From: Nitrospirota bacterium
GTDB lineage: Bacteria; Nitrospirota; JACRHJ01
Length of the DNA stretch: 64,000 nt
Direction of reading: 5' to 3'
NCBI GenBank assembly: GCA_021789495.1
Contig: JAJYJM010000001.1
Coordinates: 4,018 to 68,017 of the forward strand
Shown piece by piece: positions 1 to 64,000 of this stretch. The position numbers and the translations under genes are program-made. Positions within the stretch are counted from its first letter, which is position 1. Every line of letters starts with the position of its first letter. The notes under the pieces were generated by a model, which saw only the letters and a program-made list of their open reading frames with translations, did not search any database and had not been told where the DNA came from.

Positions 1-375
1 ACGGCCGGCATTGCCGGCTGGTCTCGCTATATTCCCTATCTCGCCGTATTCTTAAGCGTGGTATTGATTGTCTTTCAGATTACGGGGACGAGGAAGATAA
101 TGAACCCCAGGGTGACGAAGTTCCCGGATATAAAGGTTTCGTTCTGCTCAAGTCAGGTCCAGAAGCTTAAGGAGAACGCCGAGCTTTATTATTTCGACTA
201 TGGTCTTTATCCCCAGGACATCTCCGTGCTTAAAAAACTGGATTACGACACAAATATAATCGACCCCTGGGGAAAGCCGCTACTTTTGAATTACGGCGGC
301 GGAGAGGCGATTGTTTCAAGCGCAGGCCCCGACGGCGCCTTCGGCACGTCGGACGACATCTCCAGTAATCCGTAA
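1..375 (+). CDS. type II secretion / type IV pilin-like pseudopilin (GspG-like), 5'-truncated by window edge
   Basis: Reading frame is open from base 1. C-terminal region carries the GspG-like DPWGKP...SAGPDGAFGTSDDI signature. A hydrophobic stretch lies at the window start. Confidence 0.5.
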   Translation, partial: TAGIAGWSRYIPYLAVFLSVVLIVFQITGTRKIMNPRVTKFPDIKVSFCSSQVQKLKENAELYYFDYGLYPQDISVLKKLDYDTNIIDPWGKPLLLNYGGGEAIVSSAGPDGAFGTSDDISSNP

Positions 376-406
376 CAAGTTTACATAATATATCTTATAG
401 GACGTT

Positions 407-1640
407 TTGATTATTCGGGCAAAAAAGATATTGCCGATAACCGCGCCGCCGATAGACAACGGCGCCGTTGTTGTTCAGGGCCGCAGGATAGCCGCAATCG
501 GCAGGGAATCCGCCGTCATAAAGAAATATCCGGCAGAGACGGTTGTGGATCTGGGCGACCGGCTTGTCATGCCGGGGCTGGTTAACGCGCACACCCACCT
601 CGAACTCTCGCACCTCAGGGGCAAAATCGGCGAACGGCGCGAGTTCTTTGATTGGATAATCGAACTGGTGGAGGCCAGGCGCAGGCTCGGCACGAAAGGG
701 CTTCAGCAGGCTCTGAGGGCCTCGCTTATGGAGATTTTAACCTCCGGCACGACCTGCATCGGCGACATATCCGCAACCGAGGCCGCGCTTCCGATGCTCT
801 CCAAAAGCGGACTCAGGGCGACGGTATTCCTTGAAGCGCTCGGCCCGGACGAGCGCAAGGCGGAGCAGGTATTCAAGGGCCTGAAGGCCCGCCTTGCGAA
901 ACTCGAAACCCTGCCGGACAGGGTCTCAGTCGGCGTGTCGCCGCATTCGACTTATTCGGTATCTCCATTGTTAATAAAGAAGATAGCAGAATATACATCA
1001 GAAAATAGTTTATCTGTTGCAGTTCATCTATCTGAAAGTAAACATGAAAATCTATATATAAACGGCAAGGCCTCAAACATCGACGGCTACATGAAACACT
1101 TCGGCTGGGATAGGATAAAAAGGAAAAAGGCCCGCTCGCCCCTAGGACTTCTGAGCCGGGCAGGGCTTGAGAATTTTGCGGCGGCGCACTGCGTGCACAT
1201 CTCCGGGCAGGACATCAAGCACATGAAAAGCAAGGATATTTCCGCCATTTTCTGCCCAAGGAGCAATTACTTCCTTGGTGTCGGCAAGGCGCCCGTGGAA
1301 AAAATGACACAGGCGGGGCTTAACATTGCCATTGGGACGGACAGCCTGGCGAGCAACGTAAACCTCAACCTCTGGGACGAGATGCGGTTTGCCTACCTCG
1401 TGAGCCGCCTCCCGGCAAGGAATATCATTGAGATGGCGACGATAAACGGGGCCAGGGCCCTGGGGCTTGAAGGGATAACCGGCTCTCTCACGCCGGGCAA
1501 GGAGGCGGATATTATCGCCATTCACAGCGACGCAGCAAGGTCGAAAGACCCGTATTATACCCTCCTGATGGACACGCGCGGCCAGGACGTCTCCACCGTA
1601 ATCGTCCAGGGCAGACCCCTGCATTCCACCGACGGATACA

Positions 1641-1657
<17 letters not shown>
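407..1657 (+). CDS. amidohydrolase family protein (MTA/SAH or aminodeoxyfutalosine deaminase-like)
   Basis: TTG start. PGLVNAHTHLELS metal-binding motif and overall chlorohydrolase/MtaD-like architecture. Directly followed by mqn radical SAM genes. Confidence 0.75.
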
Positions 1658-2720
<1,063 letters not shown>

Positions 2721-2738
2721 GAAAGGGACGAAAAAACC

Positions 2739-2852
2739 TGGATTCCCGATTAAATCAATCGGGAATGACGAACAAAAGCAGACTGTCATTCACGCGAAAG
2801 CGGGAATCCAGTGACTTTCATAACTCACCTAAATCATTCGGGAATGACAGGT
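2739..2852. repeat. cluster of short repeat segments: hairpin attcccgat-N7-atcgggaat, a TGTCATTCACGCGAAAGCGGGAATCC copy and an inverted partial copy
   Basis: Read directly in the mqn intergenic spacer. Related to copies at 17488, 31177, 43466, 45811, 50238 and 50763. Confidence 0.6.
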
Positions 2853-2854
2853 AA

Positions 2855-3913
2855 ATGAAAGCACTGCTTAAAAAAGCCGCGTGCGGCAAGCGCCTGACAA
2901 AGGACGAGGGAATCTCCCTGTTCCTTGGAGCGGACCTGCTGTCCCTCGCCAGGACTGCGGACATGGTGCGGAAGCGCTTGCACCCGGAGGGCGTCGTCTC
3001 CTTCATCATAGACAGGAACATTAACTATACCAATGTCTGCGTAAACCAGTGCCGGTTCTGCGCTTTTTACAGAAGCGAGGACGCGCCGGAGGCATATCTC
3101 CTGCCGGATGACGTAATATTTCAGAAAATTAAAGAGACCGTTGAGGTCGGCGGCACGCAGATACTCATACAGGGCGGCCTGCACCCAAGGCTCGATATTT
3201 CATATTACAGGAGACTGTTCTCCGCTATAAAGAAACGTTTTACCATTAATATTCATGGGCTTTCGCCTGCGGAGATAAAGCATATTGCGAAGAATTCAGA
3301 GCTAACAATCAGAGAAACCTTGATTAATCTGAAGGAAGCCGGTCTGGATTCGATACCCGGCGGCGGCGCGGAGATACTGGTTGACAGCGTCCGGGGCGAG
3401 GTAAGCCCTAAGAAAATATCGTATGAGGGCTGGCGCTACGTGATGCTGACGGCCCAGGAACTCGGCTTTCCCACAACAGCGACGATGATGTTCGGAAGCG
3501 TGGAGAGGCCTGAGGACATTGTCGAGCATATCTTCCGTGTGCGGGAGATGCAGGACGCGCATCACGGCTTCACCGCATTTATCCCCTGGACGTATCAACC
3601 GGGCAATACCGAACTTGGCGGAAAAACGGCTACAAGCGTGGAATACCTCCGGGTACTCGCGTTCTCCCGGCTTTTCCTGGACAACGTCCCAAACTTGCAG
3701 GTCTCGTGGGTTACGCAGGGGGCGGCAATGGCCCAGGCGGCGCTTCGGTTCGGAGCGAACGATTTCGGGAGCACGATGCTCGAAGAGAACGTCGTGGCCG
3801 CAGCCGGAGTAAAAAACCGCTTAGACACTAGGGACATTGTATATCTAATTAAAAATGCAGGTTTCACCCCTGCGCAGCGCGATACCAAGTATTCGATTTT
3901 AAAGGTTTTTTAG
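2855..3913 (+). CDS. menaquinone (futalosine pathway) radical SAM enzyme, MqnC/MqnE family (second paralog)
   Basis: CVNQCRFCAF motif. Paralogous to the preceding ORF with the same conserved blocks. Confidence 0.8.
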   Translation: MKALLKKAACGKRLTKDEGISLFLGADLLSLARTADMVRKRLHPEGVVSFIIDRNINYTNVCVNQCRFCAFYRSEDAPEAYLLPDDVIFQKIKETVEVGGTQILIQGGLHPRLDISYYRRLFSAIKKRFTINIHGLSPAEIKHIAKNSELTIRETLINLKEAGLDSIPGGGAEILVDSVRGEVSPKKISYEGWRYVMLTAQELGFPTTATMMFGSVERPEDIVEHIFRVREMQDAHHGFTAFIPWTYQPGNTELGGKTATSVEYLRVLAFSRLFLDNVPNLQVSWVTQGAAMAQAALRFGANDFGSTMLEENVVAAAGVKNRLDTRDIVYLIKNAGFTPAQRDTKYSILKVF

Positions 3914-3994
3914 CCCACGTTTTAAATTCTCCTGTGTTTTCCTCGACTTAAGGCCCCAATCCACAATCTCTGTGGAAAAACTGTTGAAAACACT

Positions 3995-4035
3995 GTTGAA
4001 AATAAAACAATCCCTCTCCCGGCAACAGTCGGGAG
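3995..4035 (-). terminator. rho-independent terminator-like hairpin (ccctctcccg-N8-cgggagaggg followed by T-run on minus strand)
   Basis: Perfect 10 bp GC-rich stem. Downstream T-rich tract when read on the minus strand. Lies downstream of the minus-strand lipoprotein gene. Confidence 0.45.
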
Positions 4036-4146
4036 AGGGTGCTTAAAAACTAAGCATCTTTAAAAAATATAAGCAAATTTTAATCTGAAAACGGTTGTCA
4101 TTTAAATGACGGAACCATATAAAATATAAAATTTATCGTCAAGAAA

Positions 4147-4827
4147 TTAACGGCTTGAGATTTTCACCAGCAAATCCCGCAGGGACTGGTTGTCCAGGAT
4201 GCCCTTGTTTATGAGTTTTGCGAGCGCCTTGTCGAGCCGTTTTATCAGCTTGTTGCGGTCGGAAGTCGTCAGCTTGTTCTCCGACTGTGCCTTGTAATCC
4301 GACCAGAGCACGTCGCCGGTCTTTACATCCAGCACGTAAAGTTTAAACGAGCCTGTAACTTTGACATGGCTTCCGACGAGATTCCTCCTGGAATCCGCCA
4401 TGAAGTCCATAACCTTGGCGCCGAAGGCCACCTGTACGTCAGGATACTGCTCCATCAGCTCTTTCCGGACCTTCGCCGCGCTTTGCCTGTCGAGCGGAGT
4501 CGCAAGCCCGGTTCTGACCATTTTTACGCCGAGCCGGCCAAGTTCCGCCTCGATTGAATCCCGGAATACATCCGAGACCGTTTTATCGTTAATCTCGTAG
4601 CGCACGTTTCCGCTGTAATCCGTGCGCTTTATGATCTGTTTCGGATACGTTTGAGTCCCCTGCCTTGCGTCCACAACCGTCAGAAGCGTGCCGATTACGG
4701 GCTTCGGTATCATCGTTACCTGGCCCTGGTTCGCGTTATAGGATACGTTCAACCTTTCGCCGGCGCACCCGCTAAATACAAATACCAGTGAAATCAATGC
4801 AATATCCACTGCAACATTAAGTTTCAT
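4147..4827 (-). CDS. hypothetical lipoprotein
   Basis: Signal peptide with lipobox (VFSGC). No recognisable catalytic motifs. Confidence 0.5.
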   Translation of the reverse strand: MKLNVAVDIALISLVFVFSGCAGERLNVSYNANQGQVTMIPKPVIGTLLTVVDARQGTQTYPKQIIKRTDYSGNVRYEINDKTVSDVFRDSIEAELGRLGVKMVRTGLATPLDRQSAAKVRKELMEQYPDVQVAFGAKVMDFMADSRRNLVGSHVKVTGSFKLYVLDVKTGDVLWSDYKAQSENKLTTSDRNKLIKRLDKALAKLINKGILDNQSLRDLLVKISSR

Positions 4828-4851
4828 ATTAACTTTACCTCCTTTGGATGA

Positions 4852-5850
4852 TCAGCCTGCCTTAAGCTCCTCGACGAGAGAAACCGGCGCCGGGCGCACC
4901 TCGATTATCCTTGTTTCCTGCCCGGAAGATACTTCCATTGCCATGGAATCGAGCCCCCCGTTATCCGAATATCTTGCCGTAATCCTGGCCGCAAGTTCGA
5001 TATCGTCTTCGGTCGGGCTGCCTCTGAAAACGGACACTGGCCCCGGAACGTCCCTCGCCTTTATTATAACCTCTCTCTCTCCGGCGAGCGCAATGAGCTT
5101 CTCGTTGTCTCTTTCGTTCCTGCCGACATGGAGAGTCCCCGCCGGAAACCTGAAGAACCTGCCCACCGTAAGGATCTGTATGTCCCGCGCGTCCGCCGGC
5201 TCCTCTCTTTTATAGAGGAATTCCCGTATCCTCTTTGAGAGCGTCGGGTCTGTCAGTATGCAGCCCCCGGCGGGTGTCGCATAGTCTTTTATCCCGAACT
5301 TCTCGGCAAGCTCCATCTGTCCCCTGCGCGAGCGTCCGGAGAAACCGTACAACCTTTCCCGGTCGATAAACCCCTTTTCTTCAGGGATTGTCGGCGGCAT
5401 GAGCTTTGCGCAAAGCGGCCTTAAGAGATAGCCCTTCAGCCCGGAGTCCCGCTCGACTATACTCATGGCGTCGCGTCTCTGGGACATGGGCCTCTGGCCG
5501 AGCACCTCTCCGGAGATGATAAAGTCCGCACCCTCGTTGAGCATAAGGTTCCGGGCCTTTTTCATCATGAATATCTTGCAGTCGAGGCACGGGTTGAAGT
5601 TCTTTCCGTAGCCGTAGACTGGCCTTTTTACCATCTCCATGTATTCCGGCGAGACGTCGATTATGCGGACATTAAGGCCGTATTTTCCCTTGAAATCCCC
5701 GGCGGCCTGGGCCTCTTTTCCCTTGTTTTTGTAGCCGAAGAAGGGCGTAATGAAGTGTAGCGCCGTAACATCCACGCCCTGCTCCATTACGACCCTCGCC
5801 GCAAGCAGGCTGTCCAGGCCCCCGGAAAATAGAGAAAAAGCTTTATGCAT
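4852..5850 (-). CDS. ThiI-like PP-loop ATP pyrophosphatase (sulfurtransferase family, no THUMP domain)
   Basis: SGGLDS PP-loop. CLDCK...ISGEVLGQRPMSQ matches the ThiI CxxC/GESLGQVASQ region. Confidence 0.6.
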   Translation of the reverse strand: MHKAFSLFSGGLDSLLAARVVMEQGVDVTALHFITPFFGYKNKGKEAQAAGDFKGKYGLNVRIIDVSPEYMEMVKRPVYGYGKNFNPCLDCKIFMMKKARNLMLNEGADFIISGEVLGQRPMSQRRDAMSIVERDSGLKGYLLRPLCAKLMPPTIPEEKGFIDRERLYGFSGRSRRGQMELAEKFGIKDYATPAGGCILTDPTLSKRIREFLYKREEPADARDIQILTVGRFFRFPAGTLHVGRNERDNEKLIALAGEREVIIKARDVPGPVSVFRGSPTEDDIELAARITARYSDNGGLDSMAMEVSSGQETRIIEVRPAPVSLVEELKAG

Positions 5851-7132
5851 CGATTATTCCCGTCGTAGAAGCCCTGTCCACGCCAATTATTTTAACATCG
5901 ATTGGCCTGCCCGGGGCGGCATTTTTGCCGTGGAAGGCGACCCGTACGTAATTGTCCGTGAGTCCGGAGAATTTACCGTCCTTTTCCTCCGCGACGACCG
6001 TCATCGTCTTCCCGACGAGCGAGAACCGGAAGTCTATGTTCTTTTTATTACCCAGTTCCCGAAGTCTCTCGCTTCTCTCGCGTTTCGCGTCCCCCGGCAC
6101 CGGGTCTCCTATAGCATACGCCCTTGTGCCCTTTCTGGGGGAATAGCTGAAGACGTGGAGATAGTTTATCGGTGAGTCGTCTATCCGCCTCAGCGTCTCT
6201 TCAAATGCGTCTTCATCCTCGGCGGGATAGCCTACAATCACGTCCGCGCCTATGCACGCTCCGGGAGCGGCCTTTTCGATTTTTTTGACGACCGACAGAT
6301 AATCTTCCCACGTATATCCCCGGCCCATCGAGGCGAGGACTCTATCGCTTGCGCTCTGGAGCGGCACATGAAAATGGCGGCAGAGCTTTTCGTGTCTCGT
6401 CAGATCAATCAATGCCTCGTCTATCTCCATCGGCTCGACGGAACTTATGCGCAGCCTTCCAAGCCCCGGCCTTTCCAGAAGCTTCAAGACAAGGCCGGAA
6501 AGCCTTGCGTCGCCCGAATCCTTCCCGTATGCTCCGAGATGCACGCCGGTAAGCACAATCTCGTAATATCCCCTGGCTATGAGTTCGTCCGTCTTCGCCA
6601 GGACGTCTTCCGGCCTTGCGCTCCGGGAGCGGCCACGCGTATACGGGACGATGCAATACGAGCAGAAGGAGTCGCAGCCTTCCTGAACCTTCAGGAATGC
6701 GCGGGAACGCCCGCCAACTGCTTGAGCGAAGTGAGAATCCGCGGATTCAAAACAATTTGCAGGTGCCGGGTTTATCGGTATTGCGGGCGCAATTAATTGC
6801 GCCCCTACGATGTCCGGGATATTTCCCCGCCCGTCGTTCCCGACGACCACGTCTACGCCGCCGATTCCCTTTATAACGTCCGGGGCAACCTGGGCGTAGC
6901 ACCCGGCAACGAGCACCATGCCGCCCGGCTTCTTCGCCCTTACCGCCCGGCGTATCTCCCGGCGGCACTGGTAGTCGCTCTTGCCGGTAACGGTGCATGT
7001 GAAGATTACCTGCACGTCGGCCTCATTGGGCAACGCCGCAGCCTGTCCGCCGCGCGCCGAAAGGCTCTCGCCAAGCGCCGCTGCGTCGAACTGGTTTATC
7101 TTGCAGCCGAGGGTTTTTATGTGGAATTTCAT
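5843..7132 (-). CDS. MtaB-like tRNA methylthiotransferase (radical SAM MTTase)
   Basis: N-terminal TLGCKINQ UPF0004 motif. CDSFCSYC radical SAM motif. C-terminal TRAM-like region. Confidence 0.75.
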   Translation of the reverse strand: MKFHIKTLGCKINQFDAAALGESLSARGGQAAALPNEADVQVIFTCTVTGKSDYQCRREIRRAVRAKKPGGMVLVAGCYAQVAPDVIKGIGGVDVVVGNDGRGNIPDIVGAQLIAPAIPINPAPANCFESADSHFAQAVGGRSRAFLKVQEGCDSFCSYCIVPYTRGRSRSARPEDVLAKTDELIARGYYEIVLTGVHLGAYGKDSGDARLSGLVLKLLERPGLGRLRISSVEPMEIDEALIDLTRHEKLCRHFHVPLQSASDRVLASMGRGYTWEDYLSVVKKIEKAAPGACIGADVIVGYPAEDEDAFEETLRRIDDSPINYLHVFSYSPRKGTRAYAIGDPVPGDAKRERSERLRELGNKKNIDFRFSLVGKTMTVVAEEKDGKFSGLTDNYVRVAFHGKNAAPGRPIDVKIIGVDRASTTGIIDA

Positions 7133-8481
7133 ATTAGAACGCCTGCCAGCGAATGTTTTCTGCCTTCGATAACTTTTACCCGCACAAGCCTTCCGACAAG
7201 CTCCGGCGGGCCTTCAAAGTTCACAATCTTCCCCTGCCTTGTCTTGCCGGTGAGCCTGCCCATTTCTCCCGATTTGTCCGGGCCTTCGACCAGCGCCTCC
7301 TCGACAAGGCCGATGCGCGCGCTTATCTTCTCCTGCATTATTTTGTCCTGGAGTTCCAGAACCTTATACAGCCGCTCGTCCCTGACATCTTCCGGAAGAT
7401 GACCTGGTAATTTCAACGCGGCGGTATTAGGCCTGTTTGAATATTTGAAGGCGAATATGCCGTCAAAGCGAATATCCTCAAGTGCGCTTATCGTCGCCTG
7501 GAAGTCCTCTTCCGTCTCGCCCGGAAATCCTGCGATTATGTCCGTGGATACGGCGAGGTCAGGGACGGCGTCTCTCAGCGCGCCAAGCCTGTTCATGTAA
7601 TCCGTGAAGGTATATTTCCTGTTCATCCGGCCAAGCACACTGTCGGACGCGGACTGAAGCGGCAGGTGTATCGCGTTGCAGACCTTCGGGAGATTTGCCA
7701 TGGCGCCGATAAGGGAGCCGGAAAGGTCCTTCGGGTGCGAGGTTACGAAGCGGATGCGAAGAAGGCCGTCGATGGCATTTATTTCTTTTAGCAATTCCGG
7801 AAAGTTGCAGTTCTTTTCATTCATCCCCCTCTTAAGATAAGAGGGGGAAAGAGGGGGCGTTATGACAGGTTTTCCATACGAATTTACGTTCTGGCCAAGC
7901 AGCGTAACCTCCCGGCAACCGGACTTCACGAGTTCTTCTACCTCGCGGATAATGTCACCCGGTCTCCGGCTCCTCTCACGGCCCCGGACGAAAGGCACGA
8001 CGCAGTAGGTGCAGAAATTGTCGCAGCCGTACATTATGTTCACGAAGGCGGCCACCGCGCTCTCCCGCGAAGCGGGGATTGCGGTATGCTCGTAACCATC
8101 CGTGAAACGGGTGTCGATGGCGGTCCCGCCTGCGGATTCTTCAATCAGGGACGGCAATTTATCGATGTTCTGATTACCGAAAAGAATATCTATATACGGA
8201 GCCCGCCGCAGCATGGACTTTCCTTCCTGCTGGGCTATGCAGCCGGACACGGCGATTTTCATGGAGGGGTTCTGCTTCTTGAGTTCCCGGAGCTTGCCGA
8301 GCGCGCTGTAGAATTTCTGCTCCGCCTTTTCGCGGATGCTGCATGTATTGAGCAGGACGAGGCCCGCGTCTTCGAGCCTTTCGGATTCGCTGTAGCCCTC
8401 GGCTTTCAGGAGACCCGCCAGTTTCTCGGAGTCGTGCTCGTTCATCTGGCAGCCGAAGGTAAGGATTTTGAAGCTCTTCAT
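7129..8481 (-). CDS. miaB: tRNA-i6A37 methylthiotransferase MiaB
   Basis: FGCQMNEHDSE N-terminus. CDNFCTYC radical SAM motif. 450 aa MiaB-like length. Confidence 0.8.
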   Translation of the reverse strand: MKSFKILTFGCQMNEHDSEKLAGLLKAEGYSESERLEDAGLVLLNTCSIREKAEQKFYSALGKLRELKKQNPSMKIAVSGCIAQQEGKSMLRRAPYIDILFGNQNIDKLPSLIEESAGGTAIDTRFTDGYEHTAIPASRESAVAAFVNIMYGCDNFCTYCVVPFVRGRERSRRPGDIIREVEELVKSGCREVTLLGQNVNSYGKPVITPPLSPSYLKRGMNEKNCNFPELLKEINAIDGLLRIRFVTSHPKDLSGSLIGAMANLPKVCNAIHLPLQSASDSVLGRMNRKYTFTDYMNRLGALRDAVPDLAVSTDIIAGFPGETEEDFQATISALEDIRFDGIFAFKYSNRPNTAALKLPGHLPEDVRDERLYKVLELQDKIMQEKISARIGLVEEALVEGPDKSGEMGRLTGKTRQGKIVNFEGPPELVGRLVRVKVIEGRKHSLAGVLI

Positions 8482-8485
8482 CCTC

Positions 8486-8854
8486 CTACCCCAGCAGGTC
8501 TTTCGTCCTGTCGAGGAGATCCTGCGGCGAGAAAGGCTTCGTTATGTATTCGTCCACGCCCACTTCCAGCCCCTTTATCTTGTCGGATTCCTGGCCCTTT
8601 GCGGTCAGCATAATCACGATTATGTCTTTCGTATTCGGGTCGTTTTTAAGCTCCGAGCACACCTCGTAGCCGTTCATGCCGGGCATCATGACGTCAAGGA
8701 ATATAAGCGCGGGTTTCTCCTCCCGCACTATTCTCAGCGCATCGACGCCGTTCAACGCGGTAAGGACTTCGTATCCGGCGGATTCCAGCTTGTACTTGAC
8801 GATCCTCAGGATATGCATCTCGTCATCCACTGCAAGGATTTTTTTGGACATCAC
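8486..8854 (-). CDS. single-domain response regulator (CheY-like receiver)
   Basis: DDE...D...K receiver residues in context (LAVDDE, FLDVMMPGMNG, LTAKG). Confidence 0.8.
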   Translation of the reverse strand: MMSKKILAVDDEMHILRIVKYKLESAGYEVLTALNGVDALRIVREEKPALIFLDVMMPGMNGYEVCSELKNDPNTKDIIVIMLTAKGQESDKIKGLEVGVDEYITKPFSPQDLLDRTKDLLG

Positions 8855-8869
8855 ATTCTCCCGGATAAG

Positions 8870-9688
8870 TTATCGCTTTCTTATAAAAACCTTGTCGCCC
8901 CTCTTGAACCCGCATGTCTTTCTGGCGTCCCCCTGGCAGACGAATATCTCGAGGAACCCGCCGCCGTTTATTACGGCCCCCGTCTCGCCTTTCCTGAGCG
9001 CGGAATAAAACGGCGAGAACCCGCTTAACGCAAGCCGGCCCGCCTCGATTCCGCACTGCGCGTCCTGGCCGCAGAACTCCTCGATGTCAGAGGATGCTAT
9101 GTTGGATATGGCGTTTCCGAACTTGTCGATGTAGACAATCTCTCCGGCCACGCCGTCATTCTCCCTGCGCGAGCGCGGGATGTTGAAGCGCACGTAATCG
9201 GTTATCTCTTCGCCGAAATTCTCCGCCTCGATTCCTTTAGAGAGCCATGCCGCCGCCGGCGCGAATATGTCCCTTGCGTTAAACGTGCTGCCCTGCCAGG
9301 CGCCGGTCGACCGGCCCTCACGGAAGTAGTGGCTCGCGGTAAGATGGATTACCTTTAAAAAACCGGGGTCGGCATAGACGAAGGAGAGAACGCCGTTGTC
9401 CGGGGCGATGAAGTAATGCCTGTCCGTTACGGCGAGCACGGGCCTCCTGTCGCTCCCCACACCGGGATCGACAACGACAAGATGAATCGTTAGCTGCGGA
9501 AAATATTCATACGCCGCCCCCAGGAGGTAGGCTGCCGCCCAGATATCGTGCGACGGCACCTCGTGGGAGATGTCGATAATCGAAGCATCGGGGTTAATGC
9601 CGAGTATAACCCCCTTCATCGCGCCTGAAAAATAATCCTTCGTCCCGAAATCCGTCGTAAGCGTAATAAGTTTTTTCTTAAGGTCCAT
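8870..9688 (-). CDS. SAM hydroxide adenosyltransferase (DUF62, fluorinase/chlorinase-like fold)
   Basis: LTTDFGTKDYF N-terminal motif and length typical of the DUF62 family. Confidence 0.7.
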   Translation of the reverse strand: MDLKKKLITLTTDFGTKDYFSGAMKGVILGINPDASIIDISHEVPSHDIWAAAYLLGAAYEYFPQLTIHLVVVDPGVGSDRRPVLAVTDRHYFIAPDNGVLSFVYADPGFLKVIHLTASHYFREGRSTGAWQGSTFNARDIFAPAAAWLSKGIEAENFGEEITDYVRFNIPRSRRENDGVAGEIVYIDKFGNAISNIASSDIEEFCGQDAQCGIEAGRLALSGFSPFYSALRKGETGAVINGGGFLEIFVCQGDARKTCGFKRGDKVFIRKR

Positions 9689-11099
9689 TATTCCCTCTGT
9701 GAGCGCCGCCCATACGTTCGTATTTTTTAAAATCGAAATTAGGGCTGCGATATTCGTCGTGACATCTCGTGCAGACCTTTTCCTTCACATGGACAGGCGG
9801 GACGTTATAAGGATCCAGGTAGTTCCCCGGTCTCTCGTAGTTGTAATGCAGTCCACCCGCCCCGTGGCAGTCCTCGCAGGTGACGTTCCTTAAGTCCGTC
9901 CTTCCGCCCTTTGCCTTGTCTCCGTAGCCGGTGGGATAACCATACCCCGTGACGTGGCAAGGCAGGCACTCCGGGTCGTACTGGTCGCCCGTCTTCACCA
10001 GCGCGGAAAAAGCCCTCGCGTGTTTCGTCGAAGACCAGTTATGGTAGCTCCGCGCATGACATTTTTCGCACCTGTCAGGCCCGGCGAAATAGCCCTTCAG
10101 GCCGGTCATGTCCGTGAAAGCGAATTCTTTCTTCTTAAGCTCCTGCCTGTACTCGGCCAGAAGTTTCTCTACATCCGGGTCCGGCAGAATATCCTCCCCC
10201 AGGCGCACCGCTTTATATTTATAGCTTTTTATTTTTTTGTTCCCTTTTTTAAGCCACAGGTCGAGCCTGCCTATGAGCTTTCCCTCGTAGAAACCCTTCA
10301 CGACAATTGTATCGCCATACCGAAGCGGTTTCTTGAGTATACCGCCGTCGTCCCCAAATATTACCACGTCCGCGCCGGATTCGGCTGCGAATTTTTTCTG
10401 GTCGGAGACGCTTAAGTGCGCGAGGAGCACGACAATATCGGCCTTTTTCCGCAAGGCCCGAACCTGGCGCCTCGCCGCCGCAAGCGAGTTTTCGACCCTG
10501 AACCGCTTGAAGATGGACGGGAACGTCCCGTACGGGAATTTGTCGTCGATGACGCCGGTTATCCCGACGGTTACAGGCCCGACTTTCTTTATCATGGAGC
10601 CTTGAAACGCCAGTCCGGAGGCGGTATAAAGATTGGCGCAGATTAGCCTGTCGCCGGCTTCCCCGGCGTTATTTTTAAGCAGACCAAGCCCGAACTCAAG
10701 GTCGTATTCGCCGGGCAGTATGGCGTCGTATCCGGAAATTTTCATCGCCTTCATAAGCACGGAGGACTTGAGATTATAAAACGGCTTCCTGTCCCTGGGG
10801 TCGTCCAGGCCGTCGAAGAGCGTATCGCCCGCATCGAGCACGAGCGTTCTTTTGTTCCTGTGTGATTTTATATAGCTCGCCCTTGCGGAGAGGCCGCCCA
10901 GCTGACCGTCGGTGCAGCCGCAGCGTCTTATCATCCCGCGCGTGTCGCTGGAGAAGAATATCGTAATGCCTGGGCTTGACGCGGCATGGACGGCAACGGG
11001 AGCGGTAAACAGCAGGAACAGGATAATTCCGAAGCCGATTGACCGGCTAAGCCTGAACCTGACCGATGATATGGCGCGCGTGGTCGATTCCATTTTCAA
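9678..11099 (-). CDS. secreted fusion protein: degenerate 5'-nucleotidase/metallophosphoesterase-like domain plus C-terminal tetraheme cytochrome c
   Basis: Signal peptide. LVLDAGDTLFDG and 5'-NT-like blocks, but NDHHG is replaced by SDTRG and GNHEFD by GEYDLEF. Four CxxCH motifs in the last ~120 aa (CEKCH, CLPCH, CEDCH, CTRCH). Confidence 0.6.
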   Translation of the reverse strand: MKMESTTRAISSVRFRLSRSIGFGIILFLLFTAPVAVHAASSPGITIFFSSDTRGMIRRCGCTDGQLGGLSARASYIKSHRNKRTLVLDAGDTLFDGLDDPRDRKPFYNLKSSVLMKAMKISGYDAILPGEYDLEFGLGLLKNNAGEAGDRLICANLYTASGLAFQGSMIKKVGPVTVGITGVIDDKFPYGTFPSIFKRFRVENSLAAARRQVRALRKKADIVVLLAHLSVSDQKKFAAESGADVVIFGDDGGILKKPLRYGDTIVVKGFYEGKLIGRLDLWLKKGNKKIKSYKYKAVRLGEDILPDPDVEKLLAEYRQELKKKEFAFTDMTGLKGYFAGPDRCEKCHARSYHNWSSTKHARAFSALVKTGDQYDPECLPCHVTGYGYPTGYGDKAKGGRTDLRNVTCEDCHGAGGLHYNYERPGNYLDPYNVPPVHVKEKVCTRCHDEYRSPNFDFKKYERMGGAHRGNNGP

Positions 11100-11982
11100 T
11101 CAGATACCTTTCTATCCCGGCGATTATCTCCACCGGGGCGAGCGGGTTTACGAAATTGGCCGTGCCCGCGGCCACAGCCGTCGCTCCCGCAAGCATGAAC
11201 TCCAAGGCGTCGGAGGCGTCCATTATGCCCCCCATGCCGATAATCGGAAGCCCCACGGCGCGGTAAACCTGCCATACAATCCGCACCGCGACGGGCCTGA
11301 TTGCCGGGCCGGAAAGCCCGCCGGTGATGTTGGCTATCTTCGGCTTCCTGCTTTTTATGTCTATTGCCATCCCAAGAAGCGTGTTTATGAGCGAGAGCGC
11401 GTCCGCCCCGGCATGAGCCGCCCTGTCGGCGAACGGCACGACGTCCGTCACATTGGGAGACAGTTTCGCTATTACCGGCAGGGAGGTTGCATTGCGCACG
11501 GCCTTGATAACGTCATACGTAGCCTCCAGGTCCGTCCCGAACGCCATACCGCCATTTTTCACGTTCGGGCATGATATGTTCACTTCGATGGCGTGCACGC
11601 CCTTCGCGCGGTCGAGCCTTGCAGTAACGGCCTCGTATTCCTCGACGGTATTTCCGAAGATATTCGCTATGACCTTCGTATCGAAACCGGCCAGAAACGG
11701 AAGCTTCTTCTCTATGAACTCGTCCACGCCTACGTTCTGGAGGCCGATGGCATTCAGCATCCCGGAGGGCGTCTCGCAGAGCCTGGGCGGCGGATTGCCC
11801 TGCATGGGCTTAAGCGACAGGCCCTTTGTCGTTATCCCGCCGAGCAGGGAGAGGTCGAAATACTTCGAGTATTCCTCGCCGTATCCGAACGTCCCGGAAG
11901 CCGTGATGACCGGATTCTTCAGCGTCAACGGGCCGAGCTTAACCGCGAGAGAAGGTTTTATTGGGGTTAGGGTTTTTACCAT
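11047..11982 (-). CDS. pyrD: dihydroorotate dehydrogenase catalytic subunit (class 1B)
   Basis: MVKTL..ASGTFGYG..GGITTK motifs. Start moved to the internal ATG at 11982, which overlaps the pyrK stop. Confidence 0.85.
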   Translation of the reverse strand: MVKTLTPIKPSLAVKLGPLTLKNPVITASGTFGYGEEYSKYFDLSLLGGITTKGLSLKPMQGNPPPRLCETPSGMLNAIGLQNVGVDEFIEKKLPFLAGFDTKVIANIFGNTVEEYEAVTARLDRAKGVHAIEVNISCPNVKNGGMAFGTDLEATYDVIKAVRNATSLPVIAKLSPNVTDVVPFADRAAHAGADALSLINTLLGMAIDIKSRKPKIANITGGLSGPAIRPVAVRIVWQVYRAVGLPIIGMGGIMDASDALEFMLAGATAVAAGTANFVNPLAPVEIIAGIERYLIENGIDHARHIIGQVQA

Positions 11983-12821
11983 ATTATATCGTCCGCATCG
12001 AATACAGGCCCGTCGTCGCAGACCTTCTTGTATACGCTGCTTCCGTTCCCGCCGTCGAGCACGCTTATCACGCAGCCCATGCACGCTCCGATACCGCACG
12101 CCATGTTCGATTCCATAGAGGTGTAATTCTTGATCCCGTATTTCTTCGCCATTGCCGCGACGCTTATGAGCATGGCCTTCGGCCCGCAGGAATAAACCGC
12201 CCAGCCGCAGACGGTAGACCGTCCGCAGGCGTCCTTGCGCATATGCTCGCGGATGTAATCGTCCAGCACATGGGTTATCAGGCCCTTACGTGGCAGGCTC
12301 CCGTCCTCGGTCGCCGTGAATGTCTCGATTCTCTTCCGCCGGAACTCGTCCGCGCCAAGGACGTATTCCCTGCTCCTGCCGCCGATGAACGCGGCGGCGG
12401 TAATGTCTTGTCGTTCGTCCGAGATATAATCCGCAAGGGCCATGAGCGGCGCAACGCCTATCCCGCCGCCGACTATCAGCGCGTGTTTTATGCCCGTAGG
12501 TATGGGAAAACCGTTTCCGAGCGGCCCCAGGACGTCGAGCTCGTCTCCGGGGATAAGCCGCGAGAGAAGAGCCGTGCCCCTTCCGGACTGCCTGTACAGA
12601 AAGCGCACGGAGTCATCCGTTAGCTTCCTGTGCAGGCTGAGCGGACGCCTCAGGAGCGGGTCGGTGGACTGCCCGACCTTCAACATGTAGAACTGGCCGG
12701 GGACGGCTGGCCGCCCGGCTGCCGGTCGACCGGCTTCATGCAGACCTATGCCTTCGGCCTCAATGTCCACGAGGAAATAGCCGGAGGTAAGCTCCTCGTT
12801 CTTCCTGATGCGGGCTATCAT
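11976..12821 (-). CDS. pyrK: dihydroorotate dehydrogenase electron transfer subunit
   Basis: FAD/NAD-binding fold. C-terminal CGIGACMGC 2Fe-2S cysteine cluster. Start moved to the internal Met (MIARIRKNE). Confidence 0.8.
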   Translation of the reverse strand: MIARIRKNEELTSGYFLVDIEAEGIGLHEAGRPAAGRPAVPGQFYMLKVGQSTDPLLRRPLSLHRKLTDDSVRFLYRQSGRGTALLSRLIPGDELDVLGPLGNGFPIPTGIKHALIVGGGIGVAPLMALADYISDERQDITAAAFIGGRSREYVLGADEFRRKRIETFTATEDGSLPRKGLITHVLDDYIREHMRKDACGRSTVCGWAVYSCGPKAMLISVAAMAKKYGIKNYTSMESNMACGIGACMGCVISVLDGGNGSSVYKKVCDDGPVFDADDIIW

Positions 12822-12823
12822 CG

Positions 12824-13303
12824 CTACTCCTCGAAAAATATTTCCAGAATTTCGTAGTCCACAGTCCCCGCCGGAATCCTGCACGTAACGACATCGCCGA
12901 CGGCGTGTCCTATCAGGGATTTCCCGACCGGCGAGAGAACGGAAATCTTGCCCTCCTTTAAATCAGCCTCGTCCGTGCCGACTATGGTGTAGCGTTTTTC
13001 CTCCTCGGATTCCTGATCGAGAAGGACAATTGTCGCGCCGAAGACGACCTTTTCGTTGGAGAGCCTGCTTGTGTCTATAACCTGCGCTGCAACGAGCTTT
13101 CCCTGGAGTTCCTGCATCCGGCCCTCTATGAAACCCTGGCGCTCTTTTGCGGCGTGATATTCCGCGTTTTCGGAGAGGTCTCCGTGTCCCCTCGCCTCTT
13201 CTATGTCTCTTATATTTTTGGGCCGCTCCACCTTGCGGAGCCGCTCCAGTTCATCCTGGAGCTTTATGTAGCCCTTCTTCGTCATTGGAATTTTCTCAGC
13301 CAT
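12824..13303 (-). CDS. greA: transcription elongation factor GreA
   Basis: MTKKGYIKLQDEL...GDLSENAEYHAAKE signature. Confidence 0.9.
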   Translation of the reverse strand: MAEKIPMTKKGYIKLQDELERLRKVERPKNIRDIEEARGHGDLSENAEYHAAKERQGFIEGRMQELQGKLVAAQVIDTSRLSNEKVVFGATIVLLDQESEEEKRYTIVGTDEADLKEGKISVLSPVGKSLIGHAVGDVVTCRIPAGTVDYEILEIFFEE

Positions 13304-13331
13304 TGTTTTTCTTAATCTCTCCTTTCGGGGC

Positions 13332-16537
<3,206 letters not shown>

Positions 16538-16538
<1 letters not shown>

Positions 16539-17449
16539 TACACGTGCTCCTGGACCCAGCCCTCGTATAGTCCGTAACGCTCCATTACGTCCTGCGCGGC
16601 CAGGTATTCTTTCTCTGTTATCTTCCTGTCTATCTCCGGGTAATCAGCCGCCTCGTAAGTCGGGAAATACTGGTCCATTAAACTGACGGCAACCTGCGGT
16701 GATAGCTCTTTCGCTATAAATTTCAGAACCTCTTCCGTCCCGGAAATATTCTCCGGAAGGACGAGGTGACGGATGATAAGCCCGCGCGCAGCCATACCGT
16801 CGCCGTCCGTTTTAAGAAGTCCGACCTGCCTGAACATCTCCATTATTGCCGCCCGGTTATATGAGGCGTATTTCCTTGCCTTTGAATATTTCTTTGCAAG
16901 CTCGTCGTTTGAATACCTCATATCCGGGAGATATATGTCTACTACGCCGTCCAGGAGCCGAAGCGCCGGCAAGGATTCATACCCGCTCGTGTTATAGACG
17001 ATGGGGATATTGAACCCGCCTTCGACTGCGATAACCAGCGCCTCAAGAATCTGCGGCATGTAGTGCGTCGGCGTTACGAGGTTTATATTGTGCGCGCCTC
17101 GCCCCCGAAGTTCCAGCATAATCTTCGCAAGCCCGGTCGCGTCGTATTCTACGCCGTTTCCTTTGTGGCTGATGGGCCAGTTCTGGCAGTAGGCGCACTT
17201 TAATGTGCAGTGGCTGAAAAATATCGTGCCGGAGCCGCGAGCGCCGGATATTGCCGGCTCCTCGCCGAAGTGCAGGTTATACGATGCAGCCTTCGCCTTC
17301 GCGCCCGCGCCGCACAGCCCCACCTGCCCTTCCAGCCTGTTCACCCCGCAGTCGTTCGGGCACAGGTCGCATTTCTCAAGACGCGCCAGCGCGGATGATG
17401 CGCGGGAATTAAGTTCGTCGATAGAAATATTCAAACAATTTGCTTTCAT
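16538..17449 (-). CDS. radical SAM protein, PflX family (COG1313, PFL-activating-enzyme-like)
   Basis: N-terminal [12 protein letters not shown] cysteine motif followed by the [10 protein letters not shown] radical SAM motif. The listed N-terminal extension overlaps a repeat, so start is placed at MKANCLNI. Confidence 0.65.
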
Positions 17450-17487
17450 CAGTGATTTGTATGTTACCCGCCGTGAACATTGAAAGT

Positions 17488-17515
17488 CGCCGGGTTCCCG
17501 CTTTCGCGGGAATGA
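17488..17515 (-). repeat. copy of dispersed repeat (TGTCATTCCCGCGAAAGCGGGAACC)
   Basis: Read directly. Near-identical to the copy at 2788-2813. Confidence 0.6.
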
Positions 17516-17530
17516 CAATACAGATGGATC

Positions 17531-18676
17531 CTAATTCTTCACCTTCAGCTTCTCTATCTCCATCATGGCTATGAAGCGCTGGAAGAGATACGCCGAGTCG
17601 TGCGGGCCGGGGCTTGCCTCAGGATGATACTGCACGGAGAACGCCGGAAGATCCTTGTGCCTCATGCCCTCGACGGTATTGTCGTTTAAGTTCACGTGCG
17701 TAAGTTCTACCGTATCGGGCATGGTCTCCATGTCCACGGCGAATCCGTGGTTCTGCGACGTTATCTCTACCTTGCGGGTGCCGAGGTCCATGACAGGCTG
17801 GTTGGCGCCGTGGTGCCCGAACTTGAGCTTGTATGTCTTTCCGCCCAATGCTATGCCTAGCAGCTGATGCCCCAGGCAGATGCCGAATATAGGAACCTTG
17901 TCCAGCAGGGCCTTTATATTATCGACGGCGTACGTTACGGGCTCCGGGTCTCCGGGGCCGTTACTGAGAAGGACGCCGTCCGGCCTCAGGGCCATTACAT
18001 CCCGCCAGGAAGTTGTCGCCGGAACTACAGTAACCCTGCACGCAAGAGAGGAGAGTATCCGGAGTATATTCCTTTTTATCCCGAAGTCGTACGCGACGAC
18101 GTGAAGGGATGTATTTTTCGATTCGCCGTAGCCCTTCTCAATGTCCCACGTCGTCTGCCTCGTCTCGTACGGCTCCGCGCATGAGACCGCCTTTGCGAGG
18201 TCCTGGCTCGCCATAGAAGGCCGGGAGGCGGCTTTTTTTATCAGGCTCTCCGGATTGGTATCCACAGTGGAGATTACCCCCTGCTGGGCGCCGAAGTCCC
18301 TTATATGTTTAGTCAGGGCGCGCGTGTCTATCCCCTGTATGCTGACTATGTTATAGCTCTTTAGATAGCTGTCCAGGCTTCCCCTGTTCCGCCAGTTGCT
18401 GGGATACCCGCTGTATTCCTTTACGATAAACGCCTCCACCCAGGGCCTGCCGGATTCGACGTCCTCGGCGTTTACGCCGTAGTTCCCTATAAGGGGATAG
18501 GTCATCGTTACCATCTGCCCCTTATAGGAAGGGTCGGTAAGTATCTCCTGATAGCCGGCCATGGAGGTATTGAAGACCACCTCTCCGCCGGCCTCCCCAA
18601 TCGCGCCGAAAGAAACGCCCTCGAACCACGCGCCGTCGGCAAGGGCAAGAATTGCCTTTCTAATGCTTGAACTCAA
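17531..18676 (-). CDS. carA: carbamoyl-phosphate synthase small subunit (glutamine amidotransferase)
   Basis: CarA N-terminal domain plus class I GATase with GICLGHQ and histidine motifs. Confidence 0.9.
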
Positions 18677-19934
18677 TTTTTTTACCCTCGTGTATTGTCA
18701 TAACCGGCCATCCCTTCAGGACGAGACCGGAAAACGCGGTATTTTTCCCCTTGCTCAGCAGGATCTCCGGCCGGACGGTCTTTTCCGTTTCCGGGTCTAT
18801 AAGGACGATATCTGCGGGCGACCCGGGCAAAAGCGACGGCGGGGCCATACCGAGGGCCAGGGCCGGGTTTACGGTAAACTTCCTAAGCAGTTCAGCCATT
18901 GGGATAAGACCGGAATGCGCAAGGGCCATCGCAAGAGCCAGGGCCGTTTCCAGCCCGGAAATCCCGAAAGGGGCGAGGTCGAACTCCACGTCTTTTTCGG
19001 ATGCCGCATGCGGCGCGTGGTCTGTCGCTATAACGTCTATCGTGCCGTCTTCAAGCCCCCCGATTATCGCCTTCCTGTCCGCCTCCGTCCGGAGCGGGGG
19101 ATTAACTTTAAGGTATGTATTATATGACACAACTCCTTCATCGGTCAAGGTAAAATAGTGCGGGCAGGTCTCCGCCGTGACGCTTATACCCTCCGCCTTG
19201 GCGCGGCGAATCAGTTCGACGGAACCGGCAGTCGAGACGTGCGCGACATGGAGTCTTGCGCCCGTCAGCCTCGCCAGGGATATGTCCCTTGCGACCATGA
19301 CCTCCTCAGCCGCGGATGGTATCCCGCGCAGGCCCAGGCGTGCGGAAACCGCCCCCTCGTTCATAACGCCTCCGGCGGAAAGGGCCGGCTCTTCGCAATG
19401 CGAGATTATCGTTCTGCCGAATGTCTTGGCATACTCAAGCGCATGTCTCATCATCTCCGCATTGGCAACCGGCTTGCCGTCGTCGGAAAATCCTGTGCAG
19501 CCCGCCTCGGCCATCTCGCCCATCTCGGCAAGCTCCGTCCCCATTGAGCCTTTGGTTATCGCGCCAATGGGCAATACCTTGCAGAACCCGGCCTTTTTCG
19601 CCTGCCCGATGATGAATTCCGTGACGGAGCGGCTGTCGTTCACGGGGTTGGTGTTCGGCATACAGCAGATGGTCGTGAACCCTCCCGCCGCCGCCGCGCG
19701 CGCCCCGGATGCTATGTCTTCCTTGTACTCGAAGCCAGGTTCCCGGAGGTGGCAGTGCATGTCGATAAGCCCCGGCGCGACAATAAGGCCCCTGGCGTCG
19801 ATAACCTCTGAGCTGCTTGTTTTCTTTGTTTTGGGCGGCTGAATAATTTTATCGCCTTCGATATAAATATCCCGTATCCCGTCCATCCCGTTCGCCGGGT
19901 CGATTACCCTGCCGCCCCTGATTATCAGAGTCAT
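18660..19934 (-). CDS. pyrC: dihydroorotase
   Basis: [10 protein letters not shown] metal-binding motif. 424 aa multimeric-type DHOase. Confidence 0.9.
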
Positions 19935-20860
19935 ATTGCCCCCCTCCCCTCGGTCAGTAGGTATATAATTGCCATCCGCACTGCAACCCCGTTCGTTACC
20001 TGGTCGAGGATAACGGAATACGGCCCGTCCGCCACCTCCGTCGAGATTTCGACCCCGCGGTTTATAGGCCCCGGATGCATAATAATAACCCCTTCTTTCG
20101 CAAGCCGGACACGCTCCTGGTTCAGGCCGAAGAATCTCGAATATTCCCTGACGCCGGGGAAAAGCCCGCTTTTCTGCCGCTCCATCTGTATCCGGAGCAT
20201 CATAACGACGTCCGCGCCGTCGATTGCATCCTCCGGCCTGAAATAAACCTTCGCGCCCATTTTTTCAATATCGGCAGGTATGAGAGTCGCCGGGCCGCAT
20301 AAACGAACATTCGCACCCATCTTGTTAAGGCAGAGGATATTAGAGCGCGCGACCCTGCTGTGGGCGATGTCGCCGATTATGGCTATATTGAGCCCCTCGA
20401 CCCTCCCCAGCCGCTCTTTTATGGTAAACAAATCGAGGAGCGCCTGGCTCGGGTGTTCGTGAGAGCCGTCGCCCGCATTTATTACGGAACTTTTAAGCGC
20501 TTTGGCGAGTATCATGGGCGCGCCGGACATTGAGTGCCGGACGATTATCATGTCCGAGTTCATCGCCTCGATATTGCGCGCCGTGTCGAGCAGCGTCTCG
20601 CCCTTCACGACGCTGCTTGTGGAAGACGATATGTTTATGATGTCGGCGGAGAGCCTCTTTGCCGCAAGCTCGAAGGACGTCCTTGTCCGGGTCGAGGGCT
20701 CGAAGAAAAGGTTTACAATCGTCCTGCCCCTCAGCGCCGGGACCTTCTTGATGTCCCTGGTAGAAACCTCCTTGAAGGATTCCGCCGTGGAGATAATCTC
20801 TTCTATCTCGGCTTTCTCAAGGTAATCTATCCCCAGCAGGTCTTTTTTCTTCAGGGCCAT
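19931..20860 (-). CDS. pyrB: aspartate carbamoyltransferase catalytic subunit
   Basis: STRTRTSFE carbamoyl-phosphate binding motif. HPxQ-like region. Confidence 0.9.
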
Positions 20861-20866
20861 TTGAGT

Positions 20867-21418
<552 letters not shown>

Positions 21419-21437
21419 TTAACCTCTGCACGAAAGC

Positions 21438-21580
21438 AAAAAAAAAGCCTCCCACGTAATTTTGGGATGCTCCGTTATTGAAACTCGCCTGCCATATCAG
21501 CCCCCCTTTTTAGCCTCGCCGGGCTATGTTAAAGGTCGGCTATTAAACTACCCTATCCTGAGGCGCATGTCAAGGCAAAT
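21438..21580 (-). promoter_or_regulatory. pyr operon leader: sigma70-like promoter, PyrR-binding loop and intrinsic terminator (attenuator)
   Basis: All read on the minus strand. Promoter is -35 TTGACA (21568-21573), 17 nt spacer, -10 TAGTTT. PyrR-binding loop AGCCCGGCGAGGCU (21512-21525) matches ARUCCNGNGAGGYU at 13 of 14 positions. Terminator is hairpin GCAUCCCA-loop-UGGGAGGC followed by U9 (21438-21470), immediately upstream of the pyrR TTG. Confidence 0.6.
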
Positions 21581-21945
21581 CAGCGCTGTATTTTGCTGTT
21601 CATGGAATCGATGGAAAAAGGAAACTCCCGTTTTATTCCGTAGCCGTAGTCTACCTCTTCGCTCCAGGAAAACTTTATCTCGACGCTTCCGTCGCTGTTT
21701 CTGATAAACGAGATATCGCTTCTCTTTATCGGGAGGCCCAGGTCGTCTATCTTTTTCATAAGGTCTCCGATTATGACGTTGTCGCTGTCTATCGTTGCGA
21801 GGCTTAACTGCTGGGAGACTTCGTCGTCCAGGGCATAGTAGTGCATGTAGGGAGGTACGGTCTTGATGACGGCGTAGATCGCCACTATCCCTATGAGTAT
21901 ATAAAGTAATGTTGCGGCCTTGCCGCCGCCGCGGTTGTTAAGCAT
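21580..21945 (-). CDS. hypothetical membrane-anchored protein
   Basis: Single N-terminal TM helix. No recognisable motifs. Immediately downstream of lepB. Confidence 0.4.
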   Translation of the reverse strand: MLNNRGGGKAATLLYILIGIVAIYAVIKTVPPYMHYYALDDEVSQQLSLATIDSDNVIIGDLMKKIDDLGLPIKRSDISFIRNSDGSVEIKFSWSEEVDYGYGIKREFPFSIDSMNSKIQR

Positions 21946-21949
21946 TTTT

Positions 21950-22564
21950 TTATTTCACCAGGCGTCCTATCCTGTTCCACCGGACAGAGTCGTTGTTTGC
22001 GTCCCATGACCAGTAAATAATCATCGCCTTGCCGAGTATCTTGCTTTCGTCCACAAATCCCCAGAATCTGCTGTCGCGGCTCCTGTCCCGATTGTCGCCC
22101 ATCATAAAATACTCGTGCGGGGGGACGGTTACCGGGCCGAAATTGTCCCTCGGCTCCAGCGCTCTCGGCAATATCTCGCTGTCTTTGTGAATCGTATAAG
22201 GCTCGGTGAGGGGCTTGCCGTTAATGTATACCACCTTGTCGATAACCTGCACGACATCGCCGGGCATGCCGATCAGTCTCTTTATGAAGTCCACGGATTC
22301 TTTCTCAGGATATTTGAATACGATTATGTCTCCCCTTTCGGGCTTGCGGATAGTCAGTATTTTAATGTTCGTGAAGGGTATGCGCGTGCCGTAGAGGAAC
22401 TTGTTCACGAGGATGTGGTCTCCGACCAGTATCGTGTTCTTCATCGACCCTGACGGTATTTTGAACGCCTGCACGACGAAAGTCCTTATGAAAAGCGCAA
22501 GGACCGCCGCGACGATAATTGCTTCCGCGTACTCCCGGAATACCGACTTCTTTTTCGCTGACAA
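21950..22564 (-). CDS. lepB: signal peptidase I
   Basis: S26 motifs: GSMKNT (Ser box), GDHILVNKF, GDNRDRSRDSR. Confidence 0.9.
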   Translation of the reverse strand: MSAKKKSVFREYAEAIIVAAVLALFIRTFVVQAFKIPSGSMKNTILVGDHILVNKFLYGTRIPFTNIKILTIRKPERGDIIVFKYPEKESVDFIKRLIGMPGDVVQVIDKVVYINGKPLTEPYTIHKDSEILPRALEPRDNFGPVTVPPHEYFMMGDNRDRSRDSRFWGFVDESKILGKAMIIYWSWDANNDSVRWNRIGRLVK

Positions 22565-22582
22565 TTTAGGTTACCTCCGATG

Positions 22583-24382
22583 TTAATCCTTTACCTTTAA
22601 TACCGCAAGGAACGCCTCCTGCGGCACCTCAACGGAACCGAGCTGCTTCATCTTTTTCTTCCCCTCCTTCTGCTTTTCAAGGAGCTTTCTCTTTCTGGTT
22701 ATGTCGCCGCCGTAGCACTTTGCGATTACATCCTTGCGAAGCGGCCTGACTGTCTCCCTGGCGATTATCTTGGAGCCTATCGCCGCCTGTATCGCCACCT
22801 CGAAAAGCTGCCGGGGTATCAACTCCTTCAGCTTAACCGCCAGTTCCCTGCCGCGCATGACCGCCTTGTCCTTGTGAGTTATCAGGGAAAGCGCGTCCAC
22901 GCCCTCGCCGTTCAATAATATGTCGAGCTTGACCAGGTCCGATTCCCTGTATCCGATGAAGTCGTAATCCAGTGATGCGTAGCCCCGGCTGACGGACTTC
23001 AGCCTGTCATAGAAATCCAGGACTATCTCGTTTAACGGCAGTTCGTAGGCTATCATCGAGCGGTCACGGTCCAGGTAGCTCAGGTCTTTCTGGATTCCCC
23101 GCCTCTCCTGGCACAGCGAGAGTATGGAGCCGATATACTCGTTCGGGACCATTATTGTCGCCAGTATGAAAGGTTCCTCCATCTTCTCAATCTTCTGGAG
23201 GTCGGGGAGTTTCGCGGGGTTGTCCACCATGACGACTTCCCCGTCCGTTTTCGTAATCCTGTAGACGACGGTGGGGGCGGTGGAAAGGAGGGACAGAGCG
23301 AACTCGCGCTCCAGGCGCTCCTGAATAATCTCCATGTGCAATAGCCCCAGGAACCCGCAGCGGAAACCGAATCCCAGCGCAAGCGAGGTCTCCGGCTCAT
23401 ACGAGAAAGAGGAGTCGTTGAGCCTGAGCTTTTCAAGGGCGTCCCGGAGGTCTTCGTACTGCTGCGTGTCCGTGGGATAAAGCCCGCAGAAGACCATCGG
23501 CTTTACCTCGCGGTAGCCCGGAAGCGGCTCCGGCGCGGGCCTGTCGGCAAAGGTGATTGTATCGCCTATTTTTGAGTCCTGCACCCTCTTTATCCCCGCT
23601 ATGATATAGCCTACGTCGCCCGCGGTAAGCTGTTCCGTCTTTATCAGTTTCGGGGTCGAATATCCTACCTCCATGACCTCTAATACCTTGTTATTCGAGA
23701 AAAGCTTTATCTTCGTCCCCTTGCCGACGCGCCCATCAACAACTCTCACCAGCACAACCACTCCCTGGTAGTTGTCGAACCAGGAGTCGAATATCAGGGC
23801 CTTTAATGGCGCGTCCGGGTCGCCCTGCGGGGGGCTGATTTTCTCCACCACCGCTTCGAGCGTCTCCCGTATCCCGATGCCTTCCTTCGCGCTTACGGGT
23901 ATCGCCTGGGAGGCGTCCAGGCCGATGACGTCCTCTATCTCCGTCCGCACGCGCTCGATGTCCGCGCTCGGAAGGTCTATCTTATTTATAACCGGGATTA
24001 TCTCAAGGTCGTTGTCTATGGCGAGGTATGCGTTCGCAAGCGTCTGTGCCTCCACGCCCTGCGAGGCGTCCACCACCAGAAGCACCCCTTCGCACGCGGC
24101 GAGGCTCCGGGAAACTTCGTAGGTAAAATCCACGTGTCCCGGCGTGTCGATAAGGTTCAGGATGTAGTCCTTCCCGTCCGCGGCCCGGAAGTTTATCCTT
24201 ACGGCATGGGCCTTTATGGTTATGCCGCGCTCGCGCTCAAGCGGCATGTCATCAAGGACCTGGTCTTCCATCTCGCGGGAACTGAGCGCGCCCGTAAGTT
24301 CGAGGATCCTGTCTGCCAGCGTGGACTTGCCGTGGTCTATATGCGCAATAATGCTGAAATTTCTTATATTCTGGATTTTCAT
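22583..24382 (-). CDS. lepA: elongation factor 4 (LepA)
   Basis: GTPase G1-G4 motifs ([17 protein letters not shown]). 599 aa with LepA C-terminal domain. Confidence 0.95.
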
Positions 24383-24418
24383 GCGAATTTAGAATTTTAT
24401 ACTGAATTTATTCTAAAG

Positions 24419-25390
24419 TCAAAGGGAAACAGGAGGTTTCGTTTTCAGCGCAAGTCCCGCCGCGCCGAGGATTCCGGCGTCGTCTTTGAGTTTTCCCCGG
24501 ACTATTCTGCACCGTTGCGCCGGTATTTTGAACGCCCTGGCCTGGACTTCCTCCCTGAGCGGCCCGATGAAAAGCTCCCATGCTCCGGACATCCCGCCCC
24601 CGATTACAACACACTCCATATTAAGAAGGTCAATTAGGTCGGCAATGGCGATACCAAGGTATTTACCGGCCTCCGAATAAATCCGCGCCGCCGCCCTGTC
24701 GCCTTTTTTCGCTGCATCCGCAATGGCTTCCGGCGTTAACATGCCGTTTTTCAGCAGGGTTTTCAGGGTGGTTTTCCCGTTCCCTGAGGCCGCGGATTCC
24801 GCCATTTCCATAACCGCCGTGGCCGAGGAATACCTCTCCAGGCACCCCCGGTTCCCGCACGGGCAGAGCGGCCCGTCCGGGTTTACGGTGATATGCCCGA
24901 CCTCTCCGGCCATGCCGTCCGCGCCCCGCCAGATGCCCCCGTCCAGAATTATACCCCCGCCGACCCCGGTGCCAAGTGTAATGCAGACCATGCTTTTTGC
25001 GCCCTTCCCGGCGCCGAACCAGTACTCGCCCAAGGCATAAGCGTTTGCGTCGTTTTCCACGTATACGGGGTATTGGAAGTTTTCGCTTAAGTGCGAGCGG
25101 AGCGGCACATCCCGCCAGCCTGGCAGGTTCGGGGAAAGCCGCACGATGCCATCCCTGGCCGATGTTATACCGGGGACTCCTATGCCGATTCCGGCCACTT
25201 CCAGCCCCATCGATTCCGCCTTCATGGCAAGCGTCCGGATGCCGCTCGTCAGCCTCTCAAGGACAATCTCCACCCCCTCCGTGGCCATTGTCCCGGTGAG
25301 ACGGCGCGAGATTATCTTTTCGTCCTCGCTCACCAGCCCGAAACGCAGGTTCGTGCCTCCGAGATCGACCCCTATGGCGGCTCTCTGCAA
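24419..25390 (-). CDS. ROK family glucokinase
   Basis: N-terminal DLGGTNLR ATP motif. ROK zinc motif CPCGNRGCLE. Confidence 0.8.
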   Translation of the reverse strand: MQRAAIGVDLGGTNLRFGLVSEDEKIISRRLTGTMATEGVEIVLERLTSGIRTLAMKAESMGLEVAGIGIGVPGITSARDGIVRLSPNLPGWRDVPLRSHLSENFQYPVYVENDANAYALGEYWFGAGKGAKSMVCITLGTGVGGGIILDGGIWRGADGMAGEVGHITVNPDGPLCPCGNRGCLERYSSATAVMEMAESAASGNGKTTLKTLLKNGMLTPEAIADAAKKGDRAAARIYSEAGKYLGIAIADLIDLLNMECVVIGGGMSGAWELFIGPLREEVQARAFKIPAQRCRIVRGKLKDDAGILGAAGLALKTKPPVSL

Positions 25391-25582
25391 CGGATTTTCT
25401 CCTTTAGGTTTGATTAACGAAAATAATAATTCCTCCGGCGCTTTTTGTCCACGATAAATTCAAGGAACCGTCCTTATAATAATAAATTTTCGCAACCTTG
25501 TATGCAAGGCTTGAAATTATTGAAGAAAAATAAATGTAAATTACCTTGAAATTTTTTCTTATACGTGGTATGTTTTTAAAGA

Positions 25583-27085
25583 ATGTGTTTTTCTAATCCG
25601 GATTCGGCCTTCAACCGAGTACTACTTATCCAGCCGCCTTTCTCAAGATGGCCTGGAGAAGCGAAAGTCGTGCAGCCGCCGCTTGGGCTTGCATACATCG
25701 CAGCCGTTCTTGAAAAGGACGGGTACACGGTCAAGATCATCGATGCGCCATTGGAAGGGTACGAAGAGGAAATAAAATTTTCTGATGGCAGACACAGATA
25801 CGGGCTGAGCTATGAGGAAATACTCAAGAGGGTTAAGGAATTCAGACCGGACATCATAGGCATATCCTGCTCTTTTTCGACCCTTTTTTACACGGTCTGC
25901 GAGTTAAGCCGCGAGATAAAGAAATTCGACAAGAGCATAAAGATATGCGTTGGCGGGGCACACCCGACATCTGTCCCGGAAGAGGTGCTTGAACGGGAGG
26001 AGATAGATTTCGTCATCATAGGTGAGGGCGAGGCCAGGTTCAGCCAGCTTCTTGCGGCCCTGTCGGCGGGAGAATCCCTTTCCGCGATTGACGGCCTGGG
26101 ATACAGGCAGGGTAACAAGGTTTTGATTAACCCGCCAGTGAACTACATCCGGGACCTCGATGAAATACCGTTCCCGGCGCGGCATCTGCTCGACATGGAA
26201 AAGTATCTCCGGATCAACAAGCCGCACGGGGTCTCGACGAAGGGTGACCGCGCGACGACCATCATAACGTCGCGCGGCTGTCCGGCGAACTGCATATTCT
26301 GCTCGATTCACGGCATCTGGGGCAGGAAGTTCAGGGTCAGGTCTCCTGAAAACGTTATAAAGGAAATAGAACTCTTGAAAACGCAGTACGGCATAGACGA
26401 GATCCTCTTCGAGGACGACAACCTTACCTTTGATAACAAACGGGCCGAGAAGATATTCGACCTTATGATCGACAAGGGCTTCAACCTGCACTGGAAAACC
26501 CCCAACGGCGTGGCGCTGTGGCGGCTTACTGAAACCTTGATTGCCAAGATGAGGAAAAGCGGGTGCTACCATCTGGCCTTTGCCATCGAGTCAGGAAACG
26601 ACCATGTGCTCCACGGGATAATCAAGAAACCGCTCAACCTTAAGAAGGTCAAAACTCTTATCGATGCGGCTAAGAGGTGCGGAATAATAGCTGAGGGCTT
26701 CTTTGTGCTGGGATTTCCGGGTGAGACCTTCGAGCAGATGAAAGAGACGTTCAAATATGCCCTGCATCTAGGGCTCGACAAGGCTAACTTCATGATAGCA
26801 ACGCCTTATCCGGGCACACGGCTGTATGAGGTCTGCGTCAAGGACGGCTATCTCGCCGACGGTTTCGACTACAAGGACCTGATTACGAGAAGGGCCAGCA
26901 TCAAGACTCCGGACTTTACGCCCGCGCAGGTGGAAAGATTCGTCTCCAGGTTGATTCTGAGTTTTCAGGCACACAGGATAATAAAAAACCCATTCGGAGC
27001 GTTTCGCATATTAACTACCAGGTTCATGTCCGACCCGATAACCATGTTCAAGTGGCTATTGGAAAGGGTAACGGAAGCCTGTTAA
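25583..27085 (+). CDS. B12-binding domain radical SAM protein (class B radical SAM)
   Basis: N-terminal cobalamin-binding Rossmann region (LLIQPP...PLGLAYIAA). SRGCPANCIFCS radical SAM motif. 500 aa. Confidence 0.75.
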   Translation: MCFSNPDSAFNRVLLIQPPFSRWPGEAKVVQPPLGLAYIAAVLEKDGYTVKIIDAPLEGYEEEIKFSDGRHRYGLSYEEILKRVKEFRPDIIGISCSFSTLFYTVCELSREIKKFDKSIKICVGGAHPTSVPEEVLEREEIDFVIIGEGEARFSQLLAALSAGESLSAIDGLGYRQGNKVLINPPVNYIRDLDEIPFPARHLLDMEKYLRINKPHGVSTKGDRATTIITSRGCPANCIFCSIHGIWGRKFRVRSPENVIKEIELLKTQYGIDEILFEDDNLTFDNKRAEKIFDLMIDKGFNLHWKTPNGVALWRLTETLIAKMRKSGCYHLAFAIESGNDHVLHGIIKKPLNLKKVKTLIDAAKRCGIIAEGFFVLGFPGETFEQMKETFKYALHLGLDKANFMIATPYPGTRLYEVCVKDGYLADGFDYKDLITRRASIKTPDFTPAQVERFVSRLILSFQAHRIIKNPFGAFRILTTRFMSDPITMFKWLLERVTEAC

Positions 27086-27175
27086 ATGGGGGACGCGCAG
27101 AAACGACGGTTAAAACAAACCGGCAAAAGCTGCGCTTACAAGTTGAATCCAGCCAATAACAACGGGACATCTGCC

Positions 27176-27577
27176 ATGAAAAACGTAGATGGTGTCAAGT
27201 ACAGAATGACCAAACAGAAGAGGGTTATCCTCGAAGTTCTGAAGAACACGAAGTCCCATCCGACGGCTGACTGGGTATACGACAGGGTGCGTAAAAAAAT
27301 ACCCAATATCAGCCTCGGCACGGTGTACAGGAACCTCAATATTCTGAAAAACCAGGGAGAGATACTCGAGCTGTCCTACGGCAAAGGTTTCAGCCGGTTC
27401 GACGGCAATGCGTCGAGGCATTACCACTTCACCTGCGAGCACTGCGGCAGGATACTCGACATCGAGACCCCGGAATTTATAGAGATGGAGCATGAGGTCG
27501 CCAGACGGATGGGCGTAAAAGTGGCGCGGCATCGCCTTGAATTCTACGGCTCCTGCCCGGACTGCATGACCGACTGA
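27176..27577 (+). CDS. Fur family transcriptional regulator (Fur/PerR/Zur)
   Basis: Winged-helix N-terminus (RVILEVL...HPTADWVY). HYHFTCEHCG and CPDC metal-site motifs. The longer listed ORF starts 1 nt after the rSAM stop, so the internal Met was chosen. Confidence 0.8.
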   Translation: MKNVDGVKYRMTKQKRVILEVLKNTKSHPTADWVYDRVRKKIPNISLGTVYRNLNILKNQGEILELSYGKGFSRFDGNASRHYHFTCEHCGRILDIETPEFIEMEHEVARRMGVKVARHRLEFYGSCPDCMTD

Positions 27578-27600
27578 TATATCCTTACTTACGGCACCGG

Positions 27601-28095
27601 ATGACTCAATCACTCAAGCTCGAAGAATCTTTTTTGAAGATAGCCTCGGATGAGGCGCTTCCCTTAAGACTTACCCTCGCCAACCGCGAAAGGCTGACCG
27701 GCGTGGTAAAATCGGTCGGGAAATACGACCTGACGCTCGAATCCGAAGGGCGCGTAGTCGCGCTTATGAAAAAGGAAGTCTTCCAGGCGATTCCCCCGCG
27801 CGACATCCTCGATGAATCCTTCTTCAAAGCCCCGATGGACGAAGAGCAGTTTCCGCAGAAATCCCGCGTGCAGGACGAGTTCCTGAGCCGCTTTGTAAAG
27901 GAGCGGACTCTCGCCCTCCTGCGGCTCATAAACGGCGAAGAAATCCGGGGCGTCATAGACGGCTACGACGGCTTCACCATCTCCATAAGGACCGGCAGGG
28001 GCCAGGCTATGATATACAAGCACGGTATATGCAGCATCAGCCCCGGTTACAGGCGGCGGCAGACCGGCAGCCCGGCTTCAGTCGAGGGAAAATGA
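27601..28095 (+). CDS. Hfq-like protein with two tandem Sm domains
   Basis: Two repeats match the Hfq pattern (QSL..FLN..R.E..PV.I.L.NG..L.G.I.SFD.F.ILL.....Q.MVYKHAIS). The second carries the MIYKHGI Sm2 motif. Confidence 0.6.
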   Translation: MTQSLKLEESFLKIASDEALPLRLTLANRERLTGVVKSVGKYDLTLESEGRVVALMKKEVFQAIPPRDILDESFFKAPMDEEQFPQKSRVQDEFLSRFVKERTLALLRLINGEEIRGVIDGYDGFTISIRTGRGQAMIYKHGICSISPGYRRRQTGSPASVEGK

Positions 28096-28493
28096 ACGGC
28101 AATCCGTTTGACGATACGCTCGAAGAGTTTTATTCCAGGGGAACGGAGGCCGCTTTTGTCCTGAAAGACGGCTCCCGGCTCACAGGCAGGATAAAGCGGT
28201 TCGACGGCTATGTCGTTTTCCTTGAAAACGGCGCCGAGATGATGGTATATCGCCATTCAATCCTGAAACTCTCCGAAGCCGCGGCGCAGGATCGCGCCGA
28301 GACTCAGACGCGCCCGTTATCCGAACCCAAGACGGCTCCAGCGCCGAAATCCCGCCCGAAAACCCTTCCGCGCCCCAAAAGACCGCCCAGAAAGGAACAG
28401 TCTTTTTCCGTCCAGCAGAAGGAGCCGGGGGCTGTTTCCAGGATGGGGGAAGAGCTCCTGAAGTGGCTTAAAAACCAGAAGGGCAATGAGTAA
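28092..28493 (+). CDS. Hfq-like Sm domain protein with basic Pro/Lys-rich C-terminal tail
   Basis: A third Hfq-like domain (LTGRIKRFDGYVVFLENGAEMMVYRHSI). ATGA stop/start overlap with the preceding ORF. Low-complexity tail. Confidence 0.6.
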   Translation: MNGNPFDDTLEEFYSRGTEAAFVLKDGSRLTGRIKRFDGYVVFLENGAEMMVYRHSILKLSEAAAQDRAETQTRPLSEPKTAPAPKSRPKTLPRPKRPPRKEQSFSVQQKEPGAVSRMGEELLKWLKNQKGNE

Positions 28494-30021
28494 CATTTCC
28501 CTGTTTTTCCTCCCCGTTATCTCCGGCATCCTCCTCGCGCTGTCCTTCCCGAAGCCGGACATGTCCGCCCTGGCATGGGTCGCGCTCGTCCCGCTCCTTT
28601 ACTCGATACGGGAAAAAACGCCCCGGCAATCCTTCAAAGAGGGCTTCGCCGCCGGAATAGTCTTTTATACCGTTTCCCTGAAATGGGTTCTTATAGTCAT
28701 GCGGCAGTACGGGGGGCTTGGTTTAATCCCAAGCTTTTTCCTGCTCATCGCGCTCTCGGCCTATCTCGCCCTTTATGTCGGCGCGTTCGCGTGGCTGTAT
28801 GCAAAGGCGCGCGCATATGCCGGGCAGGCGGCGCTCTTCCCGGCCCCTGCGTTCTGGGCGGCGTTGGAACTGCTGCGGAATTACGCCATCTCCGGCTTCC
28901 CCTGGAACCTGCTCGGATATTCCCAGCACAATAACCTGCCCATGATACAGATTGCCGACATTACCGGCGTTTACGGCGTGTCCGCCTTGATTGTCCTTGT
29001 AAACGCGGCGATTGCCGAACTTGTGGCCATAATGGCCCGCAGGGAATATGCAAACTACAGAAAATATATTATGCCCATCATAGCCTCGGCGGTTTTTGCG
29101 GCATGCGCTTTATATGGAAATTACCGCCTTGCGAACCTCCCGCGTCCTTACGGCTCCATGAGGATAACCCTCGTCCAGGGGGATATTGACCAGTTTCATA
29201 AATGGAACCCGGCCTTTCAGGACAAGGTATTCGATATTTACAAGAACCTTACGGCCGAAGCCGCCGCGCAGAAAAACCGTCCGGACCTGATAATCTGGCC
29301 TGAGACGGCCACTCCGTTCTGCTTTCAGGACAGCGGCATGGAGGCGCAGCTTAAAGACGCGGTAAGGAAGGCGGATACATGGCTTCTGACCGGCAGCCCG
29401 TCGATTGAGGAAAAGAACGGCGACGACATAGAATACAACAGCGCGTATCTGCTTGACCCGTCGGGCCGGGAGGCCGGTCGCTACGACAAGACCCATCTTG
29501 TCCCATTCGGGGAATATGTGCCGATGCAGACCTTCCTGCCGTTCGTGAACAAGATGGTTCACGGCATAGGCGACTTCGGCGCAGGCACGGAATATACCGT
29601 TATGCGCACCGACAAGGGCGCTTTCGGGACGGCTATATGTTTCGAGGTGATATTCCCGGAGCTTGTCCGAAAGTTCGCGCTTAACGGCGCTACTTTTCTC
29701 GCCACCATAACAAACGACGCGTGGTTCGGGAACTCCGGCGCGCCGTATCAGCATTTCGACATGGCGGTCTTCCGGGCGGTGGAGAACAGGAGGGCGATGG
29801 TGCGCGCCGCCAATACGGGTATCTCCGGAATTATCCTGCCGTCGGGAAGGGTATCCGCCGAAACGGAAATCTTCACGCGCGGCGAGATAACGGGAAATAT
29901 CCCACTGATGGATAAAATGACATTCTACACCCGGCACGGGGACGTTTTCGCCTATTTATGCTCTGGAATAACAGCGCTCTTTATTGGTATAATCCTATCC
30001 AGGAGGTTTATAAAGACATGA
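28486..30021 (+). CDS. lnt: apolipoprotein N-acyltransferase
   Basis: Multi-TM N-terminus plus CN-hydrolase domain with catalytic CFE (ICFEVIFPE). Confidence 0.9.
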   Translation: MSNISLFFLPVISGILLALSFPKPDMSALAWVALVPLLYSIREKTPRQSFKEGFAAGIVFYTVSLKWVLIVMRQYGGLGLIPSFFLLIALSAYLALYVGAFAWLYAKARAYAGQAALFPAPAFWAALELLRNYAISGFPWNLLGYSQHNNLPMIQIADITGVYGVSALIVLVNAAIAELVAIMARREYANYRKYIMPIIASAVFAACALYGNYRLANLPRPYGSMRITLVQGDIDQFHKWNPAFQDKVFDIYKNLTAEAAAQKNRPDLIIWPETATPFCFQDSGMEAQLKDAVRKADTWLLTGSPSIEEKNGDDIEYNSAYLLDPSGREAGRYDKTHLVPFGEYVPMQTFLPFVNKMVHGIGDFGAGTEYTVMRTDKGAFGTAICFEVIFPELVRKFALNGATFLATITNDAWFGNSGAPYQHFDMAVFRAVENRRAMVRAANTGISGIILPSGRVSAETEIFTRGEITGNIPLMDKMTFYTRHGDVFAYLCSGITALFIGIILSRRFIKT

Positions 30022-31155
30022 TAACGATGGAAGAGGTTCAGCGGGAGCTGGCTCGCCTCCAGGACAGGGTCTCGGCCCTGGGGAGGCATCTTTGACATAC
30101 CGGCCAAGGAGAGGCGCGTCCGGGAGATAAACGCACTTATGGAGGCGCAGGGGTTCTGGGAAAACGCCGAGGCCGCGCAGTCGCTCATGAAGGAGAAGAC
30201 CGCGCTCCAGAACTCCATAGCGTCATGGGAATCCCTGAGCAAGGCGTCCGAAGACCTGTCGGTCATGCTGGAGCTTTCCTCTGAGGAAGGTGGCGAAGCC
30301 CTGGTTTCGGATATAGATGCGGGGATGCAAAAACTCGCCCATGACGTGGACTCGGCGGAACTTGAGCTTATGCTCTCAGGCGAAAACGACAGGCTGAACG
30401 CCATCCTCACAATCCATCCCGGCGCGGGCGGCACGGAATCCCAGGACTGGGCGGAAATGCTCCTTCGGATGTACCTGCGGTGGGCGGAGCGGAGCGGCTT
30501 CAGGACGGACATCATAGACTCGCTGCCCGGCGAAGAGGCTGGCATCAAGAGCGTGACGGTCGAGGTAATCGGCAAAAACGCGTTCGGCTATTTGAAGGCC
30601 GAGGCCGGAGTCCACAGGCTGGTAAGGATTTCCCCCTTCGACGCCAACAAGAGAAGGCACACGAGCTTCGCGTCCGTCTTCGTATATCCGGAGGTCGAGG
30701 ACGACGTAAAGATAGAGATAGACGAAAAGGACCTGCGGATAGACACCTACCGCTCCTCCGGCGCGGGCGGCCAGCACGTAAACAAGACCTCCTCCGCAAT
30801 ACGCATCACGCACATCCCGACGAACATTGTCGTGCAGTGCCAGGACGAGCGTTCGCAGTTCAAGAACAAGGACAAGGCGTTCAAGGTCCTGCGCTCCCGC
30901 CTCTACGACCTGGAGGTGAAGAAGAAGGAAGAGGAGCGCGATAAAATTAACAGCACGAAAAAGGACATCACCTGGGGAAGCCAGATACGCTCCTACGTCT
31001 TCATGCCCTACCAGATGGTAAAAGACCACAGGACGGGCCACGAGGTCGGCAATATAGGCGCCGTCATGGACGGAGACATAGACGGCTTCATCGAGGCGTA
31101 TCTCCTGGGCAAGCGCGCCCAGCCGGGTGAGGAAAACGCCGATAAACTATCATAA
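30018..31155 (+). CDS. prfB: peptide chain release factor 2, with programmed +1 ribosomal frameshift
   Basis: ORF0 starts at ATG 30018 and ends at the in-frame TGA at 30093. The shift site GGGAGG CAT CTT TGA C sits at 30081-30096. The +1 frame continues into the main ORF with the SGAGGQHVNKT GGQ motif. Confidence 0.85.
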
Positions 31156-31176
31156 CTCCCCCGATAAAGGAAGGTC

Positions 31177-31202
31177 GTCATTCTGAACGAAGTGAAGAAT
31201 CC
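31177..31202 (+). repeat. copy of dispersed repeat (GTCATTCTGAACGAAGTGAAGAATCC)
   Basis: Read directly. Overlaps the annotated GTG start of the following gene. Confidence 0.6.
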
Positions 31203-31845
31203 GCCCTTAGTTATTGACGAGCTTTTGCGACATTACAAGTCACGCAAAGCCGAAATACGCGCCCGCCTCGCCGAGTTCAAGGAAACATGGCGGCAGGGAG
31301 ACCTTGCGATATTCAAGGAACTCTGCTTCTGTATCCTGACGGCGAACACCTCCGCGAGGATGGGCATCACCTGCATCGAGGCTGCGGACGACGACATTCT
31401 GACCGCCGACGCCGAAGGCATACGGAATATCCTCTGCGGCAGATACCGCTTCTGGAAGACCCGTCCGAATTATATTGTGCATACGCGGGAATACTTAAAA
31501 AGCGAGTGCGGCCTTAAAATCAAGAGGCAAATCGAATCCCTGTCAGACTTTCACGAGCGCCGCGATTTCTTCGCCGACAACCCCGGCGTCAAGGGCCTGG
31601 GCTACAAAGAAGCGAGCCACTTCCTGCGGAACATCGGTTTTGAAGGCTACGCAATCCTCGACATACACGTAGTCCGCCTGCTGCACGAACTGGGCGTGCT
31701 CCCGGAGGCGAGACGCCCGGCGAACAGGAAGCAGTATGTCTTCATGGAAGAGAGGATGCGCGAGTTTTCAAAGGACATCAAAATCGGGATGGATGACCTC
31801 GACCTCGCACTATGGAGCTACAGGACGGGGGAAATACTGAAGTAG
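31192..31845 (+). CDS. N-glycosylase/DNA lyase (Ogg2/archaeal-type 8-oxoguanine DNA glycosylase)
   Basis: HhH-GPD pattern with conserved K and D (KGLGYKEASHFLRNIG...ILDIH). Confidence 0.75.
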   Translation: MKNPPLVIDELLRHYKSRKAEIRARLAEFKETWRQGDLAIFKELCFCILTANTSARMGITCIEAADDDILTADAEGIRNILCGRYRFWKTRPNYIVHTREYLKSECGLKIKRQIESLSDFHERRDFFADNPGVKGLGYKEASHFLRNIGFEGYAILDIHVVRLLHELGVLPEARRPANRKQYVFMEERMREFSKDIKIGMDDLDLALWSYRTGEILK

Positions 31846-31859
31846 CCGCCTTTATTCCC

Positions 31860-31888
31860 TTGACCTGCCTGCAATTTCTTTCTATAAT
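31860..31888 (+). promoter_or_regulatory. sigma70-type promoter upstream of lysS
   Basis: -35 TTGACC, 17 nt spacer, perfect -10 TATAAT. A GAGAGG Shine-Dalgarno lies 8 nt before the ATG. Confidence 0.55.
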
Positions 31889-31921
31889 TCCAAGACGTTA
31901 TAATTCACGAGAGGAATAATA

Positions 31922-33406
31922 ATGCTTGAGGACAACGAGCTGATACAGGTACGTAAAAAGAAACTCGAAGAGCTTCACGCGATGGGAATAAACCCTTACG
32001 GGCAGCGCTACGAAGTAAAAGACCACGCTAAGGAACTTCACAACAAATACGGTGAAACCTCCAAGGAAGAACTGGAGAACAACAAAGTCCAGGTAAAAGC
32101 GGCGGGGAGAATAGTCGCACTCAGGAGCTTCGGCAAGGCCGCATTTGCGCACATACTCGACGCGAGCGGCAAGATCCAGATTTACATGAAGCGCGACATG
32201 CTGGGCGAGGAGCAGTTCAAGCTGATGAACCTGCTGGATGTCGGCGACCATATCGGCGTCGAAGGTTTTCTCTTTCGCACGAAGACAAACGAACTGACAA
32301 TAGAGGTGGAGAAGCTTGCGCTTTTGTCCAAATCGCTTCGGCCTCTGCCTGAGAAATGGCACGGCCTGACCGACATCGAGACCCGCTACCGCCAGAGATA
32401 CGTGGACTTAATCGTAAACCCGGAAGTCCGCGATACGTTTGTCACGCGCAACAGGATAATAAAAGCGATACGCGCGTTTCTGGAAGGGCTGGGGTTCCTT
32501 GAAGTCGAGACGCCGATGATGCAGAGAATTCCAGGCGGTGCGACCGCAAGGCCGTTCATCACGCACCACAACGCGCTGGACATGGATTTATACTTGCGTA
32601 TCGCACCGGAACTTTATTTGAAGCGCCTCATCGTAGGCGGCCTTGAAAGGGTATTCGAGCTTAACAGGAACTTCAGGAACGAGGGCATCTCCATAAAACA
32701 CAATCCTGAATTCACGATGCTCGAATTTTATATGGCATATGCGGACTACCGCGTCCTTATGGACCTGACAGAGGAACTGTTTGCCCATACCGCCCAGGAT
32801 ATGAAAGGAAGCCTGAAGTTTACATATCAGGGCGACGAAATAGATCTGACTCCTCCCTGGCCGCGCATGAGTATGGAAGAGGCCATTGTAAAATTCGCGG
32901 GAGCTCCCGCCGGGGATTTAGGCGACCTTGAGAGCGCGCGGCAGTTCGCAAAGAAAAATAACGTGCCGCTCGAAGACGACCTCTCTCTTGCGAAAGTGGT
33001 CAACGAGATATTCGAGAAAACAACTGAATTTAAGATAATGAACCCGGTGTTTATCACCGACTATCCAGTCGAACTATCCCCGCTCTCGCGCAGGAATGAC
33101 AAGAATCCGGACATGGTAGACCGCTTCGAGCTTATAATCGCAGGTCGGGAAATGGCGAACGCGTTCTCCGAACTTAACGACCCTCAGGATCAGCTATCGC
33201 GCTTTCAGGATCAGGTCGCTCAACGTGAAAAAGGAGACCAGGAAGCGCAATTCATGGACGAGGACTATATTCGCGCGTTAGAATACGGTATGCCTCCGAC
33301 TGCCGGAGAGGGAATAGGAATCGACCGCCTCGTGATGCTGATGACTGACTCGCCGTCAATTCGTGATGTAATCCTTTTTCCGCAGCTTCGGAAAGAGCAG
33401 CCTTAG
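31922..33406 (+). CDS. lysS: lysine--tRNA ligase (class II)
   Basis: OB-fold N-terminus. Class II motifs (FRNEG, GGGIGIDRLVM). Confidence 0.95.
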   Translation: MLEDNELIQVRKKKLEELHAMGINPYGQRYEVKDHAKELHNKYGETSKEELENNKVQVKAAGRIVALRSFGKAAFAHILDASGKIQIYMKRDMLGEEQFKLMNLLDVGDHIGVEGFLFRTKTNELTIEVEKLALLSKSLRPLPEKWHGLTDIETRYRQRYVDLIVNPEVRDTFVTRNRIIKAIRAFLEGLGFLEVETPMMQRIPGGATARPFITHHNALDMDLYLRIAPELYLKRLIVGGLERVFELNRNFRNEGISIKHNPEFTMLEFYMAYADYRVLMDLTEELFAHTAQDMKGSLKFTYQGDEIDLTPPWPRMSMEEAIVKFAGAPAGDLGDLESARQFAKKNNVPLEDDLSLAKVVNEIFEKTTEFKIMNPVFITDYPVELSPLSRRNDKNPDMVDRFELIIAGREMANAFSELNDPQDQLSRFQDQVAQREKGDQEAQFMDEDYIRALEYGMPPTAGEGIGIDRLVMLMTDSPSIRDVILFPQLRKEQP

Positions 33407-34633
33407 ATGTCTTACTCCTCTTTTATCGCGCTCCGCTACTTGAAAGGCAAGCACAAGCGCGCGCCTATCTCGCTCAATACCATCATCTCCATCGGCGGCG
33501 TGGCGCTTGGCGTTATGACGCTTATCGTCGTGCTTTCCGTGATGAGCGGGTTCGAGAACGACCTGGAAAGCAAAATCCTCGGCACCAACTCCCCCATTAT
33601 AGTAACGTCATTCTACGACAAGGGCATAGCGGATTACGGCGTCCAGATGAAGAAGCTACAGGCGATCCCTCACGTTGTCTCCGTCGCTCCGTTTACATAC
33701 AGCGAGGTCATGCTCACATCTCCCAACAGCGTCTCCGGGATAATCCTGAAAGGTGTTGACCCCTCGTCCATAGGAAAGGTTACAAAGCTCTCGAAGACAA
33801 TGGTCTCCGGGAGCATATCTGGTCTCTCAGCGCCCGGTTCCGCGCCTGGAATACTTCTTGGGCGGGAATTGGCTGTCAACCTCGACGTGCGGATGGGAGA
33901 CAAGGTGCGGGTGGTATCTCCGTTCGGCACCATAACCCCGCTCGGCCCGGCGCCGAAGTTCAAGGAATTCACAGTCCGCGGGATTTTCGACACCGGCATG
34001 TACGAATACGACTCCAAGCTTGCGTACATATCCATCCCGGAGGCGCAGAAATTCTTCGGATTCGGAGATTCCATCACGGGCTTCGAGGTGCGGATAGACG
34101 ACCTTGGCAGAGCCGCGCCATTGGCCAAAACGATACAGAAACGCCTCGGCTTTCCGTTTCGCGCGCAGGACTGGATACAGATGAACCGGAGCCTTTTCTC
34201 CGCGCTGAAGCTTGAGAAGATTACCATGTTCGTCATACTCGTGCTTATCATCATAGTCGCGTCTTTCAACATCGTCAGCACGCTCATAATGATAGTCATG
34301 GACAAGGCGAGAGAGATTGCGATACTCAAGTCAATGGGTGCGACAAATAGAGGCATAATGAAAATATTCATGATAAACGGCACGATTATCGGACTCGTCG
34401 GGACGTTCATCGGGCTTGCGGGCGGGCTTGGGATATGTCTTATCGTAGAGAAAACACATCTGATAACGCTCCCCAGCGATATTTATTACATCAACCATCT
34501 GCCCGTAAGGATGGACCCTGTCGAGATAATAGTCGTGTGCGCTTCCGCCATAATAATCAGTTTCGGGGCGACGCTTTATCCGTCCCGGCAGGCGGCGAAG
34601 CTCGACCCGCTTGAGGCCCTCAGGTACGAATAA
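33407..34633 (+). CDS. lipoprotein-releasing system permease (LolC/LolE family, FtsX-like)
   Basis: MSYSSFIALRYLKGKHK N-terminus, 4 TM helices with large periplasmic loop, MacB/FtsX-like C-terminus. Confidence 0.85.
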   Translation: MSYSSFIALRYLKGKHKRAPISLNTIISIGGVALGVMTLIVVLSVMSGFENDLESKILGTNSPIIVTSFYDKGIADYGVQMKKLQAIPHVVSVAPFTYSEVMLTSPNSVSGIILKGVDPSSIGKVTKLSKTMVSGSISGLSAPGSAPGILLGRELAVNLDVRMGDKVRVVSPFGTITPLGPAPKFKEFTVRGIFDTGMYEYDSKLAYISIPEAQKFFGFGDSITGFEVRIDDLGRAAPLAKTIQKRLGFPFRAQDWIQMNRSLFSALKLEKITMFVILVLIIIVASFNIVSTLIMIVMDKAREIAILKSMGATNRGIMKIFMINGTIIGLVGTFIGLAGGLGICLIVEKTHLITLPSDIYYINHLPVRMDPVEIIVVCASAIIISFGATLYPSRQAAKLDPLEALRYE

Positions 34634-34646
34634 AGGAGGTAATGGC

Positions 34647-35297
34647 ATGAGACTTAAAACTATCGCGGCTTTCGTGGTATTCTCCGTCTTTATCGCTTCC
34701 CAGGCGTTTTGCGCCGGGACGGGCGGACAGATCTCTTCCAATTCCGGCTTCCTGCTTCAGGGCTCGGTATACAAGCAAAGCGGCGCGATAAGGAACGGAA
34801 TCATCGTCATCCACACAAGCTGGAAGCTTCCGGCCATCGCGCCCACGTACAGGTACGATTTCGATATCCTTCGCGGCAATACGGAAGGCAGCCTTTACAG
34901 CTTCATGCTCTCCGACGTCTCCCGGATGGAGTTCCTGCCCGTCGAAGGCGACAGACAGCCGGTGAACATACTGCTCAGAAACGGCGCGATGCAGAAAGTG
35001 ATACTGTCGTCTGAGAGCGAAGGCATTTTCGGCAACATGAACCTGCAAGTGAAAGAAGTGGACGTCTTTACGCGCTACGGAGAGAATATAATCTCCGGCG
35101 GAGACGTCCAGAAGATAGTATTCACCGCCCCGCCAGATATGCAGAACCAGTCCCTTGGCGACGTGATAAACCTGCTCGGCAAGACGCTCCATGCAGGCGC
35201 GAAGGACGGGCTGGCGGATAAAAAATTTATGACCGTGCTGGAAAAATTATATTCAAGGCTGAAGGTAAAGGCCGGAGAAATTAGCGGAAACAAGTGA
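34647..35297 (+). CDS. secreted hypothetical protein embedded in lol operon (possible LolA/LolB-like carrier)
   Basis: AAGGAGG Shine-Dalgarno. Cleavable signal peptide. GTGA overlap with the lolD start. No recognisable motifs. Confidence 0.4.
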   Translation: MRLKTIAAFVVFSVFIASQAFCAGTGGQISSNSGFLLQGSVYKQSGAIRNGIIVIHTSWKLPAIAPTYRYDFDILRGNTEGSLYSFMLSDVSRMEFLPVEGDRQPVNILLRNGAMQKVILSSESEGIFGNMNLQVKEVDVFTRYGENIISGGDVQKIVFTAPPDMQNQSLGDVINLLGKTLHAGAKDGLADKKFMTVLEKLYSRLKVKAGEISGNK

Positions 35298-35977
35298 GCG
35301 CTCCGTTCATCATATCCGTCCACGGCCTGCTGAAATCGTTCCGCATGGGAGACTCCGAGGTCTCGGTCCTGAAGGGCATCGACCTCGACATCCCGCATGG
35401 GGAAATGCTTTCCATTGTCGGCGCGTCGGGCGTCGGGAAAAGCACCCTTCTGCACGTAATCGGGGCGCTGGACAAACCCACGTCCGGCCAGGTCCTCTAC
35501 GACGACAGGGACATCTTCGGAATGCCTGACAGGGAGCTTGCCTCGTTCAGGAACAAAAATATCGGGTTCGTGTTCCAGTTCCATCACCTCCTGCCGGAGT
35601 TCTCCGCCCTTGAGAATGTCCTGATACCGTCCATGATAGGGGGTATCGACCCGAAAACGGCGAGGCTCCGCGCCGAGGCGCTGCTCGATGAAGTGGGGCT
35701 TTCCGGGCGGCTTATCCACCGGCCCGGCGAGCTTTCCGGCGGGGAACAGCAGAGGGTGGCAATCGCCAGAGCGCTGATGTCCGAGCCCAAGGTAATGCTC
35801 GCGGACGAACCTACCGGCAACCTCGATACGCATACCGCACAATCCGTGCACGAGCTTTTAAAGAAGCTGAACCGGGAAAAGGGCCTCACTTCCATAATTG
35901 TGACGCACAACGAGAAGCTTGCCGGGATGGCCGACAGGACGATACGCATGGTGGACGGCATCATATATCGCCCATAG
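35294..35977 (+). CDS. lolD: lipoprotein-releasing system ATP-binding protein
   Basis: Walker A GASGVGKST. LSGGEQQRVAIARAL signature. Confidence 0.9.
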   Translation: MSAPFIISVHGLLKSFRMGDSEVSVLKGIDLDIPHGEMLSIVGASGVGKSTLLHVIGALDKPTSGQVLYDDRDIFGMPDRELASFRNKNIGFVFQFHHLLPEFSALENVLIPSMIGGIDPKTARLRAEALLDEVGLSGRLIHRPGELSGGEQQRVAIARALMSEPKVMLADEPTGNLDTHTAQSVHELLKKLNREKGLTSIIVTHNEKLAGMADRTIRMVDGIIYRP

Positions 35978-36036
35978 GCGCTTTTGCGGTTATTTCCCCG
36001 TTTCTTGAATCTGACAGGACTTCTTTGGAAGAACTT

Positions 36037-36876
36037 CTACTTTTCCCGCTTGAGAATATTCGCTATTCTCTCAGCCGCGTCGCTGACATCGGCGGGCAAT
36101 CCAACGTCCAGCCCCTTTTCCTGAAGCTCCTTGAAAAGCTCCACGAGAATGGGGAAATCGAGCCTTGCGTGCTTATAGTAATCCGTCCGGGAGAAAAGAT
36201 CCGCCGGCGTATCCCGCACCATTATCCGGCCCCCCTCACCCAGGACGTAAACGGAGTCCGCCATCCGGCTTACGATGTTTATGTCGTGCGTAGACATAAG
36301 TATGGACATGCCCCACTTCTTGTTCAGCTTGTTGAGGAGCGCGGCCAGCTCTTTCCGGGACATAGGGTCGAGCCCCTCGAACGGCTCGTCGAGCACCAGG
36401 AGTTCCGGCTTCAGCACAAGCGCCCCCGCAAGCGCAACCTTCCTCTTCTCGCCGCCGCTTAAGTAATGGCATACTTTCTTGCGGATATTGTTTATTCCAA
36501 GCTCGCTTAGCGCCTCGTCCACAAGGTGTTCAACACCGTGCTTCGGATAGCCGTAATTCCTCGGCGCGAACGAGACGTCTTCCTCTACCGTCGGCGCGAT
36601 AATCTGGTCTTCCACGTTCTGGAGCACCACGCCGATCTTCTCTCTTATTTTATCAAAATCCTTCGAGGGGTCGTATCCGAATACCTTTATGTCCCCCTTG
36701 TCCGCCTTCAAAAGCCCCAGGATATGGAACAGAAGCGTAGTCTTTCCGCTGCCGTTCGGGCCGATTATAACTACCCTCTCCCCCCTCCGGACGACAAAAT
36801 CAAGCCCGCAGAGATAAACCTCCGTGGAGTCGGGATATATATGTCTTATACAGCTTATGCGGACGATTTCTTCCAA
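36037..36876 (-). CDS. cbiO: cobalt/ECF transporter ATP-binding protein (CbiO/EcfA)
   Basis: Walker A GPNGSGKTT and ABC signature LSGGEKRKVALAG. Confidence 0.85.
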   Translation of the reverse strand: MEEIVRISCIRHIYPDSTEVYLCGLDFVVRRGERVVIIGPNGSGKTTLLFHILGLLKADKGDIKVFGYDPSKDFDKIREKIGVVLQNVEDQIIAPTVEEDVSFAPRNYGYPKHGVEHLVDEALSELGINNIRKKVCHYLSGGEKRKVALAGALVLKPELLVLDEPFEGLDPMSRKELAALLNKLNKKWGMSILMSTHDINIVSRMADSVYVLGEGGRIMVRDTPADLFSRTDYYKHARLDFPILVELFKELQEKGLDVGLPADVSDAAERIANILKREK

Positions 36877-37658
36877 AACCTCAGGGCCTCCATCGACACA
36901 ACATAGATTGTAACAACAATTAAAATTATAATACCGCCCCCGGAAAAAGGGCCTTTCTTAAGGATTGCCATAATCAGGAAGGCCGCGGTAACCAAAAGAT
37001 ACGGCATGTCCCGAAGGCCCGGTCTTGAAATTTCCCTCCGGGCACAGAGCTTGCCGTTGTAGCCCCGTATGGACATTACGTCGTAGAGCCTCTGGCTCTT
37101 CTCGTATGCAAGTATGAAAAGCATCCCTATCCCCGCAGCCATGTTCGAGGCGTTGCTCACCATCCGCCTTGGTCTCAGCCCGCCGCGCAGCCTCAGGGCC
37201 GTCAGGAAATTGTTCATAAGCCCAAGCAGTATGAAGAACGAGCGGTATGTCATGAAAATCCCGTCCCTTATGACCTGCGGCATCCACCGGCCCGCGAGAT
37301 CCACGACCTCCGTAAACGGGGTTGTGGAAATGAGCAGTATCATCGCCGATGCGGCTGTAACGGCCTTCAGCATAATCGTCGCCGGCAATATCCAGCCGCC
37401 GGACGCGAGGCTCAGGGCGTAAAGTATCGTAAACGCCGCCGGCAGGAGCGATATTGCGATTACATATCTTACGGGAAGCATGGAGAGCCTCACTGTCATA
37501 AGCACGCTCAGGTACAGGCCCGCCAGCAGGCCCAGGTCCCACGTGATTATGACGGAGGCTATTACCATGGACGTGGCGATGACTTTTGAGACGGGCGAAG
37601 ACCTGTGTATGACGCTTTTCCCGGAAGCGGCCCAGTAATCTATCCGCGTGATGTCCAA
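36855..37658 (-). CDS. cbiQ: cobalt ECF transporter transmembrane component (CbiQ/EcfT)
   Basis: Five TM helices. Conserved RxxG region (AMILLISTTPFTEVVDLAGRW). Confidence 0.8.
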   Translation of the reverse strand: MDITRIDYWAASGKSVIHRSSPVSKVIATSMVIASVIITWDLGLLAGLYLSVLMTVRLSMLPVRYVIAISLLPAAFTILYALSLASGGWILPATIMLKAVTAASAMILLISTTPFTEVVDLAGRWMPQVIRDGIFMTYRSFFILLGLMNNFLTALRLRGGLRPRRMVSNASNMAAGIGMLFILAYEKSQRLYDVMSIRGYNGKLCARREISRPGLRDMPYLLVTAAFLIMAILKKGPFSGGGIIILIVVTIYVVSMEALRFWKKSSA

Positions 37659-37667
37659 GTGCCCGTC

Positions 37668-38366
37668 CTATGAGATTATTTCAGGCTTGACCCTGCTGAT
37701 GAACCTTACAGCCACCCCAGTAACCAGGGCCTCTATAACCCAGCCTATCGGGCCGAGACCGAGGGCTGCGACGGCGAAAAATTTGAAATTGAAACCGGTA
37801 TTTATCTTCAAAAGCCCGCCCAGCGCCTTTGCTGGATGCGTCTCTATAATATCCCGTATCTCGCCGGACGACGGCAAGCTGAAGTTTATATTTGCGAGAT
37901 AGACTATGAGGAGCATGAGACATGTTGACATGAAGAGCGTAATGACCGTCGCGGCGGCGGCGGATTTGCCGGGTTTCGCCATTCTTCGGAAGACGGAAAA
38001 CAACCAATAGCCCATCACGCCCTCGAACCCTATGACAATCGTATTGAGGCCGACGGTCGTCACCCCGCCGTGCCCCACAAGCGATAGAATAAAGTTTACT
38101 ATGAACGCGGCCACGATAGCCAGCCACGGGCCGACTATGATGCCGGTTATGACGGACAGGTTCACGTGATAGGCTATCGGAGCCATTTCAAGGCTCATCC
38201 CGACGAGCATCATCGCGGACATCATGCCGAGGAGCGGCACCTTCTTCTTCAAGTCAACCTTGCGCACCATGAAAAGCGACAGGGCGACGGCTATCGCGGC
38301 TATAACATACCCGGTAAGCCAGAACCATACCGGAAGGACACCGTCCGGAATATGCAGGTGGGACAT
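37668..38366 (-). CDS. cbiM: cobalt/nickel transport protein CbiM
   Basis: MSHLHIPDGVLP N-terminus (metal-binding MHxPxG-type). 232 aa, 6-7 TM helices. Confidence 0.85.
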   Translation of the reverse strand: MSHLHIPDGVLPVWFWLTGYVIAAIAVALSLFMVRKVDLKKKVPLLGMMSAMMLVGMSLEMAPIAYHVNLSVITGIIVGPWLAIVAAFIVNFILSLVGHGGVTTVGLNTIVIGFEGVMGYWLFSVFRRMAKPGKSAAAATVITLFMSTCLMLLIVYLANINFSLPSSGEIRDIIETHPAKALGGLLKINTGFNFKFFAVAALGLGPIGWVIEALVTGVAVRFISRVKPEIIS

Positions 38367-38737
38367 TACGACCTCCCTTTGAAGAAGTGAAACTCGGCGT
38401 CGAAAAGTATCGAGATTAACCAGCTGACGAGGCTGATTACGAGCGCGCCCCAGAAGGCCGGCCAGAAGCCCGTAACCTCAAACCCCGCCACTGCCCACGA
38501 GACGAGCTTCAGCATAAGGGCGTTTATCACAAGCGTAAAGAGCCCAAGCGTAAGGATATTGAGCGGCATGGTAAGTATTATAAGGACGGGCCTTATGAAT
38601 GCGTTGACAATCCCCAGGAGCGCGGCGGCGGTAACGCCCGACCGGAAGTTGAGGATATGGATGCCGTAGACCAGGTAGCCGGCTGCGAATACCGCGAGCG
38701 AGTTTATAAGCCATTTTATCAGCAGCCTGGGTATCAT
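38366..38737 (-). CDS. DUF360 / YvlD-like 4-TM membrane protein (phage holin 4 superfamily)
   Basis: Strong match to the YvlD pattern (GIVNAFIRPVLIILTMPLNILTLGLFTLVINALML). Confidence 0.8.
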   Translation of the reverse strand: MIPRLLIKWLINSLAVFAAGYLVYGIHILNFRSGVTAAALLGIVNAFIRPVLIILTMPLNILTLGLFTLVINALMLKLVSWAVAGFEVTGFWPAFWGALVISLVSWLISILFDAEFHFFKGRS

Positions 38738-38740
38738 TTT

Positions 38741-39214
38741 TTATTCGGCGGATTTCTTTTCCACCTTTGCCATCAGAAAATAGGAAAGAACCAGCACCAG
38801 CACTATCGCGGCGCTGACCCCAAGCTCCTCAAGAGAATAATAGTCTGCGTGCCCGTTAATGGACATCTGCGCCTCAAGCATCAATATCCGCCGCAGGCTC
38901 GAAATAATGCCTATCCCAAGGAAAGGCTTCAGAGAAAACTCCTGGCGCTTGAGATACCTGATGACCGTCCAGAAAAGCTCCATTATAATCAGGACGAACA
39001 GGATGTCGTTTATAATCAGGAGTATTGAGGATATGTTAACGGCGGCGAAATCCGTCGCCGTAAAAACAAGCATGAAAACGGCGGATAAAAGCAGCGCAAG
39101 CGCAACGAAAACGTGCACCACGTCGTCCGCGTAAATCAATATCTTCCGTATGGTGCAAATCAGCTTCGGGCTTCCACGCCCATTCTCGTTCTCCCTGGCC
39201 ATCCGCTCCTCCAT
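38741..39214 (-). CDS. PsiE-like (phosphate-starvation-inducible E family) membrane protein
   Basis: IMELFWTVIRYLKRQEFSLKPFLGIGIISSLRRIL resembles the PsiE core. Confidence 0.65.
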   Translation of the reverse strand: MEERMARENENGRGSPKLICTIRKILIYADDVVHVFVALALLLSAVFMLVFTATDFAAVNISSILLIINDILFVLIIMELFWTVIRYLKRQEFSLKPFLGIGIISSLRRILMLEAQMSINGHADYYSLEELGVSAAIVLVLVLSYFLMAKVEKKSAE

Positions 39215-39331
39215 GCGTAATGCTCCGGTAAACTATGAAATATACCACGAGGATATATTCCATGACAATAAAAATAATACCAGAGAGGCGCGCTTCCGGC
39301 AAGGGAACGGGTAAAATACCGGCATGTTTTC

Positions 39332-39360
39332 TTGACTAACGCCTTAAATTAAAATATCAT
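39332..39360 (+). promoter_or_regulatory. sigma70-type promoter upstream of queD
   Basis: -35 TTGACT, 17 nt spacer, -10 TATCAT. Confidence 0.45.
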
Positions 39361-39400
39361 TAGAAGATTACCCGCACTGAAAAATACCGAGGGACATGAA

Positions 39401-39769
39401 ATGTACGAACTTATGATAGAGACGAAATTCGCCGCCGCGCACCAGCTAAGGAATTACGGCGGCAGATGCGAGAGACTCCACGGCCACAACTGGAAGGTGG
39501 TGGTCTGCGCCGTAGCGGAAAACTTAAACGAGATAGGTCTGGCGATGGACTTCAAGGAACTCAAGGACAACACGAACGAACTGCTTTCCATAGTCGAACA
39601 TGCGTTTCTTAACGAGGTGTTCCCGTTCACGGAGATTAATCCATCCTCGGAAAACATCGCAAAATGGATATACGAGGGCCTGTCCAAGAAGATCAACACG
39701 GAGGGCGTCCAGGTATCCATGGTAACCGTCTGGGAATCCGACACCGCTTCCGCAAGCTACTATGAATGA
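39401..39769 (+). CDS. queD: 6-carboxy-5,6,7,8-tetrahydropterin synthase
   Basis: CERLHGHNWKV CxxxHGH motif. 122 aa. Confidence 0.9.
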   Translation: MYELMIETKFAAAHQLRNYGGRCERLHGHNWKVVVCAVAENLNEIGLAMDFKELKDNTNELLSIVEHAFLNEVFPFTEINPSSENIAKWIYEGLSKKINTEGVQVSMVTVWESDTASASYYE

Positions 39770-41126
39770 AACGGAAAAACACGAGGAAATCATCCTTGGC
39801 GCAGCGGATGACGCAGCCGAAGCGCTGCGTGAAAAAGGCGCGAGAAGCTTCGACGTATACGTCCGATGGAACTCCTCCATAAGCGCCGAGGCCAAGGATA
39901 AAAAACTTGACGCCTTCGAACAGGCGCAGTCCTGGGGCGCGGGCATCAGGACGCTCATGCCGGATGGGCGGCTCGGCTTCTCGTTTGCCGCCGGGTCGGT
40001 TGAAGCGGTGCGCGATGCGGTTATTATGGCCCTGGAGAGCGCGCGCAACTCTGAGCCTGACGGCTCAAACAACATTCCCGTCCCATCCGGCGAGGCGTTC
40101 CCGGATATATTGGAATACGACGAAGAGGTCGCAGAAACCTCCGCGGATTATGCGGTTGCCCGCGCAATAGAGATCGAAGAAGCGGCAATTTCTTACGACC
40201 GCAGGATTACGAAGGTGCGCAAGGCGTCGGTGTCGATAACCACAGCCCTCTGGACAATAATAAGCTCGGAGGGCCTCAAGGCCCTCTCGCGCGGCACATG
40301 GCTTTCCTGCGGCGTAATGGCCGTCGCGGAAGAAGACGGAGACTCTCAGATGGGCTACGGGTTCGACTATTCCCGCAGGCTCTCCGGATTGGACTACCAT
40401 GCAGCCGGGGCGGAGGCGGGAGAAAAGGCCGTAAGCCTGCTCAAGGCACGGAAGACCCCGACAGGAAAATTCCCCGTGATACTTGAGAACATAGTCGCCT
40501 CGGAATTCCTTGGGACGCTTGCATCGTCGTTTTCGGGCGAATCTCTCGTGAAGGGCCGGTCGCTCCTGGCCGGAAAAACGGGAGAGAAGATATTCTCCGA
40601 CGCCATAAGCATCATCGACGACGGGACGCTCCCCGGGGGCCTTTCCACCCGCCCGTTCGACGACGAGGGCGCCGCATCGCGCAGAAATATACTGGTGCAA
40701 GGCGGGGTTTTTAAGGGCTTCCTGCATAACGCCTACACGGCCAAAAGAACGGGCGGCGCCTCGACAGGGAGCGCCGTCAGGGGCGGTTTCCGCTCCGCGC
40801 CGGGAGTCGGCCCCGCAAACCTCTACATCGAAAAAGGGAATTTAAACAAAAACGATCTTATCAGCCGCATCGACAATGGTCTTCTTGTCCGCGAAGTCCT
40901 CGGCATGCACACGGCAAACCCCATATCCGGCGATTTTTCCGTCGGCATCGCGGGCCTCTGGATAGAAAACGGCAGGGTCGCCTATCCAGTGCGCGAAGGC
41001 GCTATTGCGGGGAACCTCATCTCGATTTTTTCCGGGATCGACACGGTAGGGAGCGACCTGCGCTTCGTCGGCAGGCTCGGCGCGCCGTCGCTCTTGCTTA
41101 AGCCCATCTCCGTCAGCGGGAGCTGA
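39762..41126 (+). CDS. TldD/PmbA family metalloprotease
   Basis: 454 aa with glycine-rich C-terminal blocks (GGVFKGFLHN, LGMHTANPISGDFSVG). Confidence 0.8.
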   Translation: MNETEKHEEIILGAADDAAEALREKGARSFDVYVRWNSSISAEAKDKKLDAFEQAQSWGAGIRTLMPDGRLGFSFAAGSVEAVRDAVIMALESARNSEPDGSNNIPVPSGEAFPDILEYDEEVAETSADYAVARAIEIEEAAISYDRRITKVRKASVSITTALWTIISSEGLKALSRGTWLSCGVMAVAEEDGDSQMGYGFDYSRRLSGLDYHAAGAEAGEKAVSLLKARKTPTGKFPVILENIVASEFLGTLASSFSGESLVKGRSLLAGKTGEKIFSDAISIIDDGTLPGGLSTRPFDDEGAASRRNILVQGGVFKGFLHNAYTAKRTGGASTGSAVRGGFRSAPGVGPANLYIEKGNLNKNDLISRIDNGLLVREVLGMHTANPISGDFSVGIAGLWIENGRVAYPVREGAIAGNLISIFSGIDTVGSDLRFVGRLGAPSLLLKPISVSGS

Positions 41127-42384
41127 GATTATCATACATCCCGTCATCCGAACAAACCACCTGCGCCTTGCCGCCCTTGAACGCCGCCCAGACGCGCTCC
41201 CGGCGGAAATAAAGCGTAATTATCGAGCCGAACATAACAATGCAGGAGGCGGCAAGGGCCAGGAGGGCGCTCGGGTCGCGGTTGATGTCGAAGACGCTGT
41301 AGGAGAGCATGTCGAGGTCGGTGAACTTTACGTCCACGTCGGGGTTGTGAAAGGTATCATTCTGCGGCATCTTGAGGAATATCCAGCCGGAGGACTCCGG
41401 TTTTCCGTTCTTTAGTAAGGTTATCATTGCCGCCGGGTTCGCAAATTCGTCCGACTGTGAATATGGCGCGCCGTTTTCGTCAACGGCAAAGTCGCTTATG
41501 AAACCGTCCACCCGAACCCTGTAGGGCGTGTCGGGAATCTCTGCATAACCCGCAGTTTTCGGTATTTTCAGGTATCCGCCGGTCTTGTTGGATTTTACGG
41601 ACGCCCTGATAACGATGCCGTTTAGATCCTGCCCGAAATCGCGCTGATATATCGCCGCGCCGCGCACGAACATCGGCCTGTTCGCGCCCGCGAATGCCTG
41701 TTTTATCACGCTGCCGTCGCCCTTCAATGCGGTAAGTTTGCTCCCGTAGTCCTTCAGGCTCCCGTCCCGCCTGAAGTCCACCCGCACCTTGTCCAGCCGG
41801 AGGTAATAATCGCCCTCCGGGGCCTTGATTGTCCGGCCTTCGTTTATCCTGACACCGCCGTGCCTGTAGCCGGACACGGCGCTTATGAGGTGCGCCACGA
41901 GCACAAAAACGACACCGATGTGCACGACATACGGAATAAACGGAAGCCACCGGTTCTTCTCGGCGAAGAGCAGGTTGTCCTGAGCGAACACCCTGTATCC
42001 GCTCCTTGCAAGTTTCGCCGAAAGCTCCGCCTCCGGGATTTCGAGCAGGACGCCTTTTTCTCCTCCGGCCTCAACCTCGCGCAGGTTCGAGAGCGGGTCC
42101 CTGTATTTTTTTACGACCTTCGGCAGGCGATCAATCGTGCAGACGGACGTGTTTATGCCGAAGAGCAGGACGAGGAATATCAGGAGGAATAGCCACCAGG
42201 ACAGGGAGAGATGGCCGATGCCCGTCGTGAACAGAAAGGGGAAGAATATATTCATATCCATGTCCCCGAAGATTTGGGGATGGAAGTAAATCACGAACGA
42301 GCCGTACATGGCGACCGCCGTTATCGCCAGGACGAGGTATACGGTGAGCTTAAGCGAGTTGAAGAAATCCCAGAGTCGTCTCAC
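41113..42384 (-). CDS. resB: cytochrome c biogenesis protein ResB/Ccs1 (system II)
   Basis: N-terminal TM region (FNSLKLTVYLVLAITAVAM), large periplasmic domain, C-terminal TM. Confidence 0.85.
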   Translation of the reverse strand: MRRLWDFFNSLKLTVYLVLAITAVAMYGSFVIYFHPQIFGDMDMNIFFPFLFTTGIGHLSLSWWLFLLIFLVLLFGINTSVCTIDRLPKVVKKYRDPLSNLREVEAGGEKGVLLEIPEAELSAKLARSGYRVFAQDNLLFAEKNRWLPFIPYVVHIGVVFVLVAHLISAVSGYRHGGVRINEGRTIKAPEGDYYLRLDKVRVDFRRDGSLKDYGSKLTALKGDGSVIKQAFAGANRPMFVRGAAIYQRDFGQDLNGIVIRASVKSNKTGGYLKIPKTAGYAEIPDTPYRVRVDGFISDFAVDENGAPYSQSDEFANPAAMITLLKNGKPESSGWIFLKMPQNDTFHNPDVDVKFTDLDMLSYSVFDINRDPSALLALAASCIVMFGSIITLYFRRERVWAAFKGGKAQVVCSDDGMYDNLSSR

Positions 42385-42397
42385 AATAAACGGCCCC

Positions 42398-43177
42398 TTA
42401 TAGTTGGTGCGTGTTCTTCATAAAAATGCCGACGCCTATATACGTGAACATGGTTATGGCGAAACCGAGTATCGAAAGCCAGGCGACCCCCCTGCCGCGG
42501 AGCCTCTTTACGTAATATGCGTGCAGGAACCCGGCATAGAATATCCAGATAAGAAACGACCACATCTCCTTCACCTTCCACAGCCACCACGTCCCCCAGG
42601 CGAGATACGCCCAGATGCCGCCCACGACCATCGAGATTGTGAACAGGACGTAGCCGTAATAGGCCGTGCGGAAGACAAGTTCCTCAAGCCGCCTTTCGGC
42701 CTCGGCCTTCGAGACGAGATACAGCGCCGCGCCCGCGAAAGACGCCCCGAAGAACCCGTATCCTACGAAGGCCGAACCAACGTGCGTCGTGAACATCCAT
42801 GTATCGAGCGCGGGATAAAGCGGCGTGATTTGGCTGGGCGATATGCTCACCATGAACATCACCAGCGCGGCCAGCGGCATGAGGAAATACCCGATACGGA
42901 ATTCCCTGTAGCGTATCCTGACGAACCAGTATACGAAGCCTATCGACCAGGCGAACGAGGCGAGGGACTCGTACCTGTTGGCCATAGGGGCATGGCCGGA
43001 TTCAATCGTCCTGACGGCGAGCGAGAGGGTTATGGCCGCAAAATATAAAAGCGTCAGCGCCTCGGCGGCAATGAGCACGGGCTTTTTTGAAACCGCCGGC
43101 CTGAGCAGGAACACTGCTCCCGCGCCTATGGAAAGCCAGAGAGCGGCCACGCGCGCAACCGACTCGATGTTATGCAA
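42398..43177 (-). CDS. ccsA: cytochrome c biogenesis protein CcsA/ResC (heme exporter)
   Basis: Trp-rich WAYLAWGTWWLW motif and flanking His residues. Confidence 0.85.
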   Translation of the reverse strand: MHNIESVARVAALWLSIGAGAVFLLRPAVSKKPVLIAAEALTLLYFAAITLSLAVRTIESGHAPMANRYESLASFAWSIGFVYWFVRIRYREFRIGYFLMPLAALVMFMVSISPSQITPLYPALDTWMFTTHVGSAFVGYGFFGASFAGAALYLVSKAEAERRLEELVFRTAYYGYVLFTISMVVGGIWAYLAWGTWWLWKVKEMWSFLIWIFYAGFLHAYYVKRLRGRGVAWLSILGFAITMFTYIGVGIFMKNTHQL

Positions 43178-43179
43178 TT

Positions 43180-43440
43180 TTACGGGTGCCTTTCAGGCGC
43201 GGGCTGCTGGGGAATGAACGAATAATTCTCCAGTTCGTCCTCGTATTTCCTGCGCCAGACGGAGTGCTCTTTGAGCCAGATGGAATAGTCCTTCATATTG
43301 GCTATGCCGTGCGCCTTCATAAAACCCGTTTCGGTAATATCTATTTTCGCCGGGCATGTCTTCGGGGTATCTCCCCAGGAAGAGTGCATGAAAAGGCCAA
43401 GTGAGAGGATGATAACGGTGAATTTCAGGAAATTTTTCAT
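43180..43440 (-). CDS. small secreted hypothetical protein
   Basis: Signal peptide. 86 aa. No motifs. Confidence 0.35.
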   Translation of the reverse strand: MKNFLKFTVIILSLGLFMHSSWGDTPKTCPAKIDITETGFMKAHGIANMKDYSIWLKEHSVWRRKYEDELENYSFIPQQPAPERHP

Positions 43441-43534
43441 AACTTCCTCAGTCTTATGGATTTACCGGAATGACAGGCTTTCTTGTATTGGAATATTAAT
43501 ACAGGCCGGTAAATTATTCAAGAGGAATTACGGA

Positions 43535-45748
43535 TTAAGCCTTGCGCAGGCGAAGTGAGTTGCTCACGACGGACACGGAAGAGAGGGCCATGGCGGCTGC
43601 GGCCATTACAGGCTTTAGGAGAATCCCGAAGGACGGGTACAGGACTCCGGCGGCCATCGGAATGCCGACGGTATTATAGAAAAACGCCCAAAAAAGGTTC
43701 TGCTTTATCGTCCTGAGGGTCTTCCGGCTTATCTCAAGGGCCTCCGCCGCGCGTGTAAGCTCAGGCTTTATAAGCATTATGTCGGATGCCTCGATTGCGG
43801 CGTCCGTCCCTGTCCCCACGGCGATGCCTATGTCGGCCCTCGCAAGCGCGGGCGCGTCGTTTATGCCGTCCCCGACCATCGCAACAATCCTGCCCTTTGC
43901 CTGAAGCTCGGATATTACCTTCTCCTTCCTGTCCGGCAGCACCCCCCATATCACATTTTCGACGCCTACCTTCCTGGCCACAGCGCGCGCCGCAAGCTCG
44001 GTGTCCCCGGTAAGCATTATGACTTCAAGGCCAAGCTCCTTGAGCCTCCGTATGCCTTCTACGGAGCCTTCCTTTACACCGTCGGCAATCGCTATTATGC
44101 CTGCCGGCTTTTTGTCCCTTGCAACGAATATCGATGTATAACCTTCCTGCGCGTAAAGCGCCCCGGCATGGGTGAACTGCGCCGTATCCACGCCGTTTTC
44201 GGCCATGAGACGGGCATTTCCTATAAGCACATCTTCATCCCCAATCCTTGCCCGAGCCCCGTAGCCCGGCAGGGCCTCGAAACCGGACGCCGGAGATATT
44301 ACGAGGTTTTCCTCCCTCGCCTTTTCCGTAACGGCAAGGGCGACGGGATGCTCGGAGTAGTTCTCTACCGATGCGGCAAGGGCGAGGAAATCCTCACCGC
44401 CGTCCCCCAGTTCTTTGAGCGCCATAACCCTGGGCCTGCCTTCCGTCACCGTCCCGGTCTTGTCCAGGACAATCGTATCCGCCTTGGCGAACCGCTCTAA
44501 TACATCACCGCCTCGGAATATTATGCCCTTTTCGGCGGCCCTGCCCGTCCCGACCATTATAGCCGTCGGCGTGGCAAGACCCATCGCGCACGGACATGCT
44601 ATTATAAGCACTGCGATAAAGGCCAGCAGGGCGAACGTAAAGCCCTCCCCTGCGGCGAGCCATACCCCGAAGGCCACGAACGCCACTACTATAACCGACG
44701 GGACGAAATACGCCGCCACCTTGTCCGCGAGCCTCTGAATCGGCGCCTTCGCGCCCTGTGCCTCTTCAACGAGCTTTATTATCCCGGCCAGAACCGTGTC
44801 TTTTCCAACCCTTTCGGCCTTAAACTTAAAGCTGCCCGTGAGGTTCAGCGTCCCGCCGAAAACCGTCTCGCCCTCGCCCTTTTCCACGGGCAGGCTCTCG
44901 CCCGTGAGCATGGACTCGTCCAGCGAGGAAAACCCTGAGATTACGGCCCCGTCTACGGGCACTTTCTCTCCTGGCCGGACGATTACCACGTCTCCCGGCA
45001 TAACGTCTTCCGCCAGTATTTCCATCTCCTGCCCGTCCCGGACTACCCTCGCCGTCCTGGGGGAAAGCTTCATAAGCCGCTTCACGGCCTCGGACGCCTT
45101 GCCCTTCGAGCGGGCTTCGAGGAACTTCCCAAGCAGGATGAGGGTTATAATCATCGCGGAGGTGTCGTAATAGACGGCGCTGCCGAAACCGGCGAAGACG
45201 CCGGGGAAGAAGGTGATGACTGCACTGTAGAAATAGGCCGTGGACGTGCCCGTGGCAATAAGGACGTCCATGTTGGCGCTCCCGTGGGAAAGCGTCCCCC
45301 ACGCGCCCTTGTAGAACCGCTGGCCCGCCCAGAACTGCACGGGCGTCGCAAGCGCGAAGAGTATGAAATCGAGCACCCTGTGAGAAACCGGCATGGATAC
45401 GCCGTGGAACGAGGACGCCATTATAACGGAGCTTGCGACTATGCTGAAAATCACCTTTATCCTGAGATCCCGAAGCTCCTCTTCCTCCCTGGCCTCCTTT
45501 ATCTCCGGGGCGGCCTCTTCCTTATCAAGCACCTGATATCCGGTCTTTATTACCGCTTCCTTTAGCCCGGCCTCGGAAATCTCCGCCGGCACGTATTCCA
45601 CGCGCGCCGTCTCGGACGCGAGGTTTACGTTCGCGGAGATTACCCCCGGCCGCTTCTTCAGCGCGCGCTCGACCGCCGCAGAGCACGAGGCGCAGGTCAT
45701 TCCGCCGATATTCAGGGTGCTTACAGCCGTTTTGTTGTTATCCGACAT
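43535..45748 (-). CDS. copA: copper-translocating P-type ATPase
   Basis: N-terminal HMA domain GMTCASC. CPC transmembrane motif. DKTGTVT phosphorylation site. GDGINDAP. Confidence 0.95.
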
Positions 45749-45810
45749 GGCTTATCACAGTAAAAAAGGGGCTCTCTCACGCCCCTAGGCTTACAGCAAA
45801 CATTACAAAC

Positions 45811-45903
45811 TGTCATTGCGAGCTTCAGCGAAGCAATCTCGGTTTTTAAGAGAATCAGTAAATTCCGGGATTGCCGCGTCGCCTTCGGTTCCTCGCAATG
45901 ACA
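45811..45903. repeat. two inverted copies of the dispersed repeat bounded by a perfect 12 bp terminal inverted repeat (TGTCATTGCGAG ... CTCGCAATGACA)
   Basis: Read directly. Located between the copA start and the YtxH-like gene. Confidence 0.65.
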
Positions 45904-45917
45904 AAATCTGTCAACGC

Positions 45918-46232
45918 TTACGCGTGGCTATGGAGGCGCGCCTTCTCCTCTTCCATGGCCTTTTTCCCGGCCTCTACCGCGCCCTGTATGGCCGGTTTTT
46001 TCTCTTCAAGGTATTCCCGTCCGCGGCTTAAGGTATCCGCAATCTTAAGCTTTGCGCTCTGGCCCACACTCCAGACCTTGTCCTTCGCGTCTCCGGCGAA
46101 CTCGCTGATTTTTTCCCTTGTCTCGCGCCCGGACTGCGGTGCCGTCAGAAGCGCTATGCCGGCGCCGACGATGCCGCCGACAAGGAACGAAATAACCATC
46201 GAACCGGTGGAGAAGTTCTTTTCTTCGTACAT
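45918..46232 (-). CDS. YtxH domain protein
   Basis: GGIVGAGIALLTAPQSGRETR motif. Confidence 0.75.
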   Translation of the reverse strand: MYEEKNFSTGSMVISFLVGGIVGAGIALLTAPQSGRETREKISEFAGDAKDKVWSVGQSAKLKIADTLSRGREYLEEKKPAIQGAVEAGKKAMEEEKARLHSHA

Positions 46233-46646
46233 TTAAGCTACCTCCTTCTTTTTCCATGACCTGAGGTTTTCGACCAATGTCCGCACCCCGGCCTTTATCC
46301 CGGCGAGGTACGCCGCCGCATCGATTAATGGACCCCGTATGTTCTCGTTTATTATGGCATTTATGCCATTGACCGTGCCGGTTACCGCATCGACCGTCCC
46401 CTCGACTTTTTCAACCCCGGTCTTTGCCGCCGCAACTATTCCGTTTACCTCATCGATCGTATTCCTCACAGAGCCGACCAGCGGCATTACTTCCACGTTT
46501 ATCAGCGTCTTTACGGAACCGTTCAGGTCGTTCAAGGTGGATTCAATGGATTTCAGCGTGCTTCTAAGCTGTATCATGACCGGAATCAGCGTCAGGACCG
46601 CAACTGCAAAGGCAATGGCTATTATCAGAACCGCCGCAGGAAGCAT
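46233..46646 (-). CDS. DUF948 domain protein
   Basis: N-terminal TM helix (LIIAIAFAVAVLTLI) followed by coiled-coil. Usually paired with YtxH. Confidence 0.7.
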   Translation of the reverse strand: MLPAAVLIIAIAFAVAVLTLIPVMIQLRSTLKSIESTLNDLNGSVKTLINVEVMPLVGSVRNTIDEVNGIVAAAKTGVEKVEGTVDAVTGTVNGINAIINENIRGPLIDAAAYLAGIKAGVRTLVENLRSWKKKEVA

Positions 46647-46826
46647 TTCAAAATCCTCCTTTAGTTTAAATATACCTCAAGCCGGCCTTATTAACAAGAC
46701 GGCCGGTGAGATTCCCGGGCAACGACATCCGATACCTCGCTCCCGTCCACCGGGATTAAGATATATTCATACATAGTAAATTTATATCAGAGAGGCTGGA
46801 AGCAGTCAAAGGGAAAAGGCGTGTAT

Positions 46827-47675
46827 TCAGGGCGATACGCCCTGTTTTGCGCTGGTGAACAGAAGACCCCTGACAACCTCGGCACGTTTGCCGAGCGGCC
46901 CCATATCCTTGCCGTTGAGCCGGGCGCGCACTCCGCCCGCGTTTCCGAGCGTCAGGACTATCTGTTTGTTCGCATTTATTATCCGGGCGTTGCCCTTTTT
47001 CAGGATACCGCTCATCCCGCTTGCATTGTCGGCCCTGTAGGAGTAGTAGCTGTCCTCGACGGCGAAAAGCTTGAGAGTGAGCGGGCCGATTGCCTGAAAG
47101 GGTTTCCGGGCGGTATGGGATACGGTCGTGCGGTTTTTGAAGGACGTTACGGCCTTCATTGCCGGGGCCGGAGGCTTTTGCGCCACGGGCGCCGGGGCCT
47201 GGCGAACGGGCGGCAAGGGGAGCTTTGGAGCCTGCGCCTTCATGGGCCTTTTCGGAACGAACAGGAGGGTTATTCCCGTGAGGGCCGCGCCTGCGAGAAG
47301 CCCCGCAATGATTATCAGGTATACCGGGTGTTTTTTCCCCGTCGGTCTTTCCGCCTGGTGTTTACCGCGGGATATACTTATAAGCGAGGGCTTGGGGCGG
47401 TGTTGAACATCCCGGTCATCCGGCGCGGGCGCCTCCCTCGGCGGGAGATTCAGCTCCCTGTAGCGCGCCAGTATATCTTTGACGTTCAGGCCCAGTTCCT
47501 TTGAATAAGTCCGCAGGAAACCGACAACGAAGACGTCGCCGGGGATGGCCGAGTAATCGCCGTCCTCCAGGGCCTTGAGGAATGTATGGCTTATCCTCGT
47601 CCTCTCGGCTATCTCGGTAAGGGAAAGCCCTTTGGCCTCCCTCGCCACCTTTAGTTCTTCACCGATGTTTGGCAT
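46827..47675 (-). CDS. rodZ: RodZ-like cytoskeleton protein (HTH XRE plus DUF4115)
   Basis: N-terminal HTH (LSLTEIAERTRISHTFLKALE), TM helix, Pro/Ala-rich linker, C-terminal DUF4115-like domain. Confidence 0.75.
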   Translation of the reverse strand: MPNIGEELKVAREAKGLSLTEIAERTRISHTFLKALEDGDYSAIPGDVFVVGFLRTYSKELGLNVKDILARYRELNLPPREAPAPDDRDVQHRPKPSLISISRGKHQAERPTGKKHPVYLIIIAGLLAGAALTGITLLFVPKRPMKAQAPKLPLPPVRQAPAPVAQKPPAPAMKAVTSFKNRTTVSHTARKPFQAIGPLTLKLFAVEDSYYSYRADNASGMSGILKKGNARIINANKQIVLTLGNAGGVRARLNGKDMGPLGKRAEVVRGLLFTSAKQGVSP

Positions 47676-47676
47676 T

Positions 47677-48429
47677 TTACTTTAATAGATTCAGATACTT
47701 GTCAGCCTGCGCCGAAAGCCTGGAGTTCGGAGCCAGGCTTTTTGCCTTCTCCAGGCTCTCCGCGGCCTTGGCGTTCCTGCCCTGCTGGAAATACACCAGG
47801 CCGAGCTCGTAATAAGCCTGGGCGCTCTTTGGGGCAGCATCGATAGTCTTCCTGAAGAACCTCTCCGCGTTCTTCATGTCGCCAAGTTTTTTATACTCGT
47901 CCGCAAGGCCGTACATCGCGTCGACATTGTAGGGATTCGACAGCAGCGCCTTGCGGAAGGATTTGGCCGCCTTCTTGTGTTTTCCCATGGAGTCGTAGAC
48001 GTTTCCGATGTTGACAAGCGCCTGGTCTTTTGTGGGATAAACCGGATTGTTTATAGCCTTTTCAAGCTCCGTTATCGCATCGGAATAATCTTTCTTCCGC
48101 GCGTACGCAAGCCCAAGGTTGTTATGGGCCTCGCCGTAGTTCGGGTCGAGCGATATGGTCGTCTTGAACTCCGATATCGCTTTGTCGAAGCTCCCTTCGT
48201 TGTAATAGATTATTCCCGCCGCGAAATGCGCGCCGAGATTATCCGGGTTCTCCTGAATCGCCATATTGAATTCGTATAGCGCGGATTCGTTGTTTCCGGA
48301 CTGCATCCGATTCAGTCCGTTCTTATAGTGGGATATGGATTCCTGGACTGGAGTCGGGCCGCTTGCGCAGGCGGAGAGAAGCAGAGCGGAGGTCAGGAGG
48401 GTCAGGATAATAAATATCGGCTTTTTCAT
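47677..48429 (-). CDS. TPR-repeat lipoprotein
   Basis: Lipobox LSACA. At least five TPR units. Confidence 0.75.
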   Translation of the reverse strand: MKKPIFIILTLLTSALLLSACASGPTPVQESISHYKNGLNRMQSGNNESALYEFNMAIQENPDNLGAHFAAGIIYYNEGSFDKAISEFKTTISLDPNYGEAHNNLGLAYARKKDYSDAITELEKAINNPVYPTKDQALVNIGNVYDSMGKHKKAAKSFRKALLSNPYNVDAMYGLADEYKKLGDMKNAERFFRKTIDAAPKSAQAYYELGLVYFQQGRNAKAAESLEKAKSLAPNSRLSAQADKYLNLLK

Positions 48430-49337
48430 GCTATGTCCTCGAAAAATGTTATCTTCCTAAACTCCCTGTAGCGCCCTTCGATTTCCTTGTAGTCGAGACT
48501 TTTCATCCCGTTCAGGCTGAAGTCCTCCACGTTGAAGGACGCCATGACGCTCCCGAATATTATCGCCTGCCGAAGCGACGCCTCGTCGAAATTCTGCACG
48601 TTGTCCAGGTATCCCATGAACCCGCCCGCGAAGCTGTCCCCGGCGCCGGTCGGGTCGAATACGGCCTCAAGGGGATATGCCGGGGCGGAGAATATCCCGC
48701 CGGAATTGAACATTACGGAGCCGTATTCGCCCCGCTTTACGATAAGGGTGCCGGGCCCCATCGCCTGCACGGCCCGCGCGGCCTTGACGAGGTTCGGCTC
48801 CCCGGCGAGTTCCCTCGCCTCGGCCTCGTTTATAAGGAGTATGTCCACCTCGGCCAGCGTCTTTACAAGCTCGTCCTTTTTTCCGCCTATCCAGAAGTTC
48901 ATGGTATCGCAGGCGACGAGCTTCGGCCTGTTTATCTGGTGCAGGACTTCCCTCTGGAGCACAGGGTCGATATTGGCGAGGAACACGACATCGGATGCGC
49001 GGTATGCGTCCGGGATATTCGGCCTGAAGCTCTCGAACACATTCAACTGCGTATCGAGCGTCCTGGCTTCGTTCAAGTCGTAGCCGTACTCGCCCTTCCA
49101 CCGGAAGGTCCGTCCCTCGGATTTCTGGAGGCCGGAGACGTCGATCCTGCGGTTTTTAAGGAACTGGACGTGCTTGTCCGGAAAATCATCCCCGACGACC
49201 GCGACAAGCTTCACGTCCGTGAAGTAGCTTGCCGCCGTGGAGAAATATGTCGCGGAACCGCCCAGTACTTCATCGGCGGCTCCAAACGGTGTCTTGACAC
49301 TGTCGAACGCAATGGAACCCACGACCAGCAAGCTCAA
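48426..49337 (-). CDS. PfkB family carbohydrate/nucleoside kinase
   Basis: DPTGAGDSFAGG motif near the C-terminus. N-terminal GG dipeptide region. Confidence 0.8.
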   Translation of the reverse strand: MSLLVVGSIAFDSVKTPFGAADEVLGGSATYFSTAASYFTDVKLVAVVGDDFPDKHVQFLKNRRIDVSGLQKSEGRTFRWKGEYGYDLNEARTLDTQLNVFESFRPNIPDAYRASDVVFLANIDPVLQREVLHQINRPKLVACDTMNFWIGGKKDELVKTLAEVDILLINEAEARELAGEPNLVKAARAVQAMGPGTLIVKRGEYGSVMFNSGGIFSAPAYPLEAVFDPTGAGDSFAGGFMGYLDNVQNFDEASLRQAIIFGSVMASFNVEDFSLNGMKSLDYKEIEGRYREFRKITFFEDIA

Positions 49338-49340
49338 TCG

Positions 49341-50213
49341 CTATACCTCCTGCCCGACGTATTTCCCGATGATTGCGTCGAGTTTCCTTTTGGTTTCCTC
49401 CGGTATAAGCTCAGCCGAGGTCATTATGGCGTATTTCAGGGAATCCCCGCACGCGCACGAACGCGAAACCGGCATGGCCTCCACGGCTATCTGAATAATC
49501 TTCTTGGCTGTCTCCACGTTCTTTCTGAGGATGGCGATTACGGCCTCGATTGTAACGTCTTCCTCGGTCTCGTGCCAGCAGTCGTAGTCCGTCGCAAGCG
49601 CAAGCGTCGCATAGCATATCTCCGCCTCGCGCGCAAGCTTCGCCTCCGTTACGTTAGTCATGCCGATTACGTCCACTCCCCAGCCGCGGTATATCCTCGA
49701 TTCGCCCCTGGTGGAGAACTGCGGGCCTTCCATGCAGATATACGTCCCGCCCCTATGCATCTTCGCGCCGGCCTTAACTCCCGCGTCATAAAGCGCGCCC
49801 GCAAGCTCCGGGCAGACCGGGTCTGCAAATCCGACGTGCGCCACGACCCCGCCGCCGAAGAACGTGCTGACGCGGTTCTTAGTCTGGTCGTAGAACTGGT
49901 CCGGGACGACAATCTCGCCGGGCCGGATTTCCTCCTTCATGCTCCCGACGGCGGAGACGGATATTATACGCTCGACGCCGAGTTTCTTCATGGCGTAGAT
50001 GTTCGCCCGGTAGTTTATCTCCGAGGGCGTGAACCTGTGCCCCCGGCCATGTCGCGGGAGAAACGCGAGCCTCCTGCCTTCAAGGGTGCCCAGGACGAAC
50101 TCGTCCGACGGCTCCCCGAACGGTGTATCCACCCGGACGGACGTAACGTATTTAAGGCCCTCCATGTCGTAGAGACCGCTTCCGCCTATGACTCCTATCT
50201 CCGCTTCGGACAA
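49341..50213 (-). CDS. mtnP: S-methyl-5'-thioadenosine phosphorylase
   Basis: [12 protein letters not shown]-terminus. PNP/MTAP family blocks. Confidence 0.85.
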
Positions 50214-50762
50214 TTCAAGCTCCTTTTTTCTTTGTCATTCGGAAAATGCCAATAGAACTAAAGAATTATAAGGCATTGGAACTGTTTTGTAAAGGGATTT
50301 CGGGCGGACTAAAAGCAGGGGCTTAAGTTTATTGCGTCCGGCATTCCCGTGAAATCGGGAACCCGGCGGCTTTTCTTACCCTCGCCCTTTCATGGGAGAG
50401 GATGGCCGAAGGCCGGGAGAGGGTTCGCCGTTTTCCTGATTTGTAATTGCCAGATTCATCGGGCGGCGTCTGGAAATTACGATGCGATTTAATTATAATA
50501 TCGAGCCACGCACCAAGAGTAAACCTAATCGGTCGGGAAAGTTCGTTCTCAGGATAATTTACTATGAGCTACGATAACTCCCCGCCAACTTTGGATTATT
50601 TTTATAAATTCCCGAATTTTTCGGCGGAATCGGAAACGGGCTGAAAACGGGCCGTTTTCGGGCATTTTCGGGGCAAAAAGGAGGGGCGGAGAAGGGGGCG
50701 ATTTGGCGGGTTTTCTATGGATATTCCATTTATTTTACAACCGGTTAAACAATAAAACGCTG

Positions 50763-50789
50763 TCATTCCGAGCGAAGCGAAGAATCCGA
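50763..50789 (+). repeat. copy of dispersed repeat (TGTCATTCCGAGCGAAGCGAAGAATCC)
   Basis: Read directly. Lies within the 700 bp ORF-free region. A partial copy is also at 50238-50255. Confidence 0.6.
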
Positions 50790-50928
50790 CTATCGCCTTT
50801 GTAACCCATTGAAAACGTTGAAATCCTATTTTGCGTTTTCGGCGGGTTTGAACGGCCTGCGGCGACTTATTGAAGGTTATTTATATAATGAGAGAAACGG
50901 CGGGTTTTTAATCGCCTTTAATCAGGCG

Positions 50929-51468
50929 TTATTCCTTGAAATATCCGGAGGTTACCCTCTCCCAGTCTCCCCTCGCCTGAAGGATTAAATCTATGACCTC
51001 TCGCACTGCGGCCTCGCCCCCGCGCCTCTCCGTTACCATGTCCGCCGCCTCCCTGACATACGGCTCGGCGTCCGCAACCGCGATAGAAAGCCCCACCCGC
51101 CTCATAACCGGCAGGTCCACATTATCGTCCCCGATGTAAGCGACCTCCTCGTCCACTACGCCCAGTCTGTCCTTAAGCTCTTGATATGCCGGGAGTTTTT
51201 CCTTCGCCCCCTGGATTACGTGCTCTATTCCAAGCTCCCCGGCCCGGACATTCACCACCTTGGAATTCCTGCCCGTAATGAGCGCTACATCCACCCCGGC
51301 GCGCATCAGAAGCTTTATTCCGTGCCCGTCCCGGACGTGAAAGACCTTATATTCCAAGCCGTTACCGTCGAGTATTATCTCCCCACGGGTCAACACTCCG
51401 TCCACGTCGGATATAAAAAGCTTTATTTTCGAGGCCTTGCGCCGTATTCCCAAGTCCTTGTTTTTCAT
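50929..51468 (-). CDS. kdsC: 3-deoxy-D-manno-octulosonate 8-phosphate phosphatase
   Basis: HAD motif I FISDVDGVLT. KdsC-size (179 aa). Confidence 0.85.
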   Translation of the reverse strand: MKNKDLGIRRKASKIKLFISDVDGVLTRGEIILDGNGLEYKVFHVRDGHGIKLLMRAGVDVALITGRNSKVVNVRAGELGIEHVIQGAKEKLPAYQELKDRLGVVDEEVAYIGDDNVDLPVMRRVGLSIAVADAEPYVREAADMVTERRGGEAAVREVIDLILQARGDWERVTSGYFKE

Positions 51469-52421
51469 ACGATTCCCGCCTTCAGCAGGTCGTGCAGGTG
51501 GATTATCCCGTCCGGGCGGCCCTTTTCGTCCACGGTCAAAAGCGAGGTTATGGAATGCCTCTCCATTACGGAAACCGCCTCCGCCGCAAGCGAATTCCTG
51601 TTTATTATCTTGGGGTTGCCATGCGCAAGCTCTCCGGCGCTCCGGGAGAAGAGATCGTCGGATTTCTCAAGATAGCGCCTTAAGTCCCCGTCGGTTATGA
51701 CGCCGACCAGCTTCCCATTGTCGTCCACGACAGTCGTTACGCCCATCTTCTTCGAGGTTATCTCGAAAAGCGCCTCACGCATGGAGGTTTCCGCTTTTAC
51801 GACGGGCACTTCCGGGCCTTTGTGCATGAGGTCCTCGACCCGCAGGAGGAGCCTTTTCCCAAGGCTTCCGCCGGGGTGGAAGCAGGCGAAGTCCTCCTCT
51901 TTAAACCCGCGTTTTTCAAGGAGAGTAATGGCAATTGCGTCCCCCATCGCGAGCGCGGCGGTGGTGGAAGCCGTCGGAGCAAGCCCAAGCGGACAGGCCT
52001 CCTCGGAGACGCCAACGTCAATCGTAACCTCGGCGGCCTTGGAAAGCGAGGAATCCATCCCGCCGGTAAGGGCTATGACTGGGATTGCCAACCTCTTGAA
52101 AACAGGGAGCAATTTTACTATTTCCTCCGTCTCTCCCGAATTGGATATGGCTATTACAATGTCGCCCCTCGTTACCATCCCCAGGTCGCCGTGTATTCCA
52201 TCGGCGGGGTGCAGGAACAGTGCCGGAGTGCCGGTAGAGGCAAGCGTTGCGGCGATTTTTTTGCCTATAAGGCCGGATTTCCCCATGCCTGTAACGACTA
52301 CGCGGCCCTTGCAGGCAAGGATTATCTCCATAGCCCGCGTGAACCCGCCGTCTATCCTGTCGATAAGGGCAAGTATCGCCTCGGCCTCGATTTTCAGGAC
52401 TTTTTTCGCACCGTCGAGCAT
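51465..52421 (-). CDS. kdsD: arabinose-5-phosphate isomerase (KdsD/KpsF; SIS plus tandem CBS)
   Basis: SIS motif VTGMGKSGLIG. Two C-terminal CBS domains. Start moved to the internal Met. Confidence 0.85.
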   Translation of the reverse strand: MLDGAKKVLKIEAEAILALIDRIDGGFTRAMEIILACKGRVVVTGMGKSGLIGKKIAATLASTGTPALFLHPADGIHGDLGMVTRGDIVIAISNSGETEEIVKLLPVFKRLAIPVIALTGGMDSSLSKAAEVTIDVGVSEEACPLGLAPTASTTAALAMGDAIAITLLEKRGFKEEDFACFHPGGSLGKRLLLRVEDLMHKGPEVPVVKAETSMREALFEITSKKMGVTTVVDDNGKLVGVITDGDLRRYLEKSDDLFSRSAGELAHGNPKIINRNSLAAEAVSVMERHSITSLLTVDEKGRPDGIIHLHDLLKAGIV

Positions 52422-53329
52422 TATGCCTCCGCCGTCGCGGGCCGGCCCGCCGCCGCGCGGACTGCAATAATCTGCTTTATTATCATAGACATTCCGGCAA
52501 TATCCACCATGTTCGGCCCGTCGCAGAGGGCCTCGTCGGGGCATGGATGGACTTCCATAAATATCCCGTCGATGCCGACAGCCGCAGCCGCGCGCGCAAG
52601 GGGCGCGACGAACTGCCTGTCGCCTGAGCTTTTGTCCCCTCCTACGCCGGGCAGCTGGACACTGTGTGTCGCGTCGAATATCACGGGATAGCCCATTTCG
52701 CGCATTATTATAAGCGCGCGGAAGTCCACGACAAGGTTGTTATATCCGAACGAGGCGCCGCGCTCGGTGAGGATAATGTCATCGTAAACCCCTCGCCCTG
52801 CGGGAGAGGGGCAGGGGGTGAGGGCTTCATCTGCCGCTCTTATTTTGTTTATTACGTTCTTCATCTCCCAGGGTGACATAAACTGGCCCTTCTTCACGTT
52901 CACGGGTTTGCCAGTCCTGGCCGCCGCCTGGAGGATGTCCGTCTGACGGCAGAGGAATGCCGGTATCTGAAGCGCGTCCAGGACCTCAGCCGCGGGAGCC
53001 GCCTGTTCCGGGAGGTGAATGTCTGAAATCACCGGGACGCGAAAAGTCTCCTTCACCTTGGCAAGAAGTTTTAAACCGTCCGCCATACCCGGCCCACGGT
53101 ATGAGGACGATGAACTCCTATTCGCCTTGTCGAACGACGACTTGAATACGAGCGGCACGCGCAGGTCTGCGGCGGCCTTAACAACCTGCTCCGCCGCATT
53201 CATAAGCTTCGCCTCGGACTCGATGACGCACGGCCCGGCAATCAGCACGAGCGGACTGCCGCCGCCGAGTTTGATGGGACCTATTTTAATTTCTTTTGTC
53301 ACCCTCTCCCCCATCCCCTCTCCCATCAA
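52421..53329 (-). CDS. kdsA: 2-dehydro-3-deoxyphosphooctonate aldolase (KDO8P synthase)
   Basis: Conserved KSSFDKANRSS, GANFGY.NLVVD and DATHSVQ blocks. Contains a ~14 aa insertion coincident with a GC-rich hairpin element. True start probably the ATG at 53326 or 53314. Confidence 0.85.
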   Translation of the reverse strand: MMGEGMGERVTKEIKIGPIKLGGGSPLVLIAGPCVIESEAKLMNAAEQVVKAAADLRVPLVFKSSFDKANRSSSSSYRGPGMADGLKLLAKVKETFRVPVISDIHLPEQAAPAAEVLDALQIPAFLCRQTDILQAAARTGKPVNVKKGQFMSPWEMKNVINKIRAADEALTPCPSPAGRGVYDDIILTERGASFGYNNLVVDFRALIIMREMGYPVIFDATHSVQLPGVGGDKSSGDRQFVAPLARAAAAVGIDGIFMEVHPCPDEALCDGPNMVDIAGMSMIIKQIIAVRAAAGRPATAEA

Positions 53330-53344
53330 GGGCGAGGGAAAAAA

Positions 53345-55764
<2,420 letters not shown>

Positions 55765-56686
55765 TCGACGAACTTCGGCACGCCTTCCTCGACCTTGGTA
55801 CGGGGATTATATCCGAGCATTTTTTTCGATTTCGTGATGTCGGCATAGGTAACCTCGACGTCGCCGGGCTGGTCGGGCAGCTGTTCTATGATGGCCTTTT
55901 TGCCAAGGTTCTTTTCGATAAGCTCTATAAGCGTCCTGAGTTCTGTGGTCCGGGATTCGCCGATATTGAATATCTCGAAGGCGAAATTGGCGTCGATTGC
56001 CTTGATGACTCCGTCCGCGATGTCGTCGATGTATGTGTAGTCCCTGCGGGACGAGCCGTCGCCGAACATCGGGACTGGCTTTCCCTGGTCGATAAGCCGT
56101 GTGAACTTGTGTATGGCCATCTCCGGCCTCTGGCGCGGGCCGTAGACGGTAAAAAACCGAAGGCAGGAAATATTAAGGCCGTAGAGGTGATGATATGTGT
56201 GGCATACAAGCTCGCAGGCCTTTTTCGTCGCGGCGTAGGGAGATACGGGATTGTCCACGAAGTCGGTCTCGGAAAAGGGGACTTTTTTGTTGTTGCCGTA
56301 AATCGACGAAGAGGACGCGAAGATAAAGCCCGGCAGACTGTTTTCCCTGGCCGCCTCAAGGAGGTTCATCGTCCCCCGGACATTGACGTCCTCATACAGA
56401 AGCGGGTCGGCTATGGAAGGCCGGACACCCGCCCGCGCCGCGAGGTGAAATACCCGGTCGAACTTCTCCCGCCTGAAAAGCCCCTTAAGCAGTTCCAGGT
56501 CGCGTATGTCCCCTTCGACAAGCTTATATGCCGGGTTTTTAAGCGCCGCCTCGATGTTACGTCTCTTGATTTTCGGGTCGTAGAACTCGTCGAAGCAGTC
56601 GATTACGACGACCTCGTCCCCGCGCGCAAGGAGCTTCTCCGCAACGCTCGACCCTATGAAACCCGCTCCGCCGGTAACAAGTATTT

Positions 56687-57673
56687 TCATATTAATGATT
56701 GCCTTATAGTTTTTCTTAACTGCTCCAGCTTCACCGTCGCAGTCCCCACCTCGCCCACGACAATGCCCGCCGCGTGGTTGGCGATTACAGCCGCTTCGCG
56801 CATGTCAGCTCCGGAGGAAAGGGCCAGCATGAGCACGGCTATTACCGTATCTCCCGCGCCGGTGACGTCGTAAACTTCCTTGGCGACTGTAGGTATGTGC
56901 GTCGGCTTACCGCCGTTCAGGAATAAGCTCATGCCCTGCTCGCCGCGGGTAATCAGAACCGCGTCGCTCTTCAGCCTTTCGATAAGCTTCTTGCCGGCGG
57001 CGGCGAGAGAGACCTCGTCTGTTATCTCGAACCCGGCGGCCTGCGAGGCTTCGAGGTTATTCGGCGTAACGACCGTTACATTTTTATAATAATCGAAATG
57101 CCCGACCTTCGGGTCTACGGCGACGGGTATTTTTCTCCCCTTTGCCATCTTCACAATCCCGGAGACGAGCTTCTTCGTAACGACGCCCTTGGCGTAGTCG
57201 GATATTATAATCCCGGAGAAGGAATGGTAATGGGTCTTGAGGTAGTCGAGGATAATGTACTCGGAGGCGCAGGCGATGTCGCCCTTGCTCTCGCGGTCGA
57301 AACGGACGACCTGCTGGCTGTGCGCTATGACCCGCGTCTTGACGGTGGTCGGACGGCAGTTGTCCACGATTATTCCGCCCGTGTCGATTTTCTTAAGTCT
57401 TAGCTCGTGGATTATCCTTCGGCCCATCTCGTCGTCGCCGACGGCTCCGCAGATGCCGGCCCTGCCTCCGAGCGAGGCGATGTTGTTCAGGACGTTTGCC
57501 GCACCGCCCAGCATTATGGATTCGTGGTTGATGTCAACCACCGGGACGGGGGCCTCAGGCGATATGCGCGAGACCTTGCCCCAGATGAATTGGTCGAGTA
57601 TGATGTCCCCGACAACGAGGATATTGGCGGACTTGAAACGCTCCAGGTGTCCGAGAATATTTTTTTTATCCAA
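56687..57673 (-). CDS. D-glycero-beta-D-manno-heptose 7-phosphate kinase (HldE/RfaE domain I only)
   Basis: PfkB-type fold with the RfaE-like N-terminus VLVVGDIILDQFIWGKVSRISPEAPVPVV. Lacks the adenylyltransferase domain. Confidence 0.8.
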   Translation of the reverse strand: MDKKNILGHLERFKSANILVVGDIILDQFIWGKVSRISPEAPVPVVDINHESIMLGGAANVLNNIASLGGRAGICGAVGDDEMGRRIIHELRLKKIDTGGIIVDNCRPTTVKTRVIAHSQQVVRFDRESKGDIACASEYIILDYLKTHYHSFSGIIISDYAKGVVTKKLVSGIVKMAKGRKIPVAVDPKVGHFDYYKNVTVVTPNNLEASQAAGFEITDEVSLAAAGKKLIERLKSDAVLITRGEQGMSLFLNGGKPTHIPTVAKEVYDVTGAGDTVIAVLMLALSSGADMREAAVIANHAAGIVVGEVGTATVKLEQLRKTIRQSLI

Positions 57674-57711
57674 AACGCTCTCTCCCGAAAGACATATAAA
57701 AACGAGCTATT

Positions 57712-58848
57712 TTATATTACTTTCCTGTAAACCTCAAGAGTCTTCTGGAGTGTTTTTGTCCAGGTAAAGTTTTCCGATTTTAATCTTGCCCTTTTTCCTG
57801 CCTCATATCTCGCCTTTTCGCAGGAGAGATACTGCAAAATGGCCGCGAGTCCCGCCGCGTCATCAGGGTTTTTAAGCACAAAACCGCTTGAGCCGTCCTC
57901 AATAATCTCCGCTACGCCGTTCTGTACCGTGGTTATAACCGGCAGGCCGGTCGCCATGGCTTCAAGGCAGGAATTGGAAAACGGGTCGTATTTCGTCGGC
58001 AGTACGAAAATATCCGCCGCGCCGTAAAGCGCCTCCGGTTCCGGGACATGGCCGGCAAAGATAAGCCGGTCTGAAATTCCCAGCCGTCCAGCCTGCCTGA
58101 GGAACGGCTTCGGGTCGTCCTTCCCGGCTATCAACAGCTTGATTTTACTGACGTTTCCCTCCATATCCTTCGCATATCCGATTGCGTTTACGGCCGTCTG
58201 AAGCCCTTTTCTCCTATACCCCGCCCCGACGAAGAGCGCGATTAAGTCGTCCCCAAGGCCGTATTTTTGCCTGATTTCGGCCCGCTTCAGCCGCGCGGAG
58301 ACCGGATTGAATTTCTCAAGGTCAACGCCGTTATACGCAACGAAGACGTTCTCCGGCGGGATTGGGTAATGCTTGAGCAGGCCCTGTTTTGAAAATTCCG
58401 AGTTCGTGATGACCGCCCTGCACCCGCCTGGCCTGTATCGCTCTTTTTCCATTTTCAGGACAACACTGTGCAGAGGGTTCAGGAAGTCGAGCGGATTTCC
58501 CATCCTGTCCATGTATTCCGCATGACATCCGCCGCCCACCGTAACAACCCCGTCCGTGAACGGTCTTATCTGGTTATGCACGAGGTCGATGTCTCTTCTG
58601 CCGGACAATACCCGCAGGAGATTGTTTTTAAAGTTCGCCACCTTAAGAAAAGACGGCCCGGAGACCATCGGGACAATATTTACCTCCGCCCTGAAGTCCG
58701 GCTCTTCAATGGCCGCCGCGAATATGGAGACTTCCACGCCCGCTTCCACGAGTCCTCCGGCGAGGTTCCACGCGCGCCTCTCGCTGCCGCCTTTCCTGTC
58801 GAAGCGAATGGAAGCGAGTCCTATGCGCATCCGAGCACCTTCCGACAA
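57712..58848 (-). CDS. glycosyltransferase family 1 (LPS core, RfaG-like)
   Basis: GT-B fold. EX7E-like C-terminal region. Confidence 0.7.
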   Translation of the reverse strand: MSEGARMRIGLASIRFDRKGGSERRAWNLAGGLVEAGVEVSIFAAAIEEPDFRAEVNIVPMVSGPSFLKVANFKNNLLRVLSGRRDIDLVHNQIRPFTDGVVTVGGGCHAEYMDRMGNPLDFLNPLHSVVLKMEKERYRPGGCRAVITNSEFSKQGLLKHYPIPPENVFVAYNGVDLEKFNPVSARLKRAEIRQKYGLGDDLIALFVGAGYRRKGLQTAVNAIGYAKDMEGNVSKIKLLIAGKDDPKPFLRQAGRLGISDRLIFAGHVPEPEALYGAADIFVLPTKYDPFSNSCLEAMATGLPVITTVQNGVAEIIEDGSSGFVLKNPDDAAGLAAILQYLSCEKARYEAGKRARLKSENFTWTKTLQKTLEVYRKVI

Positions 58849-59918
58849 AACGCCTCCGTATCGTCGAGCATCTTCTCTTTCGTATGACCCTCTATTGCCA
58901 TGCGTCTCCCGGCCATTCCCATTTCGCGCGCTTTTTCCGGGTCTGACAGAAGTTTCAATATCGCGCCCGCGAGGGCTTCGGGATTCCTGGGCGGCACGAT
59001 ATAGCCGTTTATCCCGTCTCTGAGCACCTCCGGTATGCCGCCCGTCTCCGTGCCTGCAATGGGCTTACCGGCGGCCATAGATTGAATGGCGAACTGCGGG
59101 ATGCCTTCCGAGGCGTAAGATGCCATCACGGAGACGTCGAAGGCGGCTATTATATCCGGTATATCCTCGCGATGCCCGGCAAGTATTACGGAATCCTGCA
59201 GCTCAAGCTCCGCCGTGAGCTCCGTTATTCCTTTCCGGAGGTCGCCTTCGCCCGCAATTAAAAGCCTCGCTTCCGGGAAATATCGGACGATTTCATGCAT
59301 GGCGCGGAGTATATGCAGATGCCCTTTCCAGCTCCTGAGCGCCGCGGCTATGCCGATTACCGGCACGTCCTCGGCTATGCCGAATTCCCGCCGCACCCTC
59401 CCGCCATCCGCATCCATGAATCTCCCGACGTCTATCCCGGTAGGTATCGAGAATATTTTATCCGGAGATAATTTCAGCTCCCGGACAAGCTGCTCCTTTA
59501 TGAAATTCCCGGTCGTGACGATTCCGTCGGTCAGAGGGCCGTAGACTAGCCTGGTAAACGGGTTCGGCCTTAACCTCGACGAGATGTGCCTGGTGCGGAT
59601 GACCTTTATGCCGGCGATTCTTCCGGCGATGCCCCCGGCCCAGCTGTCCCGCGAACTGTGGGTATTGAGTATCTGAATGCGCTCGGATTGGATTAGTTTC
59701 CGGAGTTTGTGTCCGGTTATAAAGAGATTTTTCCTGTCGAAGTCTATCCCGAAAACCTTTATTCCCGCACTGGACGCCCTTTTATAAATCTGTGAATGCT
59801 CCGGCGCCGCGAGGGCCACGGCGTGTCCCCTCTCCTTCATCCCAAGCATCTCGTTCAAGATGCGGATTTCCTGCCCGCCCCAGCCCACGGAGGCCTCGGT
59901 ATGAAGTATGCGGAACAT
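58821..59918 (-). CDS. glycosyltransferase family 1
   Basis: GT4-like GT-B fold motifs. Confidence 0.7.
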   Translation of the reverse strand: MFRILHTEASVGWGGQEIRILNEMLGMKERGHAVALAAPEHSQIYKRASSAGIKVFGIDFDRKNLFITGHKLRKLIQSERIQILNTHSSRDSWAGGIAGRIAGIKVIRTRHISSRLRPNPFTRLVYGPLTDGIVTTGNFIKEQLVRELKLSPDKIFSIPTGIDVGRFMDADGGRVRREFGIAEDVPVIGIAAALRSWKGHLHILRAMHEIVRYFPEARLLIAGEGDLRKGITELTAELELQDSVILAGHREDIPDIIAAFDVSVMASYASEGIPQFAIQSMAAGKPIAGTETGGIPEVLRDGINGYIVPPRNPEALAGAILKLLSDPEKAREMGMAGRRMAIEGHTKEKMLDDTEAFCRKVLGCA

Positions 59919-60048
59919 TAAAAGTATCCCAAACCCTTGAGCTGTTCTGCTATCATGCGCTGGTCTTCTTCATCCGTTTTTCCGGTTGACCAGTTGTATG
60001 CTTCGCATTCAGTATCGGTTGATACCTCAGGGATATTGGTCCCCCTCC

Positions 60049-60543
60049 CTAAACTTTTCTCAGTTTAAACCGCAGATACCGCACCAGCAGCGACGGAAGT
60101 TTCAGAAACATGGTTTTTCTGAATCTGACCGAATATGCCCATGATTCAAGCCCCTGATACGGCCTCAAAAAAGACATATTCTTTTTGGCCCAACCGAGAA
60201 GCTCCTTGGAGAACGCCTTCCTCAACACCTTTTTCTGGCGCCGGCTAAGGAACGGCTTCTGCTTTTCGTATATTATCTTGTAATATAGTCCCCTGCCCTG
60301 AATAAAGTTTGTAAAATTCTCTTCATGCTCTCGCCGATTGTATAAGTCCGGAAACCATATGTCGTCATGGTCCAAAAAAGCGATATATTTGCCCGTCGAG
60401 GTCTTTATACCGATATTTCTCGCTCGGGCTACGCCGCGACCTTCTTCATGCGCGCACCCCTGAGAGTTCTTCAACCAAGGATACATATTTTTTAATATAA
60501 TCCGTAAGCGCGTATTTTTCCGCCACTGTCTTCCGGCTCTCAA
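60049..60543 (-). pseudogene. family 2 glycosyltransferase remnant (N-terminal half missing)
   Basis: Contains only the ARNIGI...GKYIAFLDHDD segment of GT2. Overlaps the 3' end of the upstream GT1 gene by ~100 nt. No upstream in-frame Rossmann portion. Confidence 0.4.
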
Positions 60544-61465
60544 GGCCCATCTTCTTTCGTAGAGAACTGTCGGCTATCAGTTCCGAAAGACGCGCCTCCC
60601 ACTCCTCGTTGCTGCTTGCAAGAAAGCCGTTCACGCCGTGTTTTATGATGTCGCAGTTTATGCCGACGGGAGATGCCACGACAGGCACGCCCACGGAAAA
60701 ATACTGGAGTATCTTGAACCCGCACTTCCCCCGACTCCAGATGTCGTCCGTAAGGGGCATAAGCCCAATGTCCAGTTCGCGCAGGTATGCGAGCTCGTTC
60801 TCGACGCTCCACTTCCTTCTGTTTACCTTTATCCCTTCAAATTCAGGAAAATCGCTGCATATAACCGAGAGGGAGATGTCCGGGAATTTCCCGGCCAGTT
60901 TCTTAAATACCGGCTTAAGGGCTTCGAGATAAAACAGGTTCCCTTTTGTGCCTATCCAGCCGATTACGATTTCCTTTTTATCGTTCGGCCTGCCTGGAGA
61001 ATATTTCTCCACATCGACAGGAGTGGTCAAAATCTCCACCCGCTTGCAATATTTCTTGGCCTCCTCAGCCAGGTATTCGTTCCCGGCGACGGCTATGTCA
61101 GTAATCTCCATTATTCCCCTGAACCTGCCCGTGAACCTGCTTATACGCCGGGGATCCGTATACATGATAGCGTCGTCGAAATCGAAGATTATCTTCTTCC
61201 TGAGCGCCTTCAGCACGCGAAGCTCAAGCCGGTTGAATAGCTTTTTGTGCAATAAAATAATGTCTGAGTTAAAAAACCTAAGAAAGAGGCGAATCCTGCC
61301 GATAAATCCCTTCGGCACACCGCGAACTTCGCATTGCCAGCCTCTTTTTACCATCTCTTCTGCCACGGGATAAATCCTGGCGCGGCTGCCGGGATAATCC
61401 TTTTTATGAACTACAAGAATGATGTCGATTATACTCATAAAGGTTTTCTCCGGAACGTTTTTCAT
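60446..61465 (-). CDS. glycosyltransferase family 1
   Basis: GT-B fold. C-terminal sugar-nucleotide binding region. Confidence 0.7.
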   Translation of the reverse strand: MKNVPEKTFMSIIDIILVVHKKDYPGSRARIYPVAEEMVKRGWQCEVRGVPKGFIGRIRLFLRFFNSDIILLHKKLFNRLELRVLKALRKKIIFDFDDAIMYTDPRRISRFTGRFRGIMEITDIAVAGNEYLAEEAKKYCKRVEILTTPVDVEKYSPGRPNDKKEIVIGWIGTKGNLFYLEALKPVFKKLAGKFPDISLSVICSDFPEFEGIKVNRRKWSVENELAYLRELDIGLMPLTDDIWSRGKCGFKILQYFSVGVPVVASPVGINCDIIKHGVNGFLASSNEEWEARLSELIADSSLRKKMGLESRKTVAEKYALTDYIKKYVSLVEELSGVRA

Positions 61466-62493
61466 AAGTAAGTTTTTATAAGTTCTTCTATCGCCCGGAT
61501 TACCTCAGGCACGGTTATGGCTTCGAGGCAGTCGCTTTTTTTGCTTCCGCCGCAGCCGTCCTTCCGGCAGGGCAGGCAGGGAAATTTTTCCTTTTTCATC
61601 ACAACGCGGGCCTTGTCGGTATACGGCCCCCACACCTTATAATCGGAAGGACCGAAAAGGGCGACTACCGGCGTCCCGACAGCCGCAGCCATGTGCATCG
61701 GCGCCGAATCCACGCCGAAGAACAGCCTGCTCATTTTGAGAAGCGAGGCGAGCTGCCCAAGAGTCAGCAGACCGGAAAGGTTTATTGGCCGCGCCTTAGC
61801 ATATCCTGCAATGGTCTCCGCCTTGTCCATCTCTTTTCTGTCCGGGCCGGATGTCAGAACCACATTGAAACCCTTGTCGTGCAGGTAGTCTATAACGCCG
61901 GCGACGGACTTGTCGTTCCAGCATTTGAAGAGCCAGCGCGATGTCGGATGCACAACCGCTATCCGGGCGCCGTCCTTGATTCCCCGCCCGGCAAGCATGT
62001 CAAGAACGCGTTCGTCGCTTTCTCCGGACGTATAAAGCTCAAGCCTCCGGCCGCCCGGCTCGATTCCAAGCGGCCTTATCATCTCCATGTCCATGAGTGC
62101 GCGGTGCCTGTCCCACTTCTGGGGCACGAGGTCGGTAAAAAGCCTTTCCTTGCCGATGAAACCTCTGCCCATCGGGTCCGCCCCGATTCTCTTCGCTGCT
62201 CCGGAAGCGGCACACATTATCGCGCCCCTGTCTCCCTCCGTCATGTTTATCGCAACATCGAACCTTGCGCGGCGAATGGCCTTAAGCAGTCTCAGTTCCT
62301 CAATAATGCCGCTGCCTTTTTTGAACGGAAGCACCTCTGCCACGCATGGATTCAAGGACAACATCTCTTCCATCCCCTGCGGAATTACCGCCGTTATCCC
62401 GGCATCAGGATAGAAATCTTTCAATGCGCGGAGCATAGGGGTCATCATCAGGACGTCCCCGATATTCCGGAGTTTTACGACCAGTATCCGCAT
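61462..62493 (-). CDS. lipopolysaccharide heptosyltransferase (GT9, RfaF/RfaC family)
   Basis: MRILVVKLRNIGDVLMMTP N-terminus typical of ADP-heptose:LPS heptosyltransferases. C-terminal CxxC. Confidence 0.8.
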   Translation of the reverse strand: MRILVVKLRNIGDVLMMTPMLRALKDFYPDAGITAVIPQGMEEMLSLNPCVAEVLPFKKGSGIIEELRLLKAIRRARFDVAINMTEGDRGAIMCAASGAAKRIGADPMGRGFIGKERLFTDLVPQKWDRHRALMDMEMIRPLGIEPGGRRLELYTSGESDERVLDMLAGRGIKDGARIAVVHPTSRWLFKCWNDKSVAGVIDYLHDKGFNVVLTSGPDRKEMDKAETIAGYAKARPINLSGLLTLGQLASLLKMSRLFFGVDSAPMHMAAAVGTPVVALFGPSDYKVWGPYTDKARVVMKKEKFPCLPCRKDGCGGSKKSDCLEAITVPEVIRAIEELIKTYL

Positions 62494-62497
62494 CTTT

Positions 62498-63244
62498 TTA
62501 TCTCAAGCCCGTCTCCATGAGCTTCGCGTATTTCGAGAACGTATAATACGAGTAAAGCCCGGCGAGCAAAAGACCGTGGATGCCGTCCCGGAAGCCGCCT
62601 TTAAATAAATACATTTTGATGAACGTCATATGCGGTCTTAAGAGCAGGTCGGAGATTGTTGCCCTGCGTCCCTCTTTTCGCATCTCCTGCGCCGCGAGGG
62701 TGGAATATTTATCCGCCCTGATGATGTAATCAGAGACGCTGTCGTAGGTGAAGTGGAGCATCGGGTTTTCTATGTATCCCGCCTCCCCGTCCAGTTCAAC
62801 AGCCTCGTGCACGGCCCGGTCTTTAAATCTGCCCCGTCTCCTGTCGAAAAGGCGAATCGAATAATCCGGATACCAGCCGCCGTGCCTTATCTCCCTGCCC
62901 ATGAAGTGATTTCTTCGCGGGCAATAATAACCCGGCCTGTCAGGCCCGGCATCCACGAGCTTCCTTATCTCTTCGGCAAGGGCCGGAGTTATCCGCTCGT
63001 CGGCGTCGAGGACGAACACCCAGTCGTTCCCGGCCAGTTCCACCGCTCTTTGCTTCTGGCCTGAGAACCCGCGCCACTCCTCCTGGAATACCCTGTCCGT
63101 AAATCCCCTGCAAATATCGACCGTGCCGTCCGTGCTGAAGGAGTCCAACACGACTATCTCGTCCGCGAAAGACGCGCCGGCGAGCGCATCACGGATATTC
63201 TTTTCCTCGTCCTTCGTGATGACGACGACGGAAACGGCGGTCAT
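62498..63244 (-). CDS. family 2 glycosyltransferase (LPS core, KdtX/WaaE-like)
   Basis: VSVVVITKDEEKNI..VLDSFSTDGT DxD region. Confidence 0.75.
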   Translation of the reverse strand: MTAVSVVVITKDEEKNIRDALAGASFADEIVVLDSFSTDGTVDICRGFTDRVFQEEWRGFSGQKQRAVELAGNDWVFVLDADERITPALAEEIRKLVDAGPDRPGYYCPRRNHFMGREIRHGGWYPDYSIRLFDRRRGRFKDRAVHEAVELDGEAGYIENPMLHFTYDSVSDYIIRADKYSTLAAQEMRKEGRRATISDLLLRPHMTFIKMYLFKGGFRDGIHGLLLAGLYSYYTFSKYAKLMETGLR

Positions 63245-63412
63245 TACGAAAGCTTCTCCGCCTCGTCAATCAGCATTACCGGTATGTCGTCCTTTATTGG
63301 GTATTTCAGCTTGCAGGCGTCGCATATCAGCCCGTCGCCGCTTTCTGTCAGCCGTATATCTCCCTTGCACTTCGGGCATGCGAGTATTTCCAGGAGTTCT
63401 CTGCTTATCATT
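63245..63412 (-). CDS. Trm112/YcaR-like small zinc-ribbon protein (UPF0434); 55 aa, not in supplied ORF track
   Basis: Hand translation gives MISRELLEILACPKCKGDIRLTESGDGLICDACKLKYPIKDDIPVMLIDEAEKLS. CPxC...CxxC pattern. TAATG overlap with the GT2 start. Confidence 0.65.
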
Positions 63413-64000
63413 TTTTTTCCTCCAGCATCTCCTCCGCCGCGCGGAAGACGTCTTCAACCGTAATATCCTTCATGCACATCATATGCTTTTTCTCCGGGCA
63501 TTCCCTCTTAAGACAAGGAGAACAGGCCGCGCCGGATGTAATTACCCTGTGGCCACGCCCGTACGGGCCGGTGCGTCCAGGATCTGTCGGGCCGAATATC
63601 GCCAGCGCTCTTGTCCCCATTGCCGCCGCAATATGCATCGGGCCGGAGTCGTTCGTTATCATCAGCCGCGCCCTGCCGAGTAGCGCCGCAAGGCCCTTCA
63701 GGGATGTTTTCCCGAACGCGAGGCTCTCCCGGCCTGTAAGCCCTTCCAGTCCGGACATTACGCCCGCTTCATCTGCGCTGCCGATAAAAATATATTTCAA
63801 CCCCCTGCGTTCCTTCAGCGCCAACGCGAGGCGGGCGAATTTTTCCGCCTCCCAGCGCTTGGTCATCCATCTCGCCGACGGGGCAATGGTCGCGAACTCA
63901 TCGTTTTCGCCTATGCCCGCGTCTTTCAGGATTCGCCCGGCCTCGGTTAAGTCGGCGCCGTTCACAGCAATGTCGAATCTCGGAGTCTCAGGCGCGGCGA
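63408..64000 (-). CDS. lipopolysaccharide heptosyltransferase (GT9), 5'-truncated by window edge
   Basis: C-terminal half with NDSGPMHIAAA motif. Reading frame stays open to base 64000. Confidence 0.75.
   Translation of the reverse strand, partial: AAPETPRFDIAVNGADLTEAGRILKDAGIGENDEFATIAPSARWMTKRWEAEKFARLALALKERRGLKYIFIGSADEAGVMSGLEGLTGRESLAFGKTSLKGLAALLGRARLMITNDSGPMHIAAAMGTRALAIFGPTDPGRTGPYGRGHRVITSGAACSPCLKRECPEKKHMMCMKDITVEDVFRAAEEMLEEKK

Follow-up and report, generated by a model that had tools for sequence, protein, structure and literature searches.

Dispersed intergenic hairpin repeats in a Nitrospirota genome are probably Ssn-related motifs

Ssn is a single-domain GIY-YIG nuclease of about 94 aa. 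It binds its hairpin target only as single-stranded DNA (ssDNA), recognizes only the GTC-headed strand, and cuts a few nucleotides 5′ of this head (Chenal et al., Nat Commun 2025, PMC11893778). Strand-specific ssDNA binding and cleavage are known for four Ssn homologs (PMC11893778). In the NTS-ssnA-NTS layout, the nuclease gene lies between repeats whose heads point outward (PMC11893778). The Neisseria NTS/dRS3 repeats are included in the family of Ssn-related motifs (SRM). We analysed a family of dispersed repeats in a 64-kb stretch of DNA (the window) from a Nitrospirota bacterium. We judge that these repeats are SRM with a probability of roughly 0.8. The repeat family is thus probably not new, because oriented DNA hairpins of small GIY-YIG Ssn nucleases were described in 2025 by Chenal et al. 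The host here differs from Neisseria in that it is a member of Nitrospirota, known from a metagenome.

The dispersed repeat family in the window is real and consists of seven full copies, one copy with a mutated head and three fragments (Table 1). The copies share a common plan, with a GTCATT(C/G)C head at one end, a G(G/C)AATCC tail at the other and a stem-loop between them, and they form a mixed set of oriented hairpins. The initial annotation had described a family with a GTCATT head and a GAATCC tail, lying between genes or over annotated 5′ extensions and in both orientations. A family with head GTCATT(C/G), a stem-loop and tail (G/C)AATC was confirmed: every copy in the window is intergenic, and 5 of the 11 copies are in sense with the flanking genes. 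The coordinates it gave were also correct to a few bases. However, the 27-mer that it named as the family unit does not represent the family, as 50761-50787 is the sole copy with 3 or fewer mismatches to it. Only four of the seven full copies have a GCGAAG core; the remaining ones have GCGAAAGCG or an AT-rich loop. Of two proposed loci, 43466-43478 is a 17-nt partial copy and 50238-50255 only a 7-nt head remnant. One copy, at 50339-50373, had been overlooked. It was exposed by an independent repeat finder, whose best non-coding repeats were 2784-2820/17481-17517 (37 nt, 89% identity) and 17483-17514/50342-50373 (32 nt, 91% identity). Two patterns, GTCATTC..GAAYC and GTCATTG..CAATC, which were composed post hoc with the copies already known, gave 7 matches in the window compared with about 0.7 in dinucleotide shuffles.

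Table 1. Repeat copies and fragments in the 64-kb window
Feature	Position	Strand	Full copy	Remarks
Full copy with long AT-rich loop, GTCATTCCCGATTGATTTAATCGGGAATCC	2741-2769	-	2741-2769	Perfect 10-bp stem; 1 substitution from published SRM pattern
NTS-type copy with 3′ extension, TGTCATTCACGCGAAAGCGGGAATCCAGTGACTTTCA	2784-2820	+	2785-2810	2 mismatches to Neisseria NTS consensus, 1 to SRM pattern; repeat partner of 17481-17517
Truncated copy, GTCATTCCCGAATGATTTAGG	2828-2848	-		Head and 5′ half of long-loop type; head-out arrangement with 2784-2820
NTS-type copy with extension, TGTCATTCCCGCGAAAGCGGGAACCCGGCGACTTTCA	17481-17517	-	17490-17517	Spacer of carA and PflX-like radical-SAM gene; exact SRM pattern; 2 mismatches to NTS
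GA-type copy, GTCATTCTGAACGAAGTGAAGAATCC	31177-31202	+	31177-31202	prfB/ogg spacer; holds first in-frame start of ogg (GTG 31192)
Partial copy, GTCATTCCGGTAAATCC	43458-43474	-		Spacer of Cu-ATPase gene and 86-aa gene
Head-out inverted doublet, 91 nt	45812-45902	.	45812-45839 (+) and 45868-45902 (-)	Arms GTCATTGCGAGCTTCAGCGAAGCAATCT (45812-45839, +) and GTCATTGCGAGGAACCGAAGGCGACGCGGCAATCC (45868-45902, -); spacer about 28 nt
Head remnant GTCATTC, 7 nt	50234-50240	+		5′ leader of MTAP-like gene
Degenerate NTS-type copy, head mutated to GGCATT, GGCATTCCCGTGAAATCGGGAACCCGGCGGCTTT	50339-50373	+		2 substitutions from SRM pattern
GA-type copy, the 27-mer of the initial annotation, TGTCATTCCGAGCGAAGCGAAGAATCC	50761-50787	+	50762-50787	26-mer core shared with unrelated genomes (83 stretches)

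The copies resemble SRM/NTS in their oriented (C/T)GTCAT head, a palindromic ATTCC..GGAAT stem, a trailing C and a YRG tail, and in being dispersed and intergenic. All seven full copies follow the SRM head/tail rule, GTC-ATT(C/G)..(G/C)AAT-C, except for the AAC-C end of 17490-17517. Two copies, 2784-2811 and 17490-17517, are 2 mismatches away from the 28-nt Neisseria NTS consensus CGTCATTCCCGCGMAVGCGGGAATCYRG and a third is 4 away, whereas random 38-mers of the window have at least 10 mismatches. A strict NTS has at most 1 mismatch to this consensus, which no copy in the window achieves, the best having 2. The published SRM search pattern, HGTCWYN(0-2)YYVSBRHN(0-5)WNVSBRGN(0-2)RNCYNB, is matched exactly by 17490-17517, and three other copies are one or two substitutions away (Table 1). 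The copies of the GA-type and GCGAG-type are 3-4 substitutions from it, which overlaps the background (median 5-6; 3 is reached by 5% of random 38-mers). The GAGCGAAGCGAAG (GA-type) and GCGAG subtypes escape the published degenerate pattern. Unlike SRM/NTS, they have a stem that is interrupted and contains an invariant tandem G-A/G-A. Another difference is that at least three subtypes occur together within 64 kb here. The dRS3/NIME element (ATTCCC-N8-GGGAAT) has the same palindrome core as the NTS-type copies (ATTCCCGCGAAAGCGGGAA), and copies in the window are likewise grouped in intergenic mosaics, such as 2741-2848. The strict dRS3 pattern fits no copy in the window, where we observed ATTCACGCGAAAGCGGGAAT, ATTCCCGCGAAAGCGGGAAC and ATTCCC-N13-GGGAAT; either an end reads ATTCAC.. 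or ..GGGAAC, or 13 nt form the loop. RS blocks and Correia-type partners are missing here.

Folding as ssDNA was significant for the NTS-type copies (z from -2.8 to -3.7). The fold of 2741-2769 has -9.4 kcal/mol with z -3.7, and z was -3.4 for 2784-2820 and -2.8 for 17481-17517. The doublet 45812-45902 folds as one long ssDNA hairpin (-23.2 kcal/mol, z -4.6). GA-type and GCGAG-type copies showed no significant stability under nearest-neighbour DNA parameters. For the GAGCGAAGCGAAG type, covariation among 32 variants supports the hairpin: 92% of the cells pair, and 13 double-sided changes were counted where 3.5 were expected, a number equalled in 0 of 500 shuffles. G1, T2, C3, A4 and C25 are invariant across these variants. 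Hirao and colleagues reportedly found d(GCGAAGC) and d(GCGAAAGC) to be extraordinarily stable DNA mini-hairpins, and loops here contain exactly GCGAAGC (50762, 45812) or GCGAAAGC (2785, 17516). This is a likeness in physical chemistry only, which assigns no family and serves as a lead for robust single-stranded folding.

Hairpins in operon spacers might instead function in RNA, either as intrinsic terminators or as structures that stabilise mRNA or direct its processing. In line with this, every copy lies in a transcribed-looking spacer between co-directional genes, and the doublet 45812-45902 is in the 3′ region of ytxH, between its stop codon and the conserved terminator-like hairpin 45767-45786. 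We nevertheless consider an RNA-level role very improbable. The stems are not followed by a T-run in gene sense, and for this reason no copy was called among the terminator-like sites of 43000-51500. The orientation is mixed, the repeats have no Rfam match, and an RNA hairpin would not explain why the asymmetric GTC head and the trailing C are conserved. Moreover, the RNA version is not bound by Neisseria SsnA (PMC11893778).

The assignment to SRM also draws on other genomes. The repeat is not confined to the window: its exact 26-mer was found in 83 foreign genome stretches, which span at least 12 phyla and differ in their flanks, against a chance expectation of about 3e-4. An ssn gene lies within 8 kb in only 2 of the 83 loci. 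Locus L058 carries a GIY-YIG gene (PF01541, E 1e-16) with the GA-type repeat on either side, heads outward; 50761-50787 is of the same subtype. Among 80 metagenome loci encoding relatives of the L058 protein, a head was present upstream in 64, an inverted head downstream in 63, and both in 56, although chance would give a flanking head at about 7% per side. All subtypes of the window occur among these flanks. For example, GTCATCCTGAACGAAGTGAAGGATC, which is near-identical to the copy at 31177-31202, flanks many ssn-like genes. In addition, GTCATTCCCGCGAAAGCGGGAATCCAGT stands on both sides of one such gene (L178), and in a Thermodesulfovibrionales (Nitrospirota) MAG (L177) ssn is embedded in at least seven repeat copies. 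The same sequences elsewhere bracket a GIY-YIG gene for a protein of about 94 aa with the heads outward, which matches the NTS-ssnA-NTS layout (PMC11893778). The flanked proteins are single-domain, have 90-100 aa and a Pfam GIY-YIG match, and conserve the Tyr, Tyr and Glu that were targets of mutation in Neisseria SsnA; their nearest PDB relatives are UPF0213 proteins, with weak matches (E 3e-7). They are candidate members of cd10448. In the 64-kb window itself tblastn detected no ssn homolog (E > 0.7), a difference from the Neisseria unit, and no ssn gene was found in about 90 kb of DNA from relatives. A head-out partner within 200 nt was seen for 39 of 82 foreign copies, versus about 11% by chance. 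These foreign doublets have a median of 86 nt, and the one in the window fits this size.

The initial annotation had compared the repeats to REP/MITE elements. This comparison is right in that they are dispersed intergenic hairpins in both orientations and form inverted doublets of REPIN or MITE appearance. Such doublets, 60-95 nt long and folding as one hairpin, the presence/absence polymorphism among relatives, and the position of a single-copy nuclease gene between copies of the repeat would also speak for classical REP/REPIN elements, which are moved by RAYT, a REP-associated tyrosine transposase in the Y1 HUH family IS200/IS605. However, the head is GTCAT instead of the GTAG/CTAC of REPs, the gene bracketed in other genomes encodes a small GIY-YIG nuclease as in SRM/NTS and not a Y1 transposase, and no transposase domain was present among the window genes examined. 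A REP/RAYT classification is therefore not supported and very improbable. GIY-YIG enzymes are not known to make the covalent intermediates of Y1 transposition, and any spread of the repeats must therefore take another route than in REP/RAYT.

Occupancy was compared at five sites in relatives with 91-96% protein identity. Copies were missing, kept or replaced at the same sites, indicating recent turnover. At the carA/PflX-like site, the copy 17481-17517 lies within about 60 nt that L095 and L096 lack; their spacer there measures 18 nt. At the prfB/ogg site, L094 carries a diverged orthologous copy, and L095 and L096 have no copy. The partial copy 43458-43474 is conserved in L091 and L092, while L090 has a different, complete doublet at this site. 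The whole doublet 45812-45902 is missing from L090, L091 and L092. At 50234, where the window has the head alone, L091 has a complete head-out doublet and L090 a long variant. L091 also has an orthologous copy of 50339-50373, in which the head is intact (GTCGTT). A MITE of a DDE transposon would combine terminal inverted repeats with target-site duplications. The doublets have inverted arms, but the sequences around filled and empty sites have diverged too far for alignment, so that neither a target-site duplication nor an exact junction could be delimited. The copies also bear on gene starts. The initial annotation had blamed them for spurious N-terminal extensions of two genes. This holds for the PflX-like gene, whose true ATG at 17449 is the start in relatives. 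For Ogg it is doubtful, as its first in-frame start is the GTG inside the repeat and neither of the two repeat-carrying lineages retains the ancestral ATG.

Repeated occupation of the same sites by different inserts in this lineage could also be expected of integration targets for site-specific recombinases (IS110/IS1111-type elements, filamentous phages), as with dRS3 in Neisseria; dRS3, the core of NTS, is a reported target of a phage recombinase (PMC11893778). This explanation is no better placed than REP/RAYT. Neither in the window nor in the relatives does a recombinase, IS or prophage lie at a copy or close to one, and a lost copy was replaced by another copy of the same family, not by a larger element. 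Use as a target would in any case be secondary and leave the origin of the family unexplained. Least probable of all are operators through which a palindrome-binding transcription factor would control the neighbouring genes: the copies are palindromic and some are near gene starts (2836-2848, 17490-17517, 50234), but their palindrome interiors differ completely while the asymmetric flanks are conserved, the flanking genes are unrelated in function (menaquinone-type radical SAM, carA, prfB/ogg, Cu-ATPase, MTAP), the same 26-mer stands beside unrelated genes in at least 12 phyla, and the sites are missing in close relatives despite conserved operons.

The data document the family identity of these repeats in sequence, their hairpin structure, the link of every subtype to ssn-like genes elsewhere and the recent turnover. 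Each copy is a strand-oriented DNA hairpin, with a non-palindromic GTC head, an ATT(C/G)C..G(G/C)AAT stem around a variable interior, and a C directly after the stem. Copies exist singly or as head-out inverted doublets, the geometry of which is that of the nuclease-carrying SRM-ssn-SRM unit. In this Nitrospirota lineage, they occupy short spacers of otherwise conserved housekeeping operons, and their gains, losses, truncations and replacements postdate the split from relatives with 91-96% identical proteins. We infer that a cognate Ssn may be encoded elsewhere in this genome and cut these sites, and that the doublets may spread as non-autonomous units. The effect on the host would be on single-stranded DNA transactions, such as uptake, recombination and replication, and not on RNA.

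Reading every GTCATT and AATGAC site in the window, together with the loci listed in the initial annotation, revealed a repeat family with a common layout: a GTCATT(C/G)C head, a stem-loop with a variable interior and a G(G/C)AATCC tail. Patterns that we composed to fit the copies already read match 7 times in the window versus ~0.7 times in dinucleotide shuffles, and bare GTCATT occurs at chance level (24 versus 23.9). Thus, the dispersed family proposed in the initial annotation is real, with a looser membership than the 27-mer that served as its title. Allowing 3 mismatches, that 27-mer has a single occurrence in the window (50761-50787) and is not the repeated unit. In an independent repeat finder, the top-ranked non-coding repeats were the pairs 2784-2820/17481-17517 (37 nt, 89%) and 17483-17514/50342-50373 (32 nt, 91%). 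Most of the loci listed earlier hold copies, but two hold mere fragments (43458-43474 and 50234-50240), and the copy at 50339-50373, whose head is mutated, had been missed. Every copy in the window is intergenic. The NTS-type is GTCATTCCCGCGAAAGCGGGAAYCCRG with a common 3' extension, YGRCTTT (2784-2820, 17481-17517 and 50339-50373); the GA-type is GTCATTCYGARCGAAGYGAAGAATCC (copies at 31177 and 50762); the GCGAG-type is GTCATTGCGAG...GCAATC, which forms a doublet, that is, two inverted copies with heads outward. A generic detector (GTC, a stem of 5 bp or more, C) gave 28 hits versus 16 in shuffles, too much noise for use. No tRNA genes were found in the window.

Copies of the repeat family in the window, and Hfq-domain gene pairs in syntenic loci of relatives
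Feature	Position	Strand	Type or remark
Full copy	2741-2769	-	long-loop type
Full copy	2785-2810	+	NTS-type; 2784-2820 with 3' extension
Full copy	17490-17517	-	NTS-type; 17481-17517 with 3' extension
Full copy	31177-31202	+	GA-type
Full copy	45812-45839	+	GCGAG-type; one arm of doublet 45812-45902
Full copy	45868-45902	-	GCGAG-type; other arm of doublet 45812-45902
Full copy	50762-50787	+	GA-type
Copy, head mutated	50339-50373		NTS-type; seen via repeat-finder pair with 17483-17514
Truncated copy	2828-2848		long-loop type
Fragment	43458-43474		17-nt partial copy
Fragment	50234-50240		7-nt head
Tandem Hfq genes, L094	7428-8317		syntenic to window about 27601-28493
Tandem Hfq genes, L095	7422-8301		syntenic to window about 27601-28493
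Tandem Hfq genes, L096	7040-7922		syntenic to window about 27601-28493

These repeats are a member of an already described system, SRM/NTS-Ssn, present here in Nitrospirota with several subtypes. We found the system through the literature on the Neisseria dRS3 palindrome, which led to Chenal et al. 2025 (PMC11893778). These authors defined the 28-nt Neisseria Transformation Sequence (NTS), CGTCATTCCCGCGMAVGCGGGAATCYRG, and the broader Ssn-related motifs (SRM). Ssn are small single-domain GIY-YIG proteins that bind the hairpin only as ssDNA and on one strand only, and cut a few nucleotides 5' of it; SRM typically lie on both sides of ssn genes (PMC11893778). Two window copies differ from the NTS consensus by 2 mismatches; for random 38-mers of the window the difference is at least 10. 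The published SRM pattern is matched in full by one window copy and missed by 1-2 substitutions in three others; for the GA-type and GCGAG-type copies the distance is 3-4 substitutions, which is within background. The pattern alone finds one copy versus 0.4 expected in the window and is unfit as the sole membership test. Thus, sequence by itself suffices to place the NTS-type copies in the family; for the 27-mer of the initial annotation it does not.

All window subtypes are found beside ssn-like genes elsewhere. L058, a locus from another genome, has a 103-aa ORF that matches Pfam GIY-YIG (E 1e-16) and is bracketed heads-outward by GTCATCCTGAGCGAAGCGAAGGATC, with further copies beyond it, the exact GA-type 26-mer (the core of the 27-mer) among them. 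The L058 protein was used as a query against JGI metagenomes, and 80 loci were kept. Of the 80, 64 have a GTCAT head at most 130 nt upstream, 63 have an inverted head at the 3' end or beyond it, and 56 have heads on both sides, versus ~7% expected per side. Their flanks cover every subtype of the window (GTCATCCTGAACGAAGTGAAGGATC, GTCATTCCCGCGAAGGCGGGAATCCA, GTCATTGCGAGCGAAGCGAAGCAATCT and GTCATTGCGAGGAGCTTAGCGACGTGGCAATCTC). The IMG/VR contig L178 carries an ssn-like gene flanked on each side by GTCATTCCCGCGAAAGCGGGAATCCAGT; among 25 IMG/VR contigs classed as viral that carry Ssn-like GIY-YIG genes (L178-L202), 11 have SRM heads on both sides. In a Thermodesulfovibrionales (Nitrospirota) MAG, ssn lies amid at least 7 copies. 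There, at 3850-4480 of locus L177, ssn interrupts a two-component operon (histidine kinase, then response regulator) and is surrounded by a regular array in which two SRM subtypes alternate. The aligned Ssn-like proteins are 90-100 aa long and keep a Tyr, a Tyr and a Glu, the positions mutated in Neisseria SsnA (PMC11893778). The nearest solved structures are UPF0213 proteins, and an NCBIfam search of the Ssn-like protein gave no specific family.

The NTS-type and long-loop copies fold as ssDNA better than shuffles (z -2.8 to -3.7); folding of the GA-type and GCGAG-type copies is not significantly better. For the GA-type, 32 distinct variants gathered by Hamming distance back the hairpin ...(((((..((...))..)))))..; 92% of cells are paired. 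Double-sided changes number 13 versus 3.5 in shuffles, a value reached by 0 of 500 shuffles, and position 6/22 shows three Watson-Crick pair types. G9 and A19 never vary, and conservation of A10 and G18 is at least 90%. This conservation points to possible tandem G-A pairs, for which the energy model gives no credit. The loops contain GCGAAGC or GCGAAAGC, which are unusually stable DNA mini-hairpins.

Among other explanations, use as a recombinase target may be a secondary role. The window and the examined loci of relatives showed neither a transposase nor a recombinase. The initial annotation compared the family to REP/MITE-like elements, a loose classification. REP/RAYT elements do not fit, as their head motif and their partner enzyme are different. 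A terminator or other RNA-level role fails because the copies lack T-runs, are mixed in orientation (5 of 11 sense to flanking genes) and have no match in Rfam, either at gathering thresholds over the whole window or at E <= 1 on 50200-50950. An operator role fails because the palindrome varies between copies and the genes beside them are unrelated.

In practice, the hairpins matter for gene annotation. As proposed initially, the N-terminal extension of the PflX-like gene is spurious: TTG 17518 is false, and the true start is ATG 17449, shared with relatives. The same claim for Ogg is doubtful. Neither the window nor L094, both of which carry the repeat (window 31177-31230), retains the ancestral ATG of ogg (MEINELLRHYK in the relative L095), and the first in-frame start, GTG 31192, lies inside the repeat. 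The original start codon has apparently given way to the repeat, which may now supply one. Such hairpins create false or altered gene starts.

Several features adjoin the copies. A terminator-like hairpin with a T-run at 45767-45786 (-) is conserved in relatives; the SRM doublet lies between it and the ytxH stop codon, and should therefore be part of the ytxH 3' UTR. A three-copy SRM cluster lies exactly between tandem paralogous radical-SAM genes (1641-2720 and 2855-3913), which have a CofH/MqnC C-terminal domain and a 90-nt stretch that is 72% identical. The ~700-nt intergenic region 50255-50929, between kdsC-like and MTAP-like genes, contains blocks at ~50375-50430 and ~50590-50700 conserved in the relatives L090 and L091, and a strong promoter-like site, TTTACA-17-TATAAT, is at 50293-50265 (-). 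This region is a possible site of an undescribed small RNA or leader. Directly next to the degenerate SRM copy lies a G/C-rich palindromic block, CCCTCGCCCTTTCATGGGAGAGGATGGCCGAAGGCCGGGAGAGGGTTCGCC (50375-50430), which is likewise conserved in L090 and L091; it is a candidate for another class of repeat element. Separately, in the relatives L094, L095 and L096, a tandem pair of Hfq-domain genes (~162-164 and 132-137 aa, longer than typical Hfq) adjoins a Fur-family gene.

Copies also occur beyond the window, as a k-mer check showed. The exact 26-mer core, scanned against one genome per species, is found in 83 stretches of other genomes, versus a computed chance expectation of ~3e-4. Hosts include Verrucomicrobiota, Acidobacteriota, Planctomycetota, Chloroflexota, Bacillota, Patescibacteria, Nitrospirota, Nitrospinota, Bacteroidota, Chlorobiota, Spirochaetota and Proteobacteria; the viral collection searched had no exact 26-mer. 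The flanks share no sequence except T or C at position -1. This indicates that the occurrences are neither one conserved locus nor a contaminant.

ENA metagenome contigs match the window at 99.3-99.8% identity, and for its Cu-ATPase and LepA the closest named homologs come from Nitrospirota MAGs. A Chlorobi/Bacteroidota host is rejected: the Chlorobaculum match (L063) has only the 26 nt in common with the window. We compared the window with syntenic loci of relatives whose proteins are 91-96% identical, which showed changes at five sites. The 91-nt doublet 45812-45902 is absent in L090, L091 and L092. About 60 nt including copy 17490-17517 are absent in L095 and L096, which have 18 nt between carA and pflX; in L094 this spacer holds another, longer insert (about 16890-16995). 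L094 has a diverged version of the copy at 31177, and L095 and L096 have none. The partial copy 43458-43474 is conserved in L091 and L092, and L090 has a different, complete doublet at this site (about 12240-12330). At site 50234, L091 has a complete doublet, of which 7 nt are left in the window. Thus, over a short evolutionary time, copies have appeared and disappeared, been truncated and been replaced, repeatedly in the same spacers. Since relatives carry different SRM subtypes in spacers occupied in the window, the spacers between the Cu-ATPase gene and the 86-aa gene and between carA and pflX are recurrent landing or retention sites. Filled and empty spacers do not align, so neither target-site duplications nor exact insertion junctions could be defined.

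Elsewhere, a head-out partner lies at most 200 nt away in 39 of 82 cases of the 26-mer, versus ~11% by chance, and other arrangements are at chance level. These doublets have a median of 86 nt. The window doublet folds as one hairpin (-23.2 kcal/mol, z -4.6) and has the same geometry as SRM-ssn-SRM, but without the gene. We infer that the doublet spreads as a unit. An ssn homolog was found neither in the window (GIY-YIG regex and tblastn) nor in the relatives' loci examined. The GAGCGAAGCGAAG subtype has an interrupted stem with putative invariant tandem G-A pairs, and 26 nt identical in at least 12 phyla. We tentatively propose, at roughly one chance in three, both that head-out doublets of 60-95 nt are non-autonomous units mobilised in trans by a GIY-YIG ssDNA nuclease, an Ssn counterpart of REPINs, and that the GAGCGAAGCGAAG subtype is a separate Ssn recognition class missed by the published motif.

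What is added to the described system is modest: a very widespread GA-type that escapes the published search pattern, covariation for its hairpin, recent turnover and the doublet as a unit. The window is a clean natural data set on SRM spread, with the same sites empty, filled, truncated or refilled with another subtype, and bears on the question whether SRM-ssn-SRM is, or was, a mobile element (PMC11893778). If the proposal is true, the cross-phylum identity of the GAGCGAAGCGAAG subtype would mean either frequent inter-phylum transfer or very strong constraint by the nuclease.

Follow-up and report, generated by a model that had tools for sequence, protein, structure and literature searches.

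We identify the gene described here, which lies in a 64,000-nucleotide stretch of Nitrospirota DNA (the window), as an ordinary cysteine-form member of a catalogued protein family, the NCBIfam 'UshA-like (seleno)protein' NF041198 (UshA_like_PCGU). The window protein scores 277.3 bits (E 2.3e-82) against a cutoff of 275, which is a small margin; P0013, a relative from the same clade, reaches 326 bits and a selenocysteine (Sec) form from the core of the family in Desulfobulbia (L047) 586.5 bits. The C-terminal 141 aa (aa 333-473) alone match profile positions 404-519 with 119.4 bits. In alignments, the diagnostic C60-G-C62 motif falls on the PCG-TGA of Sec forms, the preceding proline being an arginine in the Nitrospirota clade. 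Both domains, the place of the C-G-C/U motif, four CxxCH motifs and an exported leader are common to the family core and the window protein, whereas the latter has R-R-C-G-C in place of E-P-C-G-U/C and is without the inter-domain insertion of about 60-110 aa (profile positions ~287-403), and is far from the core. The preliminary description of this gene did not recognize a described family and overlooked C60-G-C62, the sole invariant motif of the N-domain and the Cys counterpart of the Sec site. The family is in fact catalogued across both domains by NF041198, and 'COG0737 UshA-like, CxU' has been listed as a selenoprotein family since 2008 (Zhang & Gladyshev, PMC2398784).

Features of the gene and its product are collected in Table 1. 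The alternative ATG is two codons 3' of the TTG start, a Shine-Dalgarno-like GAAAGG is found 5' of the gene start, and the 5' end of the gene overlaps the pyrD stop codon by about 50 nt. Similar leaders or lipoboxes are present in homologues, and aa 1-40 have low pLDDT in the AlphaFold2 model. Reading frame, leader, fold and motifs all agree with the earlier picture of a secreted 473-aa protein with a 5'-nucleotidase-like N-domain and a C-terminal module of four CxxCH motifs. An identical 471-aa protein (counted from the ATG) is recorded from public assemblies, and among the matches listed nearly all of 120 homologues show both domains and exactly four CxxCH. A housekeeping cluster in the order pyrD - gene - SAM hydrolase - response regulator - miaB surrounds the gene in the window, as it does in the Nitrospirota relatives, and no gene for a redox partner was found near the locus in either. 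The 64 kb window contains no DUF1573 gene or second cytochrome, and no CxxCH occurs in its other ORFs of at least 100 aa.

Table 1. Features of the tetrahaem gene and its product, with positions counted from the first letter of the window.
Feature	Residues	Position	Strand	Basis or remark
Whole ORF, NF041198 member	473 aa	9678..11099	minus	TTG start; alternative ATG at 11093
Predicted signal peptide (RFRLSRS, hydrophobic core, VHA/AS)	1-39	10983..11099	minus	Inspection of sequence only
5'-nucleotidase/SoxB-fold (metallophosphoesterase-like) N-domain	40-305	10185..10982	minus	Foldseek, HMMs, HMMER vs PDB
Motif I remnant D52-T-R54 (canonical D-x-H)	52-54	10938..10946	minus	Metal-site-1 His replaced by Arg
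C60-G61-C62, codons TGC GGC TGC	60-62	10914..10922	minus	Invariant in family; C62 is the Sec (TGA) position in relatives
Motif II G91-D92	91-92	10824..10829	minus	Bridging Asp kept; G91 invariant family-wide
Motif III remnant G130-E131-Y132-D133 (canonical G-N-H-E/D)	130-133	10701..10712	minus	Alignment
Motif IV His228	228	10416..10418	minus	Kept; invariant within Nitrospirota clade
Motif V remnant G249-D250-D251-G252 (canonical G-H-x-H)	249-252	10344..10355	minus	Clade relatives mostly G-H-S/G
Inter-domain helix, equivalent of 5'-nucleotidase linker helix	308-324	10128..10178	minus	DSSP of model; Foldseek alignments extend through
Cytochrome c554-like tetrahaem domain	338-467	9699..10088	minus	Pfam PF13435 9e-13; PDB by sequence; Foldseek
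Haem 1 motif C344-E-K-C-H348	344-348	10056..10070	minus	CxxCH
H360, invariant non-motif His, putative distal haem ligand	360	10020..10022	minus	Aligns with c554 His27
Haem 2 motif C378-L-P-C-H382	378-382	9954..9968	minus	Aligns with c554 haem 2 (CVGCH)
Haem 3 motif C408-E-D-C-H412	408-412	9864..9878	minus	CxxCH
H418, invariant non-motif His, putative distal haem ligand	418	9846..9848	minus	Alignment
Haem 4 motif C443-T-R-C-H447	443-447	9759..9773	minus	CxxCH
H467, invariant or near-invariant non-motif His, putative distal haem ligand	467	9699..9701	minus	Alignment

The N-domain keeps the fold of 5'-nucleotidases and SoxB and has lost their canonical ligand set. In Foldseek, the AlphaFold2 model of the window protein (pLDDT 82.6, pTM 0.84) matches 5'-nucleotidases, including CD73, and SoxB in alignments of about 320-340 columns (3ive E 2e-22; 2wdc E 6.5e-20), with alignments ending past the linker helix. 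Ligand positions were mapped by HMMER alignments of the close homologue P0013 to 5'-nucleotidases and transferred via alignment A1. The canonical ligands are replaced at motifs I, III and V, and the substitutions previously read from 'SDTRG' and 'GEYDLEF' are correct. The fold is kept, but not the seven-ligand, two-metal motif set of calcineurin-like PF00149. Among the Pfam models named in the preliminary description, Metallophos (PF00149) and 5_nucleotid_C (PF02872) gave no match to the window protein at E<=1, while a multihaem cytochrome model, PF13435, did match. The C-terminal, substrate-binding 5_nucleotid_C domain that marks the 5'-nucleotidase family is missing, and on the UshA model NF007109 the protein reaches 25.4 bits where 600 are required. 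The earlier comparison with SoxB is valid, TIGR04486 (E 4e-20, 71.6 bits) being the best characterized-enzyme model after the family's own; membership is a different matter, with a score far below the cutoff of 550, substituted ligands, and pyrD, SAM hydrolase and miaB rather than sox genes as neighbours.

Retention of the old ligands differs between the family and the clade of the window protein. Family-wide, His is found at position 54 in 7% of members, and D92, H228 and H250 are retained in 46%, 50% and 39%. In the Nitrospirota clade D52, D92, H228 and R58 are invariant and E131, H250 and R54 near-invariant, with an invariant share of only 13% among N-domain positions. The four positions of metal site 2 remain conserved in this clade, though lost by most family members, and this conservation points to a site that is remodelled rather than dead and may possibly still bind one metal. 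The canonical dinuclear set is substituted as described earlier, and the previous label of an inactivated scaffold is too simple for this clade. Outside the Nitrospirota clade, no conserved polar pocket was found in the N-domain beyond CxC and D133. Within the clade, D52, D92, E131, H228 and H250 together with R54, R58 and R59 resemble a site for a small molecule or metal rather than a bare relay loop, which speaks against the redox-relay reading preferred below.

The C-terminal domain is of the cytochrome c554 type, with 49.4 bits for PF13435 against a gathering threshold of 20.8. By sequence it matches c554 (1bvb) and OcwA (6i5b) in the PDB, and the best Foldseek PDB match of the haem-domain model is c554 (1ft6/1bvb, E 1.5e-4, TMq 0.61-0.67). 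The four haem motifs follow the same order (CxxCH…H, D..C..CHV.G, V.CE.CHG.G, CxxCH) as in c554 of Nitrosomonas europaea (CycA; 1ft5, 1ft6, 1bvb) and in the c554-like N-terminal half of OcwA. However, the haem domain of the window protein is much shorter than c554 (~130 aa vs 211), is fused to an enzyme-like domain and is not an orthologue, scoring 22.6 bits on the CycA model NF043010 (cutoff 400). In the family alignment, the conserved putative distal histidines are three (H360, H418 and H467), no further conserved Met, Lys or His was found in the haem domain, and no conserved distal ligand for haem 2 is available within it. With three putative distal histidines for four haems, and with the haem 2 motif aligned to that of c554, the domain is consistent with the c554 arrangement of three bis-His haems and a five-coordinate haem 2, which is therefore probably open.

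The CxC motif is the most constant element of the N-domain. In an alignment of 36 diverse members, invariance within the N-domain is limited to G55, C60, G61, C62, G68 and G91, and CGC is present in all 99 full-length homologues of a set that was preselected for a C-[G/A/S]-C motif. In the fetched loci, 54 genes matched a CGC regular expression and 15 missed by its strict form proved to be CGC on inspection, giving 69 Cys forms; the other family genes of these loci are CG-TGA forms. An in-frame TGA at the C62 position (PCG-TGA...GG) is found, with intact downstream tetrahaem ORFs, in L002, L009 and 19 of 80 species-level genomes, these 80 loci coming from a genome scan with a narrower alignment (A2) that is biased to members with CV[GS]CHVTGY or V[QG]CExCHG[PA]G. 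Sec is used in about a quarter of sampled species. A hairpin containing GGUCU lies 3' of the TGA in Sec forms, and the GGTCT motif is present in 10 of 23 stretches from Sec forms and in 3 of 64 from Cys forms; L090, counted among the 23, is really a split Cys-type gene of two overlapping ORFs with the CGC in another frame. Folding energies downstream of the TGA (mean z -0.87 in Sec forms vs -0.28 in Cys forms, p 0.02) support a SECIS element weakly; the GGTCT count is clearer. The window gene has TGC at C62 and not the in-frame UGA with SECIS of a selenoprotein. Sec is used almost only at redox-active sites, and the disulfide of a CxC motif is strained and typically redox-active.

The family is large and widespread. 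A profile search returned 6,149 representatives of 50%-identity clusters at E<=1e-30, the best 150 of which all cover the full two-domain profile. Members occur in Myxococcota (including cultured Sorangium, Nannocystis and Myxococcus), Planctomycetota (including the anammox genus Scalindua), Nitrospirota and Desulfobulbia, as well as in Acidobacteriota, Latescibacterota, Verrucomicrobiota and other lineages. In the literature, we found no combination of a nucleotidase-like domain with a multihaem or c554 cytochrome, and nothing useful on 'SoxB-like' with cytochrome.

Fusions and neighbours in relatives suggest a link of the tetrahaem module to thiol chemistry. Three proteins of about 1200 aa (P0121, P0122 and P0125) join a haem-less UshA-like domain (PCEC/PCDC), a DsbA-like domain, which in P0122 carries CPHC, and a CGC/CRC tetrahaem module. 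The DsbA-like assignment is weak (25.8 bits for Pfam DSBA vs a cutoff of 25.6; best PDB DsbA E 0.016). In P0105 a TlpA-like CPHC domain is joined to two such tetrahaem modules. In nine distinct loci, one from Armatimonadota and the others from Planctomycetota, a DUF1573 gene lies directly upstream on the same strand, and eight of the nine adjacent DUF1573 proteins have a CxC motif of their own. P0139, P0176 and P0207 carry DUF1573 and the module in one polypeptide. DUF1573 is itself a UGC selenoprotein family listed in selenoprotein reviews. When ORFs from about 88 loci were clustered by all-against-all BLAST, no other neighbour proved to be conserved across phyla; the larger clusters are antisense ORFs, generic response regulators and ABC ATPases, or lineage synteny (rpsP with a Ser/Thr kinase in Myxococcota). 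In L002 and in L004 an ORF of ~345 aa overlaps the end of the gene at its stop codon; the two were rejected as a common partner, being not homologous and without a Pfam family. The fusions and the DUF1573 pairing belong to lineages other than that of the window, which also speaks against the relay reading of its protein.

Our preferred reading, held tentatively and at slightly less than even confidence, is that the window protein is a periplasmic redox enzyme, the Cys form of its family, in which a CxC/CxU center exchanges electrons with the haem chain. The signal peptide would export the protein and the four c-type haems would be attached in the periplasm. The N-domain keeps the 5'-nucleotidase/SoxB fold without the dinuclear hydrolytic center, and the working group would be the C60-G-C62 loop at the mouth of the old active site. 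This loop would switch from dithiol to disulfide, or to selenylsulfide in Sec forms, and back, and swap electrons with the c554-like haem chain, and through it with a periplasmic or respiratory electron-transfer network. The likeliest partners would be thiol or CxC/CxxC proteins of the DsbA-like or DUF1573 type, or sulfane-sulfur and thiol compounds, making the protein a thiol (selenol):cytochrome c oxidoreductase. The data above show the architecture, the fold, the loss of the canonical ligands, the constancy of CxC, the equivalence of Cys and Sec, and the fusions and neighbourhood, whereas redox cycling of CxC, passage of electrons to the haems and the nature of the partner or substrate are inferred; the thiol-disulfide oxidoreductase class is supported indirectly by Sec use, the DsbA- and TlpA-like fusions and the CxC of the DUF1573 partner. 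A redox rather than a hydrolytic role, as suggested in the preliminary description, is likely.

Another possibility, which we regard as rather unlikely, is that the CxC/CxU loop and open haem 2 jointly make up one catalytic center, whose substrate would be a small inorganic species, for example sulfite, thiosulfate, tetrathionate, polysulfide, selenite or a nitrogen oxide. The Cys or Sec could act as sixth haem ligand, persulfide carrier or ligand of an adjacent metal, and in the clade of the window protein binding of the anion or metal would fall to the Arg cluster and the kept site-2 ligands. With three invariant non-motif histidines for four haems and haem 2 the unligated one by alignment, a family-wide sixth ligand, if any, can be only C60 or C62/Sec. 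The invariant and near-invariant residues of the clade, SoxB as the nearest characterized enzyme, and a rhodanese and a class-V aminotransferase encoded upstream at one Sec-form locus are also in favor of such a site. Known precedents are SoxAX and TsdA (both with a His/Cys haem) and MccA (haem 2 with Cu held by two Cys), which would resemble the window protein in an open haem 2 on an NrfA/c554-type scaffold, a conserved Cys pair and a plausible sulfur-cycle context; its own Cys pair, however, sits on a separate phosphoesterase-fold domain and its reach to the haem is only putative. Haem-less UshA-like CxC/CxU domains, on the other hand, occur as the first domain of the P0121-type proteins, as a PCGU paralogue in L011-L014 and as family NF049981, so the motif works without haem 2 in cis. 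The lack of a conserved polar pocket outside the clade also counts against a haem 2 site, the DsbA and DUF1573 links suggest protein thiol partners, and haem 2 of c554 is five-coordinate without being a proven catalytic site.

Soft metals such as Cu(I), Hg, Cd or As could also be bound at CxC/CxU, with the haems shifting the redox state of the metal in a periplasmic handling or detoxifying factor. CxC/Sec motifs occur in the metal-handling selenoprotein families of reviews (MerT-, ZntA- and HgcA-type) and DUF1573, an Ig-like domain with CxC, has a plausible metallochaperone shape, yet metal-resistance genes adjoin the gene in none of the ~88 clustered loci and the fusion partners are thiol oxidoreductase domains rather than metal transporters; we consider this role improbable. 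Equally doubtful is an inert N-domain, a scaffold or docking module with a structural CxC on a mere tetrahaem electron carrier. The loss of the canonical catalytic residues would fit, as would the structural disulfide of eukaryotic CD73 in the loop equivalent to CxC by alignment; but the CGC is absolutely invariant, replacement of Cys by Sec at the frequency given above is unexpected for a structural Cys, a CxC disulfide is strained and typically redox-active, and old active-site residues are invariant in the clade. Distant sequence similarity to UshA, CD73 and SoxB, the shared fold and three kept ligand positions (D52, D92 and H228) are consistent with a working 5'-nucleotidase, phosphoesterase or SoxB-type thiosulfohydrolase carrying an incidental cytochrome domain. 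This reading is very unlikely, and was rejected on the ligand substitutions (His to Arg in motif I, Asn-His to Glu-Tyr in III, His-x-His to Asp-Asp-Gly in V), the missing Pfam domains and the low SoxB score. Compared with UshA and CD73 (1ush, 3ive, 4h1s), with which it shares the metallophosphoesterase beta-sandwich and the long linker helix (Foldseek E ~1e-21 to 1e-22), the window protein is without the nucleotide-binding C-domain, the catalytic Asn-His and the dinuclear site. SoxB (2wdc, 4uwq) is similarly periplasmic with a plausible link to sulfur chemistry, but has a complete dimanganese site, a 5'-nucleotidase-type C-domain, no haem and no CxC, while in the window protein the ligand set is broken and four haems replace the C-domain. 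Finally, an assembly or frameshift error joining two genes, with the CxxCH region as a separate ORF, is scarcely conceivable, being refuted by the uninterrupted reading frame, the identical protein in other assemblies, more than 100 homologues with the same layout in many phyla and a curated HMM that spans both halves.

The importance of these findings rests on the family rather than on the window gene. They offer a testable hypothesis for a catalogued Sec site on a phosphoesterase fold without its dimetal center, joined to a c554-type tetrahaem domain with a probably open haem, with fusions and neighbouring genes that tie the protein to DsbA-like domains and DUF1573, another orphan selenoprotein family (CxC/UGC). 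In its broadest form, which is speculative and which we think would rather fail than hold, the family is an unrecognized periplasmic thiol/selenol:cytochrome c oxidoreductase, with CxC/CxU on a gutted phosphoesterase fold coupling DsbA-like or DUF1573 disulfide exchange to c554-type haems. Such an enzyme would correspond in bacteria to the Mia40-Erv1-cytochrome c relay and provide an alternative to DsbB/VKOR. The proposed logic, electrons passing from CxC or thiols to a c-type haem or the respiratory chain, would be like that of Mia40 (CPC)-Erv1-cytochrome c in mitochondria and DsbA-DsbB-quinone in bacteria, although the window protein has no kinship with these in sequence or fold, uses no flavin or quinone and is a single polypeptide. 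Confirmation would give a role to two orphan selenoprotein families and a new route between periplasmic thiol/sulfur chemistry and respiratory cytochromes. A still more unusual variant would have the Cys or Sec as sixth ligand to open haem 2, a natural haem-selenolate site.

The 473-residue window protein, taken in the preliminary description for a degenerate phosphoesterase-like domain joined to four CxxCH motifs, is borne out as such by the open reading frame, motif, fold and homologue data. The interpretation put on it is upheld in part; the implication that no described family covers it is contradicted by NCBIfam NF041198, an equivalog model named UshA_like_PCGU, "UshA-like (seleno)protein". 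This model spans both halves of the window protein and matches it with an E-value of 2e-82 and 277.3 bits, just over the curated cutoff of 275, and we therefore rejected the idea of a new kind of protein. The N-domain alone matches NF041198 positions 24-287 (149 bits), while the last 141 residues alone match positions 404-519 (119 bits). The core of the family is of the Desulfobulbia type, and one selenocysteine (Sec) form, with an in-frame TGA at the position of C62 (locus L047), reaches 586.5 bits over the whole profile when U is read as C. The window protein is a new, peripheral, cysteine-form member of this known but functionally uncharacterised family; it differs in carrying RRCGC instead of EPCGU/C, in lacking the inter-domain insertion and in retaining the positions of the site-2 metal ligands.

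Selenoprotein lists have included the family, as "COG0737, UshA-like" with CxU as its motif, since the Global Ocean Sampling analysis, with 76 Sec and 92 Cys sequences (PMC2398784), and it reappears in two reviews citing NF041198. Neither that study nor the two reviews gives a function for it, and we found no literature on its haem domain. Searching 1.84 billion cluster representatives with a profile returned 41,757 matches at E<=1e-3, 23,918 at E<=1e-10 and 6,149 at E<=1e-30, and all of the best 150 span the whole two-domain profile. Our genome scan found members in Myxococcota (Sorangium cellulosum So ce26, Nannocystis punicea, Myxococcus sp. CA023), Bradymonadia, Desulfobulbia, Thermodesulfobacteriota, Nitrospirota, Acidobacteriota, Latescibacterota, Poribacteria, Eisenbacteria, Planctomycetota (including Scalindua), Verrucomicrobiota and Armatimonadota. 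The single instance studied here is an unremarkable one; its family is of great size, includes selenium-containing forms and is without an assigned function.

The window gene starts with TTG, has an alternative ATG two codons inside and a GAAAGG stretch upstream, and overlaps both neighbouring genes (see table). By inspection, the N-terminus carries a predicted signal peptide (RFRLSRS, a hydrophobic core, then VHA/AS with cleavage between the alanines). The CxxCH motifs lie at residues 344, 378, 408 and 443, and none occurs among the other window open reading frames of at least 100 residues. Public assemblies hold a protein identical to it, counted from the ATG, and a homologue search found full-length relatives, one 82% and several 65-68% identical. 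The two-domain frame is therefore not a sequencing artefact, and the CxxCH region is not a separate reading frame produced by a frameshift. The gene order carA, radical-SAM, carB, greA, pyrK, pyrD, window gene, SAM hydrolase, response regulator, miaB is shared with the loci of relatives at 66% (L001) and 48% (L008) identity. This housekeeping string is uninformative on function. A gene for an exported cytochrome is here embedded within a string of cytoplasmic pyrimidine and tRNA-modification genes. In all three loci carA and carB are separated by a gene of the radical-SAM family.

Pfam recognises only the cytochrome part (Cytochrome_C554, PF13435, 9e-13), with no match in the window protein to Metallophos or 5_nucleotid_C. 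An AlphaFold2 model (pLDDT 82.6, pTM 0.84) matches 5'-nucleotidases (3ive, 2e-22; CD73) and SoxB (2wdc, 6.5e-20) over about 320-340 columns comprising the metallophosphoesterase domain and a linker helix, and despite the silence of Pfam the predicted fold of the N-domain is clearly of the 5'-nucleotidase/SoxB type. To place the metal-ligand motifs, P0013, which is closely related to the window protein, was aligned by HMMER with YfkN, the 5'-nucleotidase of snake venom and the c4898 nucleotidase of E. coli. The motif positions are unambiguous in these alignments and were transferred to the window protein. The D-T-R and G-E-Y-D substitutions claimed earlier are correct, and motifs I, III and V are all substituted; judged from this alignment, the window protein cannot hold an intact dinuclear hydrolytic centre.

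Across the family the phosphoesterase ligands are not conserved: D52 is retained in 68%, histidine at position 54 in 7%, D92 in 46%, H228 in 50% and H250 in 39%. For the family as a whole the earlier phrase "inactivated scaffold" is fair. It fits the window's own clade less well. Of its 291 N-domain positions only 37 do not vary among 30-32 sequences of Nitrospirota type (44-82% identical); D52, D89, D92, D133, N156 and H228 are among them. Position 131 is E in 30/32 and D in 2/32, and position 250 is H in 29/32, the exceptions being the window protein and the two sequences nearest to it, which have D; arginine is found at positions 54 (31/32), 58 (32/32) and 59 (30/32). In this fold metal site 2 is built from the Asp of motif II, the Asn of motif III, the His of motif IV and the first His of motif V, while site 1 requires the motif I His. 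All four site-2 positions are therefore metal-capable in the clade and site 1 is broken. A remodelled, Arg-rich pocket, possibly with one metal bound, is the more careful description.

When 36 diverse members are aligned, invariance in the N-domain is confined to G55, C60, G61, C62, G68 and G91, a set that includes the C60-G61-C62 element, absent from the preliminary description. CGC occupies this site in all 99 full-length homologues, a set chosen for having a C-[G/A/S]-C motif, and by inspection also in 15/15 locus genes missed by our first strict regular expression. Another 13 of the homologues listed are N-terminally truncated and lack the motif; for two of them the reading frame extends into the upstream DNA across a TGA that falls precisely where C62 would be. 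The context of the TGA is ELAPCG-TGA-HAHPLGG in locus L002 and QIEPCG-TGA-NANPVGG in L009. Scanning a single genome for each species, we found PCG-TGA followed by an intact tetrahaem reading frame in 19 of 80 loci. The codon of C62 in the window gene is TGC, aligned to the TGA of the Sec forms, which makes the window protein a Cys form.

A hairpin 3' of the TGA in L002 has a folding energy of -26.4 kcal/mol (z -2.5). A GGTCT motif, encoded by an invariant Gly-Gly-Leu, is present in 10/23 Sec-form stretches (L090, counted among these 23, is in fact a split gene of Cys type) versus 3/64 Cys-form ones. In Sec forms the Gly-Gly-Leu is often GGC GGT CTG within a small hairpin, e.g. CTGGGCGGTCTGTCCAGG, which resembles the apical GGUCU loop in the SECIS of E. 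coli fdhF.

Coordinates of the features discussed (L-numbers are genomic loci of relatives)
Feature	Location	Strand	Detail
Window ORF, 473 aa	window 9678..11099	-	ORF call, TTG start
Overlap of 5' end with pyrD stop	window 11047-11099		about 50 nt
Overlap of 3' end with SAM hydroxide adenosyltransferase-like (SAM_HAT) gene downstream	window 9678-9688		11 nt
Radical-SAM family gene	window 16538-17518	-	
Radical-SAM family gene	L001:3777-4481; L008:2727-3644		
Motif I	D52-T-R54		canonical D-x-H
Motif II	G91-D92		canonical G-D, kept
Motif III	G130-E131-Y132-D133		canonical G-N-H-E
Motif IV	H228		canonical H, kept
Motif V	G249-D250-D251-G252		canonical G-H-x-H
GGTCT-type hairpin	L040, L046, L047, L050-L052, L055, L062, L066, L093		about 14-32 nt 3' of TGA
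DUF1573 genes	L003:8684-9817; L006:8654-9862; L054:4726-5802; L065:2279-3391; L078:3871-5079; L079:4946-5983; L084:4349-5965; L085:4769-5884; L090:4044-5147	same as family gene	
Haem-less paralogue	L011:9448-10467		in-frame TGA
Rhodanese and class-V aminotransferase	L009:4544-6817		
AhpC-TSA/Redoxin-domain protein	L003:6299-8254	-	651 aa

The haem domain matches c554 of Nitrosomonas europaea motif by motif (CSSCH…TAH, CVGCHVDGFG, GVGCESCHGPG) and also the c554-like part of OcwA (6i5b). A separate model of residues 330-473 (pLDDT 83, pTM 0.78) has c554 as its best PDB match (E 1.5e-4, TMq 0.61-0.67). Outside the CxxCH motifs only H360, H418 and H467 are invariant histidines, and family alignments show no further conserved potential haem ligand in this domain. 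On the scaffold shared by c554, OcwA and MccA, distal ligands are conserved except at haem 2, the open or active-site haem (PMC6703420). The C378-L-P-C-H382 motif aligns with this open haem 2, which in the window protein would be either five-coordinate or given its sixth ligand by the N-domain. In the latter case the ligand would be C60 or C62/Sec, the only conserved N-domain candidates.

The N-domain recurs in other arrangements, and such links make the function of the family directly testable. Three homologues of about 1200 residues (P0121, P0122, P0125) begin with a haem-less UshA-like domain (PCEC or PCDC) and a DsbA-like thioredoxin domain, continue with a Cys-rich stretch and an unassigned region of about 250 residues, and end in a four-haem module whose UshA-like domain carries CGC/CRC. 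P0122 has CPHC and P0125 has CIHC as the active site of the DsbA-like domain, whose assignment is weak (Pfam DSBA 25.8 bits vs 25.6, Thioredoxin_4 25.0 vs 23.2); the best PDB matches are all DsbA-type, with E-values from 0.016. This arrangement resembles a thiol relay of several steps within a single polypeptide. P0105 (452 aa) is another thiol redox domain joined to a haem module of the family type, namely a TlpA/AhpC-like thioredoxin-fold domain with CPHC fused to two c554-like tetrahaem modules (8 CxxCH). In L011-L014 a tetrahaem member with PCGC is followed immediately by a paralogue that has PCGU and no haem motifs. The L011 paralogue (EIEPCG-TGA-HKSQKGG), which had been called as two genes of 52 and 266 residues, scores 158.9 bits against NF041198 (N-domain only) and 45.5 against NF049981, both under cutoff.

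In nine distinct loci the family gene is directly preceded, on the same strand, by a gene for the Ig-like DUF1573; eight of these loci belong to Planctomycetota (including Scalindua, Pirellulales, Thermoguttaceae and Phycisphaerae) and one to Fimbriimonadales (Armatimonadota). An (S/T)xCxC(T/A) motif is conserved in 8/9 of these proteins, the L065 one having CC, and DUF1573 is fused N-terminally to the module in P0139, P0176 and P0207. DUF1573 is itself a listed selenoprotein family (motif UGC), and we found no publication on the pairing. BLAST clustering of the neighbouring reading frames of about 88 loci gave no other partner conserved across phyla. Judged from these fusions and neighbours as a whole, the CxC/CxU domain behaves like an independent redox unit of the thiol type. 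Its repeated combinations are with partners that have a thioredoxin fold or a CxC motif, and with haem modules of the c554 type.

The role we favour, at somewhat less than even odds, is that of a thiol (selenol):cytochrome c oxidoreductase in the periplasm. In this reading the C60-G-C62 loop would alternate between its dithiol and disulfide states and pass electrons to or from the haem chain, with sulfur compounds or the thiols of DsbA-like or DUF1573-type proteins as partners. The main rival, which we rate as distinctly less probable, is that the CxC/CxU loop and the open haem 2 form a composite catalytic site for a small sulfur, selenium or nitrogen compound. Such haem/Cys sites have precedents in TsdA, SoxAX and MccA, and the reading agrees well with the pocket of conserved Arg, Asp, His and Glu residues in the window's clade; however, the existence of haem-less CxC/CxU domains disfavours it as a family-wide rule.

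Metal handling by the protein seems improbable, and an inert scaffold equally so. An active nucleotidase or SoxB, with motifs I, III and V substituted, is highly improbable. That the whole is an artefact can be practically dismissed.

Two neighbourhoods deserve mention. In L009 a rhodanese and a class-V aminotransferase of the cysteine desulfurase or selenocysteine lyase type are encoded just upstream of the Sec-form member, a possible link to sulfur or selenium trafficking in this one lineage. L003, a planctomycete-like genome, has a divergently oriented gene for an AhpC-TSA/Redoxin-domain protein, placed two genes upstream of the pair formed by DUF1573 and the family gene.

Follow-up and report, generated by a model that had tools for sequence, protein, structure and literature searches.

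Three separately conserved Hfq domains encoded by two apparently coupled Nitrospirota genes suggest a mixed-subunit ring

Introduction

In its canonical form (PF17209/TIGR02383; Escherichia coli, Staphylococcus aureus, and Bacillus subtilis), Hfq is the product of a single gene, typically in a miaA-hfq-hflX context, and carries one Sm domain per chain, forming a homo-hexamer with six identical sites. Tandem Hfq proteins (NF010691/PRK14091; Paenibacillus WP_175381859) possess two Hfq domains within a polypeptide of approximately 150 to 175 amino acids (aa), both domains being near-canonical and retaining the YKH signature; Sun and co-workers are said to have reported a tandem Hfq in Novosphingobium in 2002. 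Multiple hfq genes also occur, Bacillus anthracis having Hfq1 to Hfq3, and in such bacteria the paralogues are, to our knowledge, unlinked and near-canonical, with no mixed rings reported. Burkholderia harbors hfq and hfq2, one copy bearing a long C-terminal extension (PMC6200039). The usual count in bacteria is one Sm protein (Hfq) per genome, and (A-B-C)x2 is a documented mode of Sm assembly, represented by the Lsm(6-5-7)2 and Sm(F-E-G)2 hexamers (PMC3710371). Mixed Sm rings are known from eukaryotes but not from bacteria, and the step from homomeric to heteromeric rings is usually deemed an archaeal or eukaryotic innovation.

Here, we describe a pair of genes, designated hfqT and hfqS, which together encode three Hfq domains (D1, D2, and D3) within a 64-kb window, i.e., the whole stretch of Nitrospirota DNA that was analyzed. 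An earlier reading of this DNA from sequence alone (here, the sequence-only reading) knew of no described system with this architecture. The literature on tandem, duplicated, fused, or heteromeric Hfq, and on Hfq in Nitrospirota, likewise yielded no description of the arrangement, and the databases name both proteins just "Hfq."

Results

The hfqT gene (positions 27601 to 28095; all features discussed are on the forward strand) specifies a protein of 164 aa in the order D1 (aa 1 to 68; 27601 to 27804), a linker of approximately 20 residues (aa 69 to 88; 27805 to 27864), D2 (aa 89 to 149; 27865 to 28047), and a basic tail. The hfqS gene (28092 to 28493; 133 aa) encodes D3 (aa 1 to 62; 28092 to 28277), followed by a basic, Pro/Lys/Arg-rich disordered region (aa 63 to 115; 28278 to 28436) and a C-terminal amphipathic helix, SRMGEELLKWLKNQKGNE (28437 to 28490). 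As the sequence-only reading had noted, the two open reading frames (ORFs) overlap in an ATGA start/stop sequence, at positions 28092 to 28095, which is preceded by a GAGGGA Shine-Dalgarno sequence (28084 to 28089) within the 3′ end of hfqT. The hfqS ATG at 28092 is the conserved start among relatives, and a GAGGGAA(A/C)ATG motif is also present at the hfqT/hfqS junction of six of these (L001 to L006). Downstream are lnt (28486 to 30021), encoding an apolipoprotein N-acyltransferase (Pfam LNT_N and CN_hydrolase) and overlapping the end of hfqS, stop codon included, by 8 nt, and prfB (30028 to 31155), in which the classical +1 frameshift site, GGGGAGG cat CTT TGA C, spans 30079 to 30096.

Pfam, NCBIfam, profile-profile, and AlphaFold/Foldseek comparisons agreed with the initial proposal of three Hfq-like Sm domains distributed 2+1 over two ORFs. 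HfqT matched the Pfam Hfq profile PF17209 (cut-off, 27 bits) at 73.3 bits (E = 1.2e-20) over two stretches, and HfqS matched it at 36.7 bits (E = 3.2e-9); with NCBIfam TIGR02383 (cut-off, 61.7 bits), HfqT scored above the threshold (76.2 bits) and HfqS below it (34.3 bits). Scanned alone against PF17209, D2 reached 58 bits (E = 6.7e-16) and D3 an E value of 6.8e-10, while D1, at 18.9 bits (E = 1.2e-3), remained under the gathering score; the HfqS tail scanned alone had no match in Pfam. D1 is, nevertheless, counted as an Hfq domain because profile-profile alignment (hhalign) relates it to canonical Hfq with 98.1% probability (E = 1e-13) and because AlphaFold2 predicts the corresponding fold, the Pfam score alone being too low; the hhalign probability for D3 was 98.9%. 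In the AlphaFold2 models, a helix followed by five strands occurs twice in HfqT (D1 pLDDT, 86 to 91) and once in HfqS (D3 pLDDT, approximately 90), and the best Foldseek matches of both models were Hfq crystal structures (TM on target, 0.86 to 0.92, with 0.86 for D3; rmsd, 1.1 to 1.6 Å). The pTM of the HfqT monomer was only 0.53, so that the model leaves undefined how D1 and D2 are oriented relative to each other. As the Pfam LSM profile PF01423 scored 12 to 13 bits against these domains (E = 0.09 to 0.16; cut-off, 23.4 bits), all three are, by profile comparison, of the Hfq type rather than the Lsm type.

The three domains differ in which of the RNA-contacting residues they retain. The full set of YKH, Q8, and F/Y42 is present in one of the three, namely D2, which keeps Q8, D9, F39/Y, D40, F42, YKH, K17, and R19, the proximal uridine/3′-end pocket (Q8, F42, and Y55-K56-H57) being complete and the rim patch partly kept. 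In alignments of D1, E takes the place of Q8, G that of D40, and (M/P/L)K(K/H/Q)E that of YKH; only Y42 and the pore-facing lysines are retained, and the rim is acidic. The pocket walls of D3 (F39, D40, Y42, and YRH) are preserved, with a hydrophobic residue (F/L/I/V) in place of Q8. The Sm2 signatures pointed out by the sequence-only reading, YKH in D2 and YRH in D3, proved invariant across relatives. Equivalents of the distal A-tract residues Y25 and I30 were absent from the alignments of D1, D2, and D3. With dN/dS values of 0.06 to 0.13 (D1), 0.03 to 0.08 (D2), and 0.10 to 0.19 (D3), purifying selection is indicated for all three domains. In a neighbor-joining tree, D1 sequences formed a cluster (75% bootstrap), as did D3 sequences, though with weak support (41% bootstrap), and D2 sequences were intermixed with canonical Hfq. 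Type-specific motifs were found in every lineage, i.e., PK(K/H)E for D1, YKH for D2, and YRH, the tail, and GEELLKWL for D3/HfqS; judged from these sequences, D1, D2, and D3 appear to be distinct types, each of which recurs in every lineage. Within the D1-D2 linker, an LLDESFF motif is conserved, and the remainder varies and is disordered (pLDDT below 50 at residues 77 to 87).

The basic Pro/Lys-rich tail that had been ascribed to the second ORF is present (net charge, +7) and is predicted to be disordered (pLDDT below 50). Net charges of +5 to +10 were obtained for 12 of the 13 HfqS tails measured, the exception being that of locus L017, in which the basic region comprises 15 residues only (net charge, +1). 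This region has a dN/dS of 0.17 to 0.47, which is relaxed but not neutral. A conserved amphipathic helix, (M/L)GEELLKWL, predicted by AlphaFold2 at residues 117 to 130, forms the C terminus of every HfqS, and its motif remains recognizable in HfqS partners of only 25 to 30% identity; the C-terminal motif has a dN/dS of 0.00 to 0.05, and W125 is invariant across relatives. The hydrophobic moment of the helix is 0.5 to 0.8, compared with 0.44 ± 0.11 in shuffled sequences, and the net charge of the helix encoded in the window is near zero.

Homology searches retrieved 24 HfqT (approximately 160 aa) and 14 HfqS homologues. In approximately 30 independent contigs, hfqS was located directly downstream of hfqT wherever sequence was available. 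It was followed by lnt, often with overlapping stop and start codons, at every locus whose contig extends that far, and usually then by prfB, the usual fourth member of the conserved string. Intergenic spacings among hfqT, hfqS, and lnt (and the PerR-like regulator gene of the closer family) ranged from -8 to +23 nt. The conservation extends to five distant loci (L014, L016, L017, L018, and L019), which represent four or five deep lineages and whose HfqT proteins are 23 to 32% identical to that of the window. At L021, the one locus inspected that encodes a tandem Hfq whose two domains are both canonical, neither a partner hfq nor lnt was present. No second, canonical single-domain hfq was present within the 64-kb window, an Rfam scan of positions 20000 to 36000 revealed no RNA family, and promoter and terminator scans did not exceed shuffled expectation.

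A 4-nt ORF overlap could be the product of a single-base error, and the sequence-only reading had itself raised the possibility that the apparent pair was a single three-domain gene split by a frameshift, or else three hfq genes of the usual kind. Two real ORFs were found: approximately 30 assemblies from different projects each contain two separate genes, with at least six junction geometries and frames (overlaps of 4, 11, 20, 23, or 32 nt at some loci, gaps of 2 to 8 nt at others), D1 and D2 are fused in frame at all loci, and the HfqS N termini are conserved from their own ATG. The two-gene structure is therefore not a sequencing or assembly artefact, an explanation which we consider vanishingly improbable. 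The best reading is that hfqT-hfqS represents a three-paralogue Hfq system which is ancient within Nitrospirota-like lineages.

The region upstream of hfqT accords less well with the original interpretation, in which a B12-dependent radical SAM gene headed the cluster and ended 1 nt before a Fur gene. The radical SAM gene (class B; 25583 to 27085; B12-binding PF02310, 87.9 bits; radical SAM PF04055, 85.5 bits) lies inside a window-specific insertion of 1.6 kb (25571 to 27160): in blastn comparisons with three relatives (L020, L001, and L004), homology ends at 25570 and resumes at 27161, the relatives having approximately 35 bp in its place. No match to the gene was found in any of the approximately 30 loci, including that of a relative with a 95% identical HfqT, and it was, consequently, rejected as part of the system. 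The best subfamily model for its product was NF038361 (Sden_1168 P-methyltransferase family; 339.8 bits, under the 575-bit cut-off). The insertion is situated at the -10 region of a promoter-like site of the regulator gene (25546 to 25574), before its start codon. The 1-nt spacing holds for the regulator ORF as it can be read from position 27086, an extension which is not conserved; homology to the relatives, whose Fur-family genes encode 132 to 133 aa, places the true start at the ATG at 27176, giving a gene of 133 codons (27176 to 27577). Its product belongs to the Fur family, as had been stated (PF01475, 114 bits). With 114.5 and 111 bits against NCBIfam PerR models (cut-offs, 200 and 180 bits) and at most 89 bits against Fur models (cut-offs, 146 to 220 bits), no equivalog cut-off was reached, and by best model score the regulator looks more PerR-like than Fur-like. 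Only members of the closer Nitrospirota family have it next to hfqT, lnt being the partner conserved across all lineages. The proposed link to iron and Fur as the core of the system was, on both counts, downgraded.

Discussion

The separate conservation of three Hfq domains in two neighboring genes suggests a mixed-subunit ring, and a hetero-oligomeric, pseudo-hexameric T2S2 ring is, in our view, the best reading of the data, with a probability of roughly 0.5; its assembly we infer from sequence and from predicted folds. Co-transcription and translational coupling of hfqT and hfqS would provide roughly 1:1 output of the two proteins, which would join in one ring, most simply as (D1-D2-D3)x2, with two-fold instead of six-fold symmetry, the proximal sites being canonical in two positions, modified in two, and degenerate in two. 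The tail of HfqT after beta5 and the N terminus of HfqS together amount to approximately 23 residues, and the D1-D2 linker to approximately 20 to 22 residues; D2 and D3 could therefore sit relative to each other as do D1 and D2. Such a ring would carry only two long, basic, disordered arms, both from HfqS, which may serve in RNA capture and annealing, and the conserved amphipathic helix in which each arm ends may dock on the ring, a partner protein, or the inner membrane. As judged from residue conservation, the ring would presumably bind RNA and act as a chaperone in the manner of Hfq, but with asymmetry built in, and in the closer Nitrospirota family a metal or peroxide sensor of the PerR/Fur type may be linked to its expression. 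A more specific version, in which the (D1-D2-D3)x2 ring is obligate and bears two basic arms whose amphipathic tips dock on a partner or on the inner membrane, would constitute the first natural bacterial Sm ring of non-equivalent paralogous positions and would parallel, as an independent case in bacteria, the Sm/Lsm heteromers of eukaryotes; this version is advanced tentatively, the balance of probability being slightly against it.

Against a T2S2 ring, part of the conserved gene order could stem from shared ancestry, the D3 cluster has weak bootstrap support, and the HfqT model does not fix the placement of D1 against D2. In addition, three HfqT chains could close a six-domain ring (3x2) without HfqS, and HfqS could form a hexamer of its own (6x1). 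The genes may thus specify two merely co-expressed rings, an HfqT3 pseudo-hexamer with alternating D1 and D2 and an HfqS homo-hexamer with six basic tails, serving different RNA clienteles as has been proposed for multi-hfq species. That a tandem Hfq can exist without a partner is illustrated by L021 and by the curated NCBIfam model NF010691, and the Hfq chains in the PDB that match the HfqT profile are all single-domain proteins of 63 to 114 residues. We regard two separate rings as unlikely, however, given the strict co-occurrence and adjacency of hfqT and hfqS over deep divergence and their apparent translational coupling, the 1:1 output of which misfits the 1:2 chain ratio that T3 and S6 rings would require if equally numerous; moreover, D1 and D3 each lack different parts of the RNA pocket, losses which would be more easily tolerated in a mixed ring containing D2. 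The conservation of lnt, the one neighbor kept wherever a contig extends to it, raises the question of whether these proteins represent an Sm-fold scaffold moved off small-RNA chaperoning and acting with Lnt or RF2 in envelope/lipoprotein biogenesis or translation termination, with the HfqS helix as a membrane-targeting or Lnt-docking element. MinD/FtsA-type membrane-targeting sequences have a comparable layout of folded domain, long linker, and terminal amphipathic helix, the hydrophobic moment of the HfqS helix is 0.5 to 0.8, and none of the three domains has the A-tract residues of the distal face. Gene neighborhood alone is, however, weak evidence of joint function, the near-zero net charge of the helix is unlike that of typical membrane-targeting helices, the strongly basic tail is as expected for nucleic acid binding, and the complete proximal RNA pocket of D2 is under very strong constraint; such a scaffold is, accordingly, deemed improbable.

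Three specialized Hfq paralogues, expressible from two genes, would offer a simple natural model with which to address how duplication and complementary degeneration make a ring asymmetric, what number of intact proximal sites and of tails an Hfq ring really requires, and what role the disordered tails play. Genome annotation is also affected, as both proteins appear in public records simply as "RNA chaperone Hfq," apart from one case of "hypothetical protein." Uncultured Nitrospirota, the hosts of these genes, are widespread in the environment, and virtually nothing is known of their post-transcriptional regulation.

Compared with canonical Hfq, the proteins described here have the same Sm fold, the proximal pocket of D2 is likewise made up of Q8, F42, and YKH, and a disordered C-terminal extension is present as in E. 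coli Hfq. They differ in that three non-equivalent domains are distributed over two chains, in that D1 lacks the Sm2 signature, D3 lacks Q8, and none of the domains has the known distal A-site residues, and in having a basic tail whose conserved tip is amphipathic rather than acidic; unlike canonical hfq, hfqT-hfqS adjoins lnt and prfB. HfqT shares with the known tandem Hfq proteins the possession of two Hfq domains in one polypeptide, but its D1 is devoid of YKH. The equivalog model NF010691 (176 positions, two domains; cut-off, 270 bits) gave HfqT 43 bits, distant D1-type relatives 25 to 64 bits, and canonical double Hfqs 92 to 213 bits, the known tandem proteins with YKH in both domains reaching 196 to 213 bits, and HfqT was, at that score, rejected as a member. 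No solved tandem Hfq structure was found in the PDB, in which the Hfq chains matching the HfqT profile all align to its D2 part.

The eukaryotic Sm/Lsm hetero-heptamers comprise several diverged Sm paralogues, each with a conserved identity, as appears to hold here, and likewise bear basic tails on some subunits only, SmB, SmD1, and SmD3 carrying RG-rich tails; here, in contrast, the paralogues are of the Hfq type, two of the three are covalently fused, and a hetero-assembly is proposed from sequence. More than one Hfq-type protein per organism, one of them with a long C-terminal extension, is a feature shared with the Burkholderia hfq/hfq2 pair. In contrast to the paralogues of multi-hfq bacteria, however, hfqT and hfqS are adjacent, apparently coupled, and co-occurring, and their domains are complementary in the residues that they have lost.

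Genetic organization of the hfqT-hfqS locus

Five tightly packed genes, all on the + strand, occupy positions 25583 to 30021 of the window, namely, a B12-binding radical SAM gene (25583 to 27085), a Fur-family open reading frame (ORF; 27086 to 27577), hfqT (27601 to 28095), which specifies a 164-aa protein with two Hfq-like domains (D1 and D2), hfqS (28092 to 28493), whose 133-aa product comprises a further such domain (D3) and a basic tail, and lnt (28486 to 30021). The stop codon of hfqT and the ATG of hfqS at 28092 share an ATGA overlap, with a GAGGGA Shine-Dalgarno (SD) sequence 2 nt upstream of that ATG, and the hfqS stop overlaps the start of lnt by 8 nt. Downstream of lnt lies prfB (30028 to 31155), which contains the classical +1 frameshift site for autoregulation (30079 to 30096), composed of an SD-like GGGGAGG, a 3-nt spacer (cat), and CTT TGA C; owing to this site, the listed prfB ORF begins only at 30139. 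An Ogg-type N-glycosylase/DNA lyase gene (31192 to 31845; NF002305, 191 bits, above the cut-off) follows prfB and is found in the same place, before lysS, in closer relatives.

Assignment of D1, D2, and D3 to the Hfq family

The sequence-only reading had described two ORFs, overlapping by ATGA, which together encode Hfq domains in a 2+1 arrangement, a description borne out by the ORFs at 27601 to 28095 and 28092 to 28493 and by Pfam, AlphaFold2, and Foldseek. In the Pfam search which it had proposed as a check, the Hfq profile (PF17209) matched HfqT in two stretches (E = 1.2e-20) and HfqS (E = 3.2e-9), with no match to the HfqS tail. When domains were scanned singly, the scores were 58 bits (D2), 39 bits (D3), and 19 bits (D1); the D1 score falls under the PF17209 gathering threshold of 27 bits, and D1 on its own reaches no curated threshold. 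Both proteins are thus Hfq family members by Pfam, while TIGR02383 is passed by HfqT and failed by HfqS. A tblastn search of the 64-kb window with the Hfq sequences of E. coli, S. aureus, and B. subtilis found all three domains and no further Hfq-like sequence. Profiles built from 11 orthologues per domain matched the canonical Hfq profile with 98.1% probability (E = 1e-13) for D1 and 98.9% (E = 1.5e-17) for D3, the match between D1 and D3 being weaker (95.7%).

The AlphaFold2 model of HfqT, based on the family alignment, contains two helix-plus-five-strand modules (pLDDT of 81 to 91 for D1 and 73 to 83 for D2) joined by a disordered linker (residues 77 to 87), and that of HfqS contains one such module (pLDDT of approximately 90), after which 45 residues are disordered and residues 117 to 130 form a terminal helix. 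The top Foldseek matches in the PDB were all Hfq structures (TM on target, 0.86 to 0.92); the solved Hfq chains matching the HfqT profile were all single-domain chains of 63 to 114 residues aligning to D2, with no solved tandem Hfq structure among them. On the basis of these profiles and predicted structures, all three domains are assigned as Hfq domains.

Domain types, the HfqS tail, and selection

When every domain was aligned together with canonical Hfq, the D1 sequences of all lineages clustered with 75% bootstrap support and the D3 sequences weakly (41%), and D2 sequences were mixed in with canonical Hfq; these modest values reflect a domain alignment of only 67 columns. Independent support for the three predicted domain types comes from the constancy of gene order and from motifs specific to each type. 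In E. coli numbering, D2 retains Q8, D9, F39/Y, D40, F42, Y55-K56-H57, K17, and R19. D1 keeps Y42, has an acidic rim, carries Q8 to E and D40 to G substitutions, and has (M/P/L)K(K/H/Q)E in place of YKH, while D3 keeps F39, D40, Y42, and Y55-R56-H57, with Q8 replaced by a hydrophobic residue and F11 lost. The distal A-site residues Y25 and I30 are kept in none of the three types in the D1, D2, and D3 alignment. The pocket-residue losses are complementary among the domains.

HfqS has a layout common to every lineage, consisting of an Sm domain with YRH, a basic disordered stretch, and a C-terminal motif. The basic stretch spans 43 to 91 residues with a net charge of +5 to +10 in all lineages but that of the distant locus L017 (15 residues, net +1). 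The C-terminal motif, (M/L)GEELLKW(L/M), located at 28437 to 28490 in the window, is kept even though the partners are otherwise only 25 to 30% identical; it reads MGEELLKWLKNQKG in the window and, among distant lineages, MKEGLLRWMQEQK in L014, LGEELLKWLKK in L016, LAEEIAKWLRSQ in L017, and MGRELLKWMQR in L018. It is predicted to form an amphipathic helix; its hydrophobic moment is 0.5 to 0.8, compared with 0.44 +/- 0.11 for shuffles of the window tail. Its predicted architecture resembles that of a membrane-targeting or docking helix.

Against four relatives unsaturated at synonymous sites, dN/dS was 0.06 to 0.13 for D1, 0.03 to 0.08 for D2, 0.10 to 0.19 for D3, 0.17 to 0.47 for the basic disordered region of HfqS, and 0.00 to 0.05 for its C-terminal motif. 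D1 is, therefore, no decaying copy, and the constraint on the terminal helix equals that on the canonical domain.

Conservation and age of the module

A word-indexed search recovered 24 HfqT homologues (approximately 160 aa) and 14 HfqS homologues, and genome and metagenome scans with contig look-ups yielded approximately 30 independent loci. The order hfqT, hfqS, lnt was present at each, as far as sequence reaches, and prfB followed lnt at all loci of the closer family (near Nitrospirota relatives) whose contig extends far enough. The hfqT/hfqS junction varies by lineage, being a 4-, 11-, or 20-nt overlap or a 4-nt gap, and because it differs in this manner across the approximately 30 loci, a shared sequencing frameshift, which the sequence-only reading had raised against its own claim, is ruled out. 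All named carriers are uncultured Nitrospirota metagenome-assembled genomes, and public annotation lists the proteins as "RNA chaperone Hfq" or "hypothetical protein." Metagenome-assembled genomes with long contigs that bear the module include those of CAVOSJ010000003 (752 kb), CAVTDB010000026, and JAJYHX010000002.

In an exhaustive profile search, the HfqT family reduced to a single representative at 50% identity, and the next matches (E-values, 1e-23 to 1e-10) were a set of distant tandem Hfqs. Five distant loci, whose tandem Hfqs are 23 to 32% identical to HfqT, were looked up. At L014/L015, L016, L018, and L019, the tandem Hfq is followed by a second gene (an Hfq gene of 124 aa at L014/L015, and 191, 125, and 124 aa at the other loci, respectively), and this by lnt and prfB, although at L019 two small ORFs on the opposite strand are annotated between these genes; at L017, the second gene encodes 90 aa, and a FAD-dependent oxidoreductase gene follows lnt instead of prfB. 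Judging by sequence, the hfqT-hfqS module is far older than the window's own family. In the long contig of L019 (5521 to 7606), the HfqS C terminus and lnt look disrupted, with the tail shifted out of register, an lnt call of just 409 aa, and extra small ORFs; these irregularities are probably indels in an assembly which appears error-prone, for which reason L019 was omitted from the tail analysis.

A canonical hfq gene usually has hflX as its downstream neighbor. At L014/L015, hflX (1546 to 3150) lies 1.9 kb upstream of hfqT (start at 5001) with no hfq directly before it, a hint that this lineage may have no Hfq other than the tandem module.

Radical SAM insertion and the upstream regulator

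DNA homology to the closest relatives ends at 25570 and returns at 27161, and relatives carry approximately 35 bp where the window has a 1.6-kb segment; the segment harboring the radical SAM gene (25571 to 27160) is, therefore, a window-specific insertion that separates the start codon of the regulator from its promoter-like site (25546 to 25574). It is absent from every relative examined, including the near relative L020, whose HfqT is 95% identical. Since the insertion falls at the -10 region of the promoter-like site, the radical SAM gene is now probably transcribed from there. Among NCBIfam models, its product fits the Sden_1168 P-methyltransferase family best, though well short of the cut-off (340 bits versus 575).

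The conserved start of the regulator is the ATG at 27176, giving 133 aa as in relatives, and codons 1 to 30 of the Fur ORF (27086 to 27175), which begin within the insertion (3' border at 27160), are not conserved. PerR models score above Fur models, every model remaining under its equivalog cut-off. The Fur-family regulator precedes hfqT at all closer-family loci whose contig reaches there, and one Nitrospirota sublineage has an Rrf2-family regulator between this gene and hfqT (L010, 605 to 1012; L011, 491 to 898), placing that module behind two redox/metal-type regulators. Among distant loci, the upstream genes vary (PTPS, VTT-domain protein, and penicillin-binding protein genes), and the regulator is, therefore, outside the conserved core.

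Consequently, while the Hfq architecture in the sequence-only reading stands, its proposal that the radical SAM gene leads the cluster does not, this gene being excluded from the Hfq cluster by its location in the insertion and its absence from relatives. The reported 1-nt spacing between radical SAM stop and Fur ORF concerns the non-conserved extension, and the specifically iron-related reading is weakened by the PerR scores and the position of the regulator outside the core.

Proposed assembly of HfqT and HfqS

We propose, with a probability of about 0.5, that HfqT and HfqS form an Hfq-like (D1-D2-D3)x2 ring, here termed T2S2. The two genes are never apart in this sample of approximately 30 loci, and their probable co-transcription and translational coupling would provide roughly equal amounts of the two proteins, for which a closed Hfq-type assembly would most simply take the form T2S2. 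Among Sm proteins, hexamers of the type (A-B-C)x2 are documented, Lsm(6-5-7)2 and Sm(F-E-G)2 being examples (PMC3710371). The HfqT tail past beta5 and the HfqS N terminus together span approximately 23 residues, similar to the natural D1-D2 linker (approximately 20 to 22 residues), so that D3 plausibly fits the ring slot after D2. Separate rings of HfqT only (T3) and of HfqS only (S6) are a possible but distinctly less favored outcome, and it is unlikely that the scaffold has drifted to an envelope-linked role with Lnt. Calculated from sequence, HfqT is approximately 18.6 kDa and HfqS approximately 15 kDa, so that T2S2, T3, and S6 would have masses of approximately 67, 56, and 90 kDa, respectively.

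The T2S2 ring would possess two canonical uridine/3'-end sites contributed by D2, two altered sites from D3, and two from D1 that are largely degenerate, with two tails rather than six. The basic tails may capture RNA, and the terminal helix may serve to dock back onto the ring or to bind either a partner or the membrane. The key claim, hetero-assembly of HfqT and HfqS, is one that we infer for uncultured hosts.

Comparison with known systems

Tandem Hfq as such is already catalogued, as a curated equivalog model (NF010691) exists, and its occurrence in Novosphingobium was reportedly described by 2002. HfqT is ruled out as a member of this equivalog, its 43 bits falling short of the 270-bit cut-off, whereas double-canonical tandem Hfqs score 92 to 213 bits, with 196 and 213 bits for the closest pair. 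The control tandem Hfq at L021 (4001 to 4468; 155 aa) has two canonical YKH domains yet lacks both a partner hfq and lnt. Its neighbors are ThiF/E1-like, Prok-E2, and intein-containing UvrD genes, a setting that looks like a defense or mobile-element context.

Genomes carrying several hfq genes are known (e.g., PMC6200039). No published account was found of a conserved Hfq set in which non-equivalent paralogues are coupled in a 2+1 arrangement and which combines a degenerate domain, a domain with YRH, a conserved tip of the tail, and linkage to lnt. The 2+1 Hfq architecture is real and ancient, and one for which no published description was found, and through it the origin of heteromeric Sm rings becomes testable in a two-gene bacterial system.

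Follow-up and report, generated by a model that had tools for sequence, protein, structure and literature searches.

Introduction

The REP/BIME elements of enterobacteria and the intergenic mosaic elements of Neisseria are mosaics of short palindromes that lie between convergent or tandem operons. Palindromic elements can also enter coding sequence, those of Rickettsia reportedly having been described by Ogata et al. in 2000 as found inside genes. The Neisseria Transformation Sequence (NTS) has a 28-nt consensus, CGTCATTCCCGCGMAVGCGGGAATCYRG, which contains the dRS3 palindrome; in the work that sets it out, which also mentions BIMEs, a match is accepted with one mismatch or by means of a degenerate pattern (SRM), and the GIY-YIG nuclease SsnA is described as cutting these hairpins in single-stranded DNA in Neisseria, similar motifs being widespread (PMC11893778). 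Rho-dependent terminators, as defined by the RhoTermPredict criteria, consist of a rut site plus a pause, the rut site being judged by the C/G ratio and C spacing over 78 nt (PMC6407284).

Here we examine the gap between kdsC and mtnP in a 64,000-nt stretch of DNA from a Nitrospirota metagenome-assembled genome (MAG), the whole of which is referred to below as the window. An earlier note had singled out this gap as a candidate for a novel small RNA (sRNA) or a decayed element. In its components, the gap is an ordinary though inflated inter-operon spacer, built of further examples of known component types, and the reading that we prefer, and consider probable, is that it is a non-genic spacer between two operons that has been recently enlarged, and neither an RNA gene nor a pseudogene. 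This carries little meaning for biology at large, since a long "empty" region of a Nitrospirota MAG would be explained by ordinary processes, namely the insertion of non-coding DNA and of palindromic repeats between operons, an operon swap at the same boundary, a standard promoter, and a likely Rho-type terminator. The features discussed are collected in Table 1, and related loci are cited by number (L086 and the like) where they have to be told apart.

Table 1. Features of the kdsC-mtnP gap and of its two flanking genes, in window coordinates
Feature	Position	Strand	Sequence and remarks
mtnP	49341-50213	-	S-methyl-5'-thioadenosine phosphorylase; flanking gene, first of the next operon
mtnP 5' leader	50214-50264	-	Ribosome-binding site GGAG (50220-50223); TTG start at 50213
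Predicted sigma-70 promoter of mtnP	50265-50293	-	TTTACA (50293-50288), 17 nt, TATAAT (50270-50265)
Degenerate NTS/dRS3-like hairpin	50339-50373	+	CGGCATTCCCGTGAAATCGGGAACCCGG; departs from the NTS consensus at 4 positions
GC-rich palindromic element	50378-50429		Parts ACCCTCGCCC..GGGAGAGG, GGCCGAAGGCC, GGGAGAGGGT
Single-copy palindrome	50443-50480		GTAATTGCCAGA..TCTGGAAATTAC; 12-nt arms, 14-nt loop; in the rearrangement junction
Block D, promoter-like	50488-50543	-	AACTTTCCCGACCGATTAGG, TTTACT, then N20-TATAAT or N17-TATTAT
Block C, candidate rut site	50616-50720 (lower end about 50600)	-	C-rich, G-poor operon-strand RNA
Perfect palindrome	50641-50657		GAAAACGG-g-CCGTTTTC; 17 bp, inside block C
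Block B	50864-50720		Common to L085 and L094; includes hairpin repeat TGTCATTCCGAGCGAAGCGAAGAATC (50761-50790)
Dispersed hairpin repeat	50761-50790	+	TGTCATTCCGAGCGAAGCGAAGAATCCGAC; GTCATTC head and GAATC tail of an NTS/Ssn-related hairpin
Block A, AT-rich	50865-50912 (50928-50865 including the small hairpin)	-	Adjoins kdsC
Small hairpin	50913-50928	-	CGCCTGATTAAAGGCG; immediately past the kdsC stop codon
kdsC	50929-51468	-	Flanking gene, last of the kdsB-pyrG-kdsA-kdsD-kdsC operon; Pfam Hydrolase_3 and gene order

The kdsC-mtnP gap and its flanking genes

Read along the minus strand, on which all of these genes lie, the order is kdsB-pyrG-kdsA-kdsD-kdsC, the gap, and mtnP-pfkB-(250 aa)-rodZ-like. 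The identity of the two flanking genes is supported by a score of 328 bits for MtnP against the TIGR01694 MTAP model (cutoff 275), and by the near homologues of KdsC, which carry that name in their source records. The 715 bp between them (50214-50928) had been described as devoid of ORFs of 60 codons or more on either strand and as the longest such stretch of the window, and both statements were confirmed: the strictly ORF-free run comprises 673 bp (50256-50928), an antisense shadow ORF on the plus strand (48939-50255) intruding by 42 nt, and the runner-up in the window measures 233 bp. Gene callers likewise put nothing in the gap on two identical public metagenome contigs (ENA ERZ27233562 and ERZ27236914). 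The GC content of the gap is 41-56%, versus approximately 55-70% in the flanking coding DNA.

Evolutionary history of the spacer

Comparison of the DNA behind kdsC in related genomes bears most directly on the origin of the gap. In the outgroups, the spacer before pgsA measures only 71-108 nt, being 71 and 108 nt, ahead of pgsA-plsY, where KdsC is 67-68% identical to that of the window, and 74 nt, ahead of pgsA, at 81% identity; at 85% the spacer is 342 nt, and among relatives with 85-91% it reaches 440-600 nt, pgsA still being the next gene. In L086 (KdsC 88% and MtnP 95% identical to the window proteins), the spacer of 817 nt leads to mtnP, and the window itself has kdsC, 715 nt, and mtnP. 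The length of the spacer behind kdsC thus tracks the relatedness of KdsC to that of the window, and for this reason the long spacer is best seen as a derived gain in one sub-clade. The ancestral state, because the outgroups show it, would have been kdsC, a spacer of 71-108 nt, and pgsA-plsY; one Nitrospirota sub-clade would then have gained approximately 270-500 nt of non-coding DNA behind kdsC, and afterwards, in the lineage that the window shares with L086, pgsA would have given way to the mtnP operon, its own promoter included, the joint of the kdsC and mtnP segments being packed with small palindromic repeats. The kdsC-mtnP adjacency is, on these comparisons, a further rearrangement common to the window and L086.

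The mtnP side of the joint can be followed in the best relatives of MtnP, which are Nitrospirota MAGs (L005, 90% identity; L006, 78%). The genes upstream of mtnP in both are mutL-miaA-hfq-NUDIX (L005:1597-3909; L006:1216-3820), unlike the arrangement in the window, and DNA homology between the window and L005 stops at 50304. The adjoining segment, 50305-50495, has no counterpart in the pgsA-type relatives and holds three palindromic elements, and between block D and the downstream promoter the set of hairpins differs lineage by lineage, which is what one would expect of a hotspot of insertion and recombination. The window has only distant matches to Hfq itself, at 39% and 25% identity, located in a pair of neighboring ORFs (27868-28385).

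The source of the inserted DNA was sought more widely. A search of 1.1 Mb of fetched loci, of plasmids, and of JGI metagenomes turned up no further copies, and blastn of the gap against 72,556 plasmids, which would have revealed similarity to mobile elements or plasmids, gave no match. A metagenome scan with a strict block-D pattern returned 0 hits; a relaxed block-C pattern returned 73, all of which were dismissed as chance, none having extended similarity or a nearby kdsC.

Palindromic repeats at the junction

The repeats at the joint include members of two families with other copies in the window. The earlier note had placed one full and one partial copy of a dispersed repeat in the gap, and both are present: the copy at 50339-50373 is 91% complementary to 17483-17514, and 50762-50788, within the copy at 50761-50790, is 89% identical to 31177-31203. 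The strict GTCATTC..GAAYC pattern occurs in 5 window copies, versus 0.34 in shuffles. The 50761-50790 hairpin retains TGTCATTC with a differing loop, and 96% identical copies occur at other loci in relatives. The GC-rich hairpin CCCTCGCCCTTTCATGGGAGAGG reported at 50379-50401 was likewise found; the element to which it belongs has a counterpart of 96% identity over 52 nt at the equivalent position of L086, and its family is also represented at 4012-4039, inside kdsA (approximately 52790-52824), and at 53302-53338. A general excess of hairpins was considered and set aside, the gap containing 6 versus 4.2 +/- 1.6 in dinucleotide shuffles (p ~0.19); the only hairpins above shuffles are the repeat-family members and the palindrome with 12-bp arms at 50443-50480.

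The dispersed family resembles the Neisseria NTS/dRS3 and Ssn-related motifs in its ATTCCC-N8-GGGAAT palindrome, its oriented GTCATT head, its multiple copies, and its intergenic location. The number of mismatches to the 28-nt NTS consensus is 2 at 2784-2811, 2 at 17490-17517, and 4 for the gap copy (50339-50366), whereas 100 dinucleotide shuffles gave zero matches at 4 or fewer mismatches. The SRM pattern is matched at 17490-17517 but not by the gap copy, whose core, ATTCCC-GTGAAATC-GGGAAC, departs from ATTCCC-N8-GGGAAT by one mismatch in the 3' arm and forms a stem in which seven ATTCCCG/CGGGAAU pairs are extended by outer pairs. The C-GTC-ATT 5' flank needed for SsnA binding is replaced in the gap copy, which reads CGGCATT, and a crude motif scan combined with a listing of small ORFs found no ssnA-like GIY-YIG ORF in the 64-kb window. 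Because the GTC head is lost (GGC in its place), the SRM pattern fails, and the window showed no ORF resembling ssnA, we regard the gap copy at 50339-50373, in a Nitrospirota host, as a probable decayed relative of the NTS repeat and not as a proven member.

The likeness to REP/BIME and Neisseria mosaics is that the content varies among close relatives and is located at rearrangement points; the gap differs in that neither a REP-type GTAG head nor a RAYT transposase was seen, and half of it (blocks A-D) is single-copy. The three palindromic elements between 50339 and 50480 would be selfish or recombination-prone repeats, of the NTS/dRS3 and GC-rich families, that mark the junction. The presence, in Nitrospirota, of hairpins near-identical to the Neisseria NTS/dRS3 at a synteny break fits the view that such repeats accompany genome rearrangement. 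The suggestion of a "decayed element" is accordingly upheld in part, since the gap does contain degenerate dispersed palindromic repeats and recently gained DNA, whereas decay of a protein gene is not borne out, there being no Pfam match, remnant, or shared frame.

Members of the family were also noted elsewhere. Three clustered NTS/dRS3-like hairpins occupy 2741-2849, in the 134-nt spacer from ORF 1641-2720 to mqnC (2855-3913), one of them being 26/28 identical to the Neisseria NTS consensus. ORF 16538-17518, without an NCBIfam hit, is overlapped at its 5' end by the NTS-like hairpin at 17490-17517, and its start may be mis-set. In L088 (4824-4870), an NTS-like hairpin, GTCATTCCCGAATGGTTCTATCGGGAATCC, is followed by GGTTTTGTTTTTT and resembles an intrinsic terminator, whereas the copies in the window are without a T-run.

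Predicted termination and initiation signals

Ordinary signals for ending one operon and starting the next can be proposed within the gap. The small hairpin CGCCTGATTAAAGGCG past kdsC has a T-rich tail on the plus strand only, so that on the operon strand, where a U-run is missing, it does not qualify as a canonical intrinsic terminator of kdsC; indeed, no intrinsic terminator was found on the operon (minus) strand anywhere in the gap. The AT-rich block A that follows contains a core, ATATAAATAACCTTCAATAA (50867-50886), which is conserved in the window, L085, L088, L092, and L094. The kds transcript would therefore pass the kdsC stop codon, meeting no intrinsic terminator, and would reach, 209 nt past that codon, the start of block C, which is built of units of approximately 11 nt with the form (A/T)4..GCCCG. 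Over 78 nt (50720-50643) this block has 34 C and 11 G, and nowhere else on the minus strand of the window is the C/G ratio as high (3.09, the 99th percentile being 2.0); the bias recurs in L085 (2.5), L088 (2.9), L092 (2.4), and L086 (1.9).

Block C agrees with the published rut criteria in having a C/G ratio above 1 over 78 untranslated nucleotides and in matching the regular expression for C spacing (C every 11-13 nt). Stable structure appears to be lacking (z +0.19; consensus -6 kcal/mol), and hairpins follow within 150 nt, although the only ones near the site, inside it or just after it (50631-50660 and 50606-50667), are A/U-rich and not of the GC-rich type that the prediction tool seeks. 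Since the operon strand has no intrinsic terminator and block C fits these criteria, we infer that Rho would load on the apparently unstructured C-rich stretch (approximately 50720-50616) and end the kds operon transcript there, with the difference from described Rho-dependent terminators that block C is assigned by composition. The perfect palindrome inside this block, already reported in the earlier note, is present as described; it is identical in L086, and an A4/T4 hairpin with other closing pairs stands in the same place in L092 and L088. Another intergenic gap of the window (approximately 25458-25590) contains the second-highest C-over-G peak of the minus strand (3.0), which could be rut-like.

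At the other end of the gap, the predicted sigma-70 promoter of mtnP shows 11 of 12 consensus matches, with hexamers separated by a distance within the 16-18 nt range, upstream of the gene, and with 51 nt between the end of the -10 hexamer and the start codon. The window, L086, L005, and L006 have the same two hexamers, whereas the spacer and flanks vary, so the promoter is well supported by phylogenetic footprinting, and mtnP would be transcribed from this conserved site (50293-50265). A weak upstream start may be added by block D (50543-50488), where a conserved string, AACTTTCCCGACCGATTAGGTTTACT, is followed by TATTAT/TATAAT and the promoter scan gives a score of 9/12; the -35/-10 geometry of this predicted weak promoter is ambiguous (17 or 20 nt). 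Sigma-54 and ECF-type promoters were considered for block D and rejected by eye, as the hexamers do not fit, and an origin of replication (oriC) was discarded because there are no conserved DnaA boxes.

Organization of the C-D block

The one puzzling part of the gap is the stretch from block C to block D (50473-50720, the C-D block). Its alignment among the window, L086, L088, and L092 is gapless save for a one-base shift in L088, while identity among the four lineages is 48-69%, and the distance from the start of block C to block D is fixed at 151-152 nt. An almost gapless block with fixed spacing is not predicted by a plain terminator or by junk DNA and hints at a constraint on length or phase at the DNA level, such as bending or protein sites. 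The centres of A/T tracts fall in the same columns in all four lineages, at intervals of approximately 10-11 nt. This phasing reaches significance in L088 (p ~0.02) and L092 (p < 0.002), and it was rejected as a feature of the window itself (p 0.16), the value for L086 being 0.31.

These observations give some room to an interpretation of the C-D block as a DNA-level regulatory region of the downstream operon, in which phased A/T tracts bending the DNA would be combined with two TTCCCGA..CCG boxes approximately 96 bp apart, the 17-bp palindrome would serve as operator, and block D would be a second, upstream promoter. The co-positioned tracts, with their significant phasing in two of the lineages, are what such a region would display, as is a fixed spacing combined with variable sequence, which fits a protein-binding architecture, and the palindrome is identical in L086. 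We nevertheless regard this interpretation as unlikely, because the phasing is not significant in the window or in L086, block D allows a spacing of either 17 or 20 nt, and the C-D block is missing from the outgroups and stands before unrelated operons (pgsA or mtnP), each of which has a proximal promoter of its own.

It is quite unlikely, in our estimation, that the approximately 250 nt of 50473-50720 form a functional non-coding module, recently acquired by one sub-clade and fixed in length. Such a module could, for instance, be a regulatory RNA without structure, or a Rho-loading site combined with a bent regulatory region to which proteins bind. No described counterpart exists for its conserved islands, CCCCGTCCCCGCACCCCGTTTTT, TTCCCGATACCGCCG, and AATGAACTTTCCCGACCGATGA..TTTACT-N20-TATAAGTAAA.

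Small RNA and pseudogene interpretations

The candidacy of the gap as a novel sRNA finds no support in homology searches or folding. Rfam at gathering thresholds gave nothing in the entire window and ARAGORN detected neither tRNA nor tmRNA, which confirms that tmRNA, RNase P, SRP, and 6S RNA, for which the earlier note could match no signatures, are absent, and a permissive Rfam scan of the gap returned chance hits only (E > 5), namely SAM-V (E 9.9), CRISPR-DR35 (E 5.4), and BSnc120 (E 8.9). The SAM-V match is tempting since mtnP belongs to methionine salvage; a SAM-V riboswitch was rejected because the match reaches 16.5 bits versus a gathering score of 41 and runs antisense to the mtnP promoter, on the plus strand. 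The fold z-scores of the kdsC-proximal 341 nt (50590-50930), +0.19 on the minus and -0.36 on the plus strand, show no advantage over shuffled sequence, and the palindrome-rich 191 nt give about -2 on each strand, as is usual for palindromes. RNAalifold consensus folds for blocks A-B and C-D, on both strands, reach no more than -4.6 to -12.6 kcal/mol for alignments of 220-250 columns, the covariation term ranging from -1.9 to +0.75 kcal/mol, so that a structured RNA was rejected on single-sequence folds and on all four RNAalifold runs. Comparison with the orthologous spacers of five related genomes, which had been proposed as a check, thus revealed hardly any RNA structure in common, whichever strand was taken, and no shared reading frame.

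Conservation gives the same picture. At fourfold-degenerate sites of kdsC and kdsD, the window shares 63-73% of bases with L085, L086, L088, and L092, and 53-64% with L094. Identity within the gap, 71% to L085 over the part that can be aligned and 48-69% in the C-D block, does not in general rise above these values. The near-neutral identity, the lack of a common frame, and the weak consensus folds speak against a structured RNA as well as a pseudogene. Measured against what is expected of a bacterial sRNA gene, the gap provides promoter-like sites only, and is without an operon-strand terminator, a conserved structure, or an Rfam family.

A narrower version of the sRNA proposal holds that a novel small RNA, specific to the lineage, is encoded in the C-D block or in the stretch past the promoter-like site of block D, being unstructured or else a processing product of the kds operon 3' UTR, with the C-rich boxes as seed regions. 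C-rich motifs are typical of some regulatory RNAs, and the conserved islands, the constant C-D length in four lineages, the promoter-like block D, and, in L088, the hairpin repeat past block D with its terminator-like T-run can all be counted in its favor. Yet Rfam offers no match, the consensus structure of the C-D block amounts to just -6 and -4.6 kcal/mol, the window has no terminator after block D, the sequence past D is different in each lineage, and the block is missing from L094 and the outgroups, which together make this version very unlikely.

That the gap is a decayed protein-coding gene is scarcely credible, even though its approximately 700 bp would accommodate a gene and other genes adjoin kdsC or mtnP in relatives. 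No remnants of these neighbors were found, since tblastn with six proteins (PgsA, PlsY, NUDIX, Hfq, MiaA, and the extra ORF of L086) gave only matches with E of at least 0.5. In every relative, each of the six frames of the aligned block is interrupted by stop codons, and the GC content is unlike that of the flanking coding DNA. A small protein was likewise sought, and the seven ORFs of 31-59 aa in the gap gave zero Pfam hits, no frame being open in all relatives.

Palindromic inserts in kdsA and other gene-level observations

Between kdsA and kdsD, L086 carries an extra 492-aa ORF (1534-3012), without a Pfam hit, that is missing from the window and the other relatives. In kdsA itself (52421-53329, minus strand), the GC-rich palindrome CCCTCGCCC..GGGAGAGGG lies in frame at 52790-52824 and adds approximately 14 residues (EALTPCPSPAGRGVY); the same insert is found in L085 (within 2155-3048), is approximately 23 residues longer in L086 (within 493-1518), and is missing from L088, L094, and L096. 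The resemblance to the Rickettsia palindromic elements is that a member of the GC-rich family sits in frame within an essential gene, whereas the sequence family and the host are unrelated, and the likeness concerns the kdsA copy, not the gap. The insertion of a GC-rich palindrome in frame into the essential kdsA of the same genome is a modestly useful observation. At 53302-53338, palindromes CCCTCTCCC / GGGCGAGGG overlap the annotated start of kdsA and supply its first codons (MMGEGMGER), and in relatives without the palindromic element the protein begins MI/TREIKIG.
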